A stretch of 64,000 nucleotides of DNA, taken from an uncultured Gammaproteobacteria bacterium (GTDB lineage Bacteria; Patescibacteriota; Microgenomatia; Daviesbacterales; UBA10151). Numbering within the stretch: position 1 is the first letter of the stretch; every line of letters starts with the position of its first letter. The translations under genes were made by a program, and so were the position numbers. Shown one piece after another: positions 1-64,000 of this stretch. The notes below the pieces were generated by a model that saw nothing but the letters and a program-made list of their open reading frames with translations, did no database searches and was not told the DNA's origin. The stretch is from contig CAYLXC010000002.1 in NCBI GenBank assembly GCA_964387865.1, forward strand, positions 18,676 to 82,675, given 5' to 3'.

Positions 1-7
1 TAATCCA

Positions 8-1555
8 GTGTTTCTTTCTACTTTTTGGGTTCCCGCCACCATATTTGTTCTAAATCAATTATGGCAGACAAGAAAAAATAAAAAAAATATTTTAGAGATA
101 CTTGTAAGTTTTGCAGTTGGATTAATACTTTGGTCGGCAGTTAACTTTTGGTGGTTATATCCAACATTAAATTTAGGAAGTTCCTGGACTGACCAAACTG
201 GACAAACATGGCAATCAGATTTAAGTTCATTGCATGCAGTTAGTAAATATTTTCCTGTTTGGGAAATTTTGCTTCTTCGTCAAAGCTGGTATCTGGGGCA
301 TGAAAACGATTGGTTTGATTTCTACCATAATCCTTTTATTTATCTTATTGGTTTAATGATACTTCTGATAGCTATTTATGGTGTTATTAAAAGTAAAGGT
401 TTTACTTATTGGAAATATTTAATAGTTCTTGCAGTAGTGGGATTATTTATCTCTAAAGGAACTAGCTTTCCTTTCGGATATACATTTTTTGAAATACTTT
501 TTTCAAAATTTTCTCTTACTGTTGCACTGCGAAATTCGTATGAAAAATTTGGAATAGTTTGGTTGCTACCTTATACAGTATTTTTTGCAATCGGATTTAG
601 TGTTCTTCTTCAAAAGTTTAACAAGATAAAAAGATATATAGTTGGAGGAATCATAATCTCTCTATCTTATGGATTACTAGTCTATCCTATGTGGACAGGT
701 GATATTTTTCCACAAAAACATAGACTTAATATTCCTCAATATTATATTGATGCAAATAACTATTTAAAGAAATACTCTGATAATAGAATTTTTCATATTC
801 CGTTTATTTTAGAAATTGAAAGATTGAGCTATTCGTGGGGCTATGTAGGAGAAGATCCATCAGATAACTTATTTGATCCTGAACCTGCTTCAAAACGAGG
901 AGTACCTCCTTATAGTTTGTTTTATAAACAGATGAGTAATCATTTAGAGAATAAGGAATTCTCTAGAATTCTAGGCTTATTAGGTATTGAAAATGTAATT
1001 TTTCATAAAGACAACATCTATCCCAAAATAGATTTAAAGAAAACGCAAGATGTTATCGAGAGTTGGAAAGGGATTAATGAAAAAAAAGAATTCGGTCTTT
1101 TAACTGTCTATTCACTAGATCAAGAATTAATTAGACCTCGAATTTTTACTGCTAATTCCTTTATCCACGTTCAATCAGTTGAAGAAGGAATACTTAAGAT
1201 ATTAAATGGAGCCATTGACTACATAAGTACTGTTTTTATATTGGAACAAAACACTATATTGGCACAAGATCTAATTCCCGATCCCTCATTGTTTTTGAAT
1301 GTCAAGAAAATGAGTAGTCCTAATATAACTTTTGAGAAAAAATCTAATGATTCTTATAAGGTGGTTGTTAAAGACGCCAAAGCACCGGTTATACTTGTTT
1401 TAAACAATACTTTTGATAAGTCATGGCAAGCTAAGATTGGAAAAGAAACAATTGTAAATCACATTTTTGTTAACGGTTTTGCTAACGGATGGATTATTGG
1501 AAATATAGGAGATTATGAGGTGAATATTAATCTTAAGGTTTGGCCGTGGGATTAA
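8..1555 (+). CDS. C-terminal fragment (5'-truncated at window edge; the frame is open from nt 2) of a family-A large polytopic membrane protein, YfhO/AftD-like GT-C glycosyltransferase candidate
   Basis: Shares the family-A motifs seen in 4013, 37850, 41816 and 44468: 'SKGTSFPFGY' (KG..PF), 'LRNSYEKFG' (FRNPFEK-like) and the C-terminal 'NGFANGWIIGNIGDYEV'. TM helices sit in the N-terminal part. Confidence 0.55.
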   Translation: MFLSTFWVPATIFVLNQLWQTRKNKKNILEILVSFAVGLILWSAVNFWWLYPTLNLGSSWTDQTGQTWQSDLSSLHAVSKYFPVWEILLLRQSWYLGHENDWFDFYHNPFIYLIGLMILLIAIYGVIKSKGFTYWKYLIVLAVVGLFISKGTSFPFGYTFFEILFSKFSLTVALRNSYEKFGIVWLLPYTVFFAIGFSVLLQKFNKIKRYIVGGIIISLSYGLLVYPMWTGDIFPQKHRLNIPQYYIDANNYLKKYSDNRIFHIPFILEIERLSYSWGYVGEDPSDNLFDPEPASKRGVPPYSLFYKQMSNHLENKEFSRILGLLGIENVIFHKDNIYPKIDLKKTQDVIESWKGINEKKEFGLLTVYSLDQELIRPRIFTANSFIHVQSVEEGILKILNGAIDYISTVFILEQNTILAQDLIPDPSLFLNVKKMSSPNITFEKKSNDSYKVVVKDAKAPVILVLNNTFDKSWQAKIGKETIVNHIFVNGFANGWIIGNIGDYEVNINLKVWPWD

Positions 1556-1563
1556 ACTTCTTT

Positions 1564-2334
1564 TTATAAATAGTTTAACAATTCTCCTTTTTTAATAAAG
1601 ATAGAATTTTCGTGTGCCATTGGTTCAAAAAGTGGATAAAAGTAGGAATCCTGCATCCTTCCTTTATAAATAAATCCTAATTTAGTTAGACCGGTATAAA
1701 TATCCTCAAAAAAACATGAATTTTTCCAGGTCTCAACAAAACCGGTTTCTACTATTATTAATGAAGCTTGTTTTAATAACTTCTGTCCACCTTTTATAAT
1801 TAAATCTTCTGTACCTTCGGTATCCATCTTAATAAAAATAGGTTTTTTTAATTTCTTATTGCTAAAATATCGATCTAATGTTGTAACCTCGACACTGTAG
1901 TTTTTTGCTACATATTTATTATGTATTTTAGGGTTTGGTTTTAAAAAAGATGATGCTGCTAAGAAATTATATTCATAAAAATTTTTATTGCCTGTATAAT
2001 CAGTTAACGCTAGATTTTCAACAATAAATTTATTAGATTTAATTTTCGATTTAATTAAACTGATCTTCTGTTTAAGCGGCTCGAAAGCATATATATCTGT
2101 TTGTGGAGAAATATAATTAATCACTTTAGAAACATTTCCGTCTAGAGCGCCGATATCTATGAATGTACCAATTTTGAATTTACTGATCCATTCAAACTGG
2201 AGATATTGTGGTAAATATGCACCTTTAAATGGAAGTATTAAAAGATTAGGTCTTGATAAAAGATAAAACGCAAAAAAAATGTAATTTTTGATTACGGCTC
2301 TAAAAAATTTATATATTTTTGATATGTTTTTCAT
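1564..2334 (-). CDS. FkbM-family SAM-dependent methyltransferase
   Basis: 'FIDIGALDGNVS' and 'IKMDTEGTEDLIIKGG' resemble the Methyltransf_21/FkbM signature (DIGAN.G / K.D.EG.E). Confidence 0.65.
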   Translation of the reverse strand: MKNISKIYKFFRAVIKNYIFFAFYLLSRPNLLILPFKGAYLPQYLQFEWISKFKIGTFIDIGALDGNVSKVINYISPQTDIYAFEPLKQKISLIKSKIKSNKFIVENLALTDYTGNKNFYEYNFLAASSFLKPNPKIHNKYVAKNYSVEVTTLDRYFSNKKLKKPIFIKMDTEGTEDLIIKGGQKLLKQASLIIVETGFVETWKNSCFFEDIYTGLTKLGFIYKGRMQDSYFYPLFEPMAHENSIFIKKGELLNYL

Positions 2335-2358
2335 AACCTTAGACTTATTCTGAAATGG

Positions 2359-3048
2359 TTAGTTCTTAAAAAAATAGAAACAAGTATTATTTACAAACGG
2401 TATATTAAACTTCACAGGAAATCCAAAGCTAAAAATTGAATGAAATCTATATAAAAAAGGAATAAAAGCAACCCTAGTAAATGATATTTCTCTATACCCC
2501 AAGCTTTTTCCTACACTTATCCAAAACGGCGGTTCATGAACATTAATATGCATAGGGTCTGCCAAAGTCTGTTTTGTTGGGGTTGGAGTAGAGAAGACTA
2601 ATGTGTCCTCCTTTTTAAGCAGTTTTTTCATATTTTCTAAAGCTTTTTTTGGATTCTTTAAATATTCAACAACTTCAAGAGCAAAAATATAGTCATATTT
2701 CTGTTTAATAGCTACTTCTTTCTCTATATCTAGAACTTCAAACTCTATATCACTTTGTAGTTTGCTTGCTTTTTCAATAATAAATTCTGAAATATCAGAT
2801 GCGACAACTTTAAAGCGGTTCTCTTTTAAGATTTTTGCAAAAGATCCAATAGCACAGCCTATCTCCAAAACATACTTACCTTCTCCATTTTTTATTGGAA
2901 GTAATTTATTTAAAAGATTAACCCAACTCTTAAACCACCTATAATAATACATAAACTCAGAATGGTTGTATTTTTTAAAGAATATGCCAAAATATCTTTT
3001 ATCAAACTCATCTTTACCATGTTGCATAACCTTAAATTTATAAAGCAT
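2359..3048 (-). CDS. Class I SAM-dependent methyltransferase
   Basis: Motif I 'VLEIGCAIGSF', 'VVASDISEFIIEKA', motif 'YDYIFALEVVEYLKNP'. Confidence 0.7.
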   Translation of the reverse strand: MLYKFKVMQHGKDEFDKRYFGIFFKKYNHSEFMYYYRWFKSWVNLLNKLLPIKNGEGKYVLEIGCAIGSFAKILKENRFKVVASDISEFIIEKASKLQSDIEFEVLDIEKEVAIKQKYDYIFALEVVEYLKNPKKALENMKKLLKKEDTLVFSTPTPTKQTLADPMHINVHEPPFWISVGKSLGYREISFTRVAFIPFLYRFHSIFSFGFPVKFNIPFVNNTCFYFFKN

Positions 3049-3056
3049 TTTTATTG

Positions 3057-3920
3057 TTACTCCTTTTTAGTCAATATCATAAGCCCGAGAGGTGATTCTC
3101 CTATTAAGTAAAAAAAGGTTTCCAGTATAAACGCTATAGGTGCCCCCACAATTAAGAGAGTAAGTGTGGGTAAATTTTTAATCACACCCAATCTTAAATC
3201 TAATGTGGGCAATTTTAATATCTGTATAATACCTGCAAGTAGGCAGTATGGAGAATACTGATAAGACATAATGCCTCTTTGAGCAAGTACCTTTAAATTA
3301 TTTTTTTTGGCAATATTTCTTATTCCGGTCTCTGTAAAATGGAATAAGTGTCTGGGAATATCACGCTGAAGCCAATATTTTCCTAAAATCTTTGACTCAA
3401 AGGAATCAAATCGTGGATATTCAACAAAGATGAGTCCGTTTTTTTTGAGCAAGGATGTTGCTTTTTTTAGAAATTTTATAGGGGTAGAAACATGTTCCAA
3501 ACTTTCCAAAAAAACAATTGCATCAAATCTTTTATTTGTTTTCCACCTTAGGAAGTCTACTTTAATTATATTTTTATTTTTAACTTTTGCACCCGGAAAC
3601 TCTAAATTTGTCATATTAAAATCTTGACCAAGCATTTTCCCAAATACGCCTTCACCGGAACCCACATCTAATACCTCTCCATTTGACAAATATTTTTTGA
3701 ACCATCTAACCCTTAGTTTTTGGAGAGAATTATGTAAACCTTGTCTCAAAGTAGAGAATCTACCTTGATTTTGCCAGTAAATTTCTGGGTAATATATTGA
3801 CATATTTTTAGGAACAGGTGAGACAAACCCATTTTGACAATTATCACAGAAATAAAGGTTAAATTTATTTTTATCAAGAAGCCTGATATTTTTACCATTA
3901 CGACAAAGAGAACAACTCAT
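3057..3920 (-). CDS. SAM-dependent methyltransferase with N-terminal Cys4 zinc-ribbon (sugar C/O-methyltransferase-like)
   Basis: N-terminal 'CSLCRNGK...CDNCQNGF' zinc ribbon, then 'VLDVGSGEGVF' motif I and 'FDAIVFLESLEHVSTP'. Same architecture as 32082..33356. Confidence 0.6.
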   Translation of the reverse strand: MSCSLCRNGKNIRLLDKNKFNLYFCDNCQNGFVSPVPKNMSIYYPEIYWQNQGRFSTLRQGLHNSLQKLRVRWFKKYLSNGEVLDVGSGEGVFGKMLGQDFNMTNLEFPGAKVKNKNIIKVDFLRWKTNKRFDAIVFLESLEHVSTPIKFLKKATSLLKKNGLIFVEYPRFDSFESKILGKYWLQRDIPRHLFHFTETGIRNIAKKNNLKVLAQRGIMSYQYSPYCLLAGIIQILKLPTLDLRLGVIKNLPTLTLLIVGAPIAFILETFFYLIGESPLGLMILTKKE

Positions 3921-4012
3921 ATATTCAATCAGACGATTATAGCTTATATTTGGCCAATTCTGAAGTTGTCATTCAAATGAAAGAATAGTACAGTATTACA
4001 AACTTTAGATTA
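3921..4012. promoter_or_regulatory. Divergent intergenic promoter region (MTase on -, family-A gene on +)
   Basis: A 92-nt AT-rich spacer between divergently transcribed genes. Confidence 0.25.
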
Positions 4013-6214
4013 ATGAAAATAGTTATTTCAATTTTTTGTCTGGCCACCATTTTAATTGTGATTTGGTTTAGAGACGGCAATATTATGGGGACAGCCGAAG
4101 ATAGCCTCATATTTTACAATATTTCCCGTTTCCTGCCGGAATCACAGTATGCCTGGATGGAGCACCCGGGACTTGGCAGAGTAACCGTACACTTAACTGC
4201 AGCTAGGCCAACTTATGAAGCGCTTAATTTTTTGCAAGTATTAGGTTTTCCTAATTATTTAATTCAGGCATTAACTTTTTGGTTTATCCTTGTTAGTGCG
4301 GGTTTAGGAGTTTATTTAACCGTTAAAGAATTTTTCCCTCAACTTCAAAATAGATATGTTCTGCTTTCAGTTTTATTCTACTTATTTAATCCCCTGTCTT
4401 TAGTAAATGTCTGGAATAGATTTTTATCGGATTACATCTTTGCTTTTGGCTTGCTGCCAATTGTAACTTTTATATTTATAAAGGGACTCAAGAAAAAGAA
4501 TTATCTTTGGAGTCTTGTTTTAGTTTTGGTACTCCCTCTCTATAGCTTTGCTTTTACTTACCTAGCATTCGACATTCTTTTATGGATATTCTTTTTTACT
4601 CTGACTTTGCTTTTCTTTGTAACCAATAAAGAATTAAATGCTCGAATATTTTATATTAAATATTTTTTTCTTACCCTTTTATTGTTTTCACTTACTAATC
4701 TTTGGTGGATCGGTCAGCTAATGAGTCTTAAGCTGTTTAAAAATATTCACTCATCGGTCCTTAATTTTGATATTTCCGGTAATTTAGACATTCTGGATGC
4801 CCTAAGCAAAAAAATGGGCAATCTATCCGACATCTTTAGACTGACAAATGCATCCTTTCTTAATGAAAATTCGCTTTGGTGGGTAAAAACTTTTCACTCG
4901 CTACCTTTTGTTATAATGCAATACCTGATCACATCTTTGATACTTTACTCAATTATTCGGGGTATTAGAAATAAGTCTGTATTAATTTTGGGTGGGTTAT
5001 TTTTTGTAAGCATATATTTGGCAAAAGGGATAAACCCCCCTTTCGGAGAATTGTATAAGTTAATTTTTACAAGCGTTCCATTTTTACAGGTCTTTCGCAA
5101 TCCTTTTGAAAAAGCATCGTTTATTTTAGCTTTATCGGCTACTCTATTAATAGGTTTTAGCGTATTCAACCTTGTTCGGCAACTTCCTAAAAAATTTGGA
5201 AATTTACTATATTTTGGTCTGTTGTGCTTTATTGTCTTAGTATGGGGTTTTCCGTTTTATACAGGATGGGTATTTACATCGCCGGATCCGCCAACAAATA
5301 ATTATAAGGTGGGATATAAAGTTAAAGTTCCTCATTATTATCATGAAGCTGATGGGTGGCTTAAAGGTAAGGGTGATAACTTCCGGTTTATTGGTTTTCC
5401 ACTGGGTGATGAAGGGATAACTTATAACTGGGAGAAAGGTTACTCAGGCGTAGAGCTTTCAACAGCTCTTTTTGCAACCCCGGGAATCTTACATAATACT
5501 GCAGTTCCATATTATCATGAGCTGGTTCCCCACATACAGAAGACCCTACTTTCTCAAGACAATTTCCTAAAGTTGGCAAACGTTTTAAATGTAAAATTTC
5601 TTTTTATCCGCCATGATATTGATTATAAGTTAAGGAAGATGGAAAATCCCGCTATCATTGATAAAAACTTTGCCGAAAGACAGAAGAATAATCAGATCAA
5701 AAAGGTTGCTAATTTTGGTCAGCTAAGTTTTTGGGAAAACATGCAATGGAAAGACAGGACTTTTTATCCTGGCAGAAGGATTGTGAAAAGTTCAAACGAT
5801 CAGCAAGTGTCGGAATTAACTGCTGTAGATGTGAATGAGGATGAAGTATTAATGGATGCAAAAAATATTCAAGCGTTAAATTCTGAGTCCGAGGTTAGTA
5901 TATCTTATGAAAAAATTAATCCTACCAGATATATTGTTCATGTTAAGAATGCGTCTCCTTTTATTTTAGTTTTTTCCGAGCTTTTCAACAACGCCTGGCA
6001 GGCATTTTATGAGGACAACAAACTTGACAAACATTTTAGAGTTAATTTCTATGCCAACGGATGGTATATTGAAAGAAGGGGAAATTATGATATTTTGATT
6101 GAATTTATCCCACAAAGATTACTTTTGGCAGGAGAAAAAATTTCATCTTTTTCATATGCTTCAGTCCTTTTGATATTATTTATTTATCTATTTAGAAAAA
6201 AATGGAAAGCATGA
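4013..6214 (+). CDS. Family-A large polytopic membrane protein (733 aa), YfhO/AftD-like GT-C glycosyltransferase candidate
   Basis: About 11 N-terminal TM helices. Conserved motifs 'AKGINPPFGE', 'FRNPFEKASF', 'NWEKGYSGVEL' and the C-terminal 'FSELFNNAWQAFY...FYANGWYIERRGNYDILIEFIPQ' followed by a terminal TM anchor. Paralogous to 37850, 41816, 44468 and 8..1555. Confidence 0.6.
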   Translation: MKIVISIFCLATILIVIWFRDGNIMGTAEDSLIFYNISRFLPESQYAWMEHPGLGRVTVHLTAARPTYEALNFLQVLGFPNYLIQALTFWFILVSAGLGVYLTVKEFFPQLQNRYVLLSVLFYLFNPLSLVNVWNRFLSDYIFAFGLLPIVTFIFIKGLKKKNYLWSLVLVLVLPLYSFAFTYLAFDILLWIFFFTLTLLFFVTNKELNARIFYIKYFFLTLLLFSLTNLWWIGQLMSLKLFKNIHSSVLNFDISGNLDILDALSKKMGNLSDIFRLTNASFLNENSLWWVKTFHSLPFVIMQYLITSLILYSIIRGIRNKSVLILGGLFFVSIYLAKGINPPFGELYKLIFTSVPFLQVFRNPFEKASFILALSATLLIGFSVFNLVRQLPKKFGNLLYFGLLCFIVLVWGFPFYTGWVFTSPDPPTNNYKVGYKVKVPHYYHEADGWLKGKGDNFRFIGFPLGDEGITYNWEKGYSGVELSTALFATPGILHNTAVPYYHELVPHIQKTLLSQDNFLKLANVLNVKFLFIRHDIDYKLRKMENPAIIDKNFAERQKNNQIKKVANFGQLSFWENMQWKDRTFYPGRRIVKSSNDQQVSELTAVDVNEDEVLMDAKNIQALNSESEVSISYEKINPTRYIVHVKNASPFILVFSELFNNAWQAFYEDNKLDKHFRVNFYANGWYIERRGNYDILIEFIPQRLLLAGEKISSFSYASVLLILFIYLFRKKWKA

Positions 6215-6420
6215 TTTATTGGTTAGTTTTAGGGATATTAATCGTTGCAGCTGCTTCTTTTAAAAAGAGAGCATCATTCTATCTTTCTTTAGCTTTTTAT
6301 CTTTTTATGGCTGGAGCAATACTTAGAATTATCGGTATAAATGATATAGCAGAGCTAATAATGAGGATAAGCCTTATAGGATGGTTAGTTGGACTAGGTC
6401 TATCTTTTAAGCAGTTGTGA
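6202..6420 (+). CDS. Small polytopic membrane protein (72 aa); partner of the family-A gene
   Basis: ATG overlaps the stop of 4013..6214 (ATGGAAAGCATGA). There are 2-3 TM helices. 'DIAELIMRISLIGWLVG' is similar to 'DIGEFIMRLSFIFLLVG' in the small protein at 41331. Confidence 0.4.
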   Translation: MESMIYWLVLGILIVAAASFKKRASFYLSLAFYLFMAGAILRIIGINDIAELIMRISLIGWLVGLGLSFKQL

Positions 6421-7968
6421 GAGTTTGTCTCTTGTAGTAGCGGTTGTGTCTATTAATTTATCAGTGCCTTCTAGCTGAAAGGTAAGTATATTTGTGAGAG
6501 ATATAGGTTGTTCCGGTAGCCCATGCTTAATTAAAGATTTTCCATCCGTCACGGCAGAAATTGATTCTTCAAAACTGCCTAAAGTTACCACTGATTTATA
6601 ATCAGCTAGGCCGTAAATAAGTTGTATTCTGGATGGAAAACCAAAAGTTAATACATTATGAACAATTTCTCCGTTCTCTCCTGTAAAATAAAATGCCAGT
6701 GGTCCTTTTGAAAAATCATCCTTTGAGAATTTTGGTATTTGTGACCAAATCTTATTACTTAACTGTTGATTTCTAACAGCCAACAGTTTGTTAAGGTAGC
6801 TACTAGTTGAAAAAAGATGAATTAGTGTTATTGTTAAAACAAGCAATAACATTATAAGCTTATTCTTTTTATCATGAACTATACTGATAAGAGCTGCTAG
6901 GAATAAGGAGAAACCCCCGGCAGAGATTATTAAATATCTATGAGTTGTGGGAAACATAAAGTTTGGGTCACGAATCCATGGTATTAAGAGAGGGAAAAGA
7001 GTCCAAAGTAGGGATATTATGAATATATCTGCAAGATAAGATTTTCTTTGTTTGATAACTAGCACTAGCCATACAATAATCAAAATCCCTCCAATTAGTG
7101 CAAATGGGATTTCAAACGTTCCTGAAAGATTTGGAATAAACATTCCCCCTATTTCTGCTAAGGCGTACAGCAAAAATTCGGACTGCCCATTTTGAATCAA
7201 TTTAAGACTTGATTCGACCCCTATTATCACTGTGGTTGCTATTCCTTTTGTTGAGGGTTTTATAGTTTGTTTATCCCAATCTGGGGATGAATATGTGGTA
7301 GTGCCTAGTAACAAAAATAGAAATATTAAAATTAACAATGATAATCTTAGGATTACTCTTTTCAATATTCGGGAATCACGATTATTAAGCAGCCAAAAAA
7401 GTTCTATGGAAATAATTAAAGGAACAAGACTGGTAGTTCTTATAGGTGAGCTAATTATGGTTGTATAAAAGAGGCTAGATGTTAGGATTAGTGATTTTAA
7501 TTTTGTATTTTCCCTCAATTTTATAAAAAAGTAAAGAAAAAAATTGAAAAAAGTTACTGTTAAATAAGAAGTCATATTGAAAACCCAATTTGTAGTTTCT
7601 AATCCGATGGGGGTGATAGAGAAAAAAAGAATGGCAAAAAAAGAAGCCAATTTATTTTTAGTAAGAAGGAGTGTAATGGGATAAAAAGAGAAAGATGCGA
7701 GGAGTCTCATTAAATAGGAGATGATATAATATGGTGCTGATTGGAAATCAAAAATTCTTGATAATAATCCCGTGGTGATATCTTGTGGACCATATAAGGT
7801 TTGAAAATATGTAAGGTGATTCCAAACTCCTTTTGAGAATATTCCTACCATTAATTCGTATCTCCATGCAGTTACCCAAAAATCTCCAAAAACAGCAAGA
7901 TTAAATGAAGGAAAGAAGACATACAGACTGGTAGATACTATTATGAGGATTGCTAAAAAATAATACAT
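6400..7968 (-). CDS. Polytopic membrane protein (522 aa), possible distant family-B/GT-C glycosyltransferase
   Basis: At least 10 predicted TM helices. After TM1 there is an 'AVFGDFWVTAW' motif that resembles the family-B 'GF..DDVW' acidic loop. The start overlaps the upstream methyltransferase's stop (TAATG). Confidence 0.4.
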   Translation of the reverse strand: MYYFLAILIIVSTSLYVFFPSFNLAVFGDFWVTAWRYELMVGIFSKGVWNHLTYFQTLYGPQDITTGLLSRIFDFQSAPYYIISYLMRLLASFSFYPITLLLTKNKLASFFAILFFSITPIGLETTNWVFNMTSYLTVTFFNFFLYFFIKLRENTKLKSLILTSSLFYTTIISSPIRTTSLVPLIISIELFWLLNNRDSRILKRVILRLSLLILIFLFLLLGTTTYSSPDWDKQTIKPSTKGIATTVIIGVESSLKLIQNGQSEFLLYALAEIGGMFIPNLSGTFEIPFALIGGILIIVWLVLVIKQRKSYLADIFIISLLWTLFPLLIPWIRDPNFMFPTTHRYLIISAGGFSLFLAALISIVHDKKNKLIMLLLVLTITLIHLFSTSSYLNKLLAVRNQQLSNKIWSQIPKFSKDDFSKGPLAFYFTGENGEIVHNVLTFGFPSRIQLIYGLADYKSVVTLGSFEESISAVTDGKSLIKHGLPEQPISLTNILTFQLEGTDKLIDTTATTRDKLSQLLKR

Positions 7969-8534
7969 TATATTTTTTTAATGTTTTCCAAGTAAAATGC
8001 AAAATGAGAGAATGGATACCAAAAGGGTTTTGATAGCTGTTTAACTTTAAAATTTATTCCCATTTGCTTAAATATTTTCTGCCAATCTTTAATATCTCTG
8101 AATGACAACGGTATATACAGTTGTCCATAATGTAATTTGTTAAGGATAGTATCTGCAAACTTACCATAAAAGGTAGGCTGAGCTTCAAATACTAGTACTG
8201 TTTTCGCCACCCTCAAAGCTTCCTGCAAAATACTTCTTTGGTCTTGCATCTTAACATGGTGTAGTACATCATTTAGTAAGACAACATCATAACTTTTATT
8301 TGAGAAAGGAAGCCTACTGTTTGATATTTTTACAAATGGTAAATCATAAGTTAAATGATTTTCAATGTCGCAGACTGTAATATTTACTCCTAAGTTAATT
8401 CTTAAAAAGTTTGCAACAGCCCCGTTACCGCATCCCATATCAAGGACCCTATCGCTTTTTTTAATCCAGTTTTTGTAAGCATTCATTATCAATTTACATC
8501 TGTATGGCATAGTTAATGTTGCAATGTTAATCAT
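7968..8534 (-). CDS. Class I SAM-dependent methyltransferase
   Basis: 'VLDMGCGNGAVANFL' motif I, 'YDVVLLNDVLHHV'. The ORF track extends to a TTG at 8591, but the ATG at 8534 (MINIATL...) gives the normal spacing to motif I. Confidence 0.6.
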   Translation of the reverse strand: MINIATLTMPYRCKLIMNAYKNWIKKSDRVLDMGCGNGAVANFLRINLGVNITVCDIENHLTYDLPFVKISNSRLPFSNKSYDVVLLNDVLHHVKMQDQRSILQEALRVAKTVLVFEAQPTFYGKFADTILNKLHYGQLYIPLSFRDIKDWQKIFKQMGINFKVKQLSKPFWYPFSHFAFYLENIKKI

Positions 8535-8584
8535 GGTATTATTTAAATTTAGTAGATCATATAATATTAAGACATTTGTATAAA

Positions 8585-9775
8585 ATGACAAGATTTAACT
8601 TTCATATTTTTGCCAATGCTGCATTAGGTAAAGGATTATCTGGTGGGGATAGGATTTTTATTGAATTTGCAAAAAGATTAAGTATTCACCAGAAGGTGAT
8701 AGTTTATGTATGGCAAGAAGGATATGAGATGTGTAGACGGCAGGGTTTATCTGAGTGTGTAAATTTTAAGATATTAAATGTTAATTTTTGGTGTAAATTT
8801 GGTTTTTTAATATGCTACATTGCCAGAATTTTTAAATCTATCTGGTTTGCTATTATAACCAAGATAGATAATAGTGAGAAAACTATTATCTATTCAGCAT
8901 CGGAATTTTGGATGGATTCACTCCCGGCATTTATTTTGAAGCTTAGATTTCCTCAGGTAAGGTGGGTAGCGGGTTGGTTCCAAACTGCCCCAAATCCTTT
9001 TACAGGTTTTACGGAGGGGGTAAGAGAAAGACAATATAGATTATCAGCATTTTTTTATTGGTTTGTGCAACTTCCTATAAAACCATTAATTAGAAGATGG
9101 GCAGATTTTGTTTTGGTTAATAATGAGCTAGAAAAAAAACAATTTAATAAACTTGATAAATTGGGTAGAGTATTGGTAATTCTTGGAGCTGTGAATATAG
9201 AAGATATTAGCCAATATCTTAGAAAGAACAAGGACTTGCCTAAAATTTATGATGTCGTTTTCCAGGGTAGATTTCACCCTCAAAAGGGTGTGATAGAGCT
9301 TATCGATATTTGGAAGTTTGTGACTAGTAGACTTCCGAATGCTAAACTTGCCATGATTGGAGATGGTCCTCTGATGGATCTAGTTAAGAAAAAGATAGAT
9401 GATCTTAGATTACAAAAGAATATAAAACTTTTCGGTTATGTTTTTGATGGGCCAAAAAAATACGGGATTTTTTCTGAAAGTAAGTTAGTAGTCCATCCAG
9501 CATTTTTTGATTCTGGAGGAATGGCTGCCCAAGAAGCGATGGCTTTTGGTCTGCCTTGTATTGGATTTGATTTAAGTTCCTATAAATCCTACTTTCCCAG
9601 CGGGATAGTTAAGGTTGCAGTTGGAGATTTGCAAGGATTTGCCAATATTATAGCTGAATTATTAGAAAATAAAAATAAAAGGGATAGGATTGGTAGGGAA
9701 GCTCAAAAAATGATTAATGAAAATTGGAGCTGGGATAAAAGAGTTGAACAGCTTACGACTATTTTAAAAACCTAG
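8585..9775 (+). CDS. GT4-family (GT-B) glycosyltransferase
   Basis: C-terminal 'ESKLVVHPAFFDSGGMAAQEAMAFGLPCIGFD' (E-x7-E-type motif) and 'FQGRFHPQKGVIELI'. The ORF track starts at a TTG at 8576; I prefer the ATG at 8585. Confidence 0.7.
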   Translation: MTRFNFHIFANAALGKGLSGGDRIFIEFAKRLSIHQKVIVYVWQEGYEMCRRQGLSECVNFKILNVNFWCKFGFLICYIARIFKSIWFAIITKIDNSEKTIIYSASEFWMDSLPAFILKLRFPQVRWVAGWFQTAPNPFTGFTEGVRERQYRLSAFFYWFVQLPIKPLIRRWADFVLVNNELEKKQFNKLDKLGRVLVILGAVNIEDISQYLRKNKDLPKIYDVVFQGRFHPQKGVIELIDIWKFVTSRLPNAKLAMIGDGPLMDLVKKKIDDLRLQKNIKLFGYVFDGPKKYGIFSESKLVVHPAFFDSGGMAAQEAMAFGLPCIGFDLSSYKSYFPSGIVKVAVGDLQGFANIIAELLENKNKRDRIGREAQKMINENWSWDKRVEQLTTILKT

Positions 9776-10715
9776 GGTTTTCTTTAAGATAAATTACGGT
9801 TTGTCGGATAGCTTCTCTAATTGTCAGTTTGGGTCTCCAGCCTAATCTCTTTAGTTTTTCGATAGATAAAAGTACAAATTCATTATCGCCCTTCCAATTA
9901 CTTTCTTTCCCAAGCCAAGTTTTTTTTACAGAAGTTTTACCCAAAACTTCAAGAATGCTATCAACAATCTGAGAAACTGTAAGTAAATCTTGATGCCCAA
10001 TATTGTATATACTGACTTGCTCTTTCGAGTTCGCAATTATTCTAAATATTGCATCAATCCCATCCAAAACAGCGAGAGAAGATTTCTTAGGTGAACCATC
10101 TGAAAAAAGCTTAATCGATTTTGGATTATGCTGCAATTTTTTTAAGACATCAAAAACTATTCCGTGAGTATAACGCGGACCCAAGAAAGAAACGAATCTA
10201 AAGATATAGGTTTTAATGTTATAGTAAGAAGAATAAGTATAAATGTAACTTTCACAAGCAGCTTTTGTTGCCCCATATAAAGAGGTTGGTTGAAATGGGT
10301 AATCTTCAGGAGTAGGATGGATTCTTGCATCTCCATAAACTGAAGAAGTAGAAGTAAACGCCAAATTTTTGACTCCGTAATTTATCATAGCTTCCAAAAC
10401 ATTACGTGTCATTTCCAAGTTTTGATCATGGTCGATAAAATGGTTTTCAAAGCCAGACTTAACATCAGCATGAGCAGCTAAATGAAAAACAGACTCTATA
10501 CCTTTCATAGATTCTTTGAGTTTTCGGATATTTGAGAGATCAGCTTTTACCAATTCAAAATTTCTATTTTTTAAATGTTGTCGGATAAAAATTTGCCTGC
10601 CGGTTGAAAAATTATCATATACTCTTACTTTATGTCCTTCACTCATTAACCTGTCAACAATATGGGAACCAATAAATCCGGCACCGCCTGTAATAAGATA
10701 TTTCATATCATACAA
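9759..10715 (-). CDS. NAD-dependent nucleotide-sugar epimerase/dehydratase (extended SDR)
   Basis: 'YLITGGAGFIGSHIVDRL' Rossmann motif and the catalytic 'YGATKAACE' (YxxxK). Confidence 0.75.
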   Translation of the reverse strand: MYDMKYLITGGAGFIGSHIVDRLMSEGHKVRVYDNFSTGRQIFIRQHLKNRNFELVKADLSNIRKLKESMKGIESVFHLAAHADVKSGFENHFIDHDQNLEMTRNVLEAMINYGVKNLAFTSTSSVYGDARIHPTPEDYPFQPTSLYGATKAACESYIYTYSSYYNIKTYIFRFVSFLGPRYTHGIVFDVLKKLQHNPKSIKLFSDGSPKKSSLAVLDGIDAIFRIIANSKEQVSIYNIGHQDLLTVSQIVDSILEVLGKTSVKKTWLGKESNWKGDNEFVLLSIEKLKRLGWRPKLTIREAIRQTVIYLKENPRFLK

Positions 10716-11685
10716 AATTTTTGTGGTAAAGTTTTTTAATTACACTCATAACATATAGAGCATCCTTTATACTACTATCGCTATAATCTTTTTGCTTAAT
10801 TCTTTTAAAGAAGAGGTTATTTTCAACTTTCCAGGAATTATCTTCTTCTCCAAATGAAAACTCACTAACATCAGGAGGACCCATTTCGGGTCTCATAGAA
10901 TATAAGACTAACCTTTCCTTACCATAGCTTCTGCCTAGCCCATCAATTTGAATCTTTCCCTTTTGCAACATAATTTCAAAAGAAAATATATTTTTCCATT
11001 CTACACAAGTTACTGAAAGATCAGCGATTTGATTTTTCTTATTTCGGAGTTGAAAAAAAGCAGCATCTTCCAAGTTTGTTTCCCAAAATAAGTTAGTCAC
11101 AAATCCTGTTATTTGAGACATTTGTCCACAAAAAAAGTTCACTAGATCAATTAAATGACAGCCCTGATCGATTAATTCCCCACCGCCTGACACTTTTTTT
11201 TGAAAACGCCATTCTTTTTCATAATTTAACCTACCACCGTGGCCATATCTAGCCCTGATAAATAAAAGGGGTCCCCAATTTTGGGAATCAACAATTTGTT
11301 TAGCCTTTTGTATTGCTGGATGAAATTTATGATTATATCCGTACATTACAACAACGGAGTTTCTCTTGTAGGCTTTATATGTATCTGATATTTGTCTAAA
11401 ATTTACCCCCCCGGGTTTCTCTATAAGAACATGTTTTCCGTTTTCAATTGCTGATATCGCTATTTTTGATAAATTATTATTTGTAACACAAACAAATATT
11501 GCATTGATATCCTTGTCCTTCACTACCTTATGCCAATCTTTTTCAAAGCCGCAGTTAAACTGGTGAGCAAATACTTCTCCTTTTTGCTCATCTATATCAC
11601 AAACAGTTGTTAAATTTACGCCTTTAGGTAAAGATTGTGCTCTTTTTCTTCCAACGTAACCTGCCCCTATTATTGCAATATTCAT
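10708..11685 (-). CDS. Gfo/Idh/MocA-family NAD(P)-dependent oxidoreductase (WbpB-like sugar dehydrogenase candidate)
   Basis: 'MNIAIIGAGYVGRKRAQSL' N-terminal Rossmann, 'EKPGG' motif. Sits with a nucleotide-sugar dehydrogenase and a DegT aminotransferase in the locus. Confidence 0.65.
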   Translation of the reverse strand: MNIAIIGAGYVGRKRAQSLPKGVNLTTVCDIDEQKGEVFAHQFNCGFEKDWHKVVKDKDINAIFVCVTNNNLSKIAISAIENGKHVLIEKPGGVNFRQISDTYKAYKRNSVVVMYGYNHKFHPAIQKAKQIVDSQNWGPLLFIRARYGHGGRLNYEKEWRFQKKVSGGGELIDQGCHLIDLVNFFCGQMSQITGFVTNLFWETNLEDAAFFQLRNKKNQIADLSVTCVEWKNIFSFEIMLQKGKIQIDGLGRSYGKERLVLYSMRPEMGPPDVSEFSFGEEDNSWKVENNLFFKRIKQKDYSDSSIKDALYVMSVIKKLYHKNFV

Positions 11686-12968
11686 TTTCCCTCTCCCATT
11701 CCGAGATAATTAAATCCAAAGTTTTTATATTTCTTTTTATCTAAAAAGTTTTTAGTATCTATAATAACTCTTTGTCTCATCAAATTTGAAACTAATTTGG
11801 GATTAATTTCTTTAAATTGAGGCCACTGTGTCATTAAAATTAATAAGTCTAATTTTTTTAAAAATTCCTCAATGGAACTTTTAATATTTACAAATTTTAG
11901 TCTTCCATTTTTTATAGCCGGATCAAAACCTCTAATTTCAGCTTTCTCTTTGGCTAATAAATTTGCTAATTCAAGAGATTGAGATCTTCTTAAGGTATTT
12001 GTATTAGGTTTGTAGGTTAAGCCTAGTATACCTATTTTTTTCCCATTAAGTTTGGGATAAATTTTTTTGACCTTCCTCATTAAATAATTTAGTCTATCTT
12101 GGTTGACCGCATAAATTGCATTAAGCAATTTAGCTGGATATTTAAATTTAGCGGAGAGTTTAATGAGAGTTTTAATATCACGACCCAAAGTTCCGCCGGC
12201 AAATCCTAATCCAGGATTAATAGGTGCTTTCGGACTTACCCTTGGATCGGACTTTAATCCTAAAACTACATCTTGTATATTTGCACCCAATAGTTCACAA
12301 AGATCAGAGAGTTCAGAGGCAAAACTTATATTTAGAGCTAAGTAAGAATTTAGAGCATGCTTTAACATTTCGGCACTCTCTATAGACATTTTCAAAACTT
12401 TACATTTAAAAATTGGAAAATCTTTTAGAAATTGCTCAATGATATCATTATTATCTGATCCTAGGACGATCCTTGGAGGTTTAAGAAAGTCATAAATTGC
12501 ACTTCCCAGTCTTAAGTTTTCAGGGAAATAAATTACCCTAGTGTTTGATTTTAATCTTTTTAAAAGAGAGCGGGTAGTTCCAATAGGGACTTGACTTGAA
12601 ATAACAATAATTGTTTTTTTTGAGATATATTTAACTACTAAATCAAATAATTTATTTAACAAACTTAAGTCAACTTCATCATAATCATTTATTGGCGTAT
12701 CTAAAGTAATAAAAATATAGTCTTTATTTTTGATTACTTCTTTTGGATTACTACTAAAATGCAAATTTTTGTTTAAATATTTTGTAAAATATCTGGTAAG
12801 ACTAGGTTCAAATATAGGAAGTTCTTTTGATTTTAGTTTGTTAACATTCTTTTTATCTAGGTCGAAGCAGGAAACTTTATATCCTGATTTAGCAAAGCAA
12901 ACACTATATACTAAACCCAGATGCCATAATCCTAAAACTCCGACAGATAACTTAAGACCCTTTTTCAT
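11682..12968 (-). CDS. Nucleotide-sugar dehydrogenase (UDP-glucose/GDP-mannose dehydrogenase family; UDP-GlcNAc/ManNAc dehydrogenase-like)
   Basis: N-terminal 'LSVGVLGLWHLGLVYSVCFAKSGYKVSCFD' NAD-binding region and the central 'GFAGGTLGRD' in the catalytic Cys region position. 428 aa. Confidence 0.65.
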   Translation of the reverse strand: MKKGLKLSVGVLGLWHLGLVYSVCFAKSGYKVSCFDLDKKNVNKLKSKELPIFEPSLTRYFTKYLNKNLHFSSNPKEVIKNKDYIFITLDTPINDYDEVDLSLLNKLFDLVVKYISKKTIIVISSQVPIGTTRSLLKRLKSNTRVIYFPENLRLGSAIYDFLKPPRIVLGSDNNDIIEQFLKDFPIFKCKVLKMSIESAEMLKHALNSYLALNISFASELSDLCELLGANIQDVVLGLKSDPRVSPKAPINPGLGFAGGTLGRDIKTLIKLSAKFKYPAKLLNAIYAVNQDRLNYLMRKVKKIYPKLNGKKIGILGLTYKPNTNTLRRSQSLELANLLAKEKAEIRGFDPAIKNGRLKFVNIKSSIEEFLKKLDLLILMTQWPQFKEINPKLVSNLMRQRVIIDTKNFLDKKKYKNFGFNYLGMGEGK

Positions 12969-13821
12969 AGATAAACTCTTGATCCACTCTTCTTAGTTTG
13001 TATAAATTATTACTAAGTTTATTCGTAGAAGAACTTTGTTCATTCTTTCTTAACTTTGCGGGTGGATTCCATTTGGCGCTTAGTAGCCTTCCAGTAATAT
13101 GGTTTGACTGAGTTGACGATAGATAGACTACTAGTTTTGCAGCAAGTTCAGGAGGCATTCCCCCTAACTTTTTTTGTTTAATGGCATTTTGATAAATTTC
13201 TTTACCGCTTTTTTTAGGTCCTTGTTTAATCAAATAATCGTTTAAATAAGTATTAACAGAACCAGGCGATATAGCGTTTACCTGAATATTTTTTTCTTTA
13301 AGCTCATCCGCTAAAACTTCACTGAATCCTGCAACAGCAAATTTAGAAGTAAAGTATGCGGAAAAGTTAGGCATTGTTTTGCTTCCTCCAACTCCAGCCC
13401 CACATAAATTAATAATTTTTCCCCCGCCCCCTTTTTCCATAAGCGGAATTACTAAATGTGATAAGTAGACAATACCCATGAAATTAATTTCAAAGGCCTT
13501 ATTCCAATTATTTAAACTTAAATTCTGAAAAGGTCCAATAGGACCATATATACCGGCATTGTTTACCAAAATATCTATTTTTTTTAACTTAATTTGTGCA
13601 AATTTTATTAATTTTTTGCAATCAGTAAATTTTGAGACATCACAAGATATTCCGTAAGCTACTACATTTTTCTTATTTAGAGCACTCAGTGCTTTTTGTA
13701 TTTCTGATTTAGTTCGCGAGCAAATTATAACAATTGCACCTTGATTAACCAGTTCTTTAGCAATTGCAAAACCGATCCCTCTAGCTCCGCCCGTGATCAA
13801 AGCAACTTTGTTAGATAACAT
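12952..13821 (-). CDS. Short-chain dehydrogenase/reductase (SDR) family oxidoreductase
   Basis: 'VALITGGARGIGFAIAKEL', 'NNAG' and 'YFTSKFAV' (YxxxK). Confidence 0.7.
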   Translation of the reverse strand: MLSNKVALITGGARGIGFAIAKELVNQGAIVIICSRTKSEIQKALSALNKKNVVAYGISCDVSKFTDCKKLIKFAQIKLKKIDILVNNAGIYGPIGPFQNLSLNNWNKAFEINFMGIVYLSHLVIPLMEKGGGGKIINLCGAGVGGSKTMPNFSAYFTSKFAVAGFSEVLADELKEKNIQVNAISPGSVNTYLNDYLIKQGPKKSGKEIYQNAIKQKKLGGMPPELAAKLVVYLSSTQSNHITGRLLSAKWNPPAKLRKNEQSSSTNKLSNNLYKLRRVDQEFIYEKGS

Positions 13822-13833
13822 AGAGAGATTATA

Positions 13834-14631
13834 TTACTTTTTCTGGAGTTTTTTCCAAGCTTGATCAAATTGTTCAATAGTTTCTATTGTTCGTTGACTA
13901 AAAAGCATAGAGTGTAAGATTTCTGGAGTTGTTGTAACAATATTAGCTCCAGCTGCGAACGCTTCTCCCACCATTGTCGCTGTACGTATACTTCCAACTA
14001 TTATTTTTGGATTTTCGTAGTCACCTTCTTTCAAAAACGATGAAATAGCAACTACTATATTTTTAGGATCATTATTAACGCTCGATTCCAGTCCTACTCT
14101 TTTGAAATCCGCCATATAGTCGAATCTACCCCTATACTTTACTTGATCCTCAAGGGAGCGTCCCCAAAAAAGGGAGATAAATGATGGTCTCTTACAATAT
14201 CTTGTGGCTAAAGCTGCCATAACCATTTGTTCAAAGGTCATCATAGTTGTGACATTTATAGCAATACCTAAATCTGAAAGTGCTTGGATAATTTCTAAAC
14301 TTTTGGTTGTGTCGGGGATTAGTGGCACTTTTACAACAATATTTTTGTCCATGCTATTTAATTTCCTACCTTCCTTAACCATCTCGTTTGTGGTTGCTGT
14401 ACTATCTGTAAGCTCTACTGAAACAGGTTTATCTTTCATCTCCTTGCAGATTTTTTTGATAACTATTTCTACGTCTTGTAAACGCAATCCATCCTGTAAC
14501 ATTATTACTTGATTTGTGGTTACACCGTCAATGATTCCAGTTGAATTCCATCTTTTTATTTCTTCTAAATTAGAGGAATCTATAAATAAGGATCGGTTAA
14601 AGGAGTAGATTTTTGGCATAACTTTAGACAT
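13834..14631 (-). CDS. Transaldolase/fructose-6-phosphate aldolase family protein
   Basis: N-terminal 'LFIDSSNLEEIKRW...GVTTNQVIM' matches the LFLDSA...GVTTNPSL signature. The Schiff-base region 'IVVKVPLIPDTTKSLEIIQALSDLGIAINVTTMMTFEQMVMAALA' is also present. Confidence 0.6.
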   Translation of the reverse strand: MSKVMPKIYSFNRSLFIDSSNLEEIKRWNSTGIIDGVTTNQVIMLQDGLRLQDVEIVIKKICKEMKDKPVSVELTDSTATTNEMVKEGRKLNSMDKNIVVKVPLIPDTTKSLEIIQALSDLGIAINVTTMMTFEQMVMAALATRYCKRPSFISLFWGRSLEDQVKYRGRFDYMADFKRVGLESSVNNDPKNIVVAISSFLKEGDYENPKIIVGSIRTATMVGEAFAAGANIVTTTPEILHSMLFSQRTIETIEQFDQAWKKLQKK

Positions 14632-14683
14632 AATTCTAGTTCATAAAACTGAATATATCAAGTGTAGGTGATATACTAATACA
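14632..14683. promoter_or_regulatory. Divergent promoter region (transaldolase operon on -, heptose genes on +)
   Basis: 52-nt AT-rich spacer containing -10-like 'GATATACT' and 'GAATATAT' between divergent genes. Confidence 0.25.
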
Positions 14684-15280
14684 ATGAAATGTGCAGTTTT
14701 TCTTGATCGGGACGGAGTTATAAATGAGTTAGTTTATGATTCACAACATGGAACAGTTGATAGTCCAATGTTTCCATCTCAAGTGAAATTAATGTATGGA
14801 ATTGATGAACTGATTAAAGACATAAATAAAACGGGATTTATCAGCATCATTTGTTCAAACCAACCAGCTGTGGCATTAGGAAAAACTACACTAAAAAATT
14901 TTAAGGCGGTAACTGAAGAAATTAAAACACAACTAAAGGCAAAGGGGGCAAGTATAGATTATGAATATCATTGTTTGCATCACCCATTTGCAAAGATTAA
15001 AAAATATAAAATTGTGTGCGAATGTAGAAAACCGAAGACAAGTCTTTTTCTGAAAGCCGCGTCTGAACACCATATTGATCTTAAGGATTCATGGATGATA
15101 GGTGATGGAGTAGATGACATAAAAGCTGGTAAAAAGGCAGGGTGTAAGACAATATTACTTGCTAATATTAATGCAACCGAGAATTTACGGATTATAGAAA
15201 ATCAGCTAGGATCTATAAATCCGGACTTTATAGTAAAAAATTTATTAGAAGCTTTAAAGATTATTAAGGAAAATTTATGA
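14684..15280 (+). CDS. gmhB: D-glycero-D-manno-heptose 1,7-bisphosphate phosphatase (HAD-IIIA, GmhB-like)
   Basis: 'FLDRDGVINE' HAD motif I, 'CECRKP' and 'MIGDGVDDIKAGKKAGCKTILL'. About 200 aa. Adjacent to the other heptose-pathway genes. Confidence 0.65.
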   Translation: MKCAVFLDRDGVINELVYDSQHGTVDSPMFPSQVKLMYGIDELIKDINKTGFISIICSNQPAVALGKTTLKNFKAVTEEIKTQLKAKGASIDYEYHCLHHPFAKIKKYKIVCECRKPKTSLFLKAASEHHIDLKDSWMIGDGVDDIKAGKKAGCKTILLANINATENLRIIENQLGSINPDFIVKNLLEALKIIKENL

Positions 15281-16035
15281 TAGCAATTATTGTTGCTGGT
15301 GGAAGAGGCGAAAGACTTGAACTTTTTACTAACAGGATTCCCAAACCTATGATAAAAGTTAGTGGAAAACCAATACTTTTACATGTTGTAGAACTACTTA
15401 AAAAATATGGTGTATCAGAATATATTTTTTCCTTATGTTACTTACCTAATGTAGTTAAAAATTATTTTGGGGATGGTAAAAAATTTGGAATAAAAATATC
15501 TTATACATTTGAAAAACCTAATTTACCGTTGGGTACTGCAGGAGCAATTTCGCTTGCAAGAAAATTAATTAACGATACCTTCATTGTGACTTATGCGGAT
15601 ATTTTAAGGGATTTGGATATAGGAAATATGATAAGTTTTCATAAGAAAAATAAATCATTTGCTACCTTAAATGTTTACAAAAGAGAAAGTAGGGATGCAA
15701 AAAGTAAAATAGTTTTAGACAATAAAAATCGGATCATTAAATTTATAGAAAGACCCAAATCAGATGATCTAAAAGAAGAATACATTTGGGTAAACGGATC
15801 ATTTTATATTTTGGAGCCGCAAATTTTTGATTGGATTCCAGATAATAAAAAATCTGATTTTGGAAAAGATATATTCCCAAAATTATTGAAATCAAAAAAA
15901 CCTCTTTATGCTTATCCTCCAAAAGGATATCTCGTTGATATAGGTAATATGGAAAAATTAGAGTATGCTAGAAAAACTTTCAGTAAGGTTCAATTTCCCG
16001 AAGTTCCGGGGAAAAAACTATTGCATGCCAAATAA
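15277..16035 (+). CDS. hddC: Sugar-1-phosphate nucleotidyltransferase (D-glycero-alpha-D-manno-heptose-1-phosphate guanylyltransferase HddC-like)
   Basis: 'MIAIIVAGGRGERLELFTNRIPKPMIKVSGKPIL' NTP-transferase motif. Start overlaps the gmhB stop (ATGA). Confidence 0.6.
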   Translation: MIAIIVAGGRGERLELFTNRIPKPMIKVSGKPILLHVVELLKKYGVSEYIFSLCYLPNVVKNYFGDGKKFGIKISYTFEKPNLPLGTAGAISLARKLINDTFIVTYADILRDLDIGNMISFHKKNKSFATLNVYKRESRDAKSKIVLDNKNRIIKFIERPKSDDLKEEYIWVNGSFYILEPQIFDWIPDNKKSDFGKDIFPKLLKSKKPLYAYPPKGYLVDIGNMEKLEYARKTFSKVQFPEVPGKKLLHAK

Positions 16036-16579
16036 GAACCTGAAAGCTTTCTGCAAAAGGAGTTATAAACTCATCTTTTACAACAGGCACCATGATACAC
16101 AGGTCAGCAACTTTTTTAGTATATCCCCCATCTCTGCTGACAATTCCAATTATGGAAGCTTTAATCTTTTTGGCATATTTTAATGCTTCCACTATATTAG
16201 GACTAATGTTCTTTTCCAAATTCCCACCACCGACTGATAGAATCATTAGTACATCTTTACTTGTGAGTTTGCTAACCTTTAACCAATTAATAAAAACTGT
16301 CTCCCATCCATCATCATTAGTTCTGGCTGTTAATTCTGATACATTATCAATTGGTGTGTAAGCTTCAATGTTGGCAATTTTTCTGAAATCATTAACAGCA
16401 TGAGAACTGTTAGCAGCACTGCCACCTACCCCTAGTAAAAACAATCTTCCTCTTCTTTGTCTAAGTTTAGTTAACAGGTTAATAGTTCTTTCAATATCCT
16501 TTTTGGAAATATTATTTATGGCAGTGATTGCTCCGTCTAAATAGTTTTGAATATATTCTGAAGTTTTCATATTTTTCAA
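15980..16579 (-). CDS. gmhA: Phosphoheptose (sedoheptulose-7-phosphate) isomerase, SIS domain
   Basis: 'RLFLLGVGGSAANSSHAVNDF' SIS signature. 199 aa. Confidence 0.7.
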   Translation of the reverse strand: MKNMKTSEYIQNYLDGAITAINNISKKDIERTINLLTKLRQRRGRLFLLGVGGSAANSSHAVNDFRKIANIEAYTPIDNVSELTARTNDDGWETVFINWLKVSKLTSKDVLMILSVGGGNLEKNISPNIVEALKYAKKIKASIIGIVSRDGGYTKKVADLCIMVPVVKDEFITPFAESFQVLIWHAIVFSPELREIEPY

Positions 16580-17628
16580 CTTAAATTAATCAATACCTTT
16601 GTTCCTTCCCAATCAAATTTAACTTTGCGTTCCTCAAGACCTATTTTTTGCATTCTATCACGGAAACTATTTTTGTTTTTATTAACATAGAATACGAACC
16701 AACCTCCTCCGCCTGCTCCCATAATTTTTCCGCCCAAGGCACCGGCTCTAAGGGCCTGATTATACCACTCATCAATCTGGGGATTAGATACTAGAGTGGA
16801 TAATTTTTTCTTCATTAGCCAGTGCGTATGCAAAGACGCTCCAAAATCATCGACCTTCCCCTTTAACAAAAATTTTTTAACGTCTTGGCCCAAAGTTTTA
16901 ATCTCATCTAAATTTCTAATTATCTCTTCGGTTTGTTTTGATTTTTTTCCTATTTTCTTTTTTTGATCAGATAAAACAGTTACCGCATCGCGTTGAATTC
17001 TGGTTCTAAAAAATAATAAATTACTTTCTAACTCTGCAATAGTATTAAAGCTTAAGTTTAAAGATTCTACATGAACCCTGCCTCTTGTATCAATTTCAAA
17101 ATAGTTGATTCCACCTAAAGCTGCTATATACTGATCCTGTGGTCCAACTGGCATTTTAAGTTTTCTTATCTCTATCTCTGCAGCCTCTTTGGCTAGATAT
17201 AATTTATCTACTGGTTGATTTCTGTATGTATAAAGGGCATTAAGCAGTCCTACTTCAAGTGCTCCTGAGCCACCTAAACCTGATTTAGCAGATGCATCAG
17301 CTAAAGTTGTGATTTCTATACCTTTGGTAACTTTGGTTAACTTTAAGCACTCTTTAATAATTGGATTTGGAATTTCCCTAAAATCATAGGTCATAGTTGC
17401 CTCAATGCCATGAGAAGCTTTAATGAGATTCCGGTCCTCTGTTTTGTTCAAAAAAATAAACACATATTTACCAATTGCTGCACTAATCCAAGCCCCTCCC
17501 TTTAGTTTGCTATACCATACTACATCTGTCCCTCCGCCACCTAAAGTTATTCTCATTGGTGTTTGAGTAATAATGAGAGCTCTCTCGCGAGATAGACTTT
17601 GATCTTTAGTTTTTAAAATTCTACGCAT
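16576..17628 (-). CDS. hddA: GHMP-family sugar kinase (D-glycero-alpha-D-manno-heptose 7-phosphate kinase HddA-like)
   Basis: GHMP motif 'SAKSGLGGSGALEVGLLNAL'. 350 aa. Start/stop overlap with gmhA (4 nt). Confidence 0.6.
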   Translation of the reverse strand: MRRILKTKDQSLSRERALIITQTPMRITLGGGGTDVVWYSKLKGGAWISAAIGKYVFIFLNKTEDRNLIKASHGIEATMTYDFREIPNPIIKECLKLTKVTKGIEITTLADASAKSGLGGSGALEVGLLNALYTYRNQPVDKLYLAKEAAEIEIRKLKMPVGPQDQYIAALGGINYFEIDTRGRVHVESLNLSFNTIAELESNLLFFRTRIQRDAVTVLSDQKKKIGKKSKQTEEIIRNLDEIKTLGQDVKKFLLKGKVDDFGASLHTHWLMKKKLSTLVSNPQIDEWYNQALRAGALGGKIMGAGGGGWFVFYVNKNKNSFRDRMQKIGLEERKVKFDWEGTKVLINLS

Positions 17629-17721
17629 TATTTACATTTGCTGTTAGTAACAGTTATTATATGTGTCAAGTGCTCAAATGCAAGGATTATATCTTTGATT
17701 TTAAGTAATGCAATAATCATT

Positions 17722-18444
17722 ATGAAAAAATATTACCTCTCGATAATCATCCCAGCGTATAATGAGGAAAAGAAAATAGAGAGAGACATACGAGAAGCTT
17801 TTAATTATTTTAAAAAAAAGAAAATTTCTGGGGAGGTTATAGTTTCAACAGATGGGATAACTGATGATACTAACAAAATAGTCCTCAATCTTGAGAATGA
17901 ATTCCCCGACCTGATTTTGCTGACTAAGAAAAAAAAGATTGGTAAAGGCACTGCAATTAAAAGTGGAGTGTCTAAAGCAAGAGGAAAATATATCATGTTT
18001 GCAGATGCAGGGTATTGTGTACCATTTAGATTAATTGATGCAGGAATTAAAAAGATAGAGGAAGGTTATGATCTGGCATTAGGAAATAGGGCTGATAAAT
18101 CTGCAGTTATAAAGTATGGGCAACCACTTTACAGAAGGATCGGGTCGAAAGTTTTTGGTTTAATTGTTAAATATGTGCTAGGGGTTCCTTCTCATATTAA
18201 AGATACCCAATGTGGATTTAAAATTTATAAGCACGATATGGCAAAAAAATTGTTTAAAGATTTGGAATCATCCACTATGATGTTTGATCTGGAACATATT
18301 TTAAGGGCAAAAAAATATGGATATAAAATAGCTGTTTTTCCTGTTGAATGGAATAATGATCCTGATACTAAATTCAATCCAATAAGTGGTGGAATAAAAT
18401 CCCTTAAAGAAATTTATAACATTAAATTTAGACTTAAACTTTAA
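17722..18444 (+). CDS. GT2 polyprenyl-phosphate glycosyltransferase (DPM1/GtrB/CsbB-like)
   Basis: 'LSIIIPAYNEEKKI', 'VIVSTDGITDDT', 'DTQCGFKIYKHD'. About 240 aa from the ATG at 17722. The ORF track begins upstream at 17638. Confidence 0.7.
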   Translation: MKKYYLSIIIPAYNEEKKIERDIREAFNYFKKKKISGEVIVSTDGITDDTNKIVLNLENEFPDLILLTKKKKIGKGTAIKSGVSKARGKYIMFADAGYCVPFRLIDAGIKKIEEGYDLALGNRADKSAVIKYGQPLYRRIGSKVFGLIVKYVLGVPSHIKDTQCGFKIYKHDMAKKLFKDLESSTMMFDLEHILRAKKYGYKIAVFPVEWNNDPDTKFNPISGGIKSLKEIYNIKFRLKL

Positions 18445-18451
18445 AAATTAA

Positions 18452-19207
18452 ATGGAAACATACTTTTATGATTTAAGGTATCAGGTTGATAAATATGAGT
18501 GGAGAGCCAGAGCCAAAAGAGATTTAGTTTTTCAACTCTTTGGAAAATATCGAAATCAGGATTTAAGAAATGAAACGACTAGGATTTTAGACTTCGGCTG
18601 TGGTACTGGAGTTCTTCTAGAAGAATTTGAAAAAAAATTTAATGTAGAAGGATTCGGAATAGATAACTCCAAAAAAGCAATTGATTACTGTAAGAAAAGA
18701 GGATTTGGCCGAGTTAAGATATCTGATGGGGTAAAAATTCCTTTTAAAGCTGGATATTTTGATTTAGTTACAGCTATAGATGTACTGGAGCATATAGAAA
18801 ACGATTTGGAAGCATTAGGTCAAATTAAAAGAGTTTTAAAAAAGTTAGGCTTGGCAATCTTTTTAGTTCCTGCTCATCCTAAACTTTGGTCAACAAGAGA
18901 CATTAATTTACAACACTTTAGAAGATATAAAATTGGAGAATTGGAAAGTAAATGCAAAAAATTAGGATTTAAGTTATTAGAGAATAAAAATGCTGATTTT
19001 GCGCTCTACTTTTTGTTCGCTCTAATTTGCTTACTGGCTCCTAAAAAAAATGGAATACCAAATCTAAAAATGGATACTGCCACTGCTTCTACTAATAAAT
19101 TTATTAATGAAATAATCTTTATGTACGAACAATTGGAAAATAAATTACAGCAATTTACTACCTTCCCAATAGGATTATCGATTGTAGTGGTTGTACAAAA
19201 AATTTGA
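18452..19207 (+). CDS. Class I SAM-dependent methyltransferase (type 11)
   Basis: 'ILDFGCGTGVLLEEF', 'FDLVTAIDVLEHIEND'. Confidence 0.7.
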   Translation: METYFYDLRYQVDKYEWRARAKRDLVFQLFGKYRNQDLRNETTRILDFGCGTGVLLEEFEKKFNVEGFGIDNSKKAIDYCKKRGFGRVKISDGVKIPFKAGYFDLVTAIDVLEHIENDLEALGQIKRVLKKLGLAIFLVPAHPKLWSTRDINLQHFRRYKIGELESKCKKLGFKLLENKNADFALYFLFALICLLAPKKNGIPNLKMDTATASTNKFINEIIFMYEQLENKLQQFTTFPIGLSIVVVVQKI

Positions 19208-19232
19208 TACTGTTACAATCTTCTTTGAGAAT

Positions 19233-20411
19233 ATGGCAAGTAAGAAAAAATTTATTCCCGGAAAAACAAGAGTTTTGTATGGTGGAGTTGCTTTTGGAAA
19301 AGAAGAACGGAGAGCAATTGATGAAATTTTAGATAAGAATTGGTGGGGATTATCCGAACAGGGAAAACTATTTGAAAAGGAGTTAGCAGAAACACAGGGA
19401 GTAAAAAGAGCAATCCTTGCAAATTCAGGATCTTCTGCATTAGACCTTGGCATTAGAGCGCTACAGCTCCCTAAAGGAAGTGAAGTAATTGTTCCTGCCT
19501 GTACATTCCCGACTCCAATAGCATCTTTAATAAATTATGGTCTTAAACCAGTGGTTGCTGATATAGAAATTGGTAATTATTTCTTTAGCCCAAAATCTTT
19601 AGAAAGGTCAATAAGCAAAAAGACCGCTGCAATTCTACTTGTTTATGTTGCCGGATTAGTGGGTGATTTAGACAAAATATTAAATATTGCAAAGAAAAAT
19701 AAATTAAAAGTAATTGAAGATAATTGTGATGGATTTGGTGGAATATGGAAAGGTAGAATGCTTGGAAGTTTTGGTGAGTTTTCTACAATCTCCACGCATG
19801 CAGCACATATAATCTCAACAGGTGAAGGTGGGGTAGTCTTAACCAATGATGATGAATTGGCAGATAGAGTTATATCTATAAGGGATTGGGGAAGAATTTT
19901 AGATTTTGAGGATAGGAAAAAGGAACTAGGAGATTTTCCTGCAGATTATAGGAGATACATATATTCGGAATTAGGATCAAACCTTAAACCGTTAGAACTA
20001 CAAGCTGCAATGGGTAGAGTACAACTGAGAAGATTACAAGAATTTAAAAAGAAAAGAAAAAGGAATGCTGAAGTTTTAAGAAAAATACTTTCTGAATATA
20101 AAGATAGAGTTATTTTGCCATCCCATCATCCTAATGCAGATGTCTGTTGGTATACTTTCCCGGTTACATTAAGAAGGGGCTCCAGAAAAAAAGTTTTGGA
20201 GGCTTTAGACAAAGCAAACATCGAATGGAGGCCAATTTTGGCAGGAAACATTGCTCGTCAACCAGCTTTTGTTAATCATATAATAGTTCGAGATAAATTA
20301 AATAATTCAGATCAATTATTGAACCAAAGTTTTTGGGTATCTGTGCATCCTACACATTCAATCGAGGTTATGGAATTTGTAGCAAACACAATAAAAAAAG
20401 CTCTTGATTAA
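19233..20411 (+). CDS. DegT/DnrJ/EryC1/StrS-family PLP-dependent sugar aminotransferase
   Basis: 'FGKEERRAIDEILDKNWW...QGKLFEKELAETQGVKRAILANSGSSALDLGIRAL' and 'VFSTISTHAAHIISTGEGG', with a probable PLP-binding Lys nearby. Confidence 0.8.
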   Translation: MASKKKFIPGKTRVLYGGVAFGKEERRAIDEILDKNWWGLSEQGKLFEKELAETQGVKRAILANSGSSALDLGIRALQLPKGSEVIVPACTFPTPIASLINYGLKPVVADIEIGNYFFSPKSLERSISKKTAAILLVYVAGLVGDLDKILNIAKKNKLKVIEDNCDGFGGIWKGRMLGSFGEFSTISTHAAHIISTGEGGVVLTNDDELADRVISIRDWGRILDFEDRKKELGDFPADYRRYIYSELGSNLKPLELQAAMGRVQLRRLQEFKKKRKRNAEVLRKILSEYKDRVILPSHHPNADVCWYTFPVTLRRGSRKKVLEALDKANIEWRPILAGNIARQPAFVNHIIVRDKLNNSDQLLNQSFWVSVHPTHSIEVMEFVANTIKKALD

Positions 20412-20417
20412 ATTAAT

Positions 20418-21344
20418 ATGTCTGCCAAAAACATTCACACACTTCTGATTACCGGTTCAACTGGTTTGGTTGGATCAAGATTTGTTGAACTTTTTAAAAA
20501 CAATTTTTCAATCGTTACTATCGGAAGAAGTAATGTAGATAATCAGATAGATTTAACTTCCAAAGAAGAAGTATTCAGAACTATTCAATCATCTGATGCT
20601 GATGCTGTAATCAATTTTGCAGCTTACACTAATGTAGATGAAGCGGAAAAAGAAAAAGGAGATACAAAAGGAGAGGTATACACCATAAATACACTACTGC
20701 CATTTTGGCTTGCAAAAAGTTGCCAAACTTCCGGAAAGAAACTTTATCATATCTCGACCGATTATGTTTTTGATGGAAAACAAACGAATAGGTCCTACAC
20801 AGAAGAAGATATTCCTAAACCGGTTGACTGTTGGTATTCAATAACAAAATATGAAGGAGAAATTGGCGTTGCTAACGGTTTTAAAAAACAGGAAAATTTT
20901 TCAATTATTCGGATATCCTATCCATACAGCGGTGTTTATAAGAGAAAATTAGATGTTGCCAGAGCTATTATAGAAAGGTTGGTTAGGAAAGAGTCCTATT
21001 TTGGTATAACAGATCAGAAAGTAAAACCAACTAGTGTGGATGATATTGCAAATGCTTTAAATCTGCTGCTAAAAAAGAGGGTCTATGGTATATTTCATAT
21101 TGCAGGTAATTTTTCTCCAAATGAATACATTACTCCTTATGACTTTGCACTCAAAATTGCTGAAACTTTCGAATTGGATTCTTCGTTAATTAAGCCTATA
21201 ACCTTTTTAGAATTTTCAAAAGAAAGGATTACACCAAGGCCTCAACATACATGGCTTGATACTACAAAAATAGAATCGCTTGGTTTTAGTATTACTAATA
21301 CTAATCAAGCTCTAAATAGATTAAGACAACAATTTAACCACTAG
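20418..21344 (+). CDS. RmlD-like NAD(P)-dependent reductase/epimerase (dTDP-4-dehydrorhamnose reductase family SDR)
   Basis: 'LLITGSTGLVGSRFVEL' and 'YSITKYEGE' (YxxxK). About 300 aa. Paralog of 35274..36167. Confidence 0.6.
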   Translation: MSAKNIHTLLITGSTGLVGSRFVELFKNNFSIVTIGRSNVDNQIDLTSKEEVFRTIQSSDADAVINFAAYTNVDEAEKEKGDTKGEVYTINTLLPFWLAKSCQTSGKKLYHISTDYVFDGKQTNRSYTEEDIPKPVDCWYSITKYEGEIGVANGFKKQENFSIIRISYPYSGVYKRKLDVARAIIERLVRKESYFGITDQKVKPTSVDDIANALNLLLKKRVYGIFHIAGNFSPNEYITPYDFALKIAETFELDSSLIKPITFLEFSKERITPRPQHTWLDTTKIESLGFSITNTNQALNRLRQQFNH

Positions 21345-22077
21345 TAATTAAAAAATTTGCCTTTCTGATATTTAGGCGATGAAAGATATACTCTATGAGT
21401 AACCTTATATTTTCAATCCCATGTTTTATGGAACCAATAAGGTTAGGTGAGATAGCTTCTTTAGAGTACCTTTTTGTAACAGGTACCTCGGCAATTTTAA
21501 ATCCAAAGTAAACAGTTTGAATTATCAGCTGAGGATCAAAAAGATAACCATTACCATTTTTCATAAAAGGAATCGTTTTGAGTAGTTTCTTTGTATATCC
21601 TCTATATCCTGAATTAACTTCTATTAAATTTGTACCCAATACAAGATTAAAAAGTAGCGCAATTATCCTAAGTGATAATGATTTATAAACTGGTGTCTGA
21701 TTAATCCCGGTTGTTAAAAAACGCGATCCTAAGATTAGGTCCCCTTTGCCTTGCTTAAGTGCCCTTATAAACTTAGGTATTTCTCCACCATCATATTGTC
21801 CATCCGGATGCAACATTATGATATAATCCGCTTCCCTTTTTAAGCTTTCTGTATAGAGAGTTTTTTGATTGGCTCCATATCCTAAATTTCTTTTGTGAAC
21901 AATAGGTTTTATATCTAGACTTTTTATCACTTCAACAGTTCTATCTTTCGATCCATCATCAACTATAATGATCTCATCGACAAAAGACTTTGGAATTTTT
22001 ATATAAACATCCTTTAATGTCCTTTCCGAATTATAAGCAGGAATTACTACCAAAACTTTACCATCTCCGTCTTTCAT
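21334..22077 (-). CDS. GT2 polyprenyl-phosphate glycosyltransferase (DPM1/GtrB-like)
   Basis: 'VLVVIPAYNSERTL', 'EIIIVDDGSKDRT'. About 247 aa. Confidence 0.7.
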   Translation of the reverse strand: MKDGDGKVLVVIPAYNSERTLKDVYIKIPKSFVDEIIIVDDGSKDRTVEVIKSLDIKPIVHKRNLGYGANQKTLYTESLKREADYIIMLHPDGQYDGGEIPKFIRALKQGKGDLILGSRFLTTGINQTPVYKSLSLRIIALLFNLVLGTNLIEVNSGYRGYTKKLLKTIPFMKNGNGYLFDPQLIIQTVYFGFKIAEVPVTKRYSKEAISPNLIGSIKHGIENIRLLIEYIFHRLNIRKANFLITSG

Positions 22078-22130
22078 ATTTTAAATCACAAATGATAATA
22101 TCATAATAATGTCTGTTAACCAATTGACCC

Positions 22131-24002
22131 ATGAAGATAATTGCAGGTAGTTTCTTGATTGTTAAAATCTTTATTGTGATTTTGCTAGTATGGGCCATAC
22201 AAACCCTTTTTCTTCATGAGCTAGTTAATAACGGTATATCTGGAGACGACCTGGAATGGCTTTTCTATTTTCATGCATATAGAGGCGATCTTATTAGCCA
22301 GTTCCCTTTTATTTGGAATGATAGGACCATTTACATTGTACAAGAAATATATTATATGGGAATGCTGGAGGGTATTTTTGGCTTTTTAAATCTACCCGCT
22401 TTTCAACTGACCCATCTGTTATTTAAATCTCTGGCTACTTTATCATTATATTTCTTAATCTTCAGCTTGCTTAAAAACAGGCTTTTTGCTTTTTTAGCAG
22501 CATTCTTCTTTATTATTTCTTCCTCAACAACCGGGGTATTTGAACTAGTAGTGTATGGTACATGTTTCTTATCTATAAGCTTTATTTGTTTTTTCATTCT
22601 TTTTTATATCCAGTCTTTAAAAGATAGTAAAAAGATTTTACTAGCCTCACTATTTCTCTTTCTGGCACTTGTTCTATGTCCACCGAGAACTTTTCCTATC
22701 ATAGTAGTTCCTTTTGTTGTGGAATTAATTCGTTTGATTAGGAAATTTAGACCCTTTGTTTTTTTACGAAGACTATTAATTTTTTACTTTCTGCCATTTA
22801 CATTATTCGGGGGGGATGCAAGACATGTTACAGGGGGGTCATGGGTTGTTCATCTTTATGATTTTACAGCGGGCAATTATTATTCGATCACATACCCTCT
22901 TCAAGTACTCAGCTCTCTTTTTATTGATAAAAGCTTCCTGGAATATATTTTCGGCCAATGGAAGAATGTAAATTTAAATGTAGTTTTAGCATTACAGCTA
23001 CTCTTGCTTCCTTTCTCGATATTTCTGGGCTTAATCATAAAAACGAAGAAGCTCGGTATTTTCCTTGTTAAGATAACATTGTTAACTTTTCTCCTGCAAG
23101 CTATTCTGTATGTGCTTGGTTCCCTAAGCCATGATTTACCACCAGGGTTTGCTATTATACAAAAAGTAAATTTTAACACCATATCATTTTTACAAGCATC
23201 CCTGGGAGGATACCTCTTAATCTTTGGATTATTCTTAGGGTTTGAGTGCTGGCAGAATCAAAGGAATAATCATCTGATGAGGGTTTTAGTGGCAGCTTGG
23301 CTTTGGACAGTAATATCTTTAATTTTAATATGGTTTAGTGCTGGGGGAGTGCAGATAGCAGATCAAGTTGATCGAAGATATGTATTACTTACATCTTTAG
23401 GAGCTGTTGTTTTCACTGCTGGAATATTTACCTTAGCTATTGAAAGTTTACTGAAAATAAGAAATCGAGCTGCTAAAATATCATCACTTTTTCTAATATG
23501 TGTTGCCCTACTAACAATTACTTTTGGCAATTACAGATTTTTGGATCAATATTTTTATAAGAGAAATCAGGAGTTGGGTTTTGATTCTTCCTGGCAAAAA
23601 CTTATGTATCAACGGTTTCTAAACAAATTCGGAAAAGCTAACTTACATAAAGACGCCTTTATATACATAGATTTTAGTGGGAGTGAGGAGAAAGATAGAA
23701 TATTCTACACAAATTCAGTTGGAATTATTTATAAACTGATATATTATGAAGATGGTCACCTAATAAGGGATAACTGTAAGGCGGTAGTTCATGACCCCAG
23801 AGTTTTAAAGAAGTCTTATACTGTTGTCAATGGGGAAAAAGGTTTTATCTTTGATACCATCTGTGTCAATCCTGTTATAGGACAAGATGGTAAACCTCAT
23901 TACTATTCTTTGGATAATTTTTATGCTTATTCACTGCAAAATAGGGAATTTGTAGACATTAAGGAAAAAACTATAGCCGAGCTTGATCAAGCTGTACCTT
24001 AG
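22131..24002 (+). CDS. Family-B polytopic membrane protein (623 aa), GT-C-type glycosyltransferase candidate
   Basis: About 12-13 TM helices. First loop 'NGISGDDLEW' (acidic GT-C-like motif). C-terminal soluble region ends 'NFYAYSLQNREFVDIKEKTIAEL'. Confidence 0.5.
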   Translation: MKIIAGSFLIVKIFIVILLVWAIQTLFLHELVNNGISGDDLEWLFYFHAYRGDLISQFPFIWNDRTIYIVQEIYYMGMLEGIFGFLNLPAFQLTHLLFKSLATLSLYFLIFSLLKNRLFAFLAAFFFIISSSTTGVFELVVYGTCFLSISFICFFILFYIQSLKDSKKILLASLFLFLALVLCPPRTFPIIVVPFVVELIRLIRKFRPFVFLRRLLIFYFLPFTLFGGDARHVTGGSWVVHLYDFTAGNYYSITYPLQVLSSLFIDKSFLEYIFGQWKNVNLNVVLALQLLLLPFSIFLGLIIKTKKLGIFLVKITLLTFLLQAILYVLGSLSHDLPPGFAIIQKVNFNTISFLQASLGGYLLIFGLFLGFECWQNQRNNHLMRVLVAAWLWTVISLILIWFSAGGVQIADQVDRRYVLLTSLGAVVFTAGIFTLAIESLLKIRNRAAKISSLFLICVALLTITFGNYRFLDQYFYKRNQELGFDSSWQKLMYQRFLNKFGKANLHKDAFIYIDFSGSEEKDRIFYTNSVGIIYKLIYYEDGHLIRDNCKAVVHDPRVLKKSYTVVNGEKGFIFDTICVNPVIGQDGKPHYYSLDNFYAYSLQNREFVDIKEKTIAELDQAVP

Positions 24003-24026
24003 GCTAATTTGTTATTATAAAAGAAA

Positions 24027-25892
24027 ATGGGAAAAAATTTAGTCTTAATTGTGATCCTGATAATAATAGTTTTTGCTTCACAATTTATATTAGCTCGAAA
24101 ACAGCTTGATTATGGATTCTACAATGATGATTGGTATGTTCTAGGGTGGTATAAACAAGTTGTTGGAAATCCTATTTTGGATATGCCGAAAGCCTTCAAG
24201 GAGATTGGTCCTCACAACTTTGTTCATGCTTATTATATGGGGGTAATGTTTGATTTTTTTAAACTGAACTATCCTTACTACCATGTTATAAATACATTAC
24301 TTAAAGCTTTAGCTGTTTTAAGCTTTTTTCCTGTAGTTTATCTTCTGTTTAAGAGTAAATTCTTAGCCTTTTTAGCCACTTTTATTTTTGCAGTCCACTT
24401 CTCTCCATATGGAGTGATATACCATGTGATAGGAGGAGAAGGTTCTCTAGTTGTTATTTTTATGAATTTGTTTTTGGCAGTCTATATTTATTCTTCCCAA
24501 AAACATTTGCTTAACAATGTAAAAATTTTATTTCTACTACTTGCACTTCTTTTAACAACAGCTTCCTTTGAGATTACCAGGGCTTATCCGGTTTTATTAT
24601 TCTTGCCCTTTTTAGAATTTATAAATTTTTTTGTTAACAGAGCATCAACCAATGTTAAAGCAATACTCTTAAGACTTCTATTTCTCTATTCTCCATTCAT
24701 TTTCCTACTGGCTTACCATCCTTCAGCTCTAAACGAAATAAATTTTAACAAATTTATACGTATTATAGATTGGGGTAACTATCAACTAATCCTTACTATT
24801 TTTAGTTCATTTGGAAGTACTTTTGTTCCGGAAGGTCTGATAGATCAGTTAAATTTGTTTGCAAGAATAGGAGAGGGTGTTCTTTACAGGGATTTGGAAA
24901 CCTTTCTTACCTTCCTGATTTTTAGATTTTTGATAATCTCTATTCCGTTACTTATAGTCATAAGCTCATTGGTTGGTCTGAAGCCTAAATGGATTTTGAG
25001 AAGTTTATTTTTAATCATTAGTTTTTCGATCCTAGCCTTTTGGCTTGCTAATCATTGGTTGTATCTTGACCCTAAGCTTCGTGCCCCGGTTGATCCTTCA
25101 ACATATTTCATTCCAGCCTTAATTGGTTTGTTTGTATTTTCTTGCGCAATTTCATTTTTGATTGAGTGGTTTTATAATAGGGGAAATAATCTTCTTTTTT
25201 CGCTTGCCTTAGCCCCCATTTTTTCTCTTCTTTATACTTTTTTAACCTGGATTTTGGTTGATGATAATGCTATTTTTATGGGAGTTCATGCTTACTTGAA
25301 TATTCCTGCCATAGGATCCAGTTTATTTCTTGCGATACTGCTCTATTTGACCTTTCAAAAACTTTTATCTAATCAATCTAAAATAATTGGCAAATTTGTT
25401 GCCTCCTTCACTATCATTTATTTTTTATTTTTCATAACTTTCAGTGCACACCAGATTGATAAATTCTTCTCCTATTGGCTAAAAACTGGTTTTGCCGCTT
25501 CAGAACAGGAGCGTATGCATAATAGTTTTTGGAAGGAAGTTGGACTAGGTAAATCTGAAACTCAAGATCCAGTTCTGATTTACCACGATGGTTCACAAGA
25601 TAACGAAAATGGATACTTTTATGCTAATTCTTTTGTCTGGTCTATTCCAGCAATGTTGACTGTAGAAAAGGGTTTACCTTTTGATCCCGGCGGATATTGC
25701 AAAGCAGCGATGTCTTATAAAGATTTTGAAAACTTAAGAATTGAGGAAGTTAATGGTAAAAAAATGGTTGTTCAAAGTGGTTGTGGTAATGATCTTTATT
25801 ATTCCTTGGAAAACTTTTTTGCTTTTAAGATGATTAATCGGGATCTTGTTCCAATCAGATTGGAGGTTCTCAAACTGTTAGGAATTGAGTAA
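24027..25892 (+). CDS. Family-B polytopic membrane protein (621 aa), GT-C-type glycosyltransferase candidate
   Basis: 'YGFYNDDWYVLGW' first-loop motif, 'AYLNIPAIGSSLF' and C-terminal 'NFFAFKMINRDLVPIRLEVL'. Confidence 0.5.
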   Translation: MGKNLVLIVILIIIVFASQFILARKQLDYGFYNDDWYVLGWYKQVVGNPILDMPKAFKEIGPHNFVHAYYMGVMFDFFKLNYPYYHVINTLLKALAVLSFFPVVYLLFKSKFLAFLATFIFAVHFSPYGVIYHVIGGEGSLVVIFMNLFLAVYIYSSQKHLLNNVKILFLLLALLLTTASFEITRAYPVLLFLPFLEFINFFVNRASTNVKAILLRLLFLYSPFIFLLAYHPSALNEINFNKFIRIIDWGNYQLILTIFSSFGSTFVPEGLIDQLNLFARIGEGVLYRDLETFLTFLIFRFLIISIPLLIVISSLVGLKPKWILRSLFLIISFSILAFWLANHWLYLDPKLRAPVDPSTYFIPALIGLFVFSCAISFLIEWFYNRGNNLLFSLALAPIFSLLYTFLTWILVDDNAIFMGVHAYLNIPAIGSSLFLAILLYLTFQKLLSNQSKIIGKFVASFTIIYFLFFITFSAHQIDKFFSYWLKTGFAASEQERMHNSFWKEVGLGKSETQDPVLIYHDGSQDNENGYFYANSFVWSIPAMLTVEKGLPFDPGGYCKAAMSYKDFENLRIEEVNGKKMVVQSGCGNDLYYSLENFFAFKMINRDLVPIRLEVLKLLGIE

Positions 25893-25896
25893 CCAT

Positions 25897-27744
25897 TTAA
25901 AGTTGGGGTCTAATTTTTTCCATTATTTCTGACTTTATATTAATAATATCCTTATTTTGTAATTTGAATGCATAAAAATCTTTTAGAGGGAAAAACTTAT
26001 CTGCCCCACCAAAATCCTTATAGAAAAAGCCTTCTGTATTATTTGATAAACCATAGCTTGATATAAGTTTTTCTTCATCGTTAACCAAAAGAGCAACTGG
26101 GCAAGGTAATTTAGAATGGAATGGTCCATAAAGGTTGTACCACCTGTCAAATCTGTCAACCATAATAACGTTATGGGAGTATTCATTTTGCTGATCACCT
26201 TTTGTATATAAATAAAAAAATTTATTACAAGACTGCGGTTCTTCAATAAGTTTCCAAAATTGGTTTTTCATGCTGACTTGATCTGAGGCTCTCATCCCGC
26301 CGCTATCAAGAAACCTTTTTAGATATAATTGCATTTGGTCATTACTAAGGAAGAAATATGGTATTAATATTAAAAAAATAGCAGGAGCGAAATTTTTAAG
26401 AATTTTGTTGTTTTTGAATTTTGTATAAACATAAGTCAAAATAGAGGCAATCGCTGCCGAGATACCCATGCTGGGGAGGGTTGAATAACCATTTATTCCG
26501 AGCGGTATATAAACATGATCTTGTAGAATCCAGGTAAACAATATAGAAGTTAGCGCAAAAGACATTCCTAGAAGGTATAGTTTAAGGTATATATTCTGTT
26601 TATCATTTTGCCACTGTTTAAATATAAAGATTGTTAAAACAGTAATATAGATTCCAAATAGAGCAGCAGGAGTATAGGTTGTAGGGTCGTAATACTTTTT
26701 TATATCTGGGGGTAAATTTAAGGCATGGTCAATTATTAAAAAAACAATTAACTGCAGAATAAAATTTATAATGAAAACTAGAAAAAAAAATTTAAGCGGT
26801 TTTTTTGATAGAACTTTTGATAAAAAAAGCGTGAGAGATCCAAGAATTACCAAAGGACCACCAATAAAAAAGGGTATAAAACTTTCTAAATTCCAGGATG
26901 CGGAACTAAGAAACTTCAGCCCATCACCTACTAAGAAAAGACCACCTATTGTTGTAAAAGGAGTAAGGAATACTTGTAAATTTCCTAAGTATGCATTGCG
27001 TATATTTGCTACAAAGTTTCCATAGGGAGTTCCCTGGTTTCCCATGACAATAAGAAAGACAACGAAGGGTAAAAGAAATATTATGAGGGTTTTTGAGATC
27101 CATAAAAGATTAGAAAGCGATTTGTCTTTTAAATATATTATAGCCCCAAGAAAGATAATAAACATTAGGATTGGATACGCCCTTATCGGATTAATAAAAA
27201 AAGAAAAGAATAAGAATACAGAAGTTAGTATGGTCCATAAAATATTTTTGGGTCTTTTTTTATAAAGCAAGTAAAAGAAGATGAAAAAAATGTTCATTGC
27301 AGGCATTAATAAATAATCTTGCGTTCTGGATACCATTTCAAATGATCCAATAGAACCATAATGTATAGAAAATATAAGTGCGGAGATAAAAGCTAGTAAA
27401 CGAGTGTTAAATACAACTTGAATTAAGATATAGAAACTTATAATAGATAAAATTTTAAAAATTAAGCTGGTTATCTGATATGCTTCGTAATTAAAGCCAA
27501 ATAAGCTGAAAAGAATACCACTATAATAAATATGAGGGGCATGATAGGGTCCTGCATCCTGCCATACCTGATTAAATTTTAAAAAGGGGTTTGATCCAAG
27601 ACTCGAAAAATCAGAGAAGAACCAAACATCATCTGGAGAAAAACCAAATTCCAAATGGGGTTTTAGGATTAAGCTTTGGGAAAAACTTATAAGCAGAATA
27701 AATATTAATAAAAAAAGCCATTCCTTCTTAAAATAAGATATCAT
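25897..27744 (-). CDS. Family-B polytopic membrane protein (615 aa), GT-C-type glycosyltransferase candidate (inverted copy)
   Basis: 'FGFSPDDVWFFSDF', C-terminal 'DFYAFKLQNKDIINIKSEIMEK'. Confidence 0.5.
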   Translation of the reverse strand: MISYFKKEWLFLLIFILLISFSQSLILKPHLEFGFSPDDVWFFSDFSSLGSNPFLKFNQVWQDAGPYHAPHIYYSGILFSLFGFNYEAYQITSLIFKILSIISFYILIQVVFNTRLLAFISALIFSIHYGSIGSFEMVSRTQDYLLMPAMNIFFIFFYLLYKKRPKNILWTILTSVFLFFSFFINPIRAYPILMFIIFLGAIIYLKDKSLSNLLWISKTLIIFLLPFVVFLIVMGNQGTPYGNFVANIRNAYLGNLQVFLTPFTTIGGLFLVGDGLKFLSSASWNLESFIPFFIGGPLVILGSLTLFLSKVLSKKPLKFFFLVFIINFILQLIVFLIIDHALNLPPDIKKYYDPTTYTPAALFGIYITVLTIFIFKQWQNDKQNIYLKLYLLGMSFALTSILFTWILQDHVYIPLGINGYSTLPSMGISAAIASILTYVYTKFKNNKILKNFAPAIFLILIPYFFLSNDQMQLYLKRFLDSGGMRASDQVSMKNQFWKLIEEPQSCNKFFYLYTKGDQQNEYSHNVIMVDRFDRWYNLYGPFHSKLPCPVALLVNDEEKLISSYGLSNNTEGFFYKDFGGADKFFPLKDFYAFKLQNKDIINIKSEIMEKIRPQL

Positions 27745-27777
27745 TTTAGTTTGTAACTGATATATAATAAGGCAAAA
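27745..27777. promoter_or_regulatory. Compact divergent promoter between two family-B genes
   Basis: A 33-nt spacer containing 'TGATATATAAT' (extended -10-like TATAAT) about 10 nt upstream of the GTG start at 27778. Confidence 0.3.
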
Positions 27778-29709
27778 GTGAGAGGTTTACTACTAGATAA
27801 AAAAAATTTACTTACACTTCTTTTTTTACTAATCCTCACGGTTACTTTGAATAGTCTAATTTTTTCAAACCAGTTAAATTATGGATTTAGAGATGTAGAT
27901 TGGCAAGTGCTTTATTATTTTAAGCTTTTCGGTAATTTATCTTTAGATCATTTGCTAGAAAATATTAAAGTTTTGGGGGTTTATATTTCTGAATCATACT
28001 ATGTTGGATTACTTGAGAAACTCTTTGGATTAAACTTTATAAAGCTTCATCAGGTCAGCCATTTTTTCAAAGTCGCTGCCGCAATAAGTGTTTATATACT
28101 TATATTAATAGTTTTCAAAAAGAGGCTACTGGCATTTATTACAAGTTTAATATACACAATTTCTTATACTCATGCAGGAGTTCTTTTTCAATTAGCATCC
28201 GGGGTAATTTTTTTAACCACAATACTCATGAATTCATTTTTAATTACATATTATTACAGTTTATTAGGAAAAGACATTATAAAACACTCTATCATTGCTG
28301 GTGTTTTGTTAATTTCTGCACTAATCTTAAAGCCTGAAAGGATGTATCCGTTGATAGCTTTAATCCTACTTGTAGAAATTTTTTTAGTTGTGCGAGGCAA
28401 TTTTTTAAAAAGTTTACAAATTTCATGTTTAAAGCGAACCGTTACCATTTTTTTGCCGCTTATTTTTCTTGTTGTTTTCTATATATTCCTACTTAAAGAT
28501 ATTGCCCCTTCAGGGTTTACTCCCAATCAATTTTTTGAAAGTACAAGTATAAGGATTGATAGTGTTACCGGTGGGAATTGGCAGCTTTTAATATATCCTT
28601 TTGCATCATTTGGAAGTATATTTTTATATGAGGATTACTGGAAGCTTCTGGGCATGTTAAATTTTCAAAATTTCACAGCATATCTTTCTTCCTTAATTTT
28701 TGGTCCAGTTTTTCGGTTGGGAGTAGTCGCATTTATTCTCATTTCAGTAATTTTTAGAAAATCTTTCAAATTAACATTAATTACCATGGTTTCGGTTTTT
28801 ATTTTCGGGCTAATAATCTTTTGGTTAAACACTAATTGGCAGCATATAAATATGTCGGTACGTATCCACTTTGATCCAAATTTAATGGCTCAACCTGCCA
28901 TATTTGGTTTCTATATTTTTATACTGAACCTTATATTTTTTATTAAGTGGATCAGAAGTAATGATCCGATGCTCCTTCCCCTTATTGTTGGTTTTTCCTT
29001 TGCGATTTTATTTACCCTGCTTAGCTGGATTCCCTCTGACATACAGCTAATATTTATGGGGCCTCAAAGATATTTAAGCATACCCTCAATCGGCACAAGT
29101 CTTTTTATCTCTGGACTGCTGGTGATAGTTTTCAATAGATTACAAGAAGTAAAATTTACTAAACAGTTTGCCTGGATAATTTTTTTAATTTTAGCCCCTT
29201 TAATTTTTGTAAATTTCCAGGTTGCCAATAAATTTTTTGATTACGAACTGACGTTTGCCGGATTGATAGGAAGCGATCAAATAAGAATGAAAAACAAGTT
29301 TCGTTATCTTGCAAAAGATCTTAGCCAGGAAGACAAATCACTATTTTATTTTGATGAAACTGCGGATAAAGATAATGGATACTTTGACGAAGGTACCACA
29401 ATGGCAGGATTTGAATTTTGGACTAGGATCAACAGTGACGGCACTTTAAACACTTTTCCGGAGCCAGGAATGTTGAGGACCAATGTTCAATGTATTGAAC
29501 ATACTCATCAAAGTTGTTTAAAAATGTTGCATAAAGGATTAGCAGAAGAAAATGGCGAGAAAGGAATTTGGTATAAAGATGTAATTAGAGCTAAACAAGG
29601 ACTACGTTTTTATAAACTTACTAATTTTTACGCATTTAGATTTATCAATAAAGATATAGTGGATATTAGGAAAGAAGTTTTAGAAGAGCTAACTGCTACA
29701 AATCACTAA
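27778..29709 (+). CDS. Family-B polytopic membrane protein (643 aa), GT-C-type glycosyltransferase candidate
   Basis: GTG start. 'YGFRDVDWQVLYYF', 'RYLSIPSIGTSLF', C-terminal 'NFYAFRFINKDIVDIRKEVLEEL'. Confidence 0.5.
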   Translation: MRGLLLDKKNLLTLLFLLILTVTLNSLIFSNQLNYGFRDVDWQVLYYFKLFGNLSLDHLLENIKVLGVYISESYYVGLLEKLFGLNFIKLHQVSHFFKVAAAISVYILILIVFKKRLLAFITSLIYTISYTHAGVLFQLASGVIFLTTILMNSFLITYYYSLLGKDIIKHSIIAGVLLISALILKPERMYPLIALILLVEIFLVVRGNFLKSLQISCLKRTVTIFLPLIFLVVFYIFLLKDIAPSGFTPNQFFESTSIRIDSVTGGNWQLLIYPFASFGSIFLYEDYWKLLGMLNFQNFTAYLSSLIFGPVFRLGVVAFILISVIFRKSFKLTLITMVSVFIFGLIIFWLNTNWQHINMSVRIHFDPNLMAQPAIFGFYIFILNLIFFIKWIRSNDPMLLPLIVGFSFAILFTLLSWIPSDIQLIFMGPQRYLSIPSIGTSLFISGLLVIVFNRLQEVKFTKQFAWIIFLILAPLIFVNFQVANKFFDYELTFAGLIGSDQIRMKNKFRYLAKDLSQEDKSLFYFDETADKDNGYFDEGTTMAGFEFWTRINSDGTLNTFPEPGMLRTNVQCIEHTHQSCLKMLHKGLAEENGEKGIWYKDVIRAKQGLRFYKLTNFYAFRFINKDIVDIRKEVLEELTATNH

Positions 29710-29726
29710 ATATTTGTGGTATCATC

Positions 29727-31088
29727 ATGGAGTTTAAAAGAGAAATGCCAAAGAAAACTTTAAATGCTTTTTATGATTTGGTTATAGTAGGAGGCCTTGG
29801 TCATGTAGGTCTTCCATTAGGTATTGCATTTGCAGAAAAAGGACTTAAAGTTTGCCTTTATGATATTGATAAGAGTAAAGGTGAAATGGTCAAAAAAGGT
29901 AGTATACCTTTTATAGAATATGGTGCACAAGAAATTTTGGAAAAAGTATTAAAGGCAGGAACCCTTACAGTTTCCTATGATATTAAAGATATATCAAAGG
30001 CTAAATATGTAATTGTAACTATTGGTACTCCAGTGGATGAACACCTTACTCCAAAAACAAGAGCTTTTTTGGAATTTTTTGAAAATATTCGAGATTATTT
30101 AAACCCTAATCAAATAATAATTATTCGAAGTACAGTTTATCCTAATACCTGTCAACAGCTGCTAAGGATGCTAGGAAATGGTAAGCAGTGGCATATAGCA
30201 TATTGTCCAGAACGGATTACCGAGGGATATGCTATTAAAGAGTTAAAAGAACTGCCACAAATTGTAGCAGGTTTGAGTGAGCATGCAATAAATAATGCTG
30301 CAGCATTATTTAGTACAATTTCCACAAAAATTATAAAAACTGCAATGGGAGAGGCGGAATTGGTTAAATTATTTTCAAATGCTTGGAGATATATTCATTT
30401 CGCCTTGGCAAATCAATTTTATATGATCTCTTATAGATTTGGAGTTGATTATGAAAGAGTTCGTTGGGCGATGAAAGAAGGTTATGAAAGAGCAGCCACC
30501 TTGCCAGTTGCAGGTTTCGCCGCAGGACCATGCCTTTTAAAAGACACCATGCAGCTTGTGGCATTTGATAGCAATAATTTTCTTTTGGGACATGCGGCAA
30601 TGATGATTAATGAAGGCTTACCAAATTTTATTGTTGAGGATCTTCGCAAAAGATATGATTTACAGAAAACTAAAGTGGGAATTTTAGGCATGGCTTTTAA
30701 AGCGGATGTAGATGATATAAGAGACTCCTTATCATATAAGTTAGGAAAAATTCTTAGATTTCACGGTGCCCAGGTTTATTACTGTGATGAATATGTCAAA
30801 AATCCTACATTTTCATCTAAAGAAAAACTAATCAAAGAATGCGATGTGATAATTATAGGAGTTCCACACTCTGCCTATAAAAGACTTGTTATGCCAGAAA
30901 AAGTAGAAGTTGTAGATTTATGGGGTGTTACTGCTGGAGGTAGGCGTACAATCCCAAAGGGCTATATAACTTCTGAATATAGAGCTATTGATTCTTTTGG
31001 TCAAACTAGTGCTAATCAATATGCGGAAGGTTCTACTTTTCAACTCGCAGTCAGAATGAAAAGGTCAACTAAATCAACAAGTAAGTGA
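29727..31088 (+). CDS. Nucleotide-sugar dehydrogenase (UDP-glucose/GDP-mannose 6-dehydrogenase family)
   Basis: 'FYDLVIVGGLGHVGLPLGIAFAEKGLKVCLYDID' NAD-binding region and the catalytic-region 'FAAGPCLLKD' (GGSCFPKD-like). Confidence 0.75.
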   Translation: MEFKREMPKKTLNAFYDLVIVGGLGHVGLPLGIAFAEKGLKVCLYDIDKSKGEMVKKGSIPFIEYGAQEILEKVLKAGTLTVSYDIKDISKAKYVIVTIGTPVDEHLTPKTRAFLEFFENIRDYLNPNQIIIIRSTVYPNTCQQLLRMLGNGKQWHIAYCPERITEGYAIKELKELPQIVAGLSEHAINNAAALFSTISTKIIKTAMGEAELVKLFSNAWRYIHFALANQFYMISYRFGVDYERVRWAMKEGYERAATLPVAGFAAGPCLLKDTMQLVAFDSNNFLLGHAAMMINEGLPNFIVEDLRKRYDLQKTKVGILGMAFKADVDDIRDSLSYKLGKILRFHGAQVYYCDEYVKNPTFSSKEKLIKECDVIIIGVPHSAYKRLVMPEKVEVVDLWGVTAGGRRTIPKGYITSEYRAIDSFGQTSANQYAEGSTFQLAVRMKRSTKSTSK

Positions 31089-32089
31089 AAATACCTCAGG
31101 TAATGAAAAAAAGATTTCTGGTTACAGGTGGGGCGGGATTTATTGGCAGTGCCTTAGTAAGGGTTTTGGTGAATGATGGCAAAAGCGTTAGAGTATTGGA
31201 TAATGAGTTCCGTGGAGAAGTAGATAGATTGAAGGATATTAGGGATAAATTTGAAATGATAAATGGAGATATCAGAGATCCTAAATTAGTTGTGAAGGTT
31301 TGTCGAGGTATAGATAGTGTTATTCATCTTGCCTATATTAACGGTACCCAGTTTTTCTATACAAAACCTGAGTTGGTACTTGAGGTTGGAGTTAAAGGGA
31401 TAGTTAATATTTTGGACGGGTGTATAAAAAATAATGTAGGTGAGTTATTTCTAGCTTCAACTTCAGAAGTTTATCAAACCCCAAAGATTATTCCTACTCC
31501 TGAAACAGTTCCCATGGTTATTCCGGATCCACTAAATCCCAGATATTCTTATGGTGGGGGGAAAATAATTAGTGAGCTGATGGCTATAAATTATGGACGA
31601 AAATATTTTAAACGTGCTGTAATTTTTAGACCGCATAATGTTTATGGTCCTGATATGGGTTGGGAACATGTTGTACCTCAACTTATCTTAAGTATTAAAA
31701 ATTTAATAGAAAGGAATAAAAAAAGTAATACTATCCATTTACCAATTCAAGGATCAGGAGATGAGACAAGAGCCTTTATTTATATAGATGATTTTCTTGA
31801 GGGACTTAAACTTGTAATAGATAAGGGTGAACATTTGGGAATTTATCATATTGGTACCATGGATGAAGTATCAATTAAAGAACTTGCAAAACAAATAGGT
31901 TACCATTTTGGTAGAAAGATTATAGTATTGCCAGGAGAATTGACAAAAGGAAGTACCAAACGTCGTTGTCCGGATATTAGTAAACTAAAAAAGTTAGGGT
32001 TTAAACCGAAAGTTTCACTTAAAGAGGGTTTACAGGGGACAGTGAAATGGTATAATGCTTTCGCCCATTTACAACCTAAATATGAGTAA
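31085..32089 (+). CDS. NAD-dependent epimerase/dehydratase (UDP-glucuronate decarboxylase/4-epimerase-like extended SDR)
   Basis: 'FLVTGGAGFIGSALVRVL' and 'YSYGGGKIISE' (YxxxK). The GTG at 31085 overlaps the upstream stop (GTGA); an alternative ATG lies at 31103. Confidence 0.75.
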   Translation: MKIPQVMKKRFLVTGGAGFIGSALVRVLVNDGKSVRVLDNEFRGEVDRLKDIRDKFEMINGDIRDPKLVVKVCRGIDSVIHLAYINGTQFFYTKPELVLEVGVKGIVNILDGCIKNNVGELFLASTSEVYQTPKIIPTPETVPMVIPDPLNPRYSYGGGKIISELMAINYGRKYFKRAVIFRPHNVYGPDMGWEHVVPQLILSIKNLIERNKKSNTIHLPIQGSGDETRAFIYIDDFLEGLKLVIDKGEHLGIYHIGTMDEVSIKELAKQIGYHFGRKIIVLPGELTKGSTKRRCPDISKLKKLGFKPKVSLKEGLQGTVKWYNAFAHLQPKYE

Positions 32090-33356
32090 AGGTAAGAAAA
32101 AACTGGCTTTTGGAACCGGGAAAAGTATAGTGGTAGAAAATTGCCAAGTCTGTAACAACCCTAATTTAGAATCGATACTATTTTTAGGTTACTTACCTTC
32201 GGTAAATCAGATGTATCCAATAGGATCGAGACCCAAAGAGCAACCGAGTTACCCTGCCGAACTTCTTCATTGTACAAAGTGTCATTTGGTTCAACTGGGC
32301 TTAATAGTTGATCCAAAAATTATTTTTCCGAAAGAATATCCATATACCTCTGGAACAACCAAAATTCTAAGAGATAATTTTGCCGAACTTTCTTTAGAAG
32401 CTAAAAAGATTTTAGATTTAAAGTCAGATGATTTGGTGATTGATATAGGGTCAAATGACGGTACACTTTTAAATAACTTCAAAGATGATGTTAGAGTACT
32501 GGGAATAACCCCTGAAGAAATTGGTCAACTTGCCATTGAAAAGGGAATACCAACAATTTTGGACTATTTTACATCCCGTACAGTGAAGAAAGTCAAGAAG
32601 AAATATGGCAAGGCCAAGCTTGTAACAGCTGCTAATGTATTTGCTCATATAGAAGATGTAAGTGTGGTTTTGGAAAATATTTTAAATCTCCTAAAACCAG
32701 ATGGGGTGTTTATTTCGGAATCGCATTATCTTTATTCACTAATTAAATTTGTTCAATATGATACTATCTACCATGAACATTTAAGATATTACTCACTGGC
32801 TTCCCTTAAATATATTTTAAATATGCATGGACTGGAAGTTTTTCATGCAAAACAAATTCCTACTCATGGAGGATCAATCAGAGTTTATGCCGCAAGAAAG
32901 GGTCTATATCCTGTTAAGGATTCTGTAAACAAGCTACTTCAAAAAGAAAAGCCATATGTAACAAACAAAAAAAGTTTATTAAAATTTAAGGAGAATGTTG
33001 TCTTATCAAAACTTGAACTTCACTCCTTACTTTGGGATCTGAAGAGAAAGGGGAAAAAGATATATGGCATTTCTGCCCCGTCCAGAGCCAGCACTTTAAT
33101 AAATTATGTTGGGTTGGACGATGACATAATAGATTGCATTTTAGAAATTAAAGGATCATATAAAATAGGAAATTACATACCTGGAACTCTTATTCCTATT
33201 GTGGAAGAGAGCAGCTTATTTGAGCAGCAACCTGACTATGCTTTGCTTTTATCTTGGCATATTGCTAAAGAATTGATGCCAAAACTTAAACAAAAAGGAT
33301 TTAAAGGAGACTTCATAGTTCCTCTCCCCAGGCCTTTGATTATAAAAGGCTTTTGA
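32082..33356 (+). CDS. Zn-ribbon-containing SAM-dependent (C-)methyltransferase, NDP-sugar C-methyltransferase-like
   Basis: 'CQVCNNPNLESILFLGYLPSVNQ...CTKCHLVQL' N-terminal zinc-binding domain, 'VIDIGSNDGTLLNNF' motif I and a roughly 150-aa C-terminal extension. The ATG at 32082 overlaps the upstream stop (ATGAGTAA); the ORF track start is 32055. Confidence 0.55.
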   Translation: MSKGKKKLAFGTGKSIVVENCQVCNNPNLESILFLGYLPSVNQMYPIGSRPKEQPSYPAELLHCTKCHLVQLGLIVDPKIIFPKEYPYTSGTTKILRDNFAELSLEAKKILDLKSDDLVIDIGSNDGTLLNNFKDDVRVLGITPEEIGQLAIEKGIPTILDYFTSRTVKKVKKKYGKAKLVTAANVFAHIEDVSVVLENILNLLKPDGVFISESHYLYSLIKFVQYDTIYHEHLRYYSLASLKYILNMHGLEVFHAKQIPTHGGSIRVYAARKGLYPVKDSVNKLLQKEKPYVTNKKSLLKFKENVVLSKLELHSLLWDLKRKGKKIYGISAPSRASTLINYVGLDDDIIDCILEIKGSYKIGNYIPGTLIPIVEESSLFEQQPDYALLLSWHIAKELMPKLKQKGFKGDFIVPLPRPLIIKGF

Positions 33357-35247
33357 GTCCTAGAGTTTGCATAATCTCATCTCTTATATCATATAGATCT
33401 CTATTTTTAAACCTAAATGCGTAAAAGTTTTCTGGTTTATAGAAAACACCACTAAAGAGAAATCCTTTGATACCATCCTTTTCCACTATTGCCTCCTTTA
33501 GCTTTTCTGGACAGACTTTCTCATTTCCGCCGCAAAGAAAATAAGTTCTTAAAAGTAGAGGAGTAAGTTCTGGCTTTAAGACTCTATCTTCCTGAAACAT
33601 CATCCAGAAATTGAAACCTGCCATAATTATTGTCTCATTAAAATAGCTATTATTATGGTCTTGTGATTCATCAAAATAAAAAACTGAGGGTTCAGTCAAA
33701 CTAAAATTTTTAAGGTATGACTTTAGTTTTCCCTTCATTCTAATATGTTCAGATGCCTTGGTTCCTGCCACGTTTAATTCATAGTCAAAGTAATTAGCTA
33801 TAGACTTACTATAAATTACAAACATAAGAAGAGGTAGTAAAAAAACAGCTAATGCAAAAGGCCTAGTGAAATTTTTTGGATATAACTTTTCATAAATTAA
33901 GACAAAAGCAGTTGCAATAAGAAGACTTACCCCTATAGCTGGTATAGTAAGGTAGCGGTGTATACCTACAAATACTAAAGCTATATCAGCGGGTAACCAT
34001 GTAATAAATATGAAAAGGAATGCCATTGCAGGACCCATAAATAAACAAAGGGTAAGATTATCCTTCATTTTTCTATCAATCCATTCAAGGAAAAAAGCGC
34101 ATGCTAAAGAAAGAACAAACATCCCGACTAAAGCATTGGGCATTACAAAACTTGGGTCAAAATATATCCTTGAAGAAGGATCAATACCTAACCGACGGGT
34201 AGCAATATAGAAGGAAGCTAGAAAAAGAGTTATGAGTATGGTCAATGTTACGAGTATAAACTTACGAGGGTTTTTAGATAAAAGATAACCTGAAATTAAA
34301 ATAATATTGCCAAAAATAAATAAAGGCCCCCCTAACAAGAATTTTAAATAACCAGTTAAATTATCTAAATTAATTACGCCTAGAGGTAAAGGATATTCTT
34401 TTGGTAGAAACATACTTCCTAAAGAAGCAAATGGTGTGAAAAGTAGGTGTGAATTTCCTTCAAATATTTTTTGGAAAAGCCCCATGCTGTTTCCTATAAA
34501 AAAAGGAATCATGTCGCTTTGAATATTTGGCCTAATAAATATTAGAAGAATTACTGGGGTAAAAAGTAGTAATAATCTTTTTGCCCCTAAAACAATAGAG
34601 GATTTGGAGAATTTTTGACTGCAAATATAGAGAAACTCACCTATAATTACAAGCGGCATTAGGGGATACATTCTCTCTGTTGCCAGAAAAAAGGCGAGAT
34701 AAAAGGTGAGTATGACAGAAATTAGCAATCTCCAATCTGTTCTTTTTTTTTGGGCAAGATACCAATATATCCAAAGAAATATATTCATAAATGTAATTCC
34801 GAGATAATTTATGGTAGTCATTACCGTATAGAGAGCTGCCACAGTTGTAAAAGAATAAGCATAGATTAATGTTCCAAGTGTGGCGATTAATTTTCGTTTG
34901 GTGATTATGTAAAATAAAGGAAAGGCAGTAATAGTTGAAAGAAACTTTAAAATATAAGCTACTATATTATATTGGTAGAAGTCTAAACCAAAAAAATATT
35001 CCTGAATACCTAAATAATAATATTGTGTTGCATAGACTCCGCTTCTATTCCACATGTTTAAAAAACTTTCAAGTGAAAAGGGATTTTTTAGATGTTTAAA
35101 TTGCAATAACCCCCCCCAATCTATATCAGCAAAAGCGTAGCTTAGGTGAGGCTTGAGCATAAAATATTGTATCAGGGCAATTATCAAAGCTGTAAATAAA
35201 AACAACCAAATACTTGAATGGGTTTTAAGACTATTTAACATACGCAA
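33340..35247 (-). CDS. Family-B polytopic membrane protein (635 aa), GT-C-type glycosyltransferase candidate
   Basis: 'YAFADIDWGGLLQF', 'RYLTIPAIGVSLL', C-terminal 'NFYAFRFKNRDLYDIRDEIMQTL'. Confidence 0.5.
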   Translation of the reverse strand: MRMLNSLKTHSSIWLFLFTALIIALIQYFMLKPHLSYAFADIDWGGLLQFKHLKNPFSLESFLNMWNRSGVYATQYYYLGIQEYFFGLDFYQYNIVAYILKFLSTITAFPLFYIITKRKLIATLGTLIYAYSFTTVAALYTVMTTINYLGITFMNIFLWIYWYLAQKKRTDWRLLISVILTFYLAFFLATERMYPLMPLVIIGEFLYICSQKFSKSSIVLGAKRLLLLFTPVILLIFIRPNIQSDMIPFFIGNSMGLFQKIFEGNSHLLFTPFASLGSMFLPKEYPLPLGVINLDNLTGYLKFLLGGPLFIFGNIILISGYLLSKNPRKFILVTLTILITLFLASFYIATRRLGIDPSSRIYFDPSFVMPNALVGMFVLSLACAFFLEWIDRKMKDNLTLCLFMGPAMAFLFIFITWLPADIALVFVGIHRYLTIPAIGVSLLIATAFVLIYEKLYPKNFTRPFALAVFLLPLLMFVIYSKSIANYFDYELNVAGTKASEHIRMKGKLKSYLKNFSLTEPSVFYFDESQDHNNSYFNETIIMAGFNFWMMFQEDRVLKPELTPLLLRTYFLCGGNEKVCPEKLKEAIVEKDGIKGFLFSGVFYKPENFYAFRFKNRDLYDIRDEIMQTLGLKSLL

Positions 35248-35273
35248 AATATATTATAGTACACTAATTCGGT
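35248..35273. promoter_or_regulatory. Compact divergent promoter (family-B gene on -, RmlD-like gene on +)
   Basis: A 26-nt spacer containing 'TATATTATAGT' -10-like elements. Confidence 0.25.
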
Positions 35274-36167
35274 ATGATTAGAAAAGATAAAGATAAAAGG
35301 ATTTTACTTTTTGGAGGGAGTGGCTTAGTTGGCTCAAGGATTATAAAGCTCCTTAATAATCGTTTCCAAATAATTGCCCCCCCACATATGAAAGTGGATG
35401 TTACCCAAAGAGCCCAAGTAGATAAAATCATTGAACAGGTTTTGCCAGATCATATAATTTATGCTGTGGGTTTAACAAGTGTGGATAAAGCGGAAGAGAA
35501 TTCTAAATTGGCTTATTTATTAAACACAAAGGCACCCACTATGGTGGCCGAAAAGGCTAGTCAACTTCACATTCCAATACTTTATTTCTCAACAGATGCT
35601 GTTTTTGATGGAACAAAAAGCATCAGTCCTTATGAGGAAAGCGATAAGACTAACCCTATCTCAATGTATGGTAAATCAAAGCTTTTGGGTGAGCAAATGG
35701 TTCTGGCCCTTTCTGACAAAAATTGTGTAGTAAGAATTATTACGGTTTACTCACACGTCACAACTGAGAAAAGAGGCTTTGTTCAAGCTGTACTTGAGGC
35801 TTTATCAAAAGGAGAAAAATTTCAAGGAATTACAGATCAAATAATCAATCCGATCTATGTTGATGATATAGTAAAGGCCATATATCTTTTGATTAATAGT
35901 AAAAGCTTTGGCATATATCATTTAGGTGCAACAGATTATATTACAAACTATAATTTTATTAGGAAACTAGCCAAACACCTTAGTTTGGATGAGAAGCTGA
36001 TAGAAGGGATAACCTTTAAGGAATTTTTTAAAAATAAATTGGCAAAGAGAACCAAATATTGTTGGCTAGATACTTCTCTTTTCAGAAAAGAATTTGGTGA
36101 AAACGTCCTTCATACTGTGGATGAAAGCATCATGCTTTTTAAGAAAAATTTAAAGAGGCCATCTTGA
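35274..36167 (+). CDS. RmlD-like NAD(P)-dependent reductase/epimerase (paralog of 20418..21344)
   Basis: 'ILLFGGSGLVGSRIIKLL' and 'YGKSKLLGE' (YxxxK). 297 aa. Confidence 0.6.
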   Translation: MIRKDKDKRILLFGGSGLVGSRIIKLLNNRFQIIAPPHMKVDVTQRAQVDKIIEQVLPDHIIYAVGLTSVDKAEENSKLAYLLNTKAPTMVAEKASQLHIPILYFSTDAVFDGTKSISPYEESDKTNPISMYGKSKLLGEQMVLALSDKNCVVRIITVYSHVTTEKRGFVQAVLEALSKGEKFQGITDQIINPIYVDDIVKAIYLLINSKSFGIYHLGATDYITNYNFIRKLAKHLSLDEKLIEGITFKEFFKNKLAKRTKYCWLDTSLFRKEFGENVLHTVDESIMLFKKNLKRPS

Positions 36168-36885
36168 AGTGTTTAAATCTTTTAACTATCCCCCAAAGGT
36201 ACCAATAAATATATCTTGGTAACCATTTAAATAGTTTGAATTTAGATTTGCCAAAATGTCTTTCTTTCCAAATAGATGGGGTTTCTGTGATTTTATATCC
36301 CAAAAGATAAGCTTTGATTAAAATTTCCATGGCAAATTCCCAGCCCCCAAGGGATTGAATTTTTATTCTTTTTAAAACTTGCCTTCGATACATCTTATAT
36401 CCATTAGTTAAATCAGAAGTTGGAATACCAAGAAGGATGGGGGTAGTAAGTCCTGCAATTTTTGAGAGAATAGTTTTTATAAATCTTCCGCCTACTTGTT
36501 TCCCACCTTTTGAATAACGGGTAGCACAGACAATGTCAAAATCCCTCTTTGCCAGTTGATACATTTTATTGATAGTTTCTGGGTCATCAGCCAAATCTGC
36601 TGGCATAACCACAATAAATTCTCCCAAGCTTTCCATAAAACCAGTTTTAACAGCATTGATCAAACCACCACCCCAAGCATTCTTTACAAGCTTCACATTT
36701 GGAATTTTATTCTTAAGTTTTTTTATAACTGTTATTGTGTCGTCATTATCGAAATCATATACAATAATTACCTCATGTTCACTCTTTACAGCAGATTCCA
36801 AAGAATAAAGGAAGGCAGATATATTTGGACCCTCATTCAAAACAGGTACAATAATGCTGATTGGAAATTTTTGTTTAGTAAGCAT
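36139..36885 (-). CDS. GT2 polyprenyl-phosphate glycosyltransferase (DPM1/GtrB-like)
   Basis: 'ISIIVPVLNEGPNI', 'EVIIVYDFDNDDT', 'TNGYKMYRRQVL'. 248 aa. Confidence 0.7.
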   Translation of the reverse strand: MLTKQKFPISIIVPVLNEGPNISAFLYSLESAVKSEHEVIIVYDFDNDDTITVIKKLKNKIPNVKLVKNAWGGGLINAVKTGFMESLGEFIVVMPADLADDPETINKMYQLAKRDFDIVCATRYSKGGKQVGGRFIKTILSKIAGLTTPILLGIPTSDLTNGYKMYRRQVLKRIKIQSLGGWEFAMEILIKAYLLGYKITETPSIWKERHFGKSKFKLFKWLPRYIYWYLWGIVKRFKHFKMASLNFS

Positions 36886-36975
36886 AATCCCTATTAGTCT
36901 AGAATTATTTTATTTTTTAAACAAGAACCAATACAAAAAATTGCCAAAACAACATTGATATGATAGAAAAGGATT

Positions 36976-37842
36976 GTGAAAAAAGTTTCAGTTATTATAC
37001 CTACTTATAATAGTTGGAAGACGCTTAAAAGTTGTATTATATCTATTCAAAATCAAACTATTAAACCTAAGGAGATTATAGTTGTGGATAATGGATCAAC
37101 TGATGGGACTGCTCAAAAAGTAAAAAAACTTTTCACAAAGATCAAATTGATTACCCTAGATAAAAATACAGGGGTTACCGGTGGTAGAAATACTGGTATA
37201 AAAAGAGCTAACTCTATGTCAGATTATTTATTTTTTTTTGATCATGATATGGTGGCTGAAAAAGATATGCTTAAAGAATTAATAAAAGTGACAGATACGG
37301 ATACTAACATTGGGATTGTTACCCCAAAGATTTATTATTATGGGAAGAAAAAAAGAATTTGGTCAGCAGGAACGGGGATTAATCTTTGGACAGGACAAGT
37401 TTTATTCAGAGGGGGAGATGACCGTGCTCAATACGAGAGAGTGGAAGAAGTACAGGTTGCCCCAGCTGCAATTTTGGTGAGAAAAGAGGTTATTAAGAAA
37501 ATAGGCGGATTCGATAACAGATACTTTGCCACTTATGAAGATACAGATTTTTGTTTCCGTGCTAGGAAGATAGGTTTTAAGACATTTTATGTCCCAAAAG
37601 CAAGAGCTTATCATAAGTTATCTTGGGATCCAAAAGATGATGCTGCAAGAGTCTTGTCAAGATCTTACTGGGTTGGAAGAAATCGTGTAATTTTTATGAA
37701 GGATTTTGGTAAAAATTTTTTCATATTCCTTATGTTTTTGCCAATCTACTTTGTTTATTATTTATATGTAGCATTAAAAAATAAAAATATTGGAGGATGG
37801 TTTAAATTTATACAAGGCACAATTTACGGTTTTTTTACTTGA
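36976..37842 (+). CDS. GT2-family glycosyltransferase (GT-A, DXD)
   Basis: 'VSVIIPTYNSWKTLKSCIISIQNQT...EIIVVDNGSTDGT' and 'FFDHDM' (DXD). GTG start. Confidence 0.7.
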   Translation: MKKVSVIIPTYNSWKTLKSCIISIQNQTIKPKEIIVVDNGSTDGTAQKVKKLFTKIKLITLDKNTGVTGGRNTGIKRANSMSDYLFFFDHDMVAEKDMLKELIKVTDTDTNIGIVTPKIYYYGKKKRIWSAGTGINLWTGQVLFRGGDDRAQYERVEEVQVAPAAILVRKEVIKKIGGFDNRYFATYEDTDFCFRARKIGFKTFYVPKARAYHKLSWDPKDDAARVLSRSYWVGRNRVIFMKDFGKNFFIFLMFLPIYFVYYLYVALKNKNIGGWFKFIQGTIYGFFT

Positions 37843-37849
37843 AAAATAG

Positions 37850-40800
37850 ATGAGCTTAAGGATAAATATAACATTGCTGATACTCCTGCTCATTCCCACC
37901 TTGCTAGTCTTAATTTGGTTTAGACATGGTAATATTATGGCTACGGGGGAATCAGGAATTCCCTTCTATGATTTTAATATACAATTAAAAATTAACAAGG
38001 ATGCTTGGGCAGATTATACTCTAGGACATCCTACTAATATTGGTGTTGCTGCCACTCCTACGTACTGGTTCTTTGCAAGTTTGCAAAGCTTTGGAATTCC
38101 AGACTTCTTACTTCAAGCTTTTTTCTTTTGGTTGGTTTTAGTAATTTCCGGTATCAGTATTTTTTTATTATCCAAAGAACTTTTTAATAAATTAGATAGT
38201 AAATTTTTAATACTTGCTGTATTTTTTTATTGGTTTAACCCATTTGCCTTAGTTAACATTTGGAATAGATTTTTAAATAATTATTTTGTTTTTTATGCAT
38301 TTGTACCACTTGCGCTGCTTCTTTTCATAAAAGGGATCAGATTGCAAAGATATATTTATTCTATCTTGATAGGTCTTTTGTCTGCAATATTCTCTTATTC
38401 TCAAACATCTATGGCATTAAATGTAATATTTTGGTTAGTCCTATTTTATACCGCTATATTTTATATATTTGTAGAAAACAGCTGGATAAATAGATTCTTT
38501 ATAATTAAGTTTTTTATATTGACATTTATTTTTTGGTTTGTAGTTAATAGTTGGTGGATTAATCAAGTTTTTAATTATATATCATCAGGCAGTTTTGATG
38601 CTGTTTCTACAGGTTCCTTCACAGCAATTGGAAATTATCAAACATTCGCTAACTTAAGCGCAATACTTGGAAATATATCAGACCTAATTAGATTACGTCA
38701 TGACTATTTTTTTAACAATCCAGATATATCTTGGATAAAAATTTATAATTCCCCAATATTTACTTTATTTAATTTTTTTATGGCTATGCTAATTTCTATT
38801 CCCATCATTTTTATAAAAAATCGAGCAGTACTTTTTACTGGAGGATTATTTTTAATAGGTATTTTTTTAACTAAAGGTAATAATCCTCCTTTTGGTGAGA
38901 TCAATGACAGTGTGTTTTTGTTCTCCCCATTAATGCAGCTATTCAGAAATCCATTCGAGAAGTTTGGATTTATACTTGCTTTATCATCAACGCTTTTATT
39001 TATACAAGGCTCAAAATCTATATGCGATTTATTAAAAAATAAAGCCAGGGAACTATTTTATTTCTCTGTCGTTATAATAATTACTTTAGTTTGGGGAATA
39101 TCTTTTTGGACAGGTTCTGTATTCATAGGCGCAGAAAGACCAATCAATGATTCTAAGATAGGTTATCAGGTTAAGGTACCAGAGCATTACAAACAAGCAT
39201 CTGAATGGTTGAGATCCCAAAATGATGACTTTAGATTAATCGTTTTGCCAATAGGGGGGGAAGGGATAACTTATAAATGGGAAAAAGGTTATTCTGGGGT
39301 TGAATTAACTAATCAGTTGTTACCTAAAACTGCCATATCTTTTAGTACTAATATTCCGTTTTATGATGATGTTTCAAAAAATATTGAGAGATTATTTCTT
39401 ACAACAAACTTATTGCCATCCCTATCCAATGCACTAAACACAAAATATATATTATATAGACCAGATATAGACTGGGAGGTAAGGAAAATGAGAGATCCCA
39501 AAGTAGTACTCTCTAAATTGGAGGAAAAACAACAAAAAGGGGAATTAACAAAAGTTGCTCAATTTGGTGATTTGATTTTCTTTCAGATTACATCCAAGGA
39601 CAAAGAGGAGATTTATACAGCTAACACTACATTCTTAAGTTATTCAAAACCGAATATTTCTGATTTAGAATTCTCTCAAAGTAATTTGGTAATTAGTACG
39701 GGGAATAAAATAGATAAGATACCGAAAAATAAAATCGAGGGGGAAGTTATACACCCTAAGGCGCAATTTTTTTTAGATTATAAAAAAGAGCCTGTTTTTG
39801 AGATTAGACAAGATATTTTTCCGCATGTGGCAATTTTACCGAAACAAATAAGTTATCCTTTTGTTGTAATTAAAGATAGACTTAAGGAGGAAACCATTAA
39901 AGACAGAGAAGAATTATTGGAATATAGACTTGTTATTTTAGGAAAGAGATTGGTTGAGGCTAAGTTTTCAGCGGATTTAAATGATGAAGGCGGGATACGT
40001 ATAGCAATAGTTCATTACCATACACTTTTGGATAGGACAATTAGATTGCTTGAACAGCTTTATATGATTGATCAGGGAAATAAACAAGCTTCACTCCAAG
40101 GTAAGCTATACTTAATATTTTCAAGGCATGTTAAAGTTTTAGAAGATTTGCAAAATAGGTTTGGGCAAACTAGCAAAACAGGAGTAGAGGTAGAAAGTAC
40201 TTTAAAATTGCTAAAGACAAGTCTGATCCGAGCCCATATTTATCCCGCTTACGGTTTTTTGGAAGATTTAGAATTCCCGCTAAAAAGGAGAATGATATAT
40301 CATTTTGAAGTTAAAAAGAGCGGGGAATATGAGTTACTTTGGGATGAGAAGATATTGAATGGCTATTACAAAATATCTTCAGGCGATCAAATAGTGCTAC
40401 AAGTTGACGATGAACTTTCTAAAATGAATTTAAAAACTGATGGTAAAGGTCATGTCAGCTTAGGTAAAGTTTATTTTGAAGAAGGTAGTCACGAAATTGG
40501 ATTAAACTTGCCAGAGGAAATAAATCTTATAGAGGTTCCTTTAAGCATGAATTTTAAGGTTGATCATGGAAGTAAAGTTGATTACTTTCCGATCAAAAAT
40601 TACGATTCTTATTCAAGCTACAACATTAATTTTGATTATTGGATAAAAAAAGGCAATGGTGTTCAAATTTTAGTATACGATAAAAAGCCTGAAGATATAA
40701 TATCTACAACGAAGCCTCGTAAGGAGTCCGTAGTAGGACCGGATTTATATGATTATACACCTAAAAATTATTTTGGGTTGTTTAAACTATCTGAAGGTGC

Positions 40801-41338
40801 TGAAGAGGCAACTATTGCATTAGAAGTAATTCCTTGGAATGACTGCGAAACAATATTCTACTCTAACAGAAGGGAACGGTGCAAAACTGAGGATTTTAGG
40901 AGACCATACGATAAGACCACAGATGTTGATATCAGTAAACTGAGTGTAACGCGTAGCTTTTCTGATTTGCCAGTTTTAGTAAAAAAAGATCTAGTTGATA
41001 AATCTTTATCTCCCCAACACAAATTTAAGAAATTAGATACAACAACTTATCAGATAGAAATAAAGGAGGTCAAAAAACCCTTCTTTCTTGTTTTTTCCGA
41101 ATTGTTTGATCCGGGTTGGAGATTGATGGATACTGATGGAAAGATTTTAAATTATCAACACTTCTTGGCAAATGGTTATGCCAATGGTTGGTATATTGAT
41201 AGGATGGGTAATTTTCAAATAATCCTAAAATTTACTCCTCAAGATTTATTAAAATTGGGTGAAAAAATATCTTTCGTAGGAGTTTCTTTTGGATTAATAT
41301 TTGTAGCCTATGAAATTTGGTGGAGAAAAAATGCTTAA
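37850..41338 (+). CDS. Family-A large polytopic membrane protein (1162 aa), YfhO/AftD-like GT-C glycosyltransferase candidate with an expanded extracytoplasmic domain
   Basis: N-terminal 'IWFRHGNIMATGESG' (compare 4013 'IWFRDGNIMGTAEDS'). Motifs 'TKGNNPPFGE', 'FRNPFEKFGF', 'KWEKGYSGVEL' and C-terminal 'FSELFDPGWRL...LANGYANGWYIDRMGNFQIILKFTPQ' followed by a terminal TM. The roughly 430-aa excess over 4013 lies in the soluble region. Confidence 0.6.
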   Translation: MSLRINITLLILLLIPTLLVLIWFRHGNIMATGESGIPFYDFNIQLKINKDAWADYTLGHPTNIGVAATPTYWFFASLQSFGIPDFLLQAFFFWLVLVISGISIFLLSKELFNKLDSKFLILAVFFYWFNPFALVNIWNRFLNNYFVFYAFVPLALLLFIKGIRLQRYIYSILIGLLSAIFSYSQTSMALNVIFWLVLFYTAIFYIFVENSWINRFFIIKFFILTFIFWFVVNSWWINQVFNYISSGSFDAVSTGSFTAIGNYQTFANLSAILGNISDLIRLRHDYFFNNPDISWIKIYNSPIFTLFNFFMAMLISIPIIFIKNRAVLFTGGLFLIGIFLTKGNNPPFGEINDSVFLFSPLMQLFRNPFEKFGFILALSSTLLFIQGSKSICDLLKNKARELFYFSVVIIITLVWGISFWTGSVFIGAERPINDSKIGYQVKVPEHYKQASEWLRSQNDDFRLIVLPIGGEGITYKWEKGYSGVELTNQLLPKTAISFSTNIPFYDDVSKNIERLFLTTNLLPSLSNALNTKYILYRPDIDWEVRKMRDPKVVLSKLEEKQQKGELTKVAQFGDLIFFQITSKDKEEIYTANTTFLSYSKPNISDLEFSQSNLVISTGNKIDKIPKNKIEGEVIHPKAQFFLDYKKEPVFEIRQDIFPHVAILPKQISYPFVVIKDRLKEETIKDREELLEYRLVILGKRLVEAKFSADLNDEGGIRIAIVHYHTLLDRTIRLLEQLYMIDQGNKQASLQGKLYLIFSRHVKVLEDLQNRFGQTSKTGVEVESTLKLLKTSLIRAHIYPAYGFLEDLEFPLKRRMIYHFEVKKSGEYELLWDEKILNGYYKISSGDQIVLQVDDELSKMNLKTDGKGHVSLGKVYFEEGSHEIGLNLPEEINLIEVPLSMNFKVDHGSKVDYFPIKNYDSYSSYNINFDYWIKKGNGVQILVYDKKPEDIISTTKPRKESVVGPDLYDYTPKNYFGLFKLSEGAEEATIALEVIPWNDCETIFYSNRRERCKTEDFRRPYDKTTDVDISKLSVTRSFSDLPVLVKKDLVDKSLSPQHKFKKLDTTTYQIEIKEVKKPFFLVFSELFDPGWRLMDTDGKILNYQHFLANGYANGWYIDRMGNFQIILKFTPQDLLKLGEKISFVGVSFGLIFVAYEIWWRKNA

Positions 41339-41648
41339 GATAATTAAAATTAGTTTACCTTTGATTTGGTTTTCAGGGATTGTTTATCTTCTTATTAGCT
41401 CTTTAATTGAGAATCGTTTCCTTGAGGAATATATTTATTGGTTAGTTTTGATAGGCTTAATTTTTTTTATATGGTTATGGAAGAGAAACAGCAAATTTTC
41501 ATTGTATTCTTCTTTTACTCTATTTTTAATTTCTGCACTAATTGTGACCTTTGGTTTTAAAGATATCGGGGAATTTATAATGAGGTTAAGTTTTATTTTT
41601 TTGTTGGTAGGTTACATTCAATCATTGGTAGAGTATAAAAGGGAGTAG
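41331..41648 (+). CDS. Small 4-TM membrane protein (105 aa); partner of the family-A gene
   Basis: ATG overlaps the stop of 37850..41338 (ATGCTTAA). Four predicted TM helices. 'FKDIGEFIMRLSFIFLLVGY' is conserved with the ORF at 6202. Confidence 0.4.
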   Translation: MLKIIKISLPLIWFSGIVYLLISSLIENRFLEEYIYWLVLIGLIFFIWLWKRNSKFSLYSSFTLFLISALIVTFGFKDIGEFIMRLSFIFLLVGYIQSLVEYKRE

Positions 41649-41655
41649 TGTTTCG

Positions 41656-41826
41656 ATGAAAAGTAAATACTTATTTTCGGTATTTCTATTAGGTCTTCTC
41701 ATAAGTTTTGTCTCGCTAATTTTAGATCATCCAGGTTTTGCTTTGCGGATTGTTATTTACAATTACTTCATATTGAGTTTAGCGGTAGTAGTGTATATAT
41801 GGGAGATAAAGAAAAATGAAAAATAA
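41656..41826 (+). CDS. Very small membrane protein (56 aa, 2 TM), below the ORF-track length cutoff
   Basis: ATG at 41656 reads MKSKYLFSVFLLGLLISFVSLILDHPGFALRIVIYNYFILSLAVVVYIWEIKKNEK and stops at 41824..41826. It overlaps the start of 41816..44455 by 11 nt. Confidence 0.3.
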   Translation: MKSKYLFSVFLLGLLISFVSLILDHPGFALRIVIYNYFILSLAVVVYIWEIKKNEK

Positions 41827-44455
41827 TAAAATATTCCCAATTTTAATTTTGGCCATTTTCTTAATCTTTATTTACTGGAAGTGGTGGTTGCCCGGACCAA
41901 GGGTGGCTAATGATTTTTCGTTTACCTCCAATTCTTTACTTAAATCTTTAGCGGACTTTCCTTATGTATGGATGGAAAAAGCATCAGAGGGTTTAGGTGA
42001 ATATACTATTTTTACTCTTTGGTCTTATCCTTTAAATTTCATTTCCGGTGTTTTGGCAAATCTTGGTCTTGGTTTTGTTATACAAGAAAGGATTCTTTTT
42101 CTAATACCAATTTTACTATTTGGAGCATGGGGTATTTGGAGGCTTTTTGGAAAAGTAAATGTATCAAGTTATGCAAAACTTGTTGCTACTTTATTTTATT
42201 TAGCCAACACCTATATTCTGCTTTTAATTGATGGAGGACAATTTAATGTTGCTTTGGCGTACTCCTTTTTTCCAATAAGCTTTGTAGCTGTGGAGCAATC
42301 GGTCAAGGGAGGTTTGAGGAGTAAAATTTTGGCAGGTTTGATAGTATTCGTATTAGGATTTTTTGATATTAGATTTATTTATATCTTGTTTTTTTTAAGT
42401 TTCTTGCGGTTCTTATACCAGCCAACGAATATCCTGAGTTGGATAAAAAGCGGGTTTTCTATTACCGTAATTTTGATGGGACTAAATGCTTATTGGCTTC
42501 TGCCTTACCTTAAGGTACCACTTTCTGAGACTACTTATGCTTTCTTAACAGAAACCTCTTCCATAAGTTTCACTAATTTGGGGCATGGAATTCTTCTTCT
42601 TGCGCCACATTGGCATAAGAATGTTTTTGGCCAAATTACCCCTTTAAGATGGGAGTTTATGTTTATACCAATCTTAGTTTTTCTTGCTCCAATCTTAGGG
42701 AAAAGAAGTAATAAGATCGGTTTTTGGCTTTTGGTGGCCTTAATTTCTACTTTTTTAGTTAAGGGTACCTCTGAACCTTTTACTCAAGTTTATCTGTGGC
42801 TTTTTCACAACCTGCCAGGTTTTTCATTATTTCGAGACCCTAGCAAATTTTTCTTTTTAGTAACTCTGTCGTATAGCGTCTTAATGGCTATATCTTTGGA
42901 TGTGATTATAAAAAAATTGGCTCATTGGTCAAAAATTAAATTTTTATTCATATCATCAGTAATTTTTTATCTAATTTTTCTTGTTAGGCCAGTGTGGCTA
43001 GGGCAGATGACTGGAACATTTTCTCAGCCTCTTTTTGAGAAAGAATATTCTCAACTAGATCAAATTTTGGCACAAGATCAGAAATTTAGTCGCGTATTTT
43101 GGATGCCTACTATTGCACCTTTAACCCGGCAAATTTTAGAACATCCTTCTTTAGAAGCTGCCCGTTTAGTCGGCAAAAGGCCTTTTGCCGTTGGAACTGT
43201 CGGTACATATGAAACATTTAATTTTTTAAGAGAAGCTCCCTTTATGGGAGAAATTTTTGATGTGGCTGGTATAGGTTATATAGCATATCCCTATCTCGAT
43301 AAAAGAAGAGATAATTTACACTCAGATAATATTAGATATTATTATACTTTCTCAGATCAATTATCTAAACTTTCTTGGTTAGCAAAAGTAGATAATGTAC
43401 CAATGCCTTTATGGAAAGTCAGCCAGCATCAAGGTAAGTTTTTTATTACCCCCAATGTATGGTGGATTATAGGATCAGACAGTATTTACAATGAGGCAAC
43501 TAAAAGTGCTCAACTTAAACTTTTCAAGAACGCTTTAATATTTACTGAAGAACGTGCAGGATTAGGAAAGAGATTAGATGAATTACCACAGGCAAAAGTT
43601 GTCCTCAACCGTAAGACTTTGATTGATTTTGCCGCCAGCTTTATTGACCCATCAAGAATAATCTTTCCAGCAAGGAATCTTGGAGTTAGTCCTGATCAAT
43701 CAGGGTGGTGGAAGAGGGAAGCTAAAGATTTGATAAGCTGGAGAGATTTCCTGCAAGCCGAATATGGCATAGATAATTTGGATTTTGATTTAGGTGGAGG
43801 TTGGGCTGTAGGAGAGGGAAATTTAAAATTAAAAGTTAAAAGTGAAAAATTAAAGCAAAAACAGGTTTTATTGGTTCGAACCCTTGAAAGTACTCGGAGC
43901 GGACAATTAAGTTTTTATCAAGATGATAAATTAATTGGACAAATAAATACCAGAAAAGAAGGAAATAATGTTAGGTGGTTTGAGGTAGGCCAGCTGATCG
44001 AAGATGGCGAACTGATAATGAAATCAGAAGGTGATATTAATGTGGTTAATGCATTAGCTGTGTTAGATAAAAAGGAGTGGATTGTAATTCAAAATAAAGC
44101 AAAGGAAAAACAAAATAGAATTGCTAATTTTGATGAGAAGAATACTCAACAAGCTCTCCCAAGTGTGACATATCAGCAAATAAATTCTACTAAATATAGA
44201 GTCTCCATCAATAACTTGACTCAACCAAGTTTTATTGTTTTTTCTCAAAGTTATGACAATGGCTGGAAAATGGATGGTGAAAAATCACTACCGGCTTATA
44301 GTCTGCTTAATGGATTTAGAATAGAGAAAGATGGTACTTATGAGGTAAGGTTTGTACCTCAGAGCTGGGTTTATCCAGGTCTAATAATATCAGGGATCTC
44401 CTTTTTTGTTCTAATAGTTGTTTTAACTATGTCCAAAGTTAGAAGTAGGAGCTGA
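41816..44455 (+). CDS. Family-A large polytopic membrane protein (879 aa), divergent YfhO/AftD-like GT-C candidate
   Basis: 'VKGTSEPFTQ', 'FRDPSKFFF' and C-terminal 'FSQSYDNGWKMDGEK...LLNGFRIEKDGTYEVRFVPQ' followed by a terminal TM. The most diverged member of family A. Confidence 0.55.
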   Translation: MKNNKIFPILILAIFLIFIYWKWWLPGPRVANDFSFTSNSLLKSLADFPYVWMEKASEGLGEYTIFTLWSYPLNFISGVLANLGLGFVIQERILFLIPILLFGAWGIWRLFGKVNVSSYAKLVATLFYLANTYILLLIDGGQFNVALAYSFFPISFVAVEQSVKGGLRSKILAGLIVFVLGFFDIRFIYILFFLSFLRFLYQPTNILSWIKSGFSITVILMGLNAYWLLPYLKVPLSETTYAFLTETSSISFTNLGHGILLLAPHWHKNVFGQITPLRWEFMFIPILVFLAPILGKRSNKIGFWLLVALISTFLVKGTSEPFTQVYLWLFHNLPGFSLFRDPSKFFFLVTLSYSVLMAISLDVIIKKLAHWSKIKFLFISSVIFYLIFLVRPVWLGQMTGTFSQPLFEKEYSQLDQILAQDQKFSRVFWMPTIAPLTRQILEHPSLEAARLVGKRPFAVGTVGTYETFNFLREAPFMGEIFDVAGIGYIAYPYLDKRRDNLHSDNIRYYYTFSDQLSKLSWLAKVDNVPMPLWKVSQHQGKFFITPNVWWIIGSDSIYNEATKSAQLKLFKNALIFTEERAGLGKRLDELPQAKVVLNRKTLIDFAASFIDPSRIIFPARNLGVSPDQSGWWKREAKDLISWRDFLQAEYGIDNLDFDLGGGWAVGEGNLKLKVKSEKLKQKQVLLVRTLESTRSGQLSFYQDDKLIGQINTRKEGNNVRWFEVGQLIEDGELIMKSEGDINVVNALAVLDKKEWIVIQNKAKEKQNRIANFDEKNTQQALPSVTYQQINSTKYRVSINNLTQPSFIVFSQSYDNGWKMDGEKSLPAYSLLNGFRIEKDGTYEVRFVPQSWVYPGLIISGISFFVLIVVLTMSKVRSRS

Positions 44456-44467
44456 TATAATGAAATC

Positions 44468-47400
44468 ATGCTTAAATCTGGTGTTCTATTTTTACTTATT
44501 GCCTTAGTTTTAGTCACAATTTGGTTTAGACAGGGATTAATCTTTGGTGGAGCAGAGGTAGGCATACTTACCTATAATCCTAAAAGGTTTTTGGAGATAC
44601 AACAGTACATTTGGTGGGGTGCTGTAGCCCCTGGGATGCTTGTTCCTCACTTTACTACTGGTGTTCCCCTTTACCTTGTATTGTCTCTAATACAAGGTAT
44701 ATTTTCTCTGGTGATTTTACAAGCTGGAATTTTTTTCTGCTTACTCTTTCTGATGGGTTACGGAATGTATCTTTTCTCTCTTGCCATATTTGGTACAGAT
44801 AAGAAACTTTATGCCCTACTGGCTGGAATTTTTTACATGTTTAATTCCTATACAGTAGTTGAGATCTGGCACCGCTTTTTATATACCGGTTTTTTCCTTG
44901 CTGCCTTTCTGCCTTTCTTTGCTCTTTTTTGGAAGAAGTGGATAAATAAGGGTCAATTCTTATTTTTAGTTCTTTTTCTGCTGACTAGTTTAATCTCTTC
45001 TTACATGTTTGGAAATTTAGCGTCTATCTTGACTGTGTGGTTACTGATACTGCTTATTACTATTTCTGATGCAATTTTTCCTTTAAGAAAAAATGAACTA
45101 ATTAAAATAGGTTTGAGATTCTTTTTAGGAGTTTTTTTCTGGTTGGTTACTAATGTTTGGTGGTTAATTCCTGTTTTAGGAGTTTCAACAGGTTTACTAC
45201 CTGAGCAACATTCCAGCGAAGACAACATCAATACTTTAATAAATATAGGCAAACAAACAATACTTCCCTTTACGCTTCAGTTTGCTAACCCTTTCTATCT
45301 TTTTTACACTGCTGAGCTGGGACAAATTTACAACAGTTTATTTTTTAAAATTCTTCCTTGGATTCCAACTATAATTATTTTTAGTGGTCTTTTAGCTGCC
45401 TTTAAACAAAAAAATTTGGCCAAATTTTCACTGATTTATCTTTTAGTAATAATATTTTCCAAGGGGCCCACTTCACCTTTTGGTTACCCTTATATATGGA
45501 GTTTTATGAACATTTATGCCTTAGGAGTGATAAGGAATCCCTTTGAGAAATTAGGAATTTTGTTACCCTTTTTTGGCAGTATTCTTTTTGTAGTAGGAGT
45601 GACTTTGGTTTACTCTTGGGGTATTAAAAAAATTGGATTATTAGGTTCCAGATTTTTAATTGCTGTAAGTTTATTATCCATATTAGTTTATGCTTGGCCT
45701 ATGTTTACAGGTAAGGTGATTAGTAAACCCTTGGAGCCGTTACAAGTTAGTATCCCGTCTTATTACAAACAAGCAGATGATTTTCTTAAAAATCAGATAG
45801 AAAAAGAAGGCAATATCTTGCACTTACCTTTTTCAGGAAGAGATGTAGTTACCTACAATTGGCAAAATGGTTACCATGGAGTTGATATAAATCAAATTTT
45901 ATTTAGCTCTTCGCCTTCCATATCCAGAAACATGGGGCTTAAAAGAGTAGATGATACTTTAAAAAGCCTGACTTTAGTATTTAGTAACCCCCTTTCAAAA
46001 AAAGAGGATTTAGTCATAAGACTTTTACAAGATCTGAATGTTAAATTTATAGTACTCCATAAAGAGGTAAAATGGACAGATATATCTACTTATGGCAAAG
46101 ATATTAGGTTGATTAATCCTCAAGAAATCGAAGCGACTTTAAACGGTTATGACTTTTTAGAGAGACAAATAAGTTTTGGAGATTTAATTATTTATAAGCT
46201 GAAAGATAATTCTTTTAAAGGCAAAATTGCCTTCTCTGAGACTGCCAGCTTAGTTTATCCGGGAGAAAGTAGTTATCTGCAAATAAATACATTTACTGAT
46301 AAAGACAATATAATTACAACTCAAAGTAATAATCTTTCTGAACAAACTTTATCAAAAATTAAAGATATTTTTCTCTTTCCAGAAAGTAGCCTAAATTATT
46401 CGGTAGCTTCTGAGAGCGCCATAATAGATTTGATAAACAATCATGATTCCTTGATAAATCAGTTAACCTTTATGAAAAATTATTTTTCCCAAACAGGGCT
46501 ATTGATGAGTGAGGAGTTAACAGAAAAGATTTTAAAAGCAACCGAAAAATTACTTAAAATTTCTAACTCAGGATTGATATCATTTGAGACTTATGAGAAT
46601 TCACTGAATGATATATTTAAAAATAATTTTAAAGATATAAGTCTATTAAAACTATTTAAGTCCCAAATAATTAATACTTTTTATCTGCATTCGTATATTC
46701 TAGAAAAATCGAGTAAAGGGCATTCTGCGAGGAAAATTTTAATGGAGGGTTTAAAGGAGAATGATTTGTTACCCCTTTACTTACAATCCAATATTATATC
46801 TGAGGAGGAAATAAATAAGAGAATAGCTCGATTTAAAGTTCCGTTCAAATCAAAGTATGAAATTTTAATAGTTCCTCCTAGGATTGCAGATTTATACGCT
46901 GATTTTTTACCTAAATTAGATGTTCGAGTAAATGATAACACTTTAGAAACTAAAGGTAAACTGGATAAAAATATTATTTCATTTGGAGAGTTTGATTTTG
47001 ATGAAAATACATATGAAATAAGTTACAATTCACTCCTTTCATTTAATTTATTACCTTCCATTGATAAAATCTTAAAGATGGGAAATGTAGAGCTTAAGGA
47101 AGGTAGTGTACATCTAATCTCTGGCGAGCAAGAGATAGCTTATTTAGAAGCTCCTTTGAGGGGAGTTAGTGGCAATGATGTCTACAATATTACCTTTGAT
47201 GTGTTATTTGAGATGGGAAATGAGTTTTATATAGAAATAATGCAAGAGAGTGAAGACTTCGATAACCAAAAGGAATATCAAACAATTCAATCAAATGAAT
47301 GTTTTGTGCATACTTGTTATCCCATAAAATTAGATCCTAGTAAAAGTGGTTGGCAAAAATATTCTCTTTTGACATCGCCTCTAAATCCTATCAGTCAAAG

Positions 47401-47893
47401 AGCAAATTTTAGAATTATAGTATTTTCCAAATTTGAAAATTCTCAAAAAATCCATGGAGATATTTTCATTAAAAACTTACAAGTAAACAAAGTCTTTGAT
47501 GGAGAAGTCGTTTTAAGAAAGAAAGTATCGAAAAGCTTAGGAAATTCCTCAGGCGAGCTAATTACCATAAATCATCAAACACCAATATCTTATTTTGGGA
47601 AAATTAAATTAAATCAACCTTCATTTCTTCTGTTTAAAGAGACCTTTCACCCTGGATGGAGTTTAACACTTACCCAAGGTGATAACCTTTATAAGATAGA
47701 TAAACACTTTATGGGCAATCTATATGCTAACTCTTATTTTATAGAAAAAGTAGGAGAGTATGATTTTAAACTTGAATTTGAACCGCAAAAGGGGGTAGTG
47801 AGGGGACTTTTGATAACACTGTTAGGATGGGTTATCGTACTTATGATTTTTATTTGGTCACAATTCAGAGGGAGAAAGTATGAAAGAGACTAA
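44468..47893 (+). CDS. Family-A large polytopic membrane protein (1141 aa), YfhO/AftD-like GT-C glycosyltransferase candidate
   Basis: 'IWFRQGLIFGGAEVG', 'SKGPTSPFGYPY', 'IRNPFEKLGI', 'NWQNGYHGVDI' and C-terminal 'FKETFHPGWSL...LYANSYFIEKVGEYDFKLEFEPQ' followed by a terminal TM. Confidence 0.6.
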   Translation: MLKSGVLFLLIALVLVTIWFRQGLIFGGAEVGILTYNPKRFLEIQQYIWWGAVAPGMLVPHFTTGVPLYLVLSLIQGIFSLVILQAGIFFCLLFLMGYGMYLFSLAIFGTDKKLYALLAGIFYMFNSYTVVEIWHRFLYTGFFLAAFLPFFALFWKKWINKGQFLFLVLFLLTSLISSYMFGNLASILTVWLLILLITISDAIFPLRKNELIKIGLRFFLGVFFWLVTNVWWLIPVLGVSTGLLPEQHSSEDNINTLINIGKQTILPFTLQFANPFYLFYTAELGQIYNSLFFKILPWIPTIIIFSGLLAAFKQKNLAKFSLIYLLVIIFSKGPTSPFGYPYIWSFMNIYALGVIRNPFEKLGILLPFFGSILFVVGVTLVYSWGIKKIGLLGSRFLIAVSLLSILVYAWPMFTGKVISKPLEPLQVSIPSYYKQADDFLKNQIEKEGNILHLPFSGRDVVTYNWQNGYHGVDINQILFSSSPSISRNMGLKRVDDTLKSLTLVFSNPLSKKEDLVIRLLQDLNVKFIVLHKEVKWTDISTYGKDIRLINPQEIEATLNGYDFLERQISFGDLIIYKLKDNSFKGKIAFSETASLVYPGESSYLQINTFTDKDNIITTQSNNLSEQTLSKIKDIFLFPESSLNYSVASESAIIDLINNHDSLINQLTFMKNYFSQTGLLMSEELTEKILKATEKLLKISNSGLISFETYENSLNDIFKNNFKDISLLKLFKSQIINTFYLHSYILEKSSKGHSARKILMEGLKENDLLPLYLQSNIISEEEINKRIARFKVPFKSKYEILIVPPRIADLYADFLPKLDVRVNDNTLETKGKLDKNIISFGEFDFDENTYEISYNSLLSFNLLPSIDKILKMGNVELKEGSVHLISGEQEIAYLEAPLRGVSGNDVYNITFDVLFEMGNEFYIEIMQESEDFDNQKEYQTIQSNECFVHTCYPIKLDPSKSGWQKYSLLTSPLNPISQRANFRIIVFSKFENSQKIHGDIFIKNLQVNKVFDGEVVLRKKVSKSLGNSSGELITINHQTPISYFGKIKLNQPSFLLFKETFHPGWSLTLTQGDNLYKIDKHFMGNLYANSYFIEKVGEYDFKLEFEPQKGVVRGLLITLLGWVIVLMIFIWSQFRGRKYERD

Positions 47894-48221
47894 AAAGATT
47901 TTTATTGCTCTAGTTTTGGTAATAATACTTACCATTATATTTACTATTTTAGACTCTGGGCTACGTATCAAGCAATTGAACTTACTAATTCAACCATTAA
48001 TTTTTGCCCTCGTAGCTACAATTAGCTTTCTTTTTGGATCATACAGAAAATTGCTTTTATTTTTTTCCGCCAATTTACTATCTTTAATGATTATTACTTA
48101 CCTATTTAACCTACTTGATGCTGCTAATTGGGTAGGAAGTTTGGGTTTTGGCATACTAATTATTGTTTTTTGTTCCTACATTCCAGTATTAATTAAAAGG
48201 GATCATATTGAAAAATTTTAA
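47880..48221 (+). CDS. Small 4-TM membrane protein (113 aa); partner of the family-A gene
   Basis: Start overlaps the last 14 nt of 44468..47893. Four predicted TM helices. Confidence 0.4.
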   Translation: MKETKKIFIALVLVIILTIIFTILDSGLRIKQLNLLIQPLIFALVATISFLFGSYRKLLLFFSANLLSLMIITYLFNLLDAANWVGSLGFGILIIVFCSYIPVLIKRDHIEKF

Positions 48222-49485
48222 ATTTATGTTTAATTCTATTTTTAAGACTGCAACCTTTCGACAATCTCAGATTACCATTTTTGGAACACTTATAAATGGC
48301 ACTTTAGGAGCACTTTTTTATATCCTGTTGGCACGCTTCTTAGGTCCTTCGGATTTTGGACTTATTACAATTGCCCTTACAACAATGGTTTTAATTGCGG
48401 ATATTGCGGATATTGGAACTAATACCGGTTTGGTCCGCTTTGTATCTTCAAATTTGGAAAGAAATAAAGAAAAAGCCTACAGGTTTTTAAAATTAAGTTT
48501 GGAAATTAAACTCATTGCTTGGGCAATATCTTTTTTGACCTTTTTTTTATTAGTGCCTTTTTTGGCAACGAACATCTTTCATAAGGAGCAGTTAATTTTT
48601 CCCTTAAGACTGGTTACTTTTGGAGTAGGAGGAGCGCTTCTTTTTACATTTGCAACATCCTCCCTGCAAGCTTATCAAAGATATTTTACCTGGAGCTTAA
48701 TAAATATCCTAACCAATTGCTTAAGACTCCTGTTAATATTAGCTTTAGGTTATTACACGATTCTTAATGTAGAAAACAGCCTATTTGTTTATATAGTTTT
48801 GCCCTTTTTCGGTTTTTTTGTGACGCTTTTTATTCTTCCTTCAGGAAAAATACTGCAGAGTAAAAATGAATTCAGTTTAGCTAAAGAACTTTTTAAATAT
48901 AATATCCCAGTTGCTATATTTACAATGATCGCTGCTTTTTCTGCAAGGTTGGATACTTATTTAATTGCCACTTTACTTTCTATCAGAGAGGTTGGAATAT
49001 ATGGAGCTGCAAATCAACTAGTACAGTTTATGCCACAACTTGTTTCTGCATTGGGTTTGGTTTCCTCACCAAAATTTGCATCTTTTGCAAATAACCGGCA
49101 AATGTTAATTTACTTTAGGAAATTCCAGTTTCTTGTTTCAGGACTTTGTGTACTAGGAATATTAACAATTCCTATCTCAGTTTATCTTATTCCGATACTT
49201 TTTGGCCCACAATATCAGGAGGCAGTTGTACCGTTTATCTTTTTATTTCTTGGGATGCTTATTTTCCTTTTCTCCATACCGGTACATCACAGTGTGATTT
49301 TTTATTTTGGCAGGCCTGATGTTTTTATATGGGTGTCCATAGGTCACTTATTAATAATCGGAGGATTAGGATATTTTATGATTTCCAGTTTTGGACTAGT
49401 TGGTGCATCAACAACAGTTTTAGTTGGAACAGTTTTTAACTTCCTAATTCCTTTTGGCTGGTTATTATATAAGTTAAGGAAATAA
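48208..49485 (+). CDS. Wzx-like lipid-linked oligosaccharide flippase (MOP superfamily, polysaccharide biosynthesis protein)
   Basis: 425 aa with about 12 TM helices. N-terminal 'ITIFGTLINGTLGALFYILLARFLGPSDFGLITIALTTMVLIADIADIGTNTGLVRFVS' is typical of Polysacc_synt/Wzx. TTG start at 48208, alternative ATG at 48226. Confidence 0.6.
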   Translation: MKNFKFMFNSIFKTATFRQSQITIFGTLINGTLGALFYILLARFLGPSDFGLITIALTTMVLIADIADIGTNTGLVRFVSSNLERNKEKAYRFLKLSLEIKLIAWAISFLTFFLLVPFLATNIFHKEQLIFPLRLVTFGVGGALLFTFATSSLQAYQRYFTWSLINILTNCLRLLLILALGYYTILNVENSLFVYIVLPFFGFFVTLFILPSGKILQSKNEFSLAKELFKYNIPVAIFTMIAAFSARLDTYLIATLLSIREVGIYGAANQLVQFMPQLVSALGLVSSPKFASFANNRQMLIYFRKFQFLVSGLCVLGILTIPISVYLIPILFGPQYQEAVVPFIFLFLGMLIFLFSIPVHHSVIFYFGRPDVFIWVSIGHLLIIGGLGYFMISSFGLVGASTTVLVGTVFNFLIPFGWLLYKLRK

Positions 49486-49493
49486 TATTTTCC

Positions 49494-50297
49494 ATGAAAA
49501 AAACAATCTGGGTAAATACTATAGTTAATAATGAAGAAAATTTTATCTATTTTGCAATTATGAGTATTGTGAATCATGTAGATAAAGTTTTAGTTTGGGA
49601 CAGCGGATCTGAAGACAAAACTGTAGAAGTAATAAAAGAGATTGAAAAAATTAAGGGTGAGAAAATTTTATTTAAAGAGGTGGGGAAAGTAAATGAGATT
49701 GAATTTACAAAGATGAGACAGAAAATGCTTAACGAATCCGATAGTGACTGGATTTTAATTTTGGATGGTGATGAAATCTGGTGGGAGGAATCAATAAAAA
49801 GGTTGAGAAAGACCATAGATAATAAGGGTGATCGGATTGACGGTATTTATGTGCCTATGATTTTGCCGGTAGGGGATATATATCATATCCAAGAAGAAAA
49901 AGCAGGTAAGTATCAAATTCATGGAAAGATTGGAAACATAAGTTTAAAAGCAATAAATAAGAAAATTCCTGGATTACATGTTGAATCACCATATGGAAAG
50001 GAGGGGTATATTGATGAAAATAATATTCCAGTTCAAGAAAGAGAAAATCTACTTTTTTTGGATGCACCCCTTTTACATATGACTCATTTAAAAAGATCAA
50101 GTGTAAGAAGACGGTTTGAAAAATTTAAGATTGAGTTAGGAAAGGAAGTACCCAAAAATTTTGCATTTCCTGAAGTTTTTTACAGAAAATATCCTTCCAT
50201 AATCCCCTCCCCTTGGAAGAGATTACAGGGTGTTGAACTATTTAAAGCAAAACTATTAACACCAATAAGAAAGCTTAAAAGGAGTTTATATGGGTAA
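49494..50297 (+). CDS. GT2-like (DXD) glycosyltransferase-family protein
   Basis: 'VLVWDSGSEDKTVEVIK' and 'WILILDGDEIWWEE' (DGD). Paralog of 54052..54804 ('VILDLGSTDNS', 'WILVLDPDEEI'). Confidence 0.45.
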   Translation: MKKTIWVNTIVNNEENFIYFAIMSIVNHVDKVLVWDSGSEDKTVEVIKEIEKIKGEKILFKEVGKVNEIEFTKMRQKMLNESDSDWILILDGDEIWWEESIKRLRKTIDNKGDRIDGIYVPMILPVGDIYHIQEEKAGKYQIHGKIGNISLKAINKKIPGLHVESPYGKEGYIDENNIPVQERENLLFLDAPLLHMTHLKRSSVRRRFEKFKIELGKEVPKNFAFPEVFYRKYPSIIPSPWKRLQGVELFKAKLLTPIRKLKRSLYG

Positions 50298-50985
50298 ATT
50301 TTCAGGATTTGAAACTTTGGAATCTATGAGTCAAGCAGTCTGGTATAACAAGTGGACTGTTAAAAAATTTGCACCATTTTTAAATGGAGATATTCTTGAA
50401 GTAGGTTGTGGTATCGGCAATTTCACAAATGCTCTCACAAAATTCGGAAATGTTTGGGCTATAGATGTAAAGAAGAATTATATTAAACAAACAAAAAAAA
50501 TAATTCTAGATAGTACAGAGGTAGGATTTGGAGATATTGAGAATGGTAAATACTTTTTTGATAAAAGAGCTTTCGATTGTATAGTTTGCTTAAATGTTTT
50601 AGAGCACATAAATTATGATACCAAAGCTTTAGTCAATATGTACAAGCTTTTAGCCACTAGTGGTGTTCTTATTATACTTGTTCCTTCTCATAACTTTTTA
50701 TTTGGTGAGATTGATAAATCAATTGGACACATCAGGCGTTATGAAAAAGATAGCCTTTTGAAAATACTTGAAAGCATTGGTTTTAAGATAAAATTTGTTC
50801 GAATTCTAAATTTTTTGGGTGCAATTGGCTGGTATGTTTGGGGTAAAATACTAAAGGATAAAAAAATAGATTTAGTTAGTATAAATTTATTTAACTTAGT
50901 AGCACCATTCATACTAAGTATGGAAAACTTAATTGAACCTCCAGTTGGCACATCTATTTTAATTATTGCAGAAAAAATTAAATGA
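50290..50985 (+). CDS. Class I SAM-dependent methyltransferase
   Basis: 'ILEVGCGIGNFTNAL', 'FDCIVCLNVLEHINYD'. An AAGGAG Shine-Dalgarno sits 5 nt upstream of the ATG. Confidence 0.7.
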   Translation: MGKFSGFETLESMSQAVWYNKWTVKKFAPFLNGDILEVGCGIGNFTNALTKFGNVWAIDVKKNYIKQTKKIILDSTEVGFGDIENGKYFFDKRAFDCIVCLNVLEHINYDTKALVNMYKLLATSGVLIILVPSHNFLFGEIDKSIGHIRRYEKDSLLKILESIGFKIKFVRILNFLGAIGWYVWGKILKDKKIDLVSINLFNLVAPFILSMENLIEPPVGTSILIIAEKIK

Positions 50986-51692
50986 AATTATCAATAATTA
51001 TCCCTCTTTACAATGAGGAAAAAACGATCAATAAGCTTTTATCAAAAGTTGTCCTTGCAAAGGTCCCGAAATCAATTAAAAAAGAGATTATTGTTATAAA
51101 TGATGGGTCAATTGATAATTCAAAGTTAAAAATTAAAAGTTTAAAGTTAAGAGGAGCAAAAAAAATTTATCATGAAAATAATTTGGGGAAAGGTGCTGCA
51201 ATAAGAAGTGGACTTAGGATTGCAAAGGGTGATTATGTAATTATTCAGGATGCTGATCTGGAATATGATCCAAACGATTATTCAAAATTATTATGGCCCA
51301 TCATACATAATAAGGCACTTGTTGTATACGGAACAAGACTCATCAATTATCCATTGAGGTTTTGGGGCAAGGACAAAACCGTATTGCCCTCACATCTTTT
51401 GGCAAATAAATTCTTGACTTTTTTGACTAATTTATTATATGGATCAGAATTAACAGATATGGAAACAGGTTACAAATTAATTGATGCAAATATTTTAAAA
51501 AAAATTAAATTTAAATCAAATAGATTTGATTTTGAGCCGGAAATTACTGCAAAGATTTTAAAATTAAAAATCCCAATTGTTGAGGTACCAATTGATGTTA
51601 AACCAAGGACTTATAAAGAGGGTAAAAAAATTAGTTGGAAAGATGGACTAATTGCAATTTGGACACTTATAAAATATAGAATTGTTGATTAA
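50982..51692 (+). CDS. GT2 polyprenyl-phosphate glycosyltransferase (DPM1/GtrB-like)
   Basis: 'LSIIIPLYNEEKTI', 'EIIVINDGSIDNS', 'IIQDADLEYDP' and 'ETGYKLIDANILKK'. Confidence 0.7.
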   Translation: MKLSIIIPLYNEEKTINKLLSKVVLAKVPKSIKKEIIVINDGSIDNSKLKIKSLKLRGAKKIYHENNLGKGAAIRSGLRIAKGDYVIIQDADLEYDPNDYSKLLWPIIHNKALVVYGTRLINYPLRFWGKDKTVLPSHLLANKFLTFLTNLLYGSELTDMETGYKLIDANILKKIKFKSNRFDFEPEITAKILKLKIPIVEVPIDVKPRTYKEGKKISWKDGLIAIWTLIKYRIVD

Positions 51693-51731
51693 ATTTAAAT
51701 TATTAGAATAATCGAAGTAAAATACGATAAG

Positions 51732-52679
51732 ATGAAGCTGTTATTTTTAAGTAGGTACCAAAATAATGTAGGAAGAGGAGCTGAAAATTTTGTTGAAGAG
51801 TTATCTAAAAGATTATCATACCATCATTCAATTGACATTTTTAGTGGGGAAGATGCAGATTATTTTAAAAAAGTAATATATGGAAATTATGATATTGTTA
51901 TTCCAATAAATGGAAGATCGCAAAGTTTAAAGGCATCTTTAGGAAGGATAATAGGAAGATATAAAATATTAATAACTGGACACAGTGGTATAGGATGGGA
52001 TGATATTCTAAATGTTTTGGTAAGACCGGATGTATTTGTTGCCCTTACTGATGGGCAAAAAAAATGGGCTAAGAATTGGGCATGGGGTAGTAAGATTATA
52101 AAAATCCCAAACGGTATAGATTTAGATAAATTTTCACCACATGGAAAAAAAATAAATATTGATTTACCAAGACCCATTATTTTATCTGTTGGTGCACTAG
52201 CTTGGTATAAATATCATGATAGGGTAATTGAGGCAATATCCAAACTAGGAAGAGGATCTGTATTAATTGTAGGGGACGGTCCTTTGAAAGAAAAACTCAT
52301 TAGAGCGGGTAAAAGCTTATTAGGAAGTAGGTTTAAAATAGCCTCATTTCAGTATGAAGATATGCCGAATATCTATCGCTGCGCTGATTTATTTACACTA
52401 CCTTCTTGGGATAGGGAGGCGTTTGGGATTGTGTATCTTGAGGCTATGGCTTCAGGATTACCAGTAGTTGCTCCTGATGATTTATCAAGAAGGGAAATTA
52501 TTAATGGAGCTGGAATATTAACAGATGTTTCAAAATCACAAGAGTATGCAAAGGCTTTAAATGATTGCTTGGAAAAAGATTGGAAAGATATTCCAAGAAA
52601 ACAAGCTGAAAAATTTTCCTGGGAGAAAGTATCTCAAATGTATGAAGAGGCAATGTTAAATATGTTAAAAGTAAAATAA
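51732..52679 (+). CDS. GT4-family (GT-B) glycosyltransferase
   Basis: 'REAFGIVYLEAMASGLPVVAPD' C-terminal GT-B motif. Confidence 0.65.
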   Translation: MKLLFLSRYQNNVGRGAENFVEELSKRLSYHHSIDIFSGEDADYFKKVIYGNYDIVIPINGRSQSLKASLGRIIGRYKILITGHSGIGWDDILNVLVRPDVFVALTDGQKKWAKNWAWGSKIIKIPNGIDLDKFSPHGKKINIDLPRPIILSVGALAWYKYHDRVIEAISKLGRGSVLIVGDGPLKEKLIRAGKSLLGSRFKIASFQYEDMPNIYRCADLFTLPSWDREAFGIVYLEAMASGLPVVAPDDLSRREIINGAGILTDVSKSQEYAKALNDCLEKDWKDIPRKQAEKFSWEKVSQMYEEAMLNMLKVK

Positions 52680-54055
52680 TGATTCAAAAATTACTAATAT
52701 CCCTCGTCTTATTTATTTTATCTATAATATTAATTGGTCAAAATCTCAGTAAACCTTTTTGGGGTGAACATGATTGGAATGGGGTAAGATATGGAAATAT
52801 TGCAAGAAATTATTTAAGGTATGGAATTTTAGATTTGCAATTTGCTCAAATTGAAAATTCAGGAACTTTAAATAACAAAAAGGAATACTTTACCCATTAC
52901 CCTCCCCTGTTGCCAATTATAATCTCACTTTCATATAAAATGTTTGGAATATCTGAGTGGTCTACAAGAATTGTTCCACTTTTTGCAACCTCTGGAAGCA
53001 TTGTTCTTATTTTTTTAATTGGTAATAAATTGTGGAATATAAAAACAGGAATTCTTGCAAGTCTACTTGCCTTATGTTTACCTATAATTCTTTATTTTGG
53101 AAAAAATCCTGTTCATGAACCAATTGTTTTATTTTTTATACTTTTGTCATTTCTTGCCTACCTGTACTTAAAATCATCGAATAACAAGATCTTTAAAATA
53201 TGGTTTATACTAGCCTTGATTGCTGCTCATTTTACAACATGGGCTGGGTATTTTTTATTGCCGGCTATAGCGCTTATAACACTAATTAGGAGAGATAAGA
53301 TTTTATTTAAAAGACTTATTTCATACTGGTTAATTCCGGTAATTATGTTTCCCCTATATTTAATATTTTTATACTTCCAAACAGGAAGCTTGTTGGGAGG
53401 AGATTTGTTAGGTGTATTTTTACAACGAAGCAGCATTTCTAAGGAGTTACAGCCAATGGATTTTAATTTAATTAACTATTTAGGAAAACTTAGACTCTGG
53501 TTTTTTAGTTTGTTTTCAGGCACGTTAGCTTTTATTGTATTTTTTTGGTTTATATATCACATAATAAAGAGATTTGGTAAGGCAGATTTACAATTACTAA
53601 CTTTACTCTTTTTTGGGATACCATATTTTGTATTTTTTCCAAACGCTGCTTTCATACATAATTATTTAGTATTTTATTTTGTGCCTTTTTTTGTTTTGGC
53701 AGTATCTCAAGCGATATGGAATCTAGCAGAAATTAAACCTCTAAAAAGATTAAGTTTTTTAGTTCCAATAATATTTCTTGTCCCTATCTTTTTTGAAAGA
53801 AAACCATTTCTTGACGTTTTATACAAAAGTCAAGGTGATAAATTTGAAGTGGAGGTAGGATGGGCTATCAATCAACAGACTAATTTGGATGATGTTATTT
53901 TGATATCTCCTTTTAAATTCTCATATTCGGCTGATAAGTTCTTAAGATTCTATTCAGATAGAAAGTTAATATATTCTGATTATGATGATATGGAACATAA
54001 TGTTAGAGTTTTAGTTGATACAGATAATCAAAAATTTGAGATAATTAAAAAATGA
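52679..54055 (+). CDS. GT-C membrane glycosyltransferase (ArnT/PMT-like, GT39/GT83-type)
   Basis: About 11 TM helices. 'KPFWGEHDWNGVRYGNIARNYLRYG' acidic first-loop motif typical of lipid-phosphate-sugar-dependent GT-C enzymes. Confidence 0.5.
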   Translation: MIQKLLISLVLFILSIILIGQNLSKPFWGEHDWNGVRYGNIARNYLRYGILDLQFAQIENSGTLNNKKEYFTHYPPLLPIIISLSYKMFGISEWSTRIVPLFATSGSIVLIFLIGNKLWNIKTGILASLLALCLPIILYFGKNPVHEPIVLFFILLSFLAYLYLKSSNNKIFKIWFILALIAAHFTTWAGYFLLPAIALITLIRRDKILFKRLISYWLIPVIMFPLYLIFLYFQTGSLLGGDLLGVFLQRSSISKELQPMDFNLINYLGKLRLWFFSLFSGTLAFIVFFWFIYHIIKRFGKADLQLLTLLFFGIPYFVFFPNAAFIHNYLVFYFVPFFVLAVSQAIWNLAEIKPLKRLSFLVPIIFLVPIFFERKPFLDVLYKSQGDKFEVEVGWAINQQTNLDDVILISPFKFSYSADKFLRFYSDRKLIYSDYDDMEHNVRVLVDTDNQKFEIIKK

Positions 54056-54804
54056 TTTCTACAGTTTATATTTCCTATAATGATGCACAAAAAATTAAAA
54101 ATAGTTTGGAAAGTGTAAAAAACTTTGCAGACGAAATTGTTATTTTGGACCTTGGATCCACTGATAATTCAAAGGAAATTGGTGAAAACTTCAAGGCAAA
54201 AATTTTTTATCATGATTATGTTTCTTATGTCGAATTAGTAAGAAACTATGCAAATGATTTGGCAAAGGGAGATTGGATTTTAGTTTTGGATCCTGATGAA
54301 GAAATATCTGAGAAATTGAAAAACAAATTAAAGGAAATTAGGAAGCAAAATAAATATGACGCGGTAAATATTCCAAGAAAAAATATTTTTTTTAATAAGT
54401 GGATTTCTCATACAAACTGGTGGCCGGATAGACATGTAAGGTTTTTTAAAAAAGAAAAAGTAAAATGGTCTGATAAAATCCATAAATACCCGAAGGTTAT
54501 TGGGAAAATTCTAAATTTGAATGCAAATGAGGAGTTGGCAATAATTCACCATGGTTATAAATCCATAGGTGAGTTTTTAGACAGGCAAAATAGATACGCA
54601 TCATCAAAGGCGGATAATTTATATGAGGAAGGGGCAAGATTTTCATATGGTCTGCTTATTTGGAATCCCGTAAGGGAGTTTTTGATACGGTTTATTAAAC
54701 ATAAAGGATTTCTGGACGGAATTTATGGATTCAGTCTTACACTTTTAATGATGATCTATCAGATGGAAGTTATGATTAAACTTTGGGAGAAGGAGAAAAA
54801 GTGA
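54052..54804 (+). CDS. GT2-like (DXD) glycosyltransferase-family protein (paralog of 49494..50297)
   Basis: 'ISYNDAQKIKNSLESV', 'VILDLGSTDNS', 'DWILVLDPDEEI'. Confidence 0.45.
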   Translation: MISTVYISYNDAQKIKNSLESVKNFADEIVILDLGSTDNSKEIGENFKAKIFYHDYVSYVELVRNYANDLAKGDWILVLDPDEEISEKLKNKLKEIRKQNKYDAVNIPRKNIFFNKWISHTNWWPDRHVRFFKKEKVKWSDKIHKYPKVIGKILNLNANEELAIIHHGYKSIGEFLDRQNRYASSKADNLYEEGARFSYGLLIWNPVREFLIRFIKHKGFLDGIYGFSLTLLMMIYQMEVMIKLWEKEKK

Positions 54805-56222
54805 TGATATGGATAATTTTGGTCTTGTCATTAACTTTGAGACTAATCAGTCTAAATCAGAGTCTTTGGCTTGATGAAGCAATTAATGTATTGGCTACCC
54901 AAAATTTTTCTCTTTTAGGAATGGTTACTGAGTATGCAAAAGCTGATTTTCATCCACCCCTCTATTTTATAATACTTTGGATTTGGACAAAAATGTTTGG
55001 AATCAGTGAATTTGCAGTGAGAATTCCCTCAGTAATTTTTGGCGTACTAACAATTTATTTAGTTTTTTTAATAGGCCAAAAATTACATTCTAAAACTTTA
55101 GGATTATTTTCCGCATTTCTCTTGGCAATAAATCCACTGCATATTTATTATTCTCAAGAAGCCAGAATGTATTCTTTGGCTGCGTTTGCAGTGTCCACTA
55201 ATGTCTTCTATCTAACAAAACTTATTCAGGGTGAAAAGCCAAGGTTTATTTTATTAATAATAAGCAATTTTTTAGTACTGACTTCAGATTACCTTGCATA
55301 TTTTATTTTTCCTGCCCAGCTAATTTTTTTGTTTATCCAAAGGAATAGAGAAACTATTAAAAAATGGCTTCTTGCATTAGGAGTTTCTGTGTTATTTAGT
55401 ATTTGGTGGTTGCCAATGTTATTAGCACAGCTAGATGTTGGAGCAGTTGCTGCAGAAAGACTTCCAGCATGGAAATTTATTGTGGGTGGTTTTGATTTAA
55501 GGGGAATTCCTCTAACTTTTGTAAAATTTATTATTGGGAGAATAAGTTATCCTGATAAGATAGTTTATGCAGTAACTTTATTACCTGTTTGCTTTTTATT
55601 TCTATACCTTATCTTTAGGGGGATAAGATTTATCGGAAGTATTGGAAAAAAATTACTCCTCTTATGGTTTGGAGTTCCCATTATTTTAGGAACTTTCATT
55701 TCACTTTTTATTCCCATTTACAGTTACTTTAGAATGCTTTTTACTCTTCCGAGTTTTATATTTTTAATTGCATTAGGTATTATTTCTTTTAAATCCCAAT
55801 TAAGATACGCTTTTTTACTTGCGGTCCTGTTAGTTGAGCTTTTTTCCACTTCCATATATTTATCAAATTCATCCTATCAAAGGGATGATTGGAGGGGACT
55901 TGTGAATCACTTGAAAATGACAGATAATAATTCATTAATTTTGTTTGAAAGCTCAGGAACACTACCTCCATTTGATTATTATGCCAAAGGAAGTTTAAAC
56001 GCAATAGGTGCTTTGAAGGATTTTCCAGCAATTAATAACAGTGATTTGGTTGATTTGGAAAGCATTTCAAAAAAACAAAAAGATATATATCTGATTGAGT
56101 TTTTGGTAGATATATCGGATCCAAATAGATTAGTTAATAAAAAGCTAGTTAGTTTGGGGTATAAACAAATTGAGATATTAAATTTTGTGGGTGTAGGATT
56201 TGTTTATCATTATGTTAAGTAA
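54804..56222 (+). CDS. GT-C membrane glycosyltransferase (ArnT/PMT_2-like, GT39/GT83 family)
   Basis: 'LWLDEAINVLATQNF...ADFHPPLYFIILWIWTKMFGISEFAVRIPSVIFGVLTIY' is a classic DE motif plus HPPLY. 11-13 TM helices. ATG at 54804 overlaps the upstream stop by 1 nt; the ORF track starts at a TTG at 54783. Confidence 0.65.
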   Translation: MIWIILVLSLTLRLISLNQSLWLDEAINVLATQNFSLLGMVTEYAKADFHPPLYFIILWIWTKMFGISEFAVRIPSVIFGVLTIYLVFLIGQKLHSKTLGLFSAFLLAINPLHIYYSQEARMYSLAAFAVSTNVFYLTKLIQGEKPRFILLIISNFLVLTSDYLAYFIFPAQLIFLFIQRNRETIKKWLLALGVSVLFSIWWLPMLLAQLDVGAVAAERLPAWKFIVGGFDLRGIPLTFVKFIIGRISYPDKIVYAVTLLPVCFLFLYLIFRGIRFIGSIGKKLLLLWFGVPIILGTFISLFIPIYSYFRMLFTLPSFIFLIALGIISFKSQLRYAFLLAVLLVELFSTSIYLSNSSYQRDDWRGLVNHLKMTDNNSLILFESSGTLPPFDYYAKGSLNAIGALKDFPAINNSDLVDLESISKKQKDIYLIEFLVDISDPNRLVNKKLVSLGYKQIEILNFVGVGFVYHYVK

Positions 56223-57567
56223 ACTAACAATTATTTTACTTGGGATAATCATTTTTGCTCATAGTCTAATTTTAACTAAACTATTTTTTTTTCCGTATCC
56301 GGAACTTTTTGTTTATCCTTATTTAACAAACCATGGATTAAAACCATATTATGAGATTTTAGATCAGCATTTTCCAGGACTGATGTTTTTTCCAATTAAT
56401 TTGGACAATCTGGGGATGAATACAGCAGAAGATGCGAGAATTTTGTTAATTGCATTAGTAATACTTACCCATGTTCTGCTTTTCTTAATAGGCAAAAAAG
56501 TTTTCAAAAGCGAAGGGAAGGCATTGCTCGTAAATTTTTTATATCTCGTTTGGCAACCGTTTTTTGAAGGATGGGTTTTTTGGATAGATAATTTTCTGCC
56601 GTTACTATTGCTCCCAGCATTCTATACCCTTTTAAAAAGAAAGATTTTTTTAGCAGGAATACTCATGGGTTGTGCAATTGTTTTTAAACAGGTATTGATA
56701 CCTCTTGCTTTGATAATTTCCATCTACTTATGGTGGGAAAGTAAAAAAATTAAGGTTATTATTAATTATATTTCAGGTTTATTTATTCCAATTTTACTGA
56801 TGGTTATTTATTTAATAAGTATTGGAGTTTTTAATGATTTTATATATTGGGCAATTATTTTTAACCTTACAATTTATGCGAAGTTTGGAAGAGGTATGGT
56901 GCCTGATTTAGCCCATCTTTCGAGAGTTGTGTTAGTCTTTGGTACTGCTTTCATAATTTTAAGAAAAATAAAAGAAAGAATAACTCAGTTGCTAATAATT
57001 TTCTTAATAGGAAGCTTAATTGGACTTTCCACAAGGTTTGATTTTGTGCACTTTCAACCAGCCTTACCTTTTGCTATCTTTGCAACAGTATTTGGATTGG
57101 GGAAATTGGAGAAATGGGGGAGATTGGGGAAAATCTTAATAGCAAGCTATGTACTTATTGCAGTATGGTGGGTGAACATTTTTTATAGGGGGCACATAGG
57201 GGATAAAGTTTTCTTTTTTGATTCTCAAACTATAGAGATTGCAAATAAAATCAAAGAGTACACAAATATGGGTGATAAGATTTTTGTTCTTGGAGCTCCG
57301 CCAATTTTGTATCAGATGACTAAGACAATCCCTGCAGGAAATATTTTTGTTTTTCAATTCCCTTGGTTTTTAAAAGTGGTTGAAGATAGAATTTTGGAGG
57401 GAATTATTATGGATAAACCAGATATAGTGGTTTCAGATAGGACCGTGAAAATTGAGGATCAACCCATCACAGAATTTGCAAAAGAAATTGATAAATATAT
57501 TCAGGAAAATTATGAAGTTATAGATCGGGTCGGAATAACAACTATTTTACGCCGCAAAACTCATTAA
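56200..57567 (+). CDS. Polytopic membrane protein (455 aa), possible GT-C-type glycosyltransferase (DUF2029/GT87-like)
   Basis: About 10 TM helices with a roughly 110-aa C-terminal soluble tail. No recognisable soluble catalytic motif. Translationally coupled in the GT-C/GT4 gene array. Confidence 0.3.
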   Translation: MFIIMLSKLTIILLGIIIFAHSLILTKLFFFPYPELFVYPYLTNHGLKPYYEILDQHFPGLMFFPINLDNLGMNTAEDARILLIALVILTHVLLFLIGKKVFKSEGKALLVNFLYLVWQPFFEGWVFWIDNFLPLLLLPAFYTLLKRKIFLAGILMGCAIVFKQVLIPLALIISIYLWWESKKIKVIINYISGLFIPILLMVIYLISIGVFNDFIYWAIIFNLTIYAKFGRGMVPDLAHLSRVVLVFGTAFIILRKIKERITQLLIIFLIGSLIGLSTRFDFVHFQPALPFAIFATVFGLGKLEKWGRLGKILIASYVLIAVWWVNIFYRGHIGDKVFFFDSQTIEIANKIKEYTNMGDKIFVLGAPPILYQMTKTIPAGNIFVFQFPWFLKVVEDRILEGIIMDKPDIVVSDRTVKIEDQPITEFAKEIDKYIQENYEVIDRVGITTILRRKTH

Positions 57568-57584
57568 TCTGCTACAATTGATTC

Positions 57585-58601
57585 ATGCTACGAGTTGGGA
57601 TGGATATTTCGCAGATTGCTCACGGGGGTGGAGTGGCAACATATACCCGGAATTTATCTGAGAAGCTTTCCAAATTTAAAGATTTGGAAATGGTTTACTT
57701 TTATTCCTCTCTAAGAAAAGCTTATCATGGGCCTTTAAAAAATGTTAAAAAATACCGTCTTCCTCCAACTCTTTTTGAAATGCTATTTAACAGGTGGAGG
57801 AATGTTGGAATTGAAAAATTCCTAGGTCCTTTGGATGTTTTTCATTCTTCTGATTGGACTCAACCTCCTACAAAGGCAAAAAAAATTACAACCTATCATG
57901 ACGTTATTCCTCTAAAATACCCGCAGTGGTCTCATCCTAAAATAGTTTCTGTACACAGAAGACGATTAGCTATTGTTGAAAAAGAAGTTGACTTAATTAT
58001 TGCTGTTTCAGAATCTACAAAAAAGGATCTTATTGAAGTTTCAAACATTCCTGAAGGGAAAATTACGGTAATTTATGAGGGGCCAACAGGAGATTTTAAA
58101 CCTCAACCTAAAGAGAAATTGGATAAATTTAGGAAAAAATATAAATTACCCAAAAATTATGTGTTAGCAATAGGCGGAATAGGGGAGAGGAGGAATCTAA
58201 AAAGGATAAAAGAAGCTTCTAAAGATTATCATTTGGTGATTGCCGGACAAACAATCCCATGGCTTGAAATTGATGAATTAGAGCTACTTTTTAGTTCGGC
58301 TACTGTTTTACTTTACGCATCCCTCTATGAAGGATTTGGTTTACCAATTTTGGATTGTTTCGCATGCGGAGTACCGGTTATTACATCAAATATCTCATCT
58401 ATACCGGAGGTTGGTGGAGACGCTGCAATTTATGTTGACCCATTAAATGCAGAGGATATAAAAAGGAAACTAAAGCTTATAATGGAAAATAAAGAGATTA
58501 GAGAAGATTTAATTAAAAAAGGATTTGAGCAAGTTAAGAAATTTTCCTGGGAAAAGTGTGCTAGGGAGACAGCTGAAGTGTACCGGGAGGTAATAAGATG
58601 A
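57585..58601 (+). CDS. GT4-family (GT-B) glycosyltransferase
   Basis: 'EGFGLPILDCFACGVPVITSNISSIPEVGGDAAIYVDP'. Confidence 0.7.
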   Translation: MLRVGMDISQIAHGGGVATYTRNLSEKLSKFKDLEMVYFYSSLRKAYHGPLKNVKKYRLPPTLFEMLFNRWRNVGIEKFLGPLDVFHSSDWTQPPTKAKKITTYHDVIPLKYPQWSHPKIVSVHRRRLAIVEKEVDLIIAVSESTKKDLIEVSNIPEGKITVIYEGPTGDFKPQPKEKLDKFRKKYKLPKNYVLAIGGIGERRNLKRIKEASKDYHLVIAGQTIPWLEIDELELLFSSATVLLYASLYEGFGLPILDCFACGVPVITSNISSIPEVGGDAAIYVDPLNAEDIKRKLKLIMENKEIREDLIKKGFEQVKKFSWEKCARETAEVYREVIR

Positions 58602-59752
58602 GGATTGCAGTAGATGGATATGAAGCAAATGTACCACAAAGGCTTGGATCATCACTCGTGGGATTTGAGTTAATTAGAAATTTTGAGAGGATTGATAAAA
58701 AGAATGAGTTCACAATTTTGTTACCAAGTAAGCCCCTGGATGATTTTCCTAAAGAAAGAAGTGGGTGGGAATATAAAATATTAAAGCCAAAAAGGTTTTG
58801 GACAAGGATTGCCTTGCCATTTTCTCTCTATACAATTAAAAGGAAACCAGATTTAATTTTCTCTCCTACTCACTATATTCCCAGATTTTCTCCAGTCAAT
58901 AGAGTTGTAACTATCTTCGATTTATCTTTTTTGCACTTTCCTGAAATGTTTAATGCTAAAGATTTATGGCAGCTAAGAAATTGGACGAAGTTTTCTGCCG
59001 AAAATGCGGATCACATTATTACAATTTCTAAATTTTCAAAACAGGATATTATCGAGCAATATAGTGTGGATAAAAAAAATATAACAGTTGCTTATCCAGG
59101 ATATGATGAGGAAAAATTCAAAGTTCAAAATGTTTCAGAAGAAACTGCCTTCGGCAGGACAAAATTCAAAATTGAAGAAACAAAAAGGAAGTACAAAATA
59201 GGTGATAACTATATCATATATGTAGGAACCATACAGCCTAGGAAAAATCTAATAAGGTTGATTGAGGCAGTTTCCAGAATTGAAAATATAAGACTAATTA
59301 TTGTAGGGAAGACTAAAGGGGAAGGTAAAGAGGGATGGATGTTTCAAGAAACACTGGATGCACCTAAGAGATTGGGTATTGAGGATAGGGTAATCTTTAC
59401 AGGCTACGTTCCATCAGAAGATTTACCTTATCTTTTACAAGCGGCTCAAGCTTTCATCTTACCTTCTCTTTGGGAGGGATTTGGTATTCCGGTTTTGGAG
59501 GCAATGGCTTGCGGAGTACCGGTTTTAGCTTCCAATGTTTCATCACTTCCTGAAGTTTGTGGAAACGCAGGATTAACTTTTGATCCGTATTCAGTTGATC
59601 AAATTGAGCAGGCAATAAGAACAATAATTTCTGATAAAAAATTGGCGAATAAATTGTCCAAACAAGGATTAAAGCAAGCCAAAAAATTTTCCTGGGAAAA
59701 AATGGCTAAAACGGTTTTAAAAGTATTTGAGAAAGTGGTTTCAAAGTCATAA
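58598..59752 (+). CDS. GT4-family (GT-B) glycosyltransferase
   Basis: '[38 protein letters not shown]'. A GGAGG Shine-Dalgarno lies upstream. Start overlaps the previous stop (ATGA). Confidence 0.7.
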
Positions 59753-59773
59753 ACTCGTTATAATAAGCTTAAT

Positions 59774-60376
59774 ATGGCTATTTTTCATGACAAAATGGGC
59801 AGGGAATTGACTACCCGAGAGGCTTTTAGAAAAATTACAAACAGGATTTATAATGTTGTTTTAGATTTAGAAGTTATGATGCTTAGATGGGTCGGGCATA
59901 TCCCGTTTCATTCTATAAGAAATCTAATTTACAAACTGGACGGAGTAAAAATTGGTAAGGGATCAACTATTCACATGTGGGCAAATTTTTTTTATACACT
60001 AAATATTCAGATTGGAGAGGATTCAATAATTGGTGATCATGTTTTTTTAGATGGAAGAGACAAATTAAAAATTGGTGATCATGTTGATGTTGCATCTGAT
60101 GTAATGATTTATAACAGTGAGCATGATATTAATTCTGAGGATTTTCATGCTACTTTGGCTCCTGTTGAAATAGGAGATTATGTTTTTATTGGGCCCAGGG
60201 CAATCATTTTGCCTGGAGTAAAAATTGGAAAAGGGGCGGTAGTTGGAGCCGGAGCTGTTGTTACAAAAGATGTGCCTGAGTTTGCAATAGTCGGTGGAGT
60301 CCCAGCACAAGTGATAGGTGAGAGGAAGTTGAAAAATCCACATTATAAGTTGGGTAGAGCCAGACTCTTTCAATAA
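59774..60376 (+). CDS. Hexapeptide-repeat (LbH) sugar O-/N-acetyltransferase (WcaF/WbpD-like)
   Basis: Hexapeptide repeats 'IGDHVFLDG', 'IGDHVDVASDVMI', 'IGDYVFIGPRAIILPGVKIGKGAVVGAGAVV' and 'VGGVPAQVIG'. Confidence 0.75.
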   Translation: MAIFHDKMGRELTTREAFRKITNRIYNVVLDLEVMMLRWVGHIPFHSIRNLIYKLDGVKIGKGSTIHMWANFFYTLNIQIGEDSIIGDHVFLDGRDKLKIGDHVDVASDVMIYNSEHDINSEDFHATLAPVEIGDYVFIGPRAIILPGVKIGKGAVVGAGAVVTKDVPEFAIVGGVPAQVIGERKLKNPHYKLGRARLFQ

Positions 60377-60389
60377 AAATTAAAATTGT

Positions 60390-60965
60390 TTGGAATTTGT
60401 TATTTGGAATTTTATGAAAATAGTTTATGTATTTTTTTCATTATTATTGCTAATTTACATGCTTTGGCCCGGACCTAACCATATTTCACAGTTTCCTCCT
60501 TTGCCATCTTCAGAAAAATCGACACTTGAGGGGGATACAATACAAATTCCAAATGTTGCAGCATACTTTTCTGATAATTTTAGAGAATTTGTTTTGTCCT
60601 TTTATTCTACTTCTTATAAAAATTTAACTAAATTACCCTTTCCTCCGCTAAAGCTAAACCATCCTCCGGAATATTCCTGGATAGCAATTAAAAGACACAC
60701 AGATTCAACTTATATAGAAGAGCTGATATATCCTTTAAGAGATTCTTTGTATGTGAACGGATTTGAGCCTCTTTACTCTGACGGTATGCCCAAATGGTGG
60801 GGGGCTTCAAAGTTTGAAGTTGGTGGGCAACAATACTTTACAAAAACAACCCTGAGATTTTATCCATCACCTATTTGGGCAAGATTCGTTGTTTGGTTAG
60901 GCATTATTTTATCAACTTTTTTGCTTTTTAAATTAGGTAAGGAAATTCTTGGAGTAAATAAATGA
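60390..60965 (+). CDS. Bitopic membrane protein (191 aa), function unknown; candidate accessory of the ligase/polymerase
   Basis: N-terminal TM 'IVYVFFSLLLLIYMLW' and C-terminal TM 'FVVWLGIILSTFLLF' flank a roughly 130-aa soluble domain. Stop overlaps the start of 60962. Confidence 0.3.
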   Translation: MEFVIWNFMKIVYVFFSLLLLIYMLWPGPNHISQFPPLPSSEKSTLEGDTIQIPNVAAYFSDNFREFVLSFYSTSYKNLTKLPFPPLKLNHPPEYSWIAIKRHTDSTYIEELIYPLRDSLYVNGFEPLYSDGMPKWWGASKFEVGGQQYFTKTTLRFYPSPIWARFVVWLGIILSTFLLFKLGKEILGVNK

Positions 60966-62383
60966 AAAGTTTTATTAATATTTTTGAGAAAGCCTTATTT
61001 TTTTCAACCCTTTTTATTTTTGCTTTTATTCCTTTATACCCAAAATTTCCCCTACTAAACATAACTGGCACATTTGTTGCAATAAGGCTAGAAGATGTTT
61101 TAATTGCAACAGTTATAGGTACTTGGGGAATATATTTATCTCTTACGGGCCAACTAAAAGTTTTTTTTAAGGACAGACTTAATCAATCTCTCGTACTATT
61201 TTTTTTGATAGGCCTTTTGTCAATTTTTTCAGCAAATTTTGTTACTCATTCAGCTTCAGCAAATTTAAGTTTACTTCATTGGGCAAGAAGGGTTGAGTTT
61301 ATGTTGCTGCTTCCTGTAGTTGCGTCTGTAGTTAGAAATAGAAGACAGCTAATGACTGTTTTAATAAGTCTAGCTTTGGTTTTATTAGTTGTAAATATTT
61401 ATGCTTTAGGTCAACAGTACTTAAAGTGGCCTGTTATTTCAACTACTAATTCTGAGTTCTCAAAGGGGTTAATTTTATATCTTACGCCGGGGGCTAGAGT
61501 TAACTCCACTTTTGCAGGGCACTATGATTTGGCGGTATTTTTGGCAATGGCGGTTGTACTGTTGTCATCAATCTTTTTTGCGTTCAGAAATATTTTTATA
61601 AAGACGTTGGTTGGTTTCTTATCCATTATTTCATTTTGGGTTTTAATAATGACAGCTGCAAGACTTTCATTTGTGGCAGCGGTTTTTGGGATTTTAGCAA
61701 CGTTAATTTTACTGGGTAAGAAAAAATTTATTTTAATCTTTTTTCTCATTATTGTGTTAGTACTTTCGTATCCTTCTCAGTTGAGGGACAGATTGATCTC
61801 AACAGTAACAGTAAATATTTTAAATATGGGTCAAAGATATGAAGGACAAACAGAGGATCAAAAAATAAGAAACAAACTCAATATTCCAACTGTTGCGATA
61901 AAAACTTCATCAAAGTCAGCTGATGCTGCTTTCTTTGCAGCGGCTTCTTCTGGGTCTGCATCAGATATTGCACCAGGTGAGCCTCTTGATACAACTCAGT
62001 TAGGAGTCTATAGATCTTTTGAAATAAGGTTAAATGTTGAGTGGCCCCGTGCAATTAATGCTTTTTTGAAGAATCCGCTTCTGGGAACTGGTTATTCCTC
62101 AATAGATATAGCAACAGATAATGATTTCTTAAGGTCGTTTGGGGAAATTGGATTACTCGGAACCTGTGCTTTTGGTTTAGTGTTAATTGAGTCTATGAAA
62201 AGAATTTATATTACATTTAAAAAAAGTGATAAGTTCATTAAAGCTTTTTCTGCTGGAATTTTTGCAATGATCTTGGCGTTTTTATTAAATGGATTTTTTA
62301 TTGATGTGTTTGAGGCATCCAAGGTTGCGTCACTTTTTTGGATGATGTTAGGACTTGGTTTGGCAACAAGTAAGTTTAGATAA
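60962..62383 (+). CDS. O-antigen ligase/polymerase-like membrane protein (Wzy_C/WaaL family)
   Basis: About 11 TM helices. A large extracytoplasmic loop near the C-terminus carries 'RSFEIRLNVEWPRAINAFLKNPLLGTGYSS', which resembles the Wzy_C 'R..W......PLFGVGLGNF' signature. Confidence 0.5.
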   Translation: MKSFINIFEKALFFSTLFIFAFIPLYPKFPLLNITGTFVAIRLEDVLIATVIGTWGIYLSLTGQLKVFFKDRLNQSLVLFFLIGLLSIFSANFVTHSASANLSLLHWARRVEFMLLLPVVASVVRNRRQLMTVLISLALVLLVVNIYALGQQYLKWPVISTTNSEFSKGLILYLTPGARVNSTFAGHYDLAVFLAMAVVLLSSIFFAFRNIFIKTLVGFLSIISFWVLIMTAARLSFVAAVFGILATLILLGKKKFILIFFLIIVLVLSYPSQLRDRLISTVTVNILNMGQRYEGQTEDQKIRNKLNIPTVAIKTSSKSADAAFFAAASSGSASDIAPGEPLDTTQLGVYRSFEIRLNVEWPRAINAFLKNPLLGTGYSSIDIATDNDFLRSFGEIGLLGTCAFGLVLIESMKRIYITFKKSDKFIKAFSAGIFAMILAFLLNGFFIDVFEASKVASLFWMMLGLGLATSKFR

Positions 62384-62385
62384 AA

Positions 62386-63849
62386 ATGCTTAAGATTTTA
62401 TTTAATCAATATTTTTGGTTGGGTGTAATTTTACTTATGGCCTTTTTGGTAAGGCTATATAAAATTGATGCACCAATAGCGGATTGGCATTCCTGGAGGC
62501 AAGCTGATACTGCAGCTGTAACAAGGAATTTTATTAAGACGGGATTTAATCCTTTTTTACCAAAATTTGATGATATGTCCGGAATTGCGGAAAACCCTTT
62601 AATAAACCTTAACCATTTAAGATTTGTAGAATTTCCAACTTATAACATAGCAGTCTATCCATTTTATCTATTAATTGGAGTTAATGAAGTTTATCATAGG
62701 TTGGTTTCGTTACTTTTTTCATTAGGTAGTATTATTTTTGTTTTCTTGATTGCGAAAAGATATTTAGGTGTAGTTACTACCTTACTCTCTGCATTAATAT
62801 TTGCATTACTTCCATTCAATGTATTTTTCTCAAGAACTACCTTACCAGAACCCACGTTTATCTTTTTTGCTTTAGGGATGGTTTATTTTGTTGATAGATG
62901 GATATGGGAGGGCAGGAGAATTTGGGGAATATGGGGATTTGTATTTACAACTGCTTCTTTTTTAGTAAAACCCTGGGCAATATTTTTTGTTCCACCGCTT
63001 GTTTACTCTGCCATAAAAAAAGAAGGGATAGGAGAAAGTTTGAAGTATTTATTTTTTTTTATCGCTGCACTTTTGCCTTTTATTTTTTGGAGGCTTTGGA
63101 TCCTGCAACAACCAGAAGGGATACCTGCCTCAAACTGGCTACTTAATGGCGATGGGATAAGGTTTCGACCTGCATTTTTCTGGTGGATTATTTCAGAAAG
63201 ACTAGGAAGAGAAATACTTGGTACAACAGGTTTAGTATTAGCTTTTATAGGGATTATTGCTAAATTGGAGAGTCGAAGTCTTTTTTTTCACATATGGTTG
63301 TTGTCAATGGGTGCATATTTAATTATTCTTGCAACTGGAAATGTTACGCATAATTATTATCAACTAATGATTATTCCAATACTTTCTATATTTTTAGCAA
63401 GGGGATTTGTATACTTATTTAAAGGAAATAAAGATTTTATTCCAAGAATTTGGACTGTCCCTTTGGCGATATTTTTGCTATTGTCGAGTTTTTATTTTAC
63501 TTACAAAATTGATAAAGAATTTTATAAAATAAATAATCCTCAAATTGTGGAGGCAGGCAAAATGGCAGATCGGATCTTGCCAAAAGATGCTGTGGTTTTG
63601 GCCCCATACAATGGGGATACGGCCTTTTTGTATCAATTGAACCGTCCAGGATTTCCTAATGCTCCACTTCCTCTTAAACAATTGGTTTCAGATTATAGTG
63701 TGACACATTATGTTTCAGTAAATTTCGATGAAAAAACTAACTGGGTTAAGCGACATTTTGAGATAATATTTGAAAATGAAAAATTTGTGATTGCGGATTT
63801 AACAAAAATTAAAAGTCCTCTTGATGATATTTTAGATGCCGAGCCTTAA
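62386..63849 (+). CDS. GT-C membrane glycosyltransferase (ArnT/PMT-like)
   Basis: 'DAPIADWHSWRQADTAAVTRNF' acidic first-loop motif after TM1. About 12 TM helices and a roughly 120-aa C-terminal soluble domain. Confidence 0.5.
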   Translation: MLKILFNQYFWLGVILLMAFLVRLYKIDAPIADWHSWRQADTAAVTRNFIKTGFNPFLPKFDDMSGIAENPLINLNHLRFVEFPTYNIAVYPFYLLIGVNEVYHRLVSLLFSLGSIIFVFLIAKRYLGVVTTLLSALIFALLPFNVFFSRTTLPEPTFIFFALGMVYFVDRWIWEGRRIWGIWGFVFTTASFLVKPWAIFFVPPLVYSAIKKEGIGESLKYLFFFIAALLPFIFWRLWILQQPEGIPASNWLLNGDGIRFRPAFFWWIISERLGREILGTTGLVLAFIGIIAKLESRSLFFHIWLLSMGAYLIILATGNVTHNYYQLMIIPILSIFLARGFVYLFKGNKDFIPRIWTVPLAIFLLLSSFYFTYKIDKEFYKINNPQIVEAGKMADRILPKDAVVLAPYNGDTAFLYQLNRPGFPNAPLPLKQLVSDYSVTHYVSVNFDEKTNWVKRHFEIIFENEKFVIADLTKIKSPLDDILDAEP

Positions 63850-63854
63850 ATACA

Positions 63855-64000
63855 ATGAGAGTACTGATGTTAACACCTTATCTGCCATACCCACTCTTAA
63901 CTGGTGGACAAACTAGGTCTTATAATCTTATTAAAAGGTTATCTCAACTGGGTCATAAGATTACATTATTCTGTTTAGTTAAAGATGGAAATGAAAAAAA
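63855..64000 (+). CDS. GT4-family glycosyltransferase, N-terminal fragment (3'-truncated at window edge)
   Basis: 'MRVLMLTPYLPYPLLTGGQTRSYNLIKRLSQLGHKITL' is the typical GT4 N-terminal motif. Confidence 0.5.
   Translation, partial: MRVLMLTPYLPYPLLTGGQTRSYNLIKRLSQLGHKITLFCLVKDGNEK

Follow-up and report, generated by a model that had tools for sequence, protein, structure and literature searches.

Mycobacterial arabinogalactan/LAM assembly employs about 15 GT-C glycosyltransferases and two lipid-phosphate sugar donors, and its genes are spread over more than one locus. The island described here appears to follow a similar logic, which is also that of the three-component Gtr, CsbB-YfhO, and GT136 systems, multiplied many-fold in one locus. 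The first-pass annotation held that such a locus had no characterised model, which was overstated, as mycobacterial assembly is comparable, though not single-locus. Its analogy with Gtr/CsbB is incomplete because a GtrA-type flippase is absent; the window (the whole 64-kb stretch of DNA analysed) yielded neither a GtrA or SMR protein nor any other recognisable flippase for polyprenyl-P-sugars. Searches of the literature turned up no account of an island of this kind in Patescibacteria.

Coding sequence makes up 97% of the window, which contains 51 open reading frames of at least 150 aa (Table 1). GT-C-type membrane glycosyltransferases account for 15 genes and 29,949 of the 64,000 bases (46.8%), with five genes in family A, six in family B, and four PMT_2-like genes. 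At least 13 such genes, or about 15 with those at 8..1555 and 6400..7968, had been counted before, and the 15 were re-derived by our tools. Both ends of the window lie inside the island, which continues beyond either side. In our reading, to which we give a probability of about 0.6 as a whole, the window forms the core of a conserved island for surface-glycan biosynthesis that exceeds 80 kb and lies in the tiny genome of a member of the Patescibacteria (Microgenomates, Ca. Daviesbacteria-like), and a few lipid-phosphate sugars would be the donors for extending and branching, outside the membrane, a glycan built by the Wzx/Wzy pathway.

Table 1. Genes and cassettes of the window, in order of position.
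Position	Strand	Feature	Evidence or remark
1..1555 (ORF 8-1555)	+	Family A AftD-like GT-C, 5' end cut by window	Pfam GT-C_AftD 31.2 bits (gathering score 26)
1564..3920	-	Three methyltransferases: FkbM type 1564-2334; class I 2359-3048, 3057-3920	
4013..6214	+	Family A AftD-like GT-C, 733 aa	Modelled member, AF2 pLDDT 90.6
6202..6420	+	Small membrane protein type 1, 72 aa, directly 3' of family A gene	Position conserved
6400..7968	-	Divergent family B GT-C, 522 aa, apart from the rest	hhalign vs family B profile: probability 100%, E 1.5e-43, full length
7968..8591	-	Methyltransferase	
8576..9775	+	GT4 Leloir glycosyltransferase	Pfam Glycos_transf_1 88 bits
9759..13821	-	SDR epimerase/dehydratase, GFO oxidoreductase, NDP-sugar 6-dehydrogenase, SDR	NDP-sugDHase 330 bits, above cut-off
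13834..17628		NDP-heptose-type cassette: transaldolase, HAD phosphatase, nucleotidyltransferase, SIS isomerase, GHMP kinase	Pfam
17638..18444	+	Small GT2, candidate polyprenyl-P-sugar synthase	NCBIfam best: dolichyl-P hexose transferase, ArnC; PDB best: DPMS 5MLZ, GtrB, ArnC
18452..19207	+	Methyltransferase	
19191..21344	+	RfbH-like PLP/PMP 3-dehydrase and RmlD-like reductase, deoxysugar tailoring	NCBIfam RfbH 321, rmlD 173 bits, both below cut-off
21334..22077	-	Small GT2, candidate polyprenyl-P-sugar synthase	NCBIfam PpgS 77 bits, AglJ 77 bits; PDB DPMS E 1.4e-11
22131..24002	+	Family B GT-C, 623 aa	Paralogous to other family B, E 1e-12 to 5e-38
24027..25892	+	Family B GT-C, 621 aa	Paralogy; Daviesbacteria MAG orthologue 58% identical
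25897..27744	-	Family B GT-C, 615 aa	Paralogy; Daviesbacteria MAG orthologue
27778..29709	+	Family B GT-C, 643 aa	Modelled member, pLDDT 90.6
29727..33356	+	Second NDP-sugar dehydrogenase, SDR dehydratase/decarboxylase-like enzyme, sugar C-methyltransferase	
33340..35247	-	Family B GT-C, 635 aa	35% identity to 27778-29709, E 1.6e-112; Daviesbacteria MAG orthologue 64% identical
35274..36167	+	Second RmlD-like reductase	NCBIfam rmlD 210 bits (cut-off 224)
36139..36885	-	Small GT2, candidate polyprenyl-P-sugar synthase	PDB DPMS 5MLZ 93 bits, residues 5-243; then GtrB, ArnC; orthologue 70% identical, position kept
36976..37842	+	Classical Leloir GT2 (EpsD/rhamnosyltransferase-like)	Best matches chondroitin-synthase or EpsD-type Leloir enzymes
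37850..41338	+	Family A AftD-like GT-C, long form, 1162 aa	Pfam GT-C_AftD 31.1 bits
41310..41648	+	Small membrane protein type 1, 112 aa, 3' of family A gene	MAG orthologue is a called gene, 107 aa
41816..44455	+	Family A GT-C, divergent, 879 aa	BLAST links to family A; orthologue 54% identical
44468..47893	+	Family A GT-C, long form, 1141 aa	28% identity to 4013-6214 over 580 aa, E 6e-44
47880..48221	+	Small membrane protein type 2, 113 aa, 3' of family A gene	MAG orthologue is a called gene, 113 aa
48208..49485	+	Wzx-type (MOP) flippase	Pfam Polysacc_synt 69 bits, Polysacc_synt_3 66 bits; 11 TM segments predicted
49494..50297	+	GT2 (SunS-like region)	Domain searches
50290..50985	+	Methyltransferase	
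50982..51692	+	Small GT2, candidate polyprenyl-P-sugar synthase	NCBIfam AglJ 97 bits, residues 3-232; GtrB and DPMS top in PDB, match limited to N-terminal half
51732..52679	+	GT4 Leloir glycosyltransferase	
52679..54055	+	PMT_2/GT39-like GT-C, 458 aa	Pfam PMT_2 32 bits (gathering score 26.1)
54052..54804	+	GT2 (SunS-like region)	Domain searches
54783..56222	+	PMT_2/GT39-like GT-C, 479 aa	Pfam PMT_2 57 bits; NCBIfam Agl23-like 52 bits
56200..57567	+	Divergent PMT_2-like GT-C, 455 aa	Orthologue annotations
57585-58601, 58598-59752	+	Two GT4 Leloir glycosyltransferases	
59774-60376	+	Hexapeptide acyltransferase	
60390-60965	+	Conserved 191-aa protein	Orthologue 69% identical, position kept; no match in domain searches
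60962..62383	+	Wzy_C-domain protein (polymerase, ligase or O-oligosaccharyltransferase family)	Pfam Wzy_C 35.7 bits (gathering score 31.7)
62386..63849	+	PMT_2/GT39-like GT-C, 487 aa	Pfam PMT_2 52 bits
63856..64000	+	GT4 gene start, running off window	Reads MRVLMLTPYLPYPLLTGGQ...; syntenic GT4 genes in Daviesbacteria MAG

Family A, the AftD-like set, is supported by Pfam PF11847 and by an AlphaFold model that matches AftD. The gene cut at the window start is complete in the source contig (L003), where it encodes 699 aa, and is paralogous to the remaining family A genes. The modelled member at 4013-6214 comprises an N-terminal TM domain, an extracytoplasmic α/β plus β-sandwich domain, and a C-terminal TM helix; Foldseek placed AftD (6W98) first (E 8.6e-12, TMq 0.57) and STT3 next, and its homologues are named alpha-(1->3)-arabinofuranosyltransferase/DUF3367. 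The long form at 37850-41338 is 38% identical to it (E 8e-130). Direct Pfam matches were absent for two family A genes (41816-44455 and 44468-47893) and for all family B genes; these were assigned to the GT-Cs from their paralogy, from the comparison of profiles, and from predicted structure. A distant relationship links families A and B (hhalign, E 1.4e-5), and all three GT-C families possess conserved acidic residues immediately after TM1. The small protein at 6202-6420, which returned no match in the Pfam search, carries a motif, [DE]-I-[AG]-E-x-[IL]-M-R, that is kept in other genomes.

Among the PMT_2-like genes, the one at 54783-56222 has an LDE motif following TM1. The gene at 56200-57567 has no direct Pfam match; among its 120 listed orthologues (57-69% identity), about 30 have PF13231 and one is called 'glycosyltransferase family 39'. 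Family B, which is recognised by none of the public domain libraries, probably represents an undescribed PMT/STT3-like GT-C family. Thirteen TM segments are predicted in its member at 22131-24002, and the divergent member at 6400-7968 carries an FGDxW motif following TM1. The EL1 acidic motif of the family contains D41 in 38 of 38 sequences and D39 in at least 90% of the closer set. The solved folds nearest to family B are Pmt2, STT3B, Pmt4, and PglB, all of which are protein glycosyltransferases. Such folds, together with the PMT_2 membership of four genes, speak for a system devoted mainly to glycosylation of S-layer, pilin, or other secreted proteins, in which the PMT_2-like and family B enzymes would act on proteins directly and the Wzy_C protein would be a PglL/WsaB-type O-oligosaccharyltransferase. 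Wzy_C-domain enzymes do include O-oligosaccharyltransferases, and S-layer glycan clusters of Gram-positive bacteria can hold GDP-heptose cassettes, both of which count in its favour. However, we consider protein glycosylation an unlikely main role: family B has neither the WWDYG motif nor an STT3 Pfam match, the large ectodomains of the five AftD-like enzymes suggest a glycan acceptor, the window has no gene for a candidate target protein, and 15 different transferases exceed the need of any known protein O- or N-glycosylation system.

The first-pass annotation named four polyprenyl-P-sugar synthases, and DPMS, GtrB, ArnC, PpgS, and AglJ are the best matches of four small GT2s, all below the NCBIfam equivalog cut-offs. 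These proteins differ from GtrB, ArnC, and PfDPMS in having no C-terminal TM helices, and when examined for processive-synthase identity they showed no resemblance to such enzymes. The neighbouring GT2 at 36976-37842 was taken as their control, and is usable as a contrast because its top PDB match is a chondroitin synthase. The remaining inventory agreed with that annotation as well: the Wzx flippase and the Wzy/WaaL-like protein were identified (48208-49485 and 60962-62383), the seven methyltransferases were borne out by domain searches, and for the three nucleotide-sugar pathways at least three cassettes were found. In the cassette at 13834-17628, the nucleotidyltransferase matches ManC-like and HddC models, and the GmhA/HddA/GmhB/HddC pattern points to a heptose pathway; the trio at 29727-33356 is kept at 67-80% identity in loci L006 and L007. 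The parts of the island that were examined revealed no LCP-type ligase and no other enzyme for attachment to the cell wall. An initiating phosphoglycosyltransferase is not in the window; judging by synteny, one of the Bac_transf type would lie just beyond the 3' end.

About 80 kb of the Ca. Daviesbacteria MAG GCA_016187035.1 align colinearly with the island, and this syntenic stretch ends in GT4 genes followed by a Bac_transf initiating enzyme gene. The gene order is kept, at 42-76% amino-acid identity. The clustering is not due to chance; this order, likewise with 15 GT-Cs, is found again in the MAG. A module recurs in which a small GT2 lies beside a family B GT-C and an RmlD-like reductase, at 20418-24002 and 33340-36885 in the window (around the GT2s at 21334-22077 and 36139-36885) and in loci L007, L008, and L009. 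This repetition would suit independent, interchangeable Gtr-like side-chain modules, each with one GT2 and one or a few GT-Cs, which diversify a surface antigen against phage or host and make no joint product. The gene content also varies among genomes, as expected of such modules: the PMT_2 gene at 52679-54055 is missing from the MAG, which has one additional family B copy, and L008 and L009 each have only a single gene of family B and a single one of family A in the stretch retrieved. Independent modules are nevertheless improbable in our view. Most GT-C paralogues have one-to-one orthologues in kept order at 41-64% identity, and a conserved ensemble is therefore favoured over a shuffling cassette pool; furthermore, the modules in the window have no mobile-element genes, tRNAs, or repeats at their borders, and the GC content along it is even (29-35%). 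It is highly improbable that some or all of the GT-C-fold proteins, notably family B, are lipid or wall modifiers using another lipid-linked group or PIG-U/GAB1-like non-catalytic scaffolds, given that the best fold matches are all catalytic transferases with much higher Z, that D41 and D39 are invariant or nearly so, and that family B genes tightly adjoin candidate sugar-donor synthase genes; a transporter identity was also tested for the membrane families, and every high-scoring fold match was a GT-C enzyme.

The conserved surface-glycan island thus remains our preferred reading, and the earlier proposal of extracytoplasmic glycosylation via polyprenyl-phosphate sugars gains support at the level of homology and fold. 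Since many GT-Cs occur together with candidate polyprenyl-phosphate sugar synthases, glycosylation outside the membrane from lipid-phosphate sugar donors would be layered on a Wzx/Wzy pathway. Each step of this scheme is drawn from homology, fold, and gene order. The cytoplasmic cassettes would supply unusual nucleotide sugars of heptose, deoxy, uronic, and C-methyl-branched types, many of which may later be O-methylated or acetylated. The Bac_transf phosphoglycosyltransferase and the GT4/GT2 Leloir enzymes would build a lipid-diphosphate-linked oligosaccharide, to be flipped by Wzx and polymerised or ligated by the Wzy_C protein. In parallel, single sugars would be loaded onto polyprenyl phosphate by the four small soluble GT2s and, once flipped, used by the 15 GT-Cs (five AftD-like with large ectodomains, six PMT/STT3-like, and four PMT_2-like) for extension and branching of the glycan. 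The GT-C paralogues within the window share a mutual identity of only 21-38% (BLAST), compared with the higher identity of their orthologues in the MAG, and therefore each copy is an old, separately maintained gene, which would be compatible with one linkage per enzyme.

The window has a GC content of 29-35% throughout (~32% overall), and 51 ORFs of at least 150 aa occupy 97% of its bases; scans for tRNA genes and Rfam families came back empty, and one for tandem repeats gave nothing notable. In a tool-based inventory, 15 GT-C genes, equal to the upper count (about 15) of the first-pass annotation, sum to 46.8% of the window and fall into three families: AftD-like genes (family A), a second group of large membrane proteins (family B) and PMT_2-like genes. 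We give a probability of roughly 0.4, and hence a tentative standing, to the reading that family B is an undescribed GT-C family which, with the five AftD-like and four PMT_2-like enzymes, would constitute an arabinogalactan-style extracellular factory, taking up ~8% of a ~1-Mb genome in ultra-small Daviesbacteria and making a novel methylated, branched-sugar wall polymer, with small membrane proteins as possible new partner subunits or lipid-sugar flippases. Genes in the first 37 kb of the window are in mixed orientation. Some 25 genes in the following ~27 kb (36976-64000) all lie on the plus strand, with gaps mostly below 100 bp or overlaps, which suggests one or few very long operons. The island continues beyond both window ends, and the 8 kb of upstream flank on the source contig contains further epimerases, an aminotransferase, GT2, GT10 and GT4 genes, as well as the full-length 699-aa form of the truncated first gene of the window.

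Coordinates of the features discussed (positions in the window unless a locus is named; L003, source-contig stretch reaching upstream of the window; L006, L008, L009, L011 and L013, related loci in other genomes, L011 and L013 being parts of the Daviesbacteria island)
Feature	Position	Remarks
Family A GT-C	8-1555	5' truncated by window; PF11847 31.2 bits
Family A GT-C	4013-6214	Modelled; PF11847 22 bits in own scan, precomputed PF11847.14 hit on same protein
Family A GT-C	37850-41338	PF11847 31.1 bits
Family A GT-C	41816-44455	No PF11847 match; linked by paralogy only
Family A GT-C	44468-47893	No PF11847 match; linked by paralogy only
Family B GT-C	6400-7968(-)	Divergent sixth member; hhalign probability 100%, E 1.5e-43
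Family B GT-C	22131-24002	
Family B GT-C	24027-25892	
Family B GT-C	25897-27744(-)	
Family B GT-C	27778-29709	Modelled
Family B GT-C	33340-35247(-)	
PMT_2-like GT-C	52679-54055	PF13231 32 bits
PMT_2-like GT-C	54783-56222	PF13231 57 bits
PMT_2-like GT-C	56200-57567	Own sequence fails PF13231; placed via orthologues
PMT_2-like GT-C	62386-63849	PF13231 52 bits
Small GT2, candidate synthase	17638-18444	Match strength moderate
Small GT2, candidate synthase	21334-22077(-)	Match strength moderate
Small GT2, candidate synthase	36139-36885(-)	Strongest match (DPMS 93 bits, residues 5-243)
Small GT2, candidate synthase	50982-51692	Weakest match
Contrast GT2	36976-37842	Top matches chondroitin synthase, EpsD or rhamnosyltransferase types
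Recurring unit	20418-24002; 33340-36885	
Conserved trio	29727-33356	NDP-sugar dehydrogenase, SDR dehydratase/decarboxylase-like, zinc-finger sugar C-methyltransferase
RmlD-like reductase	35274-36167	
Small membrane ORFs	6202-6420; 41310-41648; 47880-48221; also 41656-41826	
Small membrane ORFs, other loci	L006 3096-3305; L008 11640-11993; L009 19444-19764; L011 13386-13709, 17221-17562	
191-aa ORF	60390-60965(+)	Between hexapeptide acyltransferase and Wzy_C genes
500-aa ORF	L011 17559-19061(-)	Daviesbacteria MAG 196691-198193; between two AftD-like genes
Second dehydrogenase and C-methyltransferase copy	L013 17494-20120	More distant copy, Daviesbacteria island
Glyco_transf_10 (fucosyltransferase family)	L003 17493-18509	Just outside window start; same contig, part of island
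GT4	63856 (start)	Runs past 3' end of window

The three families, sorted by all-against-all BLAST, are all GT-C. A hydrophobicity scan located 8-14 TM segments in 14 of the 14 complete large membrane proteins (the set also held the truncated 8-1555), and the helix maps of two AlphaFold models agree with the predicted polytopic N-terminal membrane domain. Acidic residues are conserved in the first loop of all three families, at a position that the predictions of TM1 and secondary structure put outside the cytoplasm. Searching the PDB with sequence profiles of the two families A and B gave no significant match; hence, fold comparison was needed, and it revealed a three-dimensional likeness to solved GT-C enzymes. 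The possibility that these membrane families are transporters, which the first-pass annotation had named as fatal to its reading, was rejected by the fold search, in which MFS/MATE matches had a Foldseek probability <0.3 and a TM-score of ~0.1.

The family A proteins begin with an N-terminal TM domain and end in a C-terminal TM helix, with an ectodomain of 300 to >700 aa between them. Two of the five pass the gathering threshold of Pfam GT-C_AftD (PF11847, formerly DUF3367; 26 bits) and one lies just under it, and homologues in the databases carry the annotation alpha-(1->3)-arabinofuranosyltransferase family or DUF3367. The AlphaFold model of 4013-6214, built from a 34-sequence alignment with a pLDDT of 90.6, finds its best fold match in the mycobacterial AftD 6W98 (Foldseek, E 8.6e-12, TMq 0.57; sequence identity only ~12%), with STT3 subunits ranking next; the near-invariant E29 is the first-loop acidic residue. 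The carbohydrate-binding modules in AftD and Emb proteins bind the growing glycan (PMC11127046), and by analogy the family A ectodomains probably do so. Three of the PMT_2-like proteins exceed the gathering threshold of Pfam PMT_2 (PF13231; GT39/GT83-like; 26.1 bits). For the fourth, 56200-57567, relaxed-threshold Pfam and NCBIfam scans were empty and hhalign against its three PMT_2 paralogues was uninformative; its place was settled by orthologues, of which ~30 of the 120 listed pass PMT_2 and one is a named GT39 protein. The first-loop acidic motifs of these proteins are DE, EHD and D.

Family B is remotely related to family A over the TM domain (hhalign E 1.4e-5), and the copies between 22131 and 35247 have no sequence match in Pfam, NCBIfam or PDB, relaxed Pfam/NCBIfam thresholds included. 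The predicted structure of 27778-29709 (AlphaFold, 38 sequences, pLDDT 90.6, pTM 0.90) is unambiguously GT-C, and its 19 best Foldseek matches are STT3, PglB, AglB, ArnT and DPY19. Directly after TM1, family B carries the motif GF(R)DxDW, in which D41-W42 is invariant in 38 of 38 sequences and D39 is near-invariant. GT-C enzymes carry their catalytic acid in this same place, just after TM1, and the motif is a clear candidate for the catalytic site of the family. Compared with PMT (GT39) and STT3/PglB/AglB (GT66), family B shows only 8-14% sequence identity, its window copies possess neither Pfam PMT, PMT_2 or STT3 matches nor MIR domains, and its C-terminal ~150 aa are modelled as an alpha/beta domain of another kind, in which C572, H577 and C580 are conserved. 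A true STT3-type OST was rejected as an identity for family B, since the WWDYG motif is absent (no WW[DE] or DYG motif in any copy), as is the STT3 domain; the OST likeness is in the fold only.

A profile search of 1.84 billion representatives recovered 176 family B proteins at E<=1e-30, 359 at <=1e-10 and 1,704 at <=1e-3, the family amounting to a few hundred 50%-identity clusters. When 10 distant members were scanned with Pfam, eight gave no GT-related match and two gave sub-threshold PMT_2 matches of 18-24 bits, which makes family B an outlier in the vicinity of PMT_2 that escapes current models. Those homologues of the island proteins that carry a name are entered as 'Patescibacteria group bacterium' or as 'Candidatus Daviesbacteria bacterium', which makes the source organism a CPR/Microgenomates bacterium; every source-named member of family B belongs to Patescibacteria. 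A pattern scan of 185,579 GTDB species genomes confirmed five family B loci in four genomes, two labelled Patescibacteria or Daviesbacteria and three from two TPA MAGs labelled 'uncultured Gammaproteobacteria'. Both of these MAGs carry family A and B genes (L008, L009 and L010, on CAZFYQ010000005.1 and CAZGFG010000001.1). Their label is doubtful and looks wrong, given a GC content of 32-34%, CPR-like gene content and a gene order matching the Patescibacteria loci.

The window is near-completely colinear with JACPKL010000005.1 139-219 kb of Ca. Daviesbacteria GCA_016187035.1 at 42-76% amino-acid identity, as compared over four tiled loci that cover this stretch except for ~7.5 kb between tiles. 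The tiled pieces of this Daviesbacteria island contain five family A, seven family B and three PMT_2-like genes, 15 GT-C in total, and the Wzx-to-PMT_2 block seen in the window; after this block come three GT4 genes and then Bac_transf, with which the syntenic island ends. Within the window, GT-C paralogues are 21-38% identical (BLAST), whereas their orthologues in the Daviesbacteria island are 41-64% identical to them; the greater divergence of the paralogues indicates that each copy is an old gene kept in its own right, in keeping with distinct specificities rather than recent redundancy. A family B GT-C together with a small GT2 and an RmlD-like reductase forms a recurring unit, found twice in the window and also in the related loci L007, L008 and L009. 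It resembles the logic of synthase, auxiliary epimerase and GT-C in pentofuranose side chains (PMC11127046).

A gene for a small membrane protein of 69-117 aa lies directly 3' of each large AftD-like gene. Two types can be distinguished, with the motifs [DE]-I-[AG]-E-x-[IL]-M-R (type 1) and A-[ND]-W-[VI]-G-x-L-G-F-G-I-L (type 2), each kept with its cognate GT-C across genomes, and these proteins adjoin family A genes, not GT2 genes. They have no match in Pfam or NCBIfam at relaxed thresholds, and GtrA, for which Pfam gives no support, was rejected as their identity; they could act as partner subunits or lipid-sugar flippases. Another ORF, 60390-60965, likewise has no Pfam/NCBIfam match, relaxed thresholds included, and its orthologue in the Daviesbacteria MAG, 69% identical, occupies the same position; a PglC-like initiating enzyme was rejected here, with no Bac_transf match even at E 10. 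The 500-aa ORF of the Daviesbacteria island, without Pfam match or window counterpart, may be a further membrane enzyme.

The best full-length matches of the four small GT2 proteins (236-268 aa) are polyprenyl-phosphate sugar synthases, namely dolichyl-P hexose transferase, ArnC, PpgS, AglJ and PgfS in NCBIfam and P. furiosus DPMS, GtrB and ArnC in the PDB, whereas the contrast GT2 matches other types. All of their NCBIfam scores lie far under the equivalog cut-offs, and a hydrophobicity scan found no C-terminal TM segments, unlike those of GtrB, ArnC and PfDPMS. Synthases that lack an anchor are known, among them PpgS, Ppm1-D2 and human DPM1, and the four GT2 proteins resemble those of the PpgS kind; thus, the scores under the cut-offs and the absent anchors weaken the specific assignment and leave the functional analogy intact. 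No GtrA or SMR Pfam match was found among the large or small ORFs of the window.

The window further encodes a Wzx (Polysacc_synt, 69 bits), a Wzy_C protein (35.7 bits), four complete GT4 and three further GT2 genes, one hexapeptide acyltransferase and seven methyltransferases, among them one FkbM type and one sugar C-methyltransferase; no initiating phosphoglycosyltransferase (WecA or Bac_transf) was found in it with Pfam. The first sugar cassette contains a transaldolase, SIS isomerase, GHMP kinase, HAD phosphatase and nucleotidyltransferase, a pattern that would correspond to GmhA/HddA/GmhB/HddC heptose synthesis. In another, an RmlD-like reductase accompanies an RfbH-like 3-dehydrase, and in a further one GFO and SDR enzymes accompany an NDP-sugar dehydrogenase. 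The remaining one groups a second dehydrogenase and a second RmlD-like reductase with an SDR and a C-methyltransferase. The conserved trio together with the RmlD-like 35274-36167 suggests a C-methyl-branched sugar, and its dehydrogenase and C-methyltransferase have a more distant second copy in the Daviesbacteria island. The Pfam and NCBIfam inventories accordingly recover the Wzx flippase, the Wzy-type protein and the seven methyltransferases of the first-pass annotation, give at least the three nucleotide-sugar pathways that it named, and retain its four polyprenyl-P-sugar synthases as candidates; its Gtr-type analogy is incomplete, as it extends to a synthase-like gene next to a GT-C but not to a GtrA/SMR flippase.

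The best-supported model has four steps, each drawn from homology, fold, gene order and known family behaviour. Cytoplasmic enzymes would make several unusual NDP-sugars; a lipid-PP-linked unit would be built by a Bac_transf initiator with GT4/GT2 enzymes, flipped by Wzx, and polymerised or ligated by the Wzy_C protein; the four GT2 synthases would load single sugars on polyprenyl phosphate; and the 15 GT-C would extend and branch the product outside the membrane from these lipid donors. The chief alternative is that the island glycosylates proteins of the S-layer or of pili. The PMT/STT3-like fold of family B and the Wzy_C protein would agree with it, but the missing OST motifs, the presence of AftD-like enzymes and the sheer number of transferases speak against it.

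Among the closest parallels are the arabinogalactan and LAM of mycobacteria and Corynebacterineae (AftA-D, EmbA-C, MptA-C and PimE; donors decaprenyl-P-Araf and polyprenyl-P-Man), which are assembled and branched outside the membrane by many GT-C paralogues from very few lipid-phosphate donors, as the model proposes for the island. In mycobacteria, about 14 GT-C are fed by two donors, to which the four donors and 15 transferases here may be likened. Family A is a Pfam and structural relative of AftD with the same layout of N-terminal GT-C domain, ectodomain and C-terminal TM helix, and a soluble PpgS/Ppm1-type GT2 synthase is among the best matches. However, mycobacterial GT-C genes are scattered, whereas all 15 lie here in one colinear island, which also has Wzx and Wzy_C genes, with Bac_transf placed beside them by synteny, and a Patescibacteria host. 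No Pfam families of a UbiA-type DPPRS (phosphoribosyltransferase) or DprE1/DprE2 were found in the 51 ORFs or the 8-kb upstream flank, so the donors would come from NDP-sugars via GT2 enzymes. Wzx/Wzy clusters for O-antigen, capsule and S-layer glycan share the Wzx, Wzy_C, GT4/GT2, acetyltransferase, methyltransferases and nucleotide-sugar cassettes, with Bac_transf in the syntenic locus, but ordinary ones span 15-30 kb with 0-1 GT-C, whereas GT-C make up 47% of 64 kb here. In the three-component systems GtrA/B/C, CsbB-GtcA-YfhO, ArnC-ArnE/F-ArnT and PPPRS-MATE-GT136 (Kelly et al. 2024, PMC11127046), a polyprenyl-P-sugar synthase gene adjoins that of a GT-C, in some cases along with an epimerase or reductase as auxiliary; the recurring unit of small GT2, family B GT-C and RmlD-like reductase is the counterpart here, and the concept of extracytoplasmic modification is common to these systems and the proposed model. 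In contrast to these systems, no GtrA/SMR or dedicated MATE flippase was recognised in the window, whose sole MOP-family protein looks like Wzx; the synthases have no TM anchors; the ratio of GT-C to synthase is ~4:1 rather than 1:1; and the family B GT-C fall outside all Pfam/NCBIfam models.

Every component type is already known; what is new is an unrecognised GT-C family, of which each island carries six to seven copies, the gathering of 15 GT-C in a single conserved locus, and Patescibacteria as the host. Searches of a literature of incomplete coverage turned up no earlier account of GT-C arrays in Patescibacteria. The longest homologue-carrying contigs are only 0.7-1.06 Mb, so that an island of at least 80 kb would, as an estimate, be a large genome share. 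Patescibacteria are abundant and mostly uncultured, with stripped-down genomes and a dependence on other cells; hence, what is kept matters. The island is an independent, non-actinobacterial case of the 'few lipid donors, many GT-Cs' strategy of mycobacterial walls; family B offers a new GT-C family with a confident structural model and a candidate catalytic motif, and the naturally paired modules of donor synthase, reductase and GT-C could be reconstituted in vitro. The conserved 15-GT-C island points to an elaborate, externally assembled surface glycan central to Patescibacteria biology, which could serve host attachment, phage defence or envelope integrity.

Follow-up and report, generated by a model that had tools for sequence, protein, structure and literature searches.

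In a 64-kb stretch of DNA (the window) from Candidatus Daviesbacteria (Microgenomates, CPR/Patescibacteria), five genes probably specify integral-membrane glycosyltransferases that have a GT-C fold and belong to the AftD lineage (PF11847/DUF3367), as judged from sequence profiles and predicted models. AftD is an essential mycobacterial enzyme, and the assignment suggests that its lineage reaches Microgenomates as a minimal 12-TM form, which would be of use both for annotation and for work on AftD itself. CPR/Patescibacteria possess tiny genomes, are mostly uncultured, and have a surface chemistry that is little explored; here, a 64-kb island of a small Daviesbacteria genome appears to be given to surface glycan synthesis.

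Five homologous membrane proteins

A sequence-only reading of the window had described five paralogous genes at 8..1555 (partial), 4013..6214, 37850..41338, 41816..44455 and 44468..47893, and all five ORFs were found there. They are named A1 to A5 in genomic order:

2..1555, + strand: A1, last 517 aa of an AftD-like GT-C protein of 699 aa in full, frame open from base 2
4013..6214, + strand: A2, 733-aa AftD-like GT-C protein, shortest complete copy with a C-terminal anchor
37850..41338, + strand: A3, 1162-aa AftD-like GT-C protein
41816..44455, + strand: A4, divergent GT-C protein of 879 aa that carries CBM6/35-like beta-sandwiches and is anchored at the C-terminus, unrecognised by Pfam
44468..47893, + strand: A5, 1141-aa AftD-like GT-C protein, domain order as in A3, no Pfam match

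The start of the A1 gene lies 544 nt before the window, and the gene ends in ...KVWPWD and a stop codon, with a convergent gene 9 nt beyond. As A1 in full comprises 699 aa (L001:5444-7543), the true length range is 699-1162 aa, so that the upper end of the 733-1162 aa given previously stands while the lower end has to be corrected. Homology among the five copies is well beyond chance, with BLASTP E-values of 9e-137 for A2-A3, 2e-44 for A2-A5, 5e-50 for A3-A5 (full length) and 3e-22 for A1-A2. A4 stands apart, with 8e-12 to 8e-6 against the other copies, and profile-profile comparison of A3-type and A4-type alignments gave a probability of 100 and an E-value of 8e-40 over 794 columns. The ordered motifs said to be shared by all copies are indeed collinear at matching positions in A1, A2, A3 and A5, but their literal forms occur in few: KG..PPFG, FRNPFEK and WEKGYSGVEL are literal in A2 and A3 only, the N-terminal motif in A1, A2 and A3 (A5 has L for N), and the C-terminal motif, as originally written, in A3 only. 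Most motifs survive in A1 and A5 in degenerate form (e.g. LRNSYEK, W-GYVGED and IRNPFEK), and all that remains in A4 is KGTSEPFT, FRDPSK and, at the C-terminus, a weak GW...LLNGF.

The proposed architecture of a multi-TM N-domain, a large soluble domain and a C-terminal anchor was recovered by hydropathy and in predicted models of high confidence, which place approximately 11 N-terminal TM helices ahead of the soluble domain, with the exception of the anchor in A1: the single terminal TM helix attributed to all five copies is present in four, and is lacking from A1 and likewise from its ortholog L021:9980-12061. Length differences do arise from insertions in the soluble region, namely a helical bundle and beta-sandwiches in A3 and A5. 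For A3 (+ strand) the domains are as follows:

37850-39112 (aa 1-421): TM domain
39167-39784 (aa 440-645): GT-C soluble domain
39854-40231 (aa 669-794): helical-bundle insertion
40289-41233 (aa 814-1128): beta-sandwich modules
41237-41332 (aa 1130-1161): C-terminal TM helix
Conserved residues: E34, R140, N233, K342, R366, E370, K371, E485, D539

A Pfam scan of the A3/A5 insertion and of the A4 C-terminal modules gave no match, the only matches being by fold, to CBM-type sandwiches; on the predicted models, the beta-sandwich modules resemble carbohydrate-binding modules. Across the family (A3 numbering) E34, R140, N233, R366, E370 and K371 are invariant, K342 and D539 are near-invariant, and position 485 is acidic in 56/56 members; several of these charged positions fall within motifs that AftD shares. 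E34 is present in 55/55 A2/A3/A5-type sequences, and D33 is invariant in 49 A4-type sequences, both lying in the first extracytoplasmic loop, about 10 residues past the TM1 helix of the models. K316, R340/D341 and K344 are also invariant in the A4 type and E447 is kept in at least 90% of its sequences; the predicted A4 model has a pLDDT of 86.5. The proteins accordingly display GT-C superfamily features, namely a multi-TM GT-C core with an extracytoplasmic domain by fold, and an acidic residue in the first loop.

The tandem copies had suggested a lineage-specific expansion, a reading that has to be reworded in view of a paralog identity of only 21-38% and of the existence, for each copy, of closer orthologs in other Microgenomates, whose scores exceed those of any in-genome paralog two- to twenty-fold. 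A pair consisting of a large copy and an A4-type copy recurs in Daviesbacteria, Woesebacteria and Amesbacteria, and in most related loci. Owing to the low paralog identity, the higher-scoring orthologs and this recurring pair, the duplications are, by sequence comparison, judged to be old and common to Microgenomates, and not events of this genome's recent past; it is plausible that the paralogs have diversified in donor or acceptor. The family amounts to about 10,800 clusters at 50% identity, and the A4-type subfamily, which is invisible to Pfam, to more than 100 clusters at 90% identity. Orthologs of A2 in Daviesbacteria reach 73% identity, some being named arabinofuranosyltransferase family or DUF3367.

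Relation to AftD and alternative identities

The earlier comparison with AftD-like GT-C enzymes is borne out, as AftD is the closest characterised relative: PF11847 (GT-C_AftD, cut-off 26 bits) matches A1 (31.3) and A3 (31.1) above its cut-off, A2 below it (22.0), and A4 and A5 not at all, and it is also a precomputed match in many orthologs. AftD is likewise the closest solved structure by Foldseek, at 10-14% identity, and the C-terminal GW...NG.ANGW motif, which had been likened to YfhO/AftD-like enzymes, does correspond to the NPGW...VNGWQQGW of AftD. For sequence comparison, an approximate AftD was stitched from frameshifted mycobacterial pieces (L047 and L046), its C-terminal TM13-16 region being broken by frameshifts. 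The family profile is collinear with this stitched sequence (E 2.3e-4, 499 columns), at an hhalign probability of only 44.5, and WEKGYSGVE485L was aligned on AftD W-G-SSHD474E475P, and YRPD539ID on VRNDLD. Sequence profiles searched against the PDB did not reach AftD at a significant E-value (E 0.6 or nothing), and a single-sequence search with full-length A1 for the solved AftD returned noise only. The residues reported to be essential in AftD are K39, D41, E251, K361 and D474 (Tan et al., bioRxiv 10.1101/2019.12.22.885152). E475, the neighbour of essential D474, is equivalent to E485 here and is the sole firmly aligned, conserved counterpart; the D474 position itself is valine in most members (V, A or I), E251 lacks a conserved counterpart (position 250 varies), RN..K361 resembles RNPFEK371 with a one-residue alignment ambiguity, and K39/D41 versus E34 is ambiguous by two residues.

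It is unlikely that some or all copies, A4 especially, are non-catalytic GT-C-fold scaffolds or lipid-handling proteins of the MmpA kind. MmpA is a corynebacterial and mycobacterial protein that helps trehalose-lipid export and has no demonstrated transferase activity; it shows partial homology to the first 668 residues of AftD and contains no recognisable catalytic domains (PMC8698533). Like MmpA (NCgl2761/Rv0226c) A4 is polytopic, its only curated family match is NCBIfam NF053599 MmpA (1.4e-10, residues 286-387), whose profile it fits across the KG...PF / FRDP..K region, and it lacks WEKGYSGVEL as written. However, a score of 40.4 bits, where the curated cut-off is 210, places A4 outside that family, and the other copies have no match to the model. 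The A4 type moreover keeps invariant or near-invariant charged residues (D33, D139, D184/R186, K316, R340/D341, K344, E447, E466 and R472/E473), of which E447 falls within the stretch aligned by hhalign to the E485 loop. MmpA, at 474-576 aa, has no CBM-like modules and acts in trehalose-mycolate export, whereas the CBM6/35-like modules of A4 suit glycan binding and no mycolate or trehalose-lipid context surrounds its gene.

The adjoining Wzx-like flippase would suit STT3/PglB/AglB-type oligosaccharyltransferases, which would transfer a preassembled lipid-pyrophosphate-linked glycan en bloc to proteins (an S-layer protein or a pilin, for example), yet such an identity is improbable: the WWD (WWDYG-type) motif that is a hallmark of oligosaccharyltransferase catalytic subunits occurs in no copy, Foldseek aligned AftD over 690 residues with a far better E-value as against 457 for the oligosaccharyltransferase, the Pfam match is to GT-C_AftD and not STT3, and the CBM-like modules suggest that the acceptor is a glycan. 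Other solved GT-C structures (STT3/PglB/AglB, AftA, Pmt, ALG9/ALG12 and ArnT) gave shorter alignments and have other soluble domains. That the proteins are true functional orthologs of AftD, i.e. alpha-arabinofuranosyltransferases using decaprenyl-phosphate-arabinose, is very unlikely despite AftD being the closest solved structure and some orthologs bearing the NCBI name 'alpha-(1->3)-arabinofuranosyltransferase family protein', as against which stand the 10-14% identity, the absence of the ACP-binding TM13-16 and the failure of Pfam to detect CBM_AftD or F5/8-type-C modules. No UbiA-type prenyltransferase or DprE1-type match was obtained by Pfam among the scanned ORFs of at least 150 aa in the 64-kb window; ORF 15980-16579 is known from a precomputed SIS_2 match only. 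Nothing indicates arabinofuranose as the donor sugar. The YfhO-type GT-C identity (lipoteichoic or wall teichoic acid glycosylation) raised by the sequence-only reading had in its favour that suggestion and a generic GT-C architecture only, and is highly improbable given that PF09586 gave no match for any copy even at E<=1 and that no precomputed PF09586 match exists among the listed orthologs.

Coupled mini-genes and the surrounding island

A mini-gene (70-146 aa, 3-4 TM) overlaps or abuts the stop codon in 29/31 long copies; A1 has no such partner. The small genes of the window are:

6202..6420, + strand: A2 mini-gene, 72 aa, 3 TM, 13-nt overlap with the A2 stop codon
41310..41648, + strand: A3 mini-gene, 112 aa, 4 TM, 29-nt overlap with the A3 stop codon, conserved family
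47880..48221, + strand: A5 mini-gene, 113 aa, 4 TM, 14-nt overlap with the A5 stop codon
41656..41826, + strand: micro-gene, 56 aa, 2 TM, motif H-P-G-F-A-L-R, 11-nt overlap with the A4 start codon

The A2 mini-gene is homologous to that of A3 (40% identity), while the A5 mini-gene represents a second subtype ending in ...KRxxIEKF, and the micro-gene is found upstream of A4-type genes in other genomes too. No Pfam or NCBIfam family was found for the mini-proteins, GtrA (PF04138) gave no match in 30 of them even at E<=1, and no fused large protein and mini-protein ('Rosetta-stone') was present among 436 collected proteins. Gene arrangement suggests translational coupling of most large copies with a 3-4-TM mini-protein, which probably is a subunit. 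Among the papers searched, none relevant to DUF3367, or to AftD-like or GT-C enzymes of CPR bacteria, was found. As the family has very many members and part of it already carries database names, the core finding extends known biology and is no surprise, and the result is solid and only moderately new; what is new here are the conserved mini-genes at long-copy stop codons and the micro-gene at the A4-type start. These coupled mini-proteins and the A4-type subfamily, being invisible to Pfam in the latter case, should also aid annotation and AftD work.

The genes from 36976 to 63849 form a co-directional, tightly packed or overlapping array, with synteny kept in other Microgenomates. Genes next to the family-A block include:

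36139..36885, - strand: GT2 of 248 aa, Glycos_transf_2, candidate polyprenyl-phosphate sugar synthase for a lipid-linked donor
36976..37842, + strand: GT2 of 288 aa, 7 nt upstream of A3, generic GT2 matches
48208..49485, + strand: Wzx-like polysaccharide flippase, placed after the family-A block in this genome as in related ones

Three GT2s of the island have Dol-P-Man synthase, GtrB and ArnC as best solved matches; for 36139..36885 the top match is Pyrococcus Dol-P-Man synthase 5mlz (1.4e-25 over residues 5-243), with GtrB and ArnC ranking next. The GT2 at 36976..37842 occupies the same position in related genomes. The island also holds a Wzy_C-like protein, GT4s and sugar-nucleotide enzymes, and the sugar pathways in the window resemble GDP-heptose, UDP-sugar dehydrogenase, RmlD-like and aminosugar routes. 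At least 9 further GT-C-like membrane proteins are present in the island, including an unannotated six-member family (family B) and three PMT_2 proteins; family B was considered as kin of family A and rejected (hhalign probability 3.6).

Proposed mechanism and comparison with known systems

The likely role of the AftD-like proteins, as inferred from sequence and gene context, is polyprenyl-phosphate-sugar-dependent glycosylation of a surface glycan. The Dol-P-Man-synthase/GtrB-like GT2s of the island would transfer sugar to polyprenyl phosphate at the cytoplasmic face, the lipid-linked sugar would then be flipped to the outer leaflet, and each paralog would add sugar, outside the membrane, to the glycan being built on the cell surface. 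The first external loop (E34; D33 in the A4 type), the RNPFEK loop and the soluble-domain W..GY.GV[E/D] loop would together form the site. The variable beta-sandwich and helical modules might hold different parts of the acceptor, and the five paralogs would therefore catalyse different steps or linkages. More tentatively, and with a lesser chance of being correct than not, the Microgenomates AftD-like enzymes could be two-subunit machines in which every large protein pairs with a 3-4-TM mini-protein of its own, or with a 2-TM micro-protein in the A4 type, and this partner would replace the regulatory TM13-16 bundle of AftD in trans or act as a GtrA-like flippase or adaptor delivering the polyprenyl-phosphate sugar; together with the second six-member family and the three PMT_2 proteins, this would place at least 14 extracytoplasmic lipid-sugar transferases in one 64-kb island, and so point to a very elaborate surface glycan.

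The closest likeness is to AftD (PDB 6w98, 6wbx and 6wby), with which family A has in common an N-terminal set of about 11 TM helices and, after it, a soluble alpha/beta GT-C domain, beta-sandwiches and a TM12 equivalent, in addition to the motifs RN..K, W-G...[D/V]E, R.D.D and PGW...NGW. AftD has 16 TM helices and its TM13-16 bundle binds acyl carrier protein, whereas the family-A proteins end after the TM12 equivalent and therefore lack that bundle. Mycobacterial AftD also has CBM_AftD and F5/8-type-C modules, neither of which was found by Pfam in family A, while the helical-bundle insertion of A3 and A5, and the separate 3-4-TM mini-protein gene coupled to most large copies, are unlike AftD. 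In Gtr systems, GtrA is a small 4-TM flippase, GtrB a polyprenyl-phosphate GT2 and GtrC a GT-C transferase, and the same three kinds of parts lie close together here (a Dol-P-Man-synthase/GtrB-like GT2, a GT-C transferase and a 4-TM protein of about 110 aa); the likeness is one of parts only, and the GT-C protein is AftD-like and not GtrC-like.

Homology and fold of the family-A proteins

The window has a low GC content (30-34%) and a high coding density. An ORF listing returned the five family-A genes of the sequence-only reading at exactly the coordinates proposed there, all on the plus strand:

8-1555, plus strand: A1, partial
4013-6214, plus strand: A2
37850-41338, plus strand: A3
41816-44455, plus strand: A4
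44468-47893, plus strand: A5

Homology of the five proteins was established by multiple alignment and pairwise BLASTP, with E-values of 9e-137 for A2-A3 (38% identity across 589 residues, with another matching segment at the C-terminus), 5e-50 for A3-A5 over the full length, 2e-44 for A2-A5 and 3e-22 for A1-A2, while A4 is the outlier (8e-12 to 8e-6). Comparison of an alignment of A2/A3/A5-type proteins (56 sequences) with one of A4 orthologs (49 sequences) gave a probability of 100 and an E-value of 8e-40 over 794 columns. The ordered motifs previously ascribed to all copies were recovered, in order and position, in A1, A2, A3 and A5, the three central ones matching exactly in A2 and A3 and in degenerate form in A1 and A5, but not in A4, where KGTSEPFT, FRDPSK and a weak C-terminal motif are all that is left. 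Likewise, the terminal TM anchor attributed to every copy holds for all except A1, whose C-terminus has no TM helix; an A1 ortholog in another genome also ends without one, and a convergent methyltransferase gene begins 9 nt past the A1 stop codon. Full-length A1, as present on the parent 163-kb contig (L001:5444-7543), comprises 699 aa, so that the lower end of the length range first given has to be reduced.

The proposed relationship to AftD, the mycobacterial membrane arabinofuranosyltransferase of GT-C fold (PDB 6w98), was borne out by Pfam family GT-C_AftD (PF11847, cut-off 26 bits), which matched A1 (31.3 bits) and A3 (31.1 bits) above and A2 (22 bits) below its cut-off, with A4 and A5 giving no match to it, and by Foldseek, where AftD was the best hit (E 2.2e-17; next GT-C 1e-5). 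Membership of the YfhO family, the other suggestion made, was rejected, as Pfam YfhO was absent from all five copies even at E<=1. The sole NCBIfam match was a weak one of A4 to MmpA (40 bits, cut-off 210), and this points to the AftD superfamily because partial homology of MmpA to the first 668 residues of AftD has been reported (PMC8698533). Confident AlphaFold models computed from alignments for A3 (pLDDT 89, pTM 0.84) and A4 (pLDDT 86.5, pTM 0.84) both predict a TM1 helix, a first external loop, about ten more TM helices and helical external loops, followed by an alpha/beta soluble domain, beta-sandwich modules and a single long C-terminal helix, with an additional five-helix bundle (aa 669-794) ahead of the sandwiches in A3.

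When 1.84 billion cluster representatives were searched with a profile, 10,785 proteins fell within E<=1e-3 and 2,532 within E<=1e-30, which makes family A a large one. A2 and A4 have identical counterparts on a 163,376-bp metagenomic contig, and their nearest relatives are encoded by Candidatus Daviesbacteria and 'Patescibacteria group' genomes. Many A2 relatives carry a precomputed PF11847 match, and some already bear the name 'alpha-(1->3)-arabinofuranosyltransferase family protein' or the label 'DUF3367 domain-containing protein', while the A4 relatives carry no Pfam domain whatever.

Age of the paralogs and their small membrane-protein partners

When one genome per species was scanned, 41 loci emerged, every one belonging to Daviesbacteria, Woesebacteria, Amesbacteria or unclassified Patescibacteria. 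Many genomes (L005, L008-L010, L014, L016, L019, L020 and others) are recorded as 'uncultured Gammaproteobacteria bacterium' but have long Microgenomates-type syntenic blocks in common with named Daviesbacteria and Woesebacteria genomes, so that the taxonomy in their titles seems to be a placeholder or an error. For every window paralog, orthologs outscore any in-genome paralog by far (486-1067 bits for A4 orthologs as compared to about 50 bits for its best paralog), and an A4-type gene follows a large A3-type gene within 200-500 bp in roughly half of the loci compared. Two Daviesbacteria loci (L002, L003) share the order GT2, large copy, mini-gene, large copy, mini-gene, A4-type, Wzx, GT2, methyltransferase, GT2, GT4, GT2 and PMT_2. 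The ortholog scores, together with this recurring pair and gene order, therefore indicate that the duplications are old and shared within Microgenomates, and that the expansion which the tandem copies had suggested is ancient rather than recent in this genome. The window has the order A3, A4, A5, and L002 and L003 have A3-type, A5-type, A4-type; in L002 a further unannotated gene of 500 aa lies on the opposite strand. Other Daviesbacteria (L031-L037, L040-L042) harbour a sixth family-A subtype of about 885-920 aa, which stands alone in those loci without a partner mini-gene and lacks a counterpart in the window.

The partner genes in the window are as follows:

6202-6420: mini-gene, 72 aa, 3 TM, overlapping the A2 stop by 13 nt
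41310-41648: mini-gene, 112 aa, 4 TM, overlapping the A3 stop by 29 nt
47880-48221: mini-gene, 113 aa, 4 TM, overlapping the A5 stop by 14 nt
41656-41826: micro-gene, 2 TM, overlapping the A4 start codon

Mini-genes in general encode 70-146 aa with 3-4 TM helices and overlap or abut the stop codon of A2/A3/A5-type genes. Among the fetched loci, a mini-ORF lies downstream of 29 of the 31 A3/A5-type genes of at least 1075 aa, as compared to 5/17 family-A genes of 850-1075 aa and 4/12 of less than 850 aa (A4-type excluded from both), and of none of the 19 A4-type genes. The A4-type partner is instead a 2-TM micro-ORF of 49-70 aa with an H-x-G-F-A-x-R motif, overlapping the start codon in at least 10 loci. 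All 39 distinct mini-proteins fall into a single BLAST cluster (composition correction was off, making E-values generous), with 25-45% identity between orthologs; they matched no Pfam or NCBIfam family and not GtrA, and the micro-ORF family matched no known family. The small families were seen in the window, L002, L003 and about 30 other loci, and no fusion of a large and a small protein was found among the proteins collected. Both tiny membrane-protein families are conserved and translationally coupled to large GT-C genes, and this pair of coupled families is a genuinely new feature. The small proteins might act as a GtrA-like flippase or adaptor.

The surrounding glycan-synthesis island

The window represents one large glycan-synthesis island, containing numerous SAM methyltransferases, GT2 and GT4 enzymes and UDP-sugar dehydrogenases, along with RmlD-like reductases, a DegT aminotransferase and a sugar C-methyltransferase. 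All genes between 36976 and 63849 run in the same direction and either overlap or are separated by at most 39 nt. Features bearing on function are:

13834-17628: GDP-glycero-manno-heptose-like route (transaldolase/FSA, HAD phosphatase, nucleotidyltransferase, SIS-domain protein at 15980-16579, GHMP kinase)
17638-18444, 21334-22077, 36139-36885, 50982-51692: four small related GT2 proteins, 236-268 aa
48208-49485: Wzx-like flippase, in the co-directional array
60962-62383: Wzy_C/O-antigen-ligase-like membrane protein, same array
52679-54055, 54783-56222, 62386-63849: three PMT_2-type (ArnT/PMT-like) GT-C proteins, same array
6400-7968 (minus), 22131-24002 (plus), 24027-25892 (plus), 25897-27744 (minus), 27778-29709 (plus), 33340-35247 (minus): family B, six polytopic membrane paralogs, 522-643 aa

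The first gene set suggests a heptose in the surface glycan, and the Wzx-like and Wzy_C-like pair points to a Wzx/Wzy-type polymer pathway. The 248-aa GT2 (36139-36885) matched Pyrococcus Dol-P-Man synthase best (1.4e-25, over approximately the full catalytic domain), followed by GtrB and ArnC. All three small GT2s compared with the PDB had Dol-P-Man synthase, GtrB or ArnC as best match, so that the island may produce several different polyprenyl-phosphate sugar donors. As no UbiA or DprE1-type Pfam match was obtained among window ORFs of at least 150 aa, an arabinofuranose donor is without support.

The GT2 matches and the island context make a polyprenyl-phosphate-sugar mechanism the best-supported one for family A. 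The GT2 enzymes would produce polyprenyl-phosphate sugars, which would be flipped to the outer leaflet and added outside the membrane to a surface glycan by the five AftD-like enzymes, whose differing sandwich and helical modules would select the acceptor. Fold, motifs and context were observed; which sugar is donated, what accepts it and how single residues act in catalysis are inferences.

Family B could be an unannotated GT-C family. Each member has a 'G-F..D-D/D.D-W' motif right after TM1 that resembles a GT-C first-loop motif. Its internal BLASTP E-values range from 1e-112 to 1e-5, weakest in pairs with 6400-7968; none of the six has a Pfam match, one has a non-significant NCBIfam match (E 0.003), and an hhalign comparison with family A revealed no relationship (probability 3.6). 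Families A and B and the PMT_2 proteins amount to at least 14 GT-C-like membrane proteins in 64 kb.

Comparison with AftD

AftD comprises TM1-11, a periplasmic GT-C domain, three CBMs, a sandwich domain and TM12, after which TM13-16 form a bundle of their own, the binding site of acyl carrier protein; its essential residues are K39, D41, E251, K361 and D474 (Tan et al., bioRxiv 10.1101/2019.12.22.885152). An approximate Mycobacterium AftD, rebuilt from frameshifted pieces on two contigs (L047 and L046), served for comparison, with these residues placed by motif (DTK39LD41, FIE251SSG, RNMHK361, HD474E475P). The family-A profile is collinear with its first 600 residues (hhalign E 2.3e-4, probability 44.5, 499 columns), and a sub-threshold PDB alignment and the Pfam match ranges span the same region.

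The family-A motif WEKGYSGVEL aligns with the W-G-..-D474-E475-P loop of AftD, where all 56 sequences have E or D at position 485 whereas the D474-aligned position is V, A or I. YRPD539ID aligns with VRNDLD, and the C-terminal PGW...NG.ANGW with NPGW...VNGWQQGW. FRNPFEK resembles LRNMHK361, in a register uncertain by one residue, hhalign choosing another offset; E34 of family A lies at most two residues from K39/D41, and E251 has no conserved counterpart. Owing to this motif-by-motif outcome, the link to AftD is firm for the fold and several motifs and incomplete for the catalytic residues. Pfam scans detected CBM_AftD and F5/8-type-C domains in mycobacterial AftD but not in family A. The family-A proteins end after the TM12 equivalent and lack the acyl carrier protein-binding bundle; one idea is that the small partner proteins might replace TM13-16 in trans. 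Family A, from a phylum that has received little study, is a minimal 12-TM variant of a known enzyme family and is already annotated in part.

Follow-up and report, generated by a model that had tools for sequence, protein, structure and literature searches.

Four small genes in one stretch of bacterial DNA each touch a gene for a large polytopic membrane protein of the same group, here called family A. Are these small genes genuine, and what might their products do for the large proteins? The window, meaning the whole 64-kb stretch that was analysed, comes from an ultra-small groundwater bacterium, with a genomic G+C content of ~32%. The window contains 51 ORFs of 180 aa or longer. In the 40-135 aa range, setting aside a fragment at its end and an alternative-frame ORF inside S2, its sole non-nested ORFs are S1 to S4, and each touches one of four family-A genes. 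The window also encodes six polytopic paralogues of a second group, family B, all of which are without a small partner. The genes concerned are:

A733, 4013..6214, + strand: ORF for a short family-A GT-C-like membrane protein, 733 aa
S1, 6202..6420, + strand: short-form S-alpha protein, 72 aa (69 aa from ATG 6211), 3 predicted TM helices
Second GT2 gene near A1162, 36139-36885
GT2 glycosyltransferase, 36976..37842, + strand: 288 aa, directly 5' of A1162; PF00535 E=5.6e-33
A1162, 37850..41338, + strand: long family-A protein, putative AftD-like GT-C membrane glycosyltransferase, 1162 aa
S2, 41331..41648, + strand: long-form S-alpha protein, 105 aa, 4 predicted TM helices, both ends inside
S3, 41656..41826, + strand: 56-aa 2-TM hairpin, truncated S-alpha relative covering TM1-TM2
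A879, 41816..44455, + strand: 879-aa polytopic membrane protein
A1141, 44468..47893, + strand: divergent family-A paralogue, 1141 aa
S4, 47880..48221, + strand: S-beta small membrane protein, 113 aa, 4 predicted TM helices, both ends inside
Wzx/MOP-type polysaccharide flippase, 48208..49485, + strand: 425 aa, start TTG 48208 or ATG 48226, immediately 3' of S4

S1 overlaps the A733 stop codon (TGA 6212-6214) within ATGGAAAGCATGA (6202-6214); an alternative in-frame start at ATG 6211 would create a classic ATGA overlap with A733 and fits the M[IF]YW opening of many short homologues. The overlap between A1162 and S2 comprises 8 nt, ATGCTTAA (41331-41338), including the A1162 stop codon (TAA 41336-41338), with GGTGGAG located 5 nt upstream of the S2 ATG; the start used by gene callers is ATG 41310. 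The ATG of S4 (47880) is preceded by GGGAG and lies inside the final 14 nt of A1141, and S3 overlaps the start of A879 (41816) by 11 nt. The first-pass annotation had described small ORFs at these four junctions, and its coordinates and overlaps all proved correct. It had further placed them at the 3' ends of family-A genes, which holds for S1, S2 and S4 but not for S3, located at the 5' end of A879. Its remark that such tiny genes escape annotation likewise applies to S3, which is missing from the public protein set of the contig, uncalled in the related locus L003 and, in L004, supplanted by an 82-aa call in the wrong frame, but not to S1, S2 and S4, which are already called genes.

Two families of small membrane proteins

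The similarity between S1 and S2, first noticed as a shared motif, extends to 44% identity over 64 aa (E=1e-12), and S1 fits the S-alpha HMM with E=1e-26. By hhalign, S3 matches S-alpha with a probability of 93% (E=3.5e-7), and at the level of sequence it is a truncated relative of S2. S1, S2 and S3 form one superfamily, named S-alpha here, and S4, for which sequence comparison detected no relationship to S1 or S2, founds a second family, S-beta. S-alpha has no Pfam or NCBIfam model, and both are families without a previous name. An exhaustive HMMER search with the S-alpha profile retrieved 183 cluster representatives (clustered at 50% identity) at E<=1e-3, of which 60 reach E<=1e-10; their lengths are bimodal, at 70-80 aa and 100-125 aa. 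S4 has 12 relatives of 110-113 aa, which are 44-100% identical and have 19 invariant residues in common.

Hydropathy predicts three TM helices in S1, four in S2, two in S3 and four in S4. S2 represents the full 4-TM form of S-alpha, S1 a 3-TM form without TM1, and S3 TM1-TM2 only; S1 and S3 have just one helix in common, and S3 is without AE..MR.S, the most conserved S-alpha motif. Both ends of S2 and S4 are placed inside by the positive-inside rule, hydropathy and AF2. The AF2 model of S2 (pLDDT 89) contains four helices and found no match by Foldseek (best E 3.3). TM4 carries conserved small residues in the motifs IGWLVG (GxxxG) in S-alpha and W.GSLGFG in S-beta, which, as read from the sequences, would be suited to helix packing.

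Family-A enzymes and their conserved pairing

Family A is probably a distantly AftD-like GT-C group, a link given by one partial Pfam match to PF11847 (GT-C_AftD), which A1162 reaches with 31.1 bits (E=8.2e-8; cut-off 26 bits) and A733 only weakly and under the cut-off (22 bits, E=4.6e-5). The topology of the family begins with ~11 TM helices at the N-terminus, continues with an outside domain and closes with a lone C-terminal TM helix: A733 has 11 N-terminal helices, an extracytoplasmic domain and one C-terminal helix, A1141 has 10 plus one, and A1162 likewise ends in a single C-terminal helix. Over 599 aa, A733 and A1162 share 38% identity, and A1141, which has no Pfam match, is 25% identical to A1162 over its full length (E=1.6e-53). 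The BLAST similarity of A879 to the other family-A proteins is confined to its last 100-200 residues and the C-terminal TM helix, and A879 matches NCBIfam MmpA weakly, under the cut-off (E=1.4e-10). AF2 gave no usable model of A733 (pLDDT 45), and a comparison of the S-alpha and family-A profiles with the PDB found nothing.

The pairings were found again in related metagenomic loci (denoted by L and a number) and one Candidatus Daviesbacteria MAG, so that the synteny and overlapping junctions noted in the first pass extend to ~15 independent related loci. Orthologues of A1162 (1112-1172 aa) occur in L001, L003, L008, L014-L016 and L019. In 13 of 14 distinct loci, S-alpha comes directly 3' of an A1162- or A733-type gene; S-beta is found 3' of an A1141-type gene in 7/7 and S3 5' of an A879-type gene in 7/7. 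The seven S3 homologues each overlap the A879-type start by 4-19 nt. Across loci, the gene pairs overlap by 1-22 nt, and GGAG-type ribosome-binding sites are present at many junctions. A short partner accompanies a short enzyme both in the window (A733/S1) and in L017 (738 aa, then 70 aa). In L012/L013, a short S-alpha gene is on its own: 2.6 kb separate it from a family-A gene, which lies on the opposite strand.

The divergence of each small gene follows its own large partner and not its neighbour. Compared with L001, S2 and A1162 are 70% and 69% identical, and the adjacent S3 and A879 are 20% and 48% identical; compared with L019, the values are 85% and 81% for S4 and A1141 and 44% and 46% for S2 and A1162. 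Selection acts similarly within the pairs, with dN/dS values of 0.11 for S2 and 0.14 for A1162 (against L001) and of 0.19 for both S4 and A1141. The conservation of the pairs and this matched divergence argue that each small protein is functionally, and probably also physically, linked to its large partner, in line with the first-pass proposal.

S1-S4 are genuine, conserved genes for small polytopic proteins of the inner membrane; they are under purifying selection and co-inherited paralogue by paralogue. It is very hard to credit that they are chance ORFs in AT-rich DNA or frameshift-split C-terminal pieces of family-A genes. A G+C content as low as in this genome favours long hydrophobic chance ORFs, and S3 is very short, fast-evolving (20-48% identity) and often uncalled. 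Yet this explanation is already contradicted by significant protein-level conservation (the 183 S-alpha clusters and the seven S3 homologues), by conserved small-gene lengths, start codons and ribosome-binding sites, by small-gene dN/dS values like those of the enzymes, and by a split between enzyme and small gene that is repeated in the independent assemblies with varying overlap lengths. Moreover, no fused family-A and S-alpha protein was present among the best 150 of the 183 S-alpha matches, all of which are <=189 aa long.

Flippases, activators or enzyme subunits

A subunit role does not follow from close overlap with a GT-C gene alone: arnT-arnE-arnF of E. coli overlap too (by 4 nt and 1 nt), yet there ArnT is the GT-C enzyme, and ArnE and ArnF make up the Und-P-Ara4N flippase as its two small subunits. 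A serious rival, which we consider possible but doubtful, sees in each small protein a dedicated flippase, or a subunit of one, that moves the polyprenyl-phosphate-sugar donor used by the adjacent GT-C. The proteins would belong to new sequence families, act as homo- or hetero-oligomers and serve as functional counterparts to GtrA/GtcA, Rv3789 or ArnE/ArnF. The arn gene order, with small 4-TM genes (111 and 128 aa) immediately 3' of a GT-C gene, is the layout also seen for A1162, S2 and S3 in the window. However, ArnE/ArnF have no sequence relationship to the small proteins (hhalign probability <1%) and form one flippase for one enzyme, whereas in the window every one of the four GT-C paralogues comes with a separate partner and S3 goes with the downstream enzyme A879, not with S2. 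GtrA/GtcA are similarly small, with 3-4 TM helices, and their genes accompany those of a GT2 that acts as polyprenyl-phosphate glycosyltransferase and of a GT-C transferase (PMC8035078; PMC11127046), and S2 and S4, at 105-113 aa with four TM helices and both ends inside, have the size and topology of GtrA-/SMR-type flippases (PMC8035078). The 288-aa GT2 has a C-terminal TM helix (residues 249-267) and may be a polyprenyl-phosphate-sugar synthase; the order of such a GT2, a GT-C and a small 4-TM gene fits the three-component logic, and GT2 also precedes the A1162-type gene in L001, L015 and L016. Conserved charged residues, E81 and R85 (S-alpha) and D25, Q38 and P39 (S-beta), are located at the predicted outer membrane boundary.

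The GtrA identity suggested in the first-pass annotation was not borne out: PF04138 was unmatched by all 76 proteins tested (S1-S4 at E<=1; 59 S-alpha and 13 S-beta members at E<=0.1). Searches with other small-membrane-protein models gave no SMR, EamA or DUF2304 matches, and the 59 S-alpha and 13 S-beta members show no SMR/EamA or ArnE/ArnF similarity. GtrA-type flippases serve several GT-A/GT-C pairs, three in the case of L. lactis CflA (PMC8035078), and are not necessarily encoded adjacent to them, in contrast to the paralogue-specific genes described here, which overlap their partner gene one-to-one. The 2-TM S3 and 3-TM S1, with their single common helix and the missing motif in S3, also argue against a flippase, as does the Wzx/MOP flippase gene directly 3' of S4 (PF01943 E=5e-19, PF13440 E=3.2e-18), which is kept after or near S-beta in L003, L004, L006 and L019.

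We consider it improbable that the role of the small proteins is to activate neighbouring cytoplasmic GT2 enzymes at the membrane or to anchor them there. S. pyogenes GacJ offers a precedent as a small polytopic 3-TM membrane protein that is an activating glycosyltransferase subunit and not a transporter (PMC8035078), and GT2 genes adjoin A1162 in the window and in L001, L014, L015 and L016. However, the partner of GacJ is the cytoplasmic GT-A GacI, whereas the small genes track GT-C paralogues and do not come after GT2 genes. S1/A733 is without an adjoining GT2 in the window and in L017, as is the S3/A879 module in L007, L008 and L016, where it stands behind its own promoter-like site. In addition, S1-S4 and the S-alpha and S-beta members have no DUF2304/GacJ-type Pfam match, and the 288-aa GT2 has a TM helix of its own.

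A regulatory or stabilising subunit, the other role raised in the first pass, fits the data better than a GtrA identity. With middling confidence, we favour the reading that S1-S4 are dedicated membrane subunits, one per AftD-like GT-C paralogue and translationally coupled to it: S1 with A733, S2 with A1162, S3 with A879 and S4 with A1141. In mycobacterial AftD itself, the GT-C fold (TM1-11) is followed by an extensive periplasmic part, the single helix TM12 and a long loop; next comes a distinct four-helix membrane domain, TM13-16, which ends in the cytoplasm and binds the phosphopantetheine arm of the acyl carrier protein (bioRxiv 10.1101/2019.12.22.885152; PDB 6W98 family). Family A stops after ~11 TM helices, the outside domain and one TM helix, and the gene that follows has as its product a 4-TM protein whose two ends are inside. 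The small proteins would thus correspond in layout to TM13-16 and are possibly equivalent to this domain, although it is fused in AftD and separately encoded here, sequence and fold comparisons detected no similarity, and S1 and S3 have only three and two of its four helices. Ost4 and other small subunits of the eukaryotic oligosaccharyltransferase, which stabilise the GT-C subunit STT3, offer a further analogy as tiny obligate structural membrane subunits of a GT-C enzyme, albeit one without homology or operon coupling. As dedicated subunits, S1-S4 would be integral-membrane proteins produced in step with the enzyme and might pack on its transmembrane domain, probably on the lone C-terminal helix. 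The enzyme could need them for its stability or activity, or to handle its donor or acceptor on the outer side of the membrane.

Small membrane-protein genes at the family-A junctions

In all domains of life, cell-envelope glycans are made by GT-C glycosyltransferases, enzymes whose helper proteins are poorly understood. The window has a G+C content of ~32% and is crowded with glycan-biosynthesis genes, which include GT1 and GT2 glycosyltransferases, methyltransferases, sugar-nucleotide enzymes and a Wzx-type flippase. Four small membrane-protein ORFs (S1 to S4) accompany the large GT-C-like proteins of family A as cognate pairs:

4013-6214, +, A733, 733-aa family-A gene
6202-6420, +, S1, small partner of A733
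37850-41338, +, A1162, 1162-aa family-A gene
41331-41648, +, S2, small partner of A1162
41656-41826, +, S3, small partner of A879
41816-44455, +, A879, 879-aa family-A gene
44468-47893, +, A1141, 1141-aa family-A gene
47880-48221, +, S4, small partner of A1141

The first-pass annotation had placed a small gene at each of these four junctions and had noted a motif shared by the products at 6202 and 41331. The coordinates are exactly confirmed, and S1 and S2 are homologous (44% identity over 64 aa, E=1e-12). S1 starts with ATG at 6202 and overlaps the TGA (6212-6214) of A733; a second in-frame ATG at 6211 is a possible start, which would form an ATGA with the same stop codon. The ATG of S2 (41331), with GGTGGAG 5 nt before it, overlaps the TAA (41336-41338) of A1162. 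S4 begins with an ATG at 47880 preceded by GGGAG, and its overlap comprises the final 14 nt of A1141. The 56-aa S3 ORF overlaps the start of A879 by 11 nt. These junctions are comparable to those of E. coli, where arnT/arnE overlap by 4 nt and arnE/arnF by 1 nt. According to a scan of the whole window, which has 51 larger ORFs, no free-standing ORF of 40-135 aa exists apart from S1-S4. All four contact a family-A gene (4/4), and the other ~47 window genes are without a small neighbour.

From 36976 to 63849, genes on the same strand follow each other almost without gaps over ~27 kb, in a single, very long array that resembles an operon. It comprises GT2 genes, the family-A genes and small partners that lie there, the Wzx gene, methyltransferases and further ORFs of glycosyltransferase size.

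Sequence and topology of the partners

When an S1/S2 profile is searched exhaustively with HMMER, it finds 183 cluster representatives at E<=1e-3, which define a superfamily (S-alpha) with the consensus YW..L...K..S...L..AF.LF..SA....G....AE.IMRISFIGWLVG..QAL.EYK. All matches listed are 48-189 aa long, with two length modes at 70-80 and 100-125 aa. DNA-pattern scans of genomes and metagenomes recovered only 1 and 5 loci, respectively, because the motif is too variable. S4 has 12 relatives of 110-113 aa (44-100% identity; S-beta) with 19 invariant residues, among them QP, RK and W.GSLGFG. We treat S-alpha and S-beta as separate families because their hhalign probability is only 4.6%, a match that keeps the register and is not significant. 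The S3 homologues (n=7) share the motif [ND]H.GFA.R....Y.FW......YIW..NEK. The hhalign match to S-alpha (probability 93%, E=3.5e-7) covers TM1-TM2 and identifies S3 as a truncated S-alpha relative.

S2 and S4 have four TM helices each, with both ends cytoplasmic by the positive-inside rule, and the AF2 model of S2 consists of four helices (pLDDT 89). Of this layout, S1 has TM2-TM4 and S3 has TM1-TM2, so that a single helix is common to both. The most conserved helix carries GxxxG-type motifs. Structure searches returned generic helical matches only.

The first-pass annotation had suggested GtrA-like flippase subunits as one candidate role. This identity is not borne out, as PF04138 (GtrA) gave no match at E<=1 for S1-S4 and none at E<=0.1 for 59 S-alpha and 13 S-beta members, and an NCBIfam scan of the small proteins returned no match to GtrA, SMR/EamA or DUF2304. 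In size and helix number (GtrA: ~120 aa, 3-4 TM), S2 (105 aa, 4 TM), S4 (113 aa, 4 TM) and S1 (72 aa, 3 TM) agree in helix count, but S1 is far below 120 aa, and S3 (56 aa, 2 TM) lies outside the range. No Pfam family is matched by any of the 59 S-alpha or the 13 S-beta members; the scans, which also covered S1-S4, gave no match to PF00893 or PF00892 (SMR/EamA) or to the DUF2304/GacJ type. In hhalign comparisons of both family profiles with ArnE and ArnF of E. coli, the probabilities are 0.1-0.4%, and the sole SMR/EamA-type trace is a weak match of S2 to TIGR00688 RarD (E=0.015). The window junctions do have the arrangement known from SMR/ArnEF proteins, in which the 3' end of a GT-C gene is overlapped by a small gene for four TM helices. 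An activator of the GacJ type would be expected to go with a cytoplasmic GT-A enzyme that has no TM helix of its own; the small genes here track GT-C genes, and the adjacent 288-aa GT2 has a TM helix. Judged by sequence, S-alpha and S-beta fall outside the GtrA, SMR/ArnEF and GacJ families and are two unnamed families.

Among the large partners, A733, A1162 and A1141 are full-length homologues (25-38% identical), and the likeness of A879 to other family-A members is confined to the C-terminal 100-200 residues. A1162 matches PF11847, the N-terminal GT-C domain of AftD, with 31.1 bits (cut-off 26, E=8e-8) over profile positions 406-544 only; A733 scores 22 bits, under the cut-off, and no Pfam family is matched by A1141 or A879. 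Sequence and profile searches of the PDB with A1162 and the family-A alignment gave no match at all, and thus no AftD chain. By hydropathy, family A comprises ~11 N-terminal TM helices (11+1 in A733, 10+1 in A1141), a large extracytoplasmic region, exactly one C-terminal TM helix and a basic cytoplasmic tail. An invariant Glu in the motif WFR.GN....E lies just past TM1, as expected for a GT-C enzyme. Family A shows the layout of AftD-type GT-C proteins: ~11 N-terminal TM helices, a first outside loop with a conserved acidic residue, a large outside domain and a re-entry TM helix. The AF2 model of A733, built on an alignment of the four window paralogues only, is too poor (pLDDT 45) to confirm the fold. 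In A879 (41816-44455), residues 286-387 give a sub-threshold NCBIfam match (E=1.4e-10) to MmpA (NF053599), a membrane protein that serves trehalose-lipid delivery in Corynebacterineae.

Conservation and divergence of the gene pairs

We compared the window with related loci (numbered L001-L019) from groundwater-type metagenomes and one MAG, Candidatus Daviesbacteria JACPKL010000005.1. Judging from the sample types and this single named MAG, S-alpha and S-beta, as seen here, would occur only in Microgenomates-type sequences. The expected conservation of the pairs in related genomes holds: in this sample, which is biased because the loci were found through the small proteins, S-alpha lies directly 3' of an A1162- or A733-type gene in 13/14 distinct loci, S-beta directly 3' of an A1141-type gene in 7/7 loci, and in 7/7 loci S3 runs 4-19 nt past the start of an A879-type gene. 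The second and third pairs of a locus were not selected for, yet they are present. Short partners accompany short enzymes, as in L017, where a 738-aa protein is followed by one of 70 aa. An A879-type gene without S3 occurs in L014 only. The only non-adjacent pair sampled is found in L012 and L013 (5992-6228 in each), where a 78-aa short-form S-alpha gene has a minus-strand gene on either side. The nearby A733-like gene, of 940 aa, is 2.6 kb away and oppositely oriented.

Divergence of the small genes matches that of their own partner and not that of the neighbour. Compared with L001, S2 is 70% and its partner A1162 69% identical, and S3 is 20% and its partner A879 48% identical; compared with L019, the values are 85% for S4 and 81% for A1141, and 44% for S2 and 46% for A1162. 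The dN/dS ratios are 0.11 for S2 and 0.14 for A1162, and 0.19 for both S4 and A1141; the S3 value of 0.3-0.4 is unreliable because synonymous sites are saturated. Across 7 loci, the divergence of S3 correlates positively with that of A879, at a level that is not significant (r=0.72, p=0.07). Taken together, the data establish that the small genes are real, translationally coupled and each co-inherited with one GT-C paralogue.

The operon at 37850-49485 is mosaic. Relative to L019, identities are 77-85% for A1141, S4 and Wzx, 44-48% for A1162, S2 and A879, and 21-22% for S3; relative to L001, they are 69-70% for A1162 and S2, 48% for A879 and 20% for S3. Modules of enzyme and partner seem to be exchanged as units.

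The first-pass annotation had also expected such tiny genes to be missed by annotation pipelines. This applies to the S3 family, but public protein sets already include S1, S2 and S4. S3 itself is absent from these sets; its relative in L003 (9868-10026, GTG start) is uncalled, and in L004 (6506-6670) a wrong-frame 82-aa protein is called at 6403-6651 instead. Our analysis adds gene models, notably for this ~56-aa family. A pairing of S3 with S2, like that of ArnE with ArnF, is rejected because S3 stands apart from S-alpha, beside an A879-type gene, in L003, L004, L007, L008 and L016. In loci where the gene before S3 is oriented divergently, GTATATAATTT is conserved 4-6 nt upstream of the start codon of the S3 homologue (L007 8734-8749, L008 11586-11601, L016 11645-11660) and resembles a -10 promoter box. 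This suggests a leaderless transcript that would start at S3 and run into the A879-type gene.

Candidate roles of the small proteins

The reading we favour, with about an even chance of being right, is that the small proteins are dedicated membrane subunits of their GT-C enzymes. S1-S4 would then be packing subunits of the cognate GT-C protein rather than transporters, which better fits the strict one-to-one paralogue specificity, the partial forms S1 and S3, the GxxxG motifs and the Wzx-type flippase gene directly 3' of S4. In the cryo-EM structure of AftD, TM1-11 form the GT-C fold and are followed by periplasmic domains, a single TM12, a long loop and a separate membrane domain (TM13-16) that ends in the cytoplasm and binds the phosphopantetheine arm of ACP (bioRxiv 10.1101/2019.12.22.885152). 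Family A ends after a TM12-like helix, and the next gene encodes four TM helices with both ends inside (S2, S4; S1 and S3 with three and two helices are partial versions), which is the layout of a split AftD. Homology of S-alpha and S-beta to TM13-16 is proposed from architecture only: a PDB search with the S-alpha profile gave no matches, and neither this search nor the structure searches provided sequence or fold support. It is a tentative proposal, less likely than not, that both families are obligate subunits and the free-standing counterpart of TM13-16. This autonomous and ancient unit would have been duplicated along with its enzyme, so that Microgenomates-group bacteria have at least four cognate pairs, some with reduced 3-TM and 2-TM forms.

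For dedicated flippases of a new family, size and topology would be right, and three-component systems have a comparable gene order, with a GT2, a GT-C and then a small gene (PMC8035078, PMC11127046). The arnT-arnE-arnF genes of E. coli have the same overlapping layout, and because of this gene overlap alone does not discriminate between subunit and flippase. The small proteins have no sequence similarity to GtrA, SMR, ArnE or ArnF, and known GtrA-type flippases are common to several GT-A/GT-C pairs (PMC8035078). We consider a flippase role less likely than the subunit role, but a serious rival to it. Even the GtrA-type proteins have no proven flippase activity (PMC11127046). Since a neighbouring GT2 gene is missing from several pairs, the small proteins are unlikely to act on GT2 enzymes in the manner of GacJ. 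That the small ORFs are artefacts or frameshift pieces is excluded by their conservation, their independent starts and the absence of fusions among the matches listed.

[quoted passage not shown] The one-to-one pairing of two unnamed small-protein families with four paralogous AftD-like enzymes occurs in an uncultured ultra-small bacterial lineage, and our literature search found no described precedent for such a pairing that includes truncated partners and one upstream partner. The small module is separately encoded and hence easy to remove, and cognate versus non-cognate pairs offer a clean natural experiment on structural subunits or donor-delivery devices.

The window also encodes six paralogous polytopic membrane proteins (family B) of 522-643 aa with a mutual identity of 21-36%:

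6400-7968, -, family-B gene
22131-24002, +, family-B gene
24027-25892, +, family-B gene
25897-27744, -, family-B gene
27778-29709, +, family-B gene
33340-35247, -, family-B gene

Family B has no Pfam match, one member has a weak NCBIfam mannosyltransferase match only, and none of the six genes (0/6) has a small partner gene beside it. It may be a further family of the GT-C-like or polymerase-like type. S1 and the convergent 522-aa member (6400-7968) overlap at their 3' ends by 21 nt, at 6400-6420.
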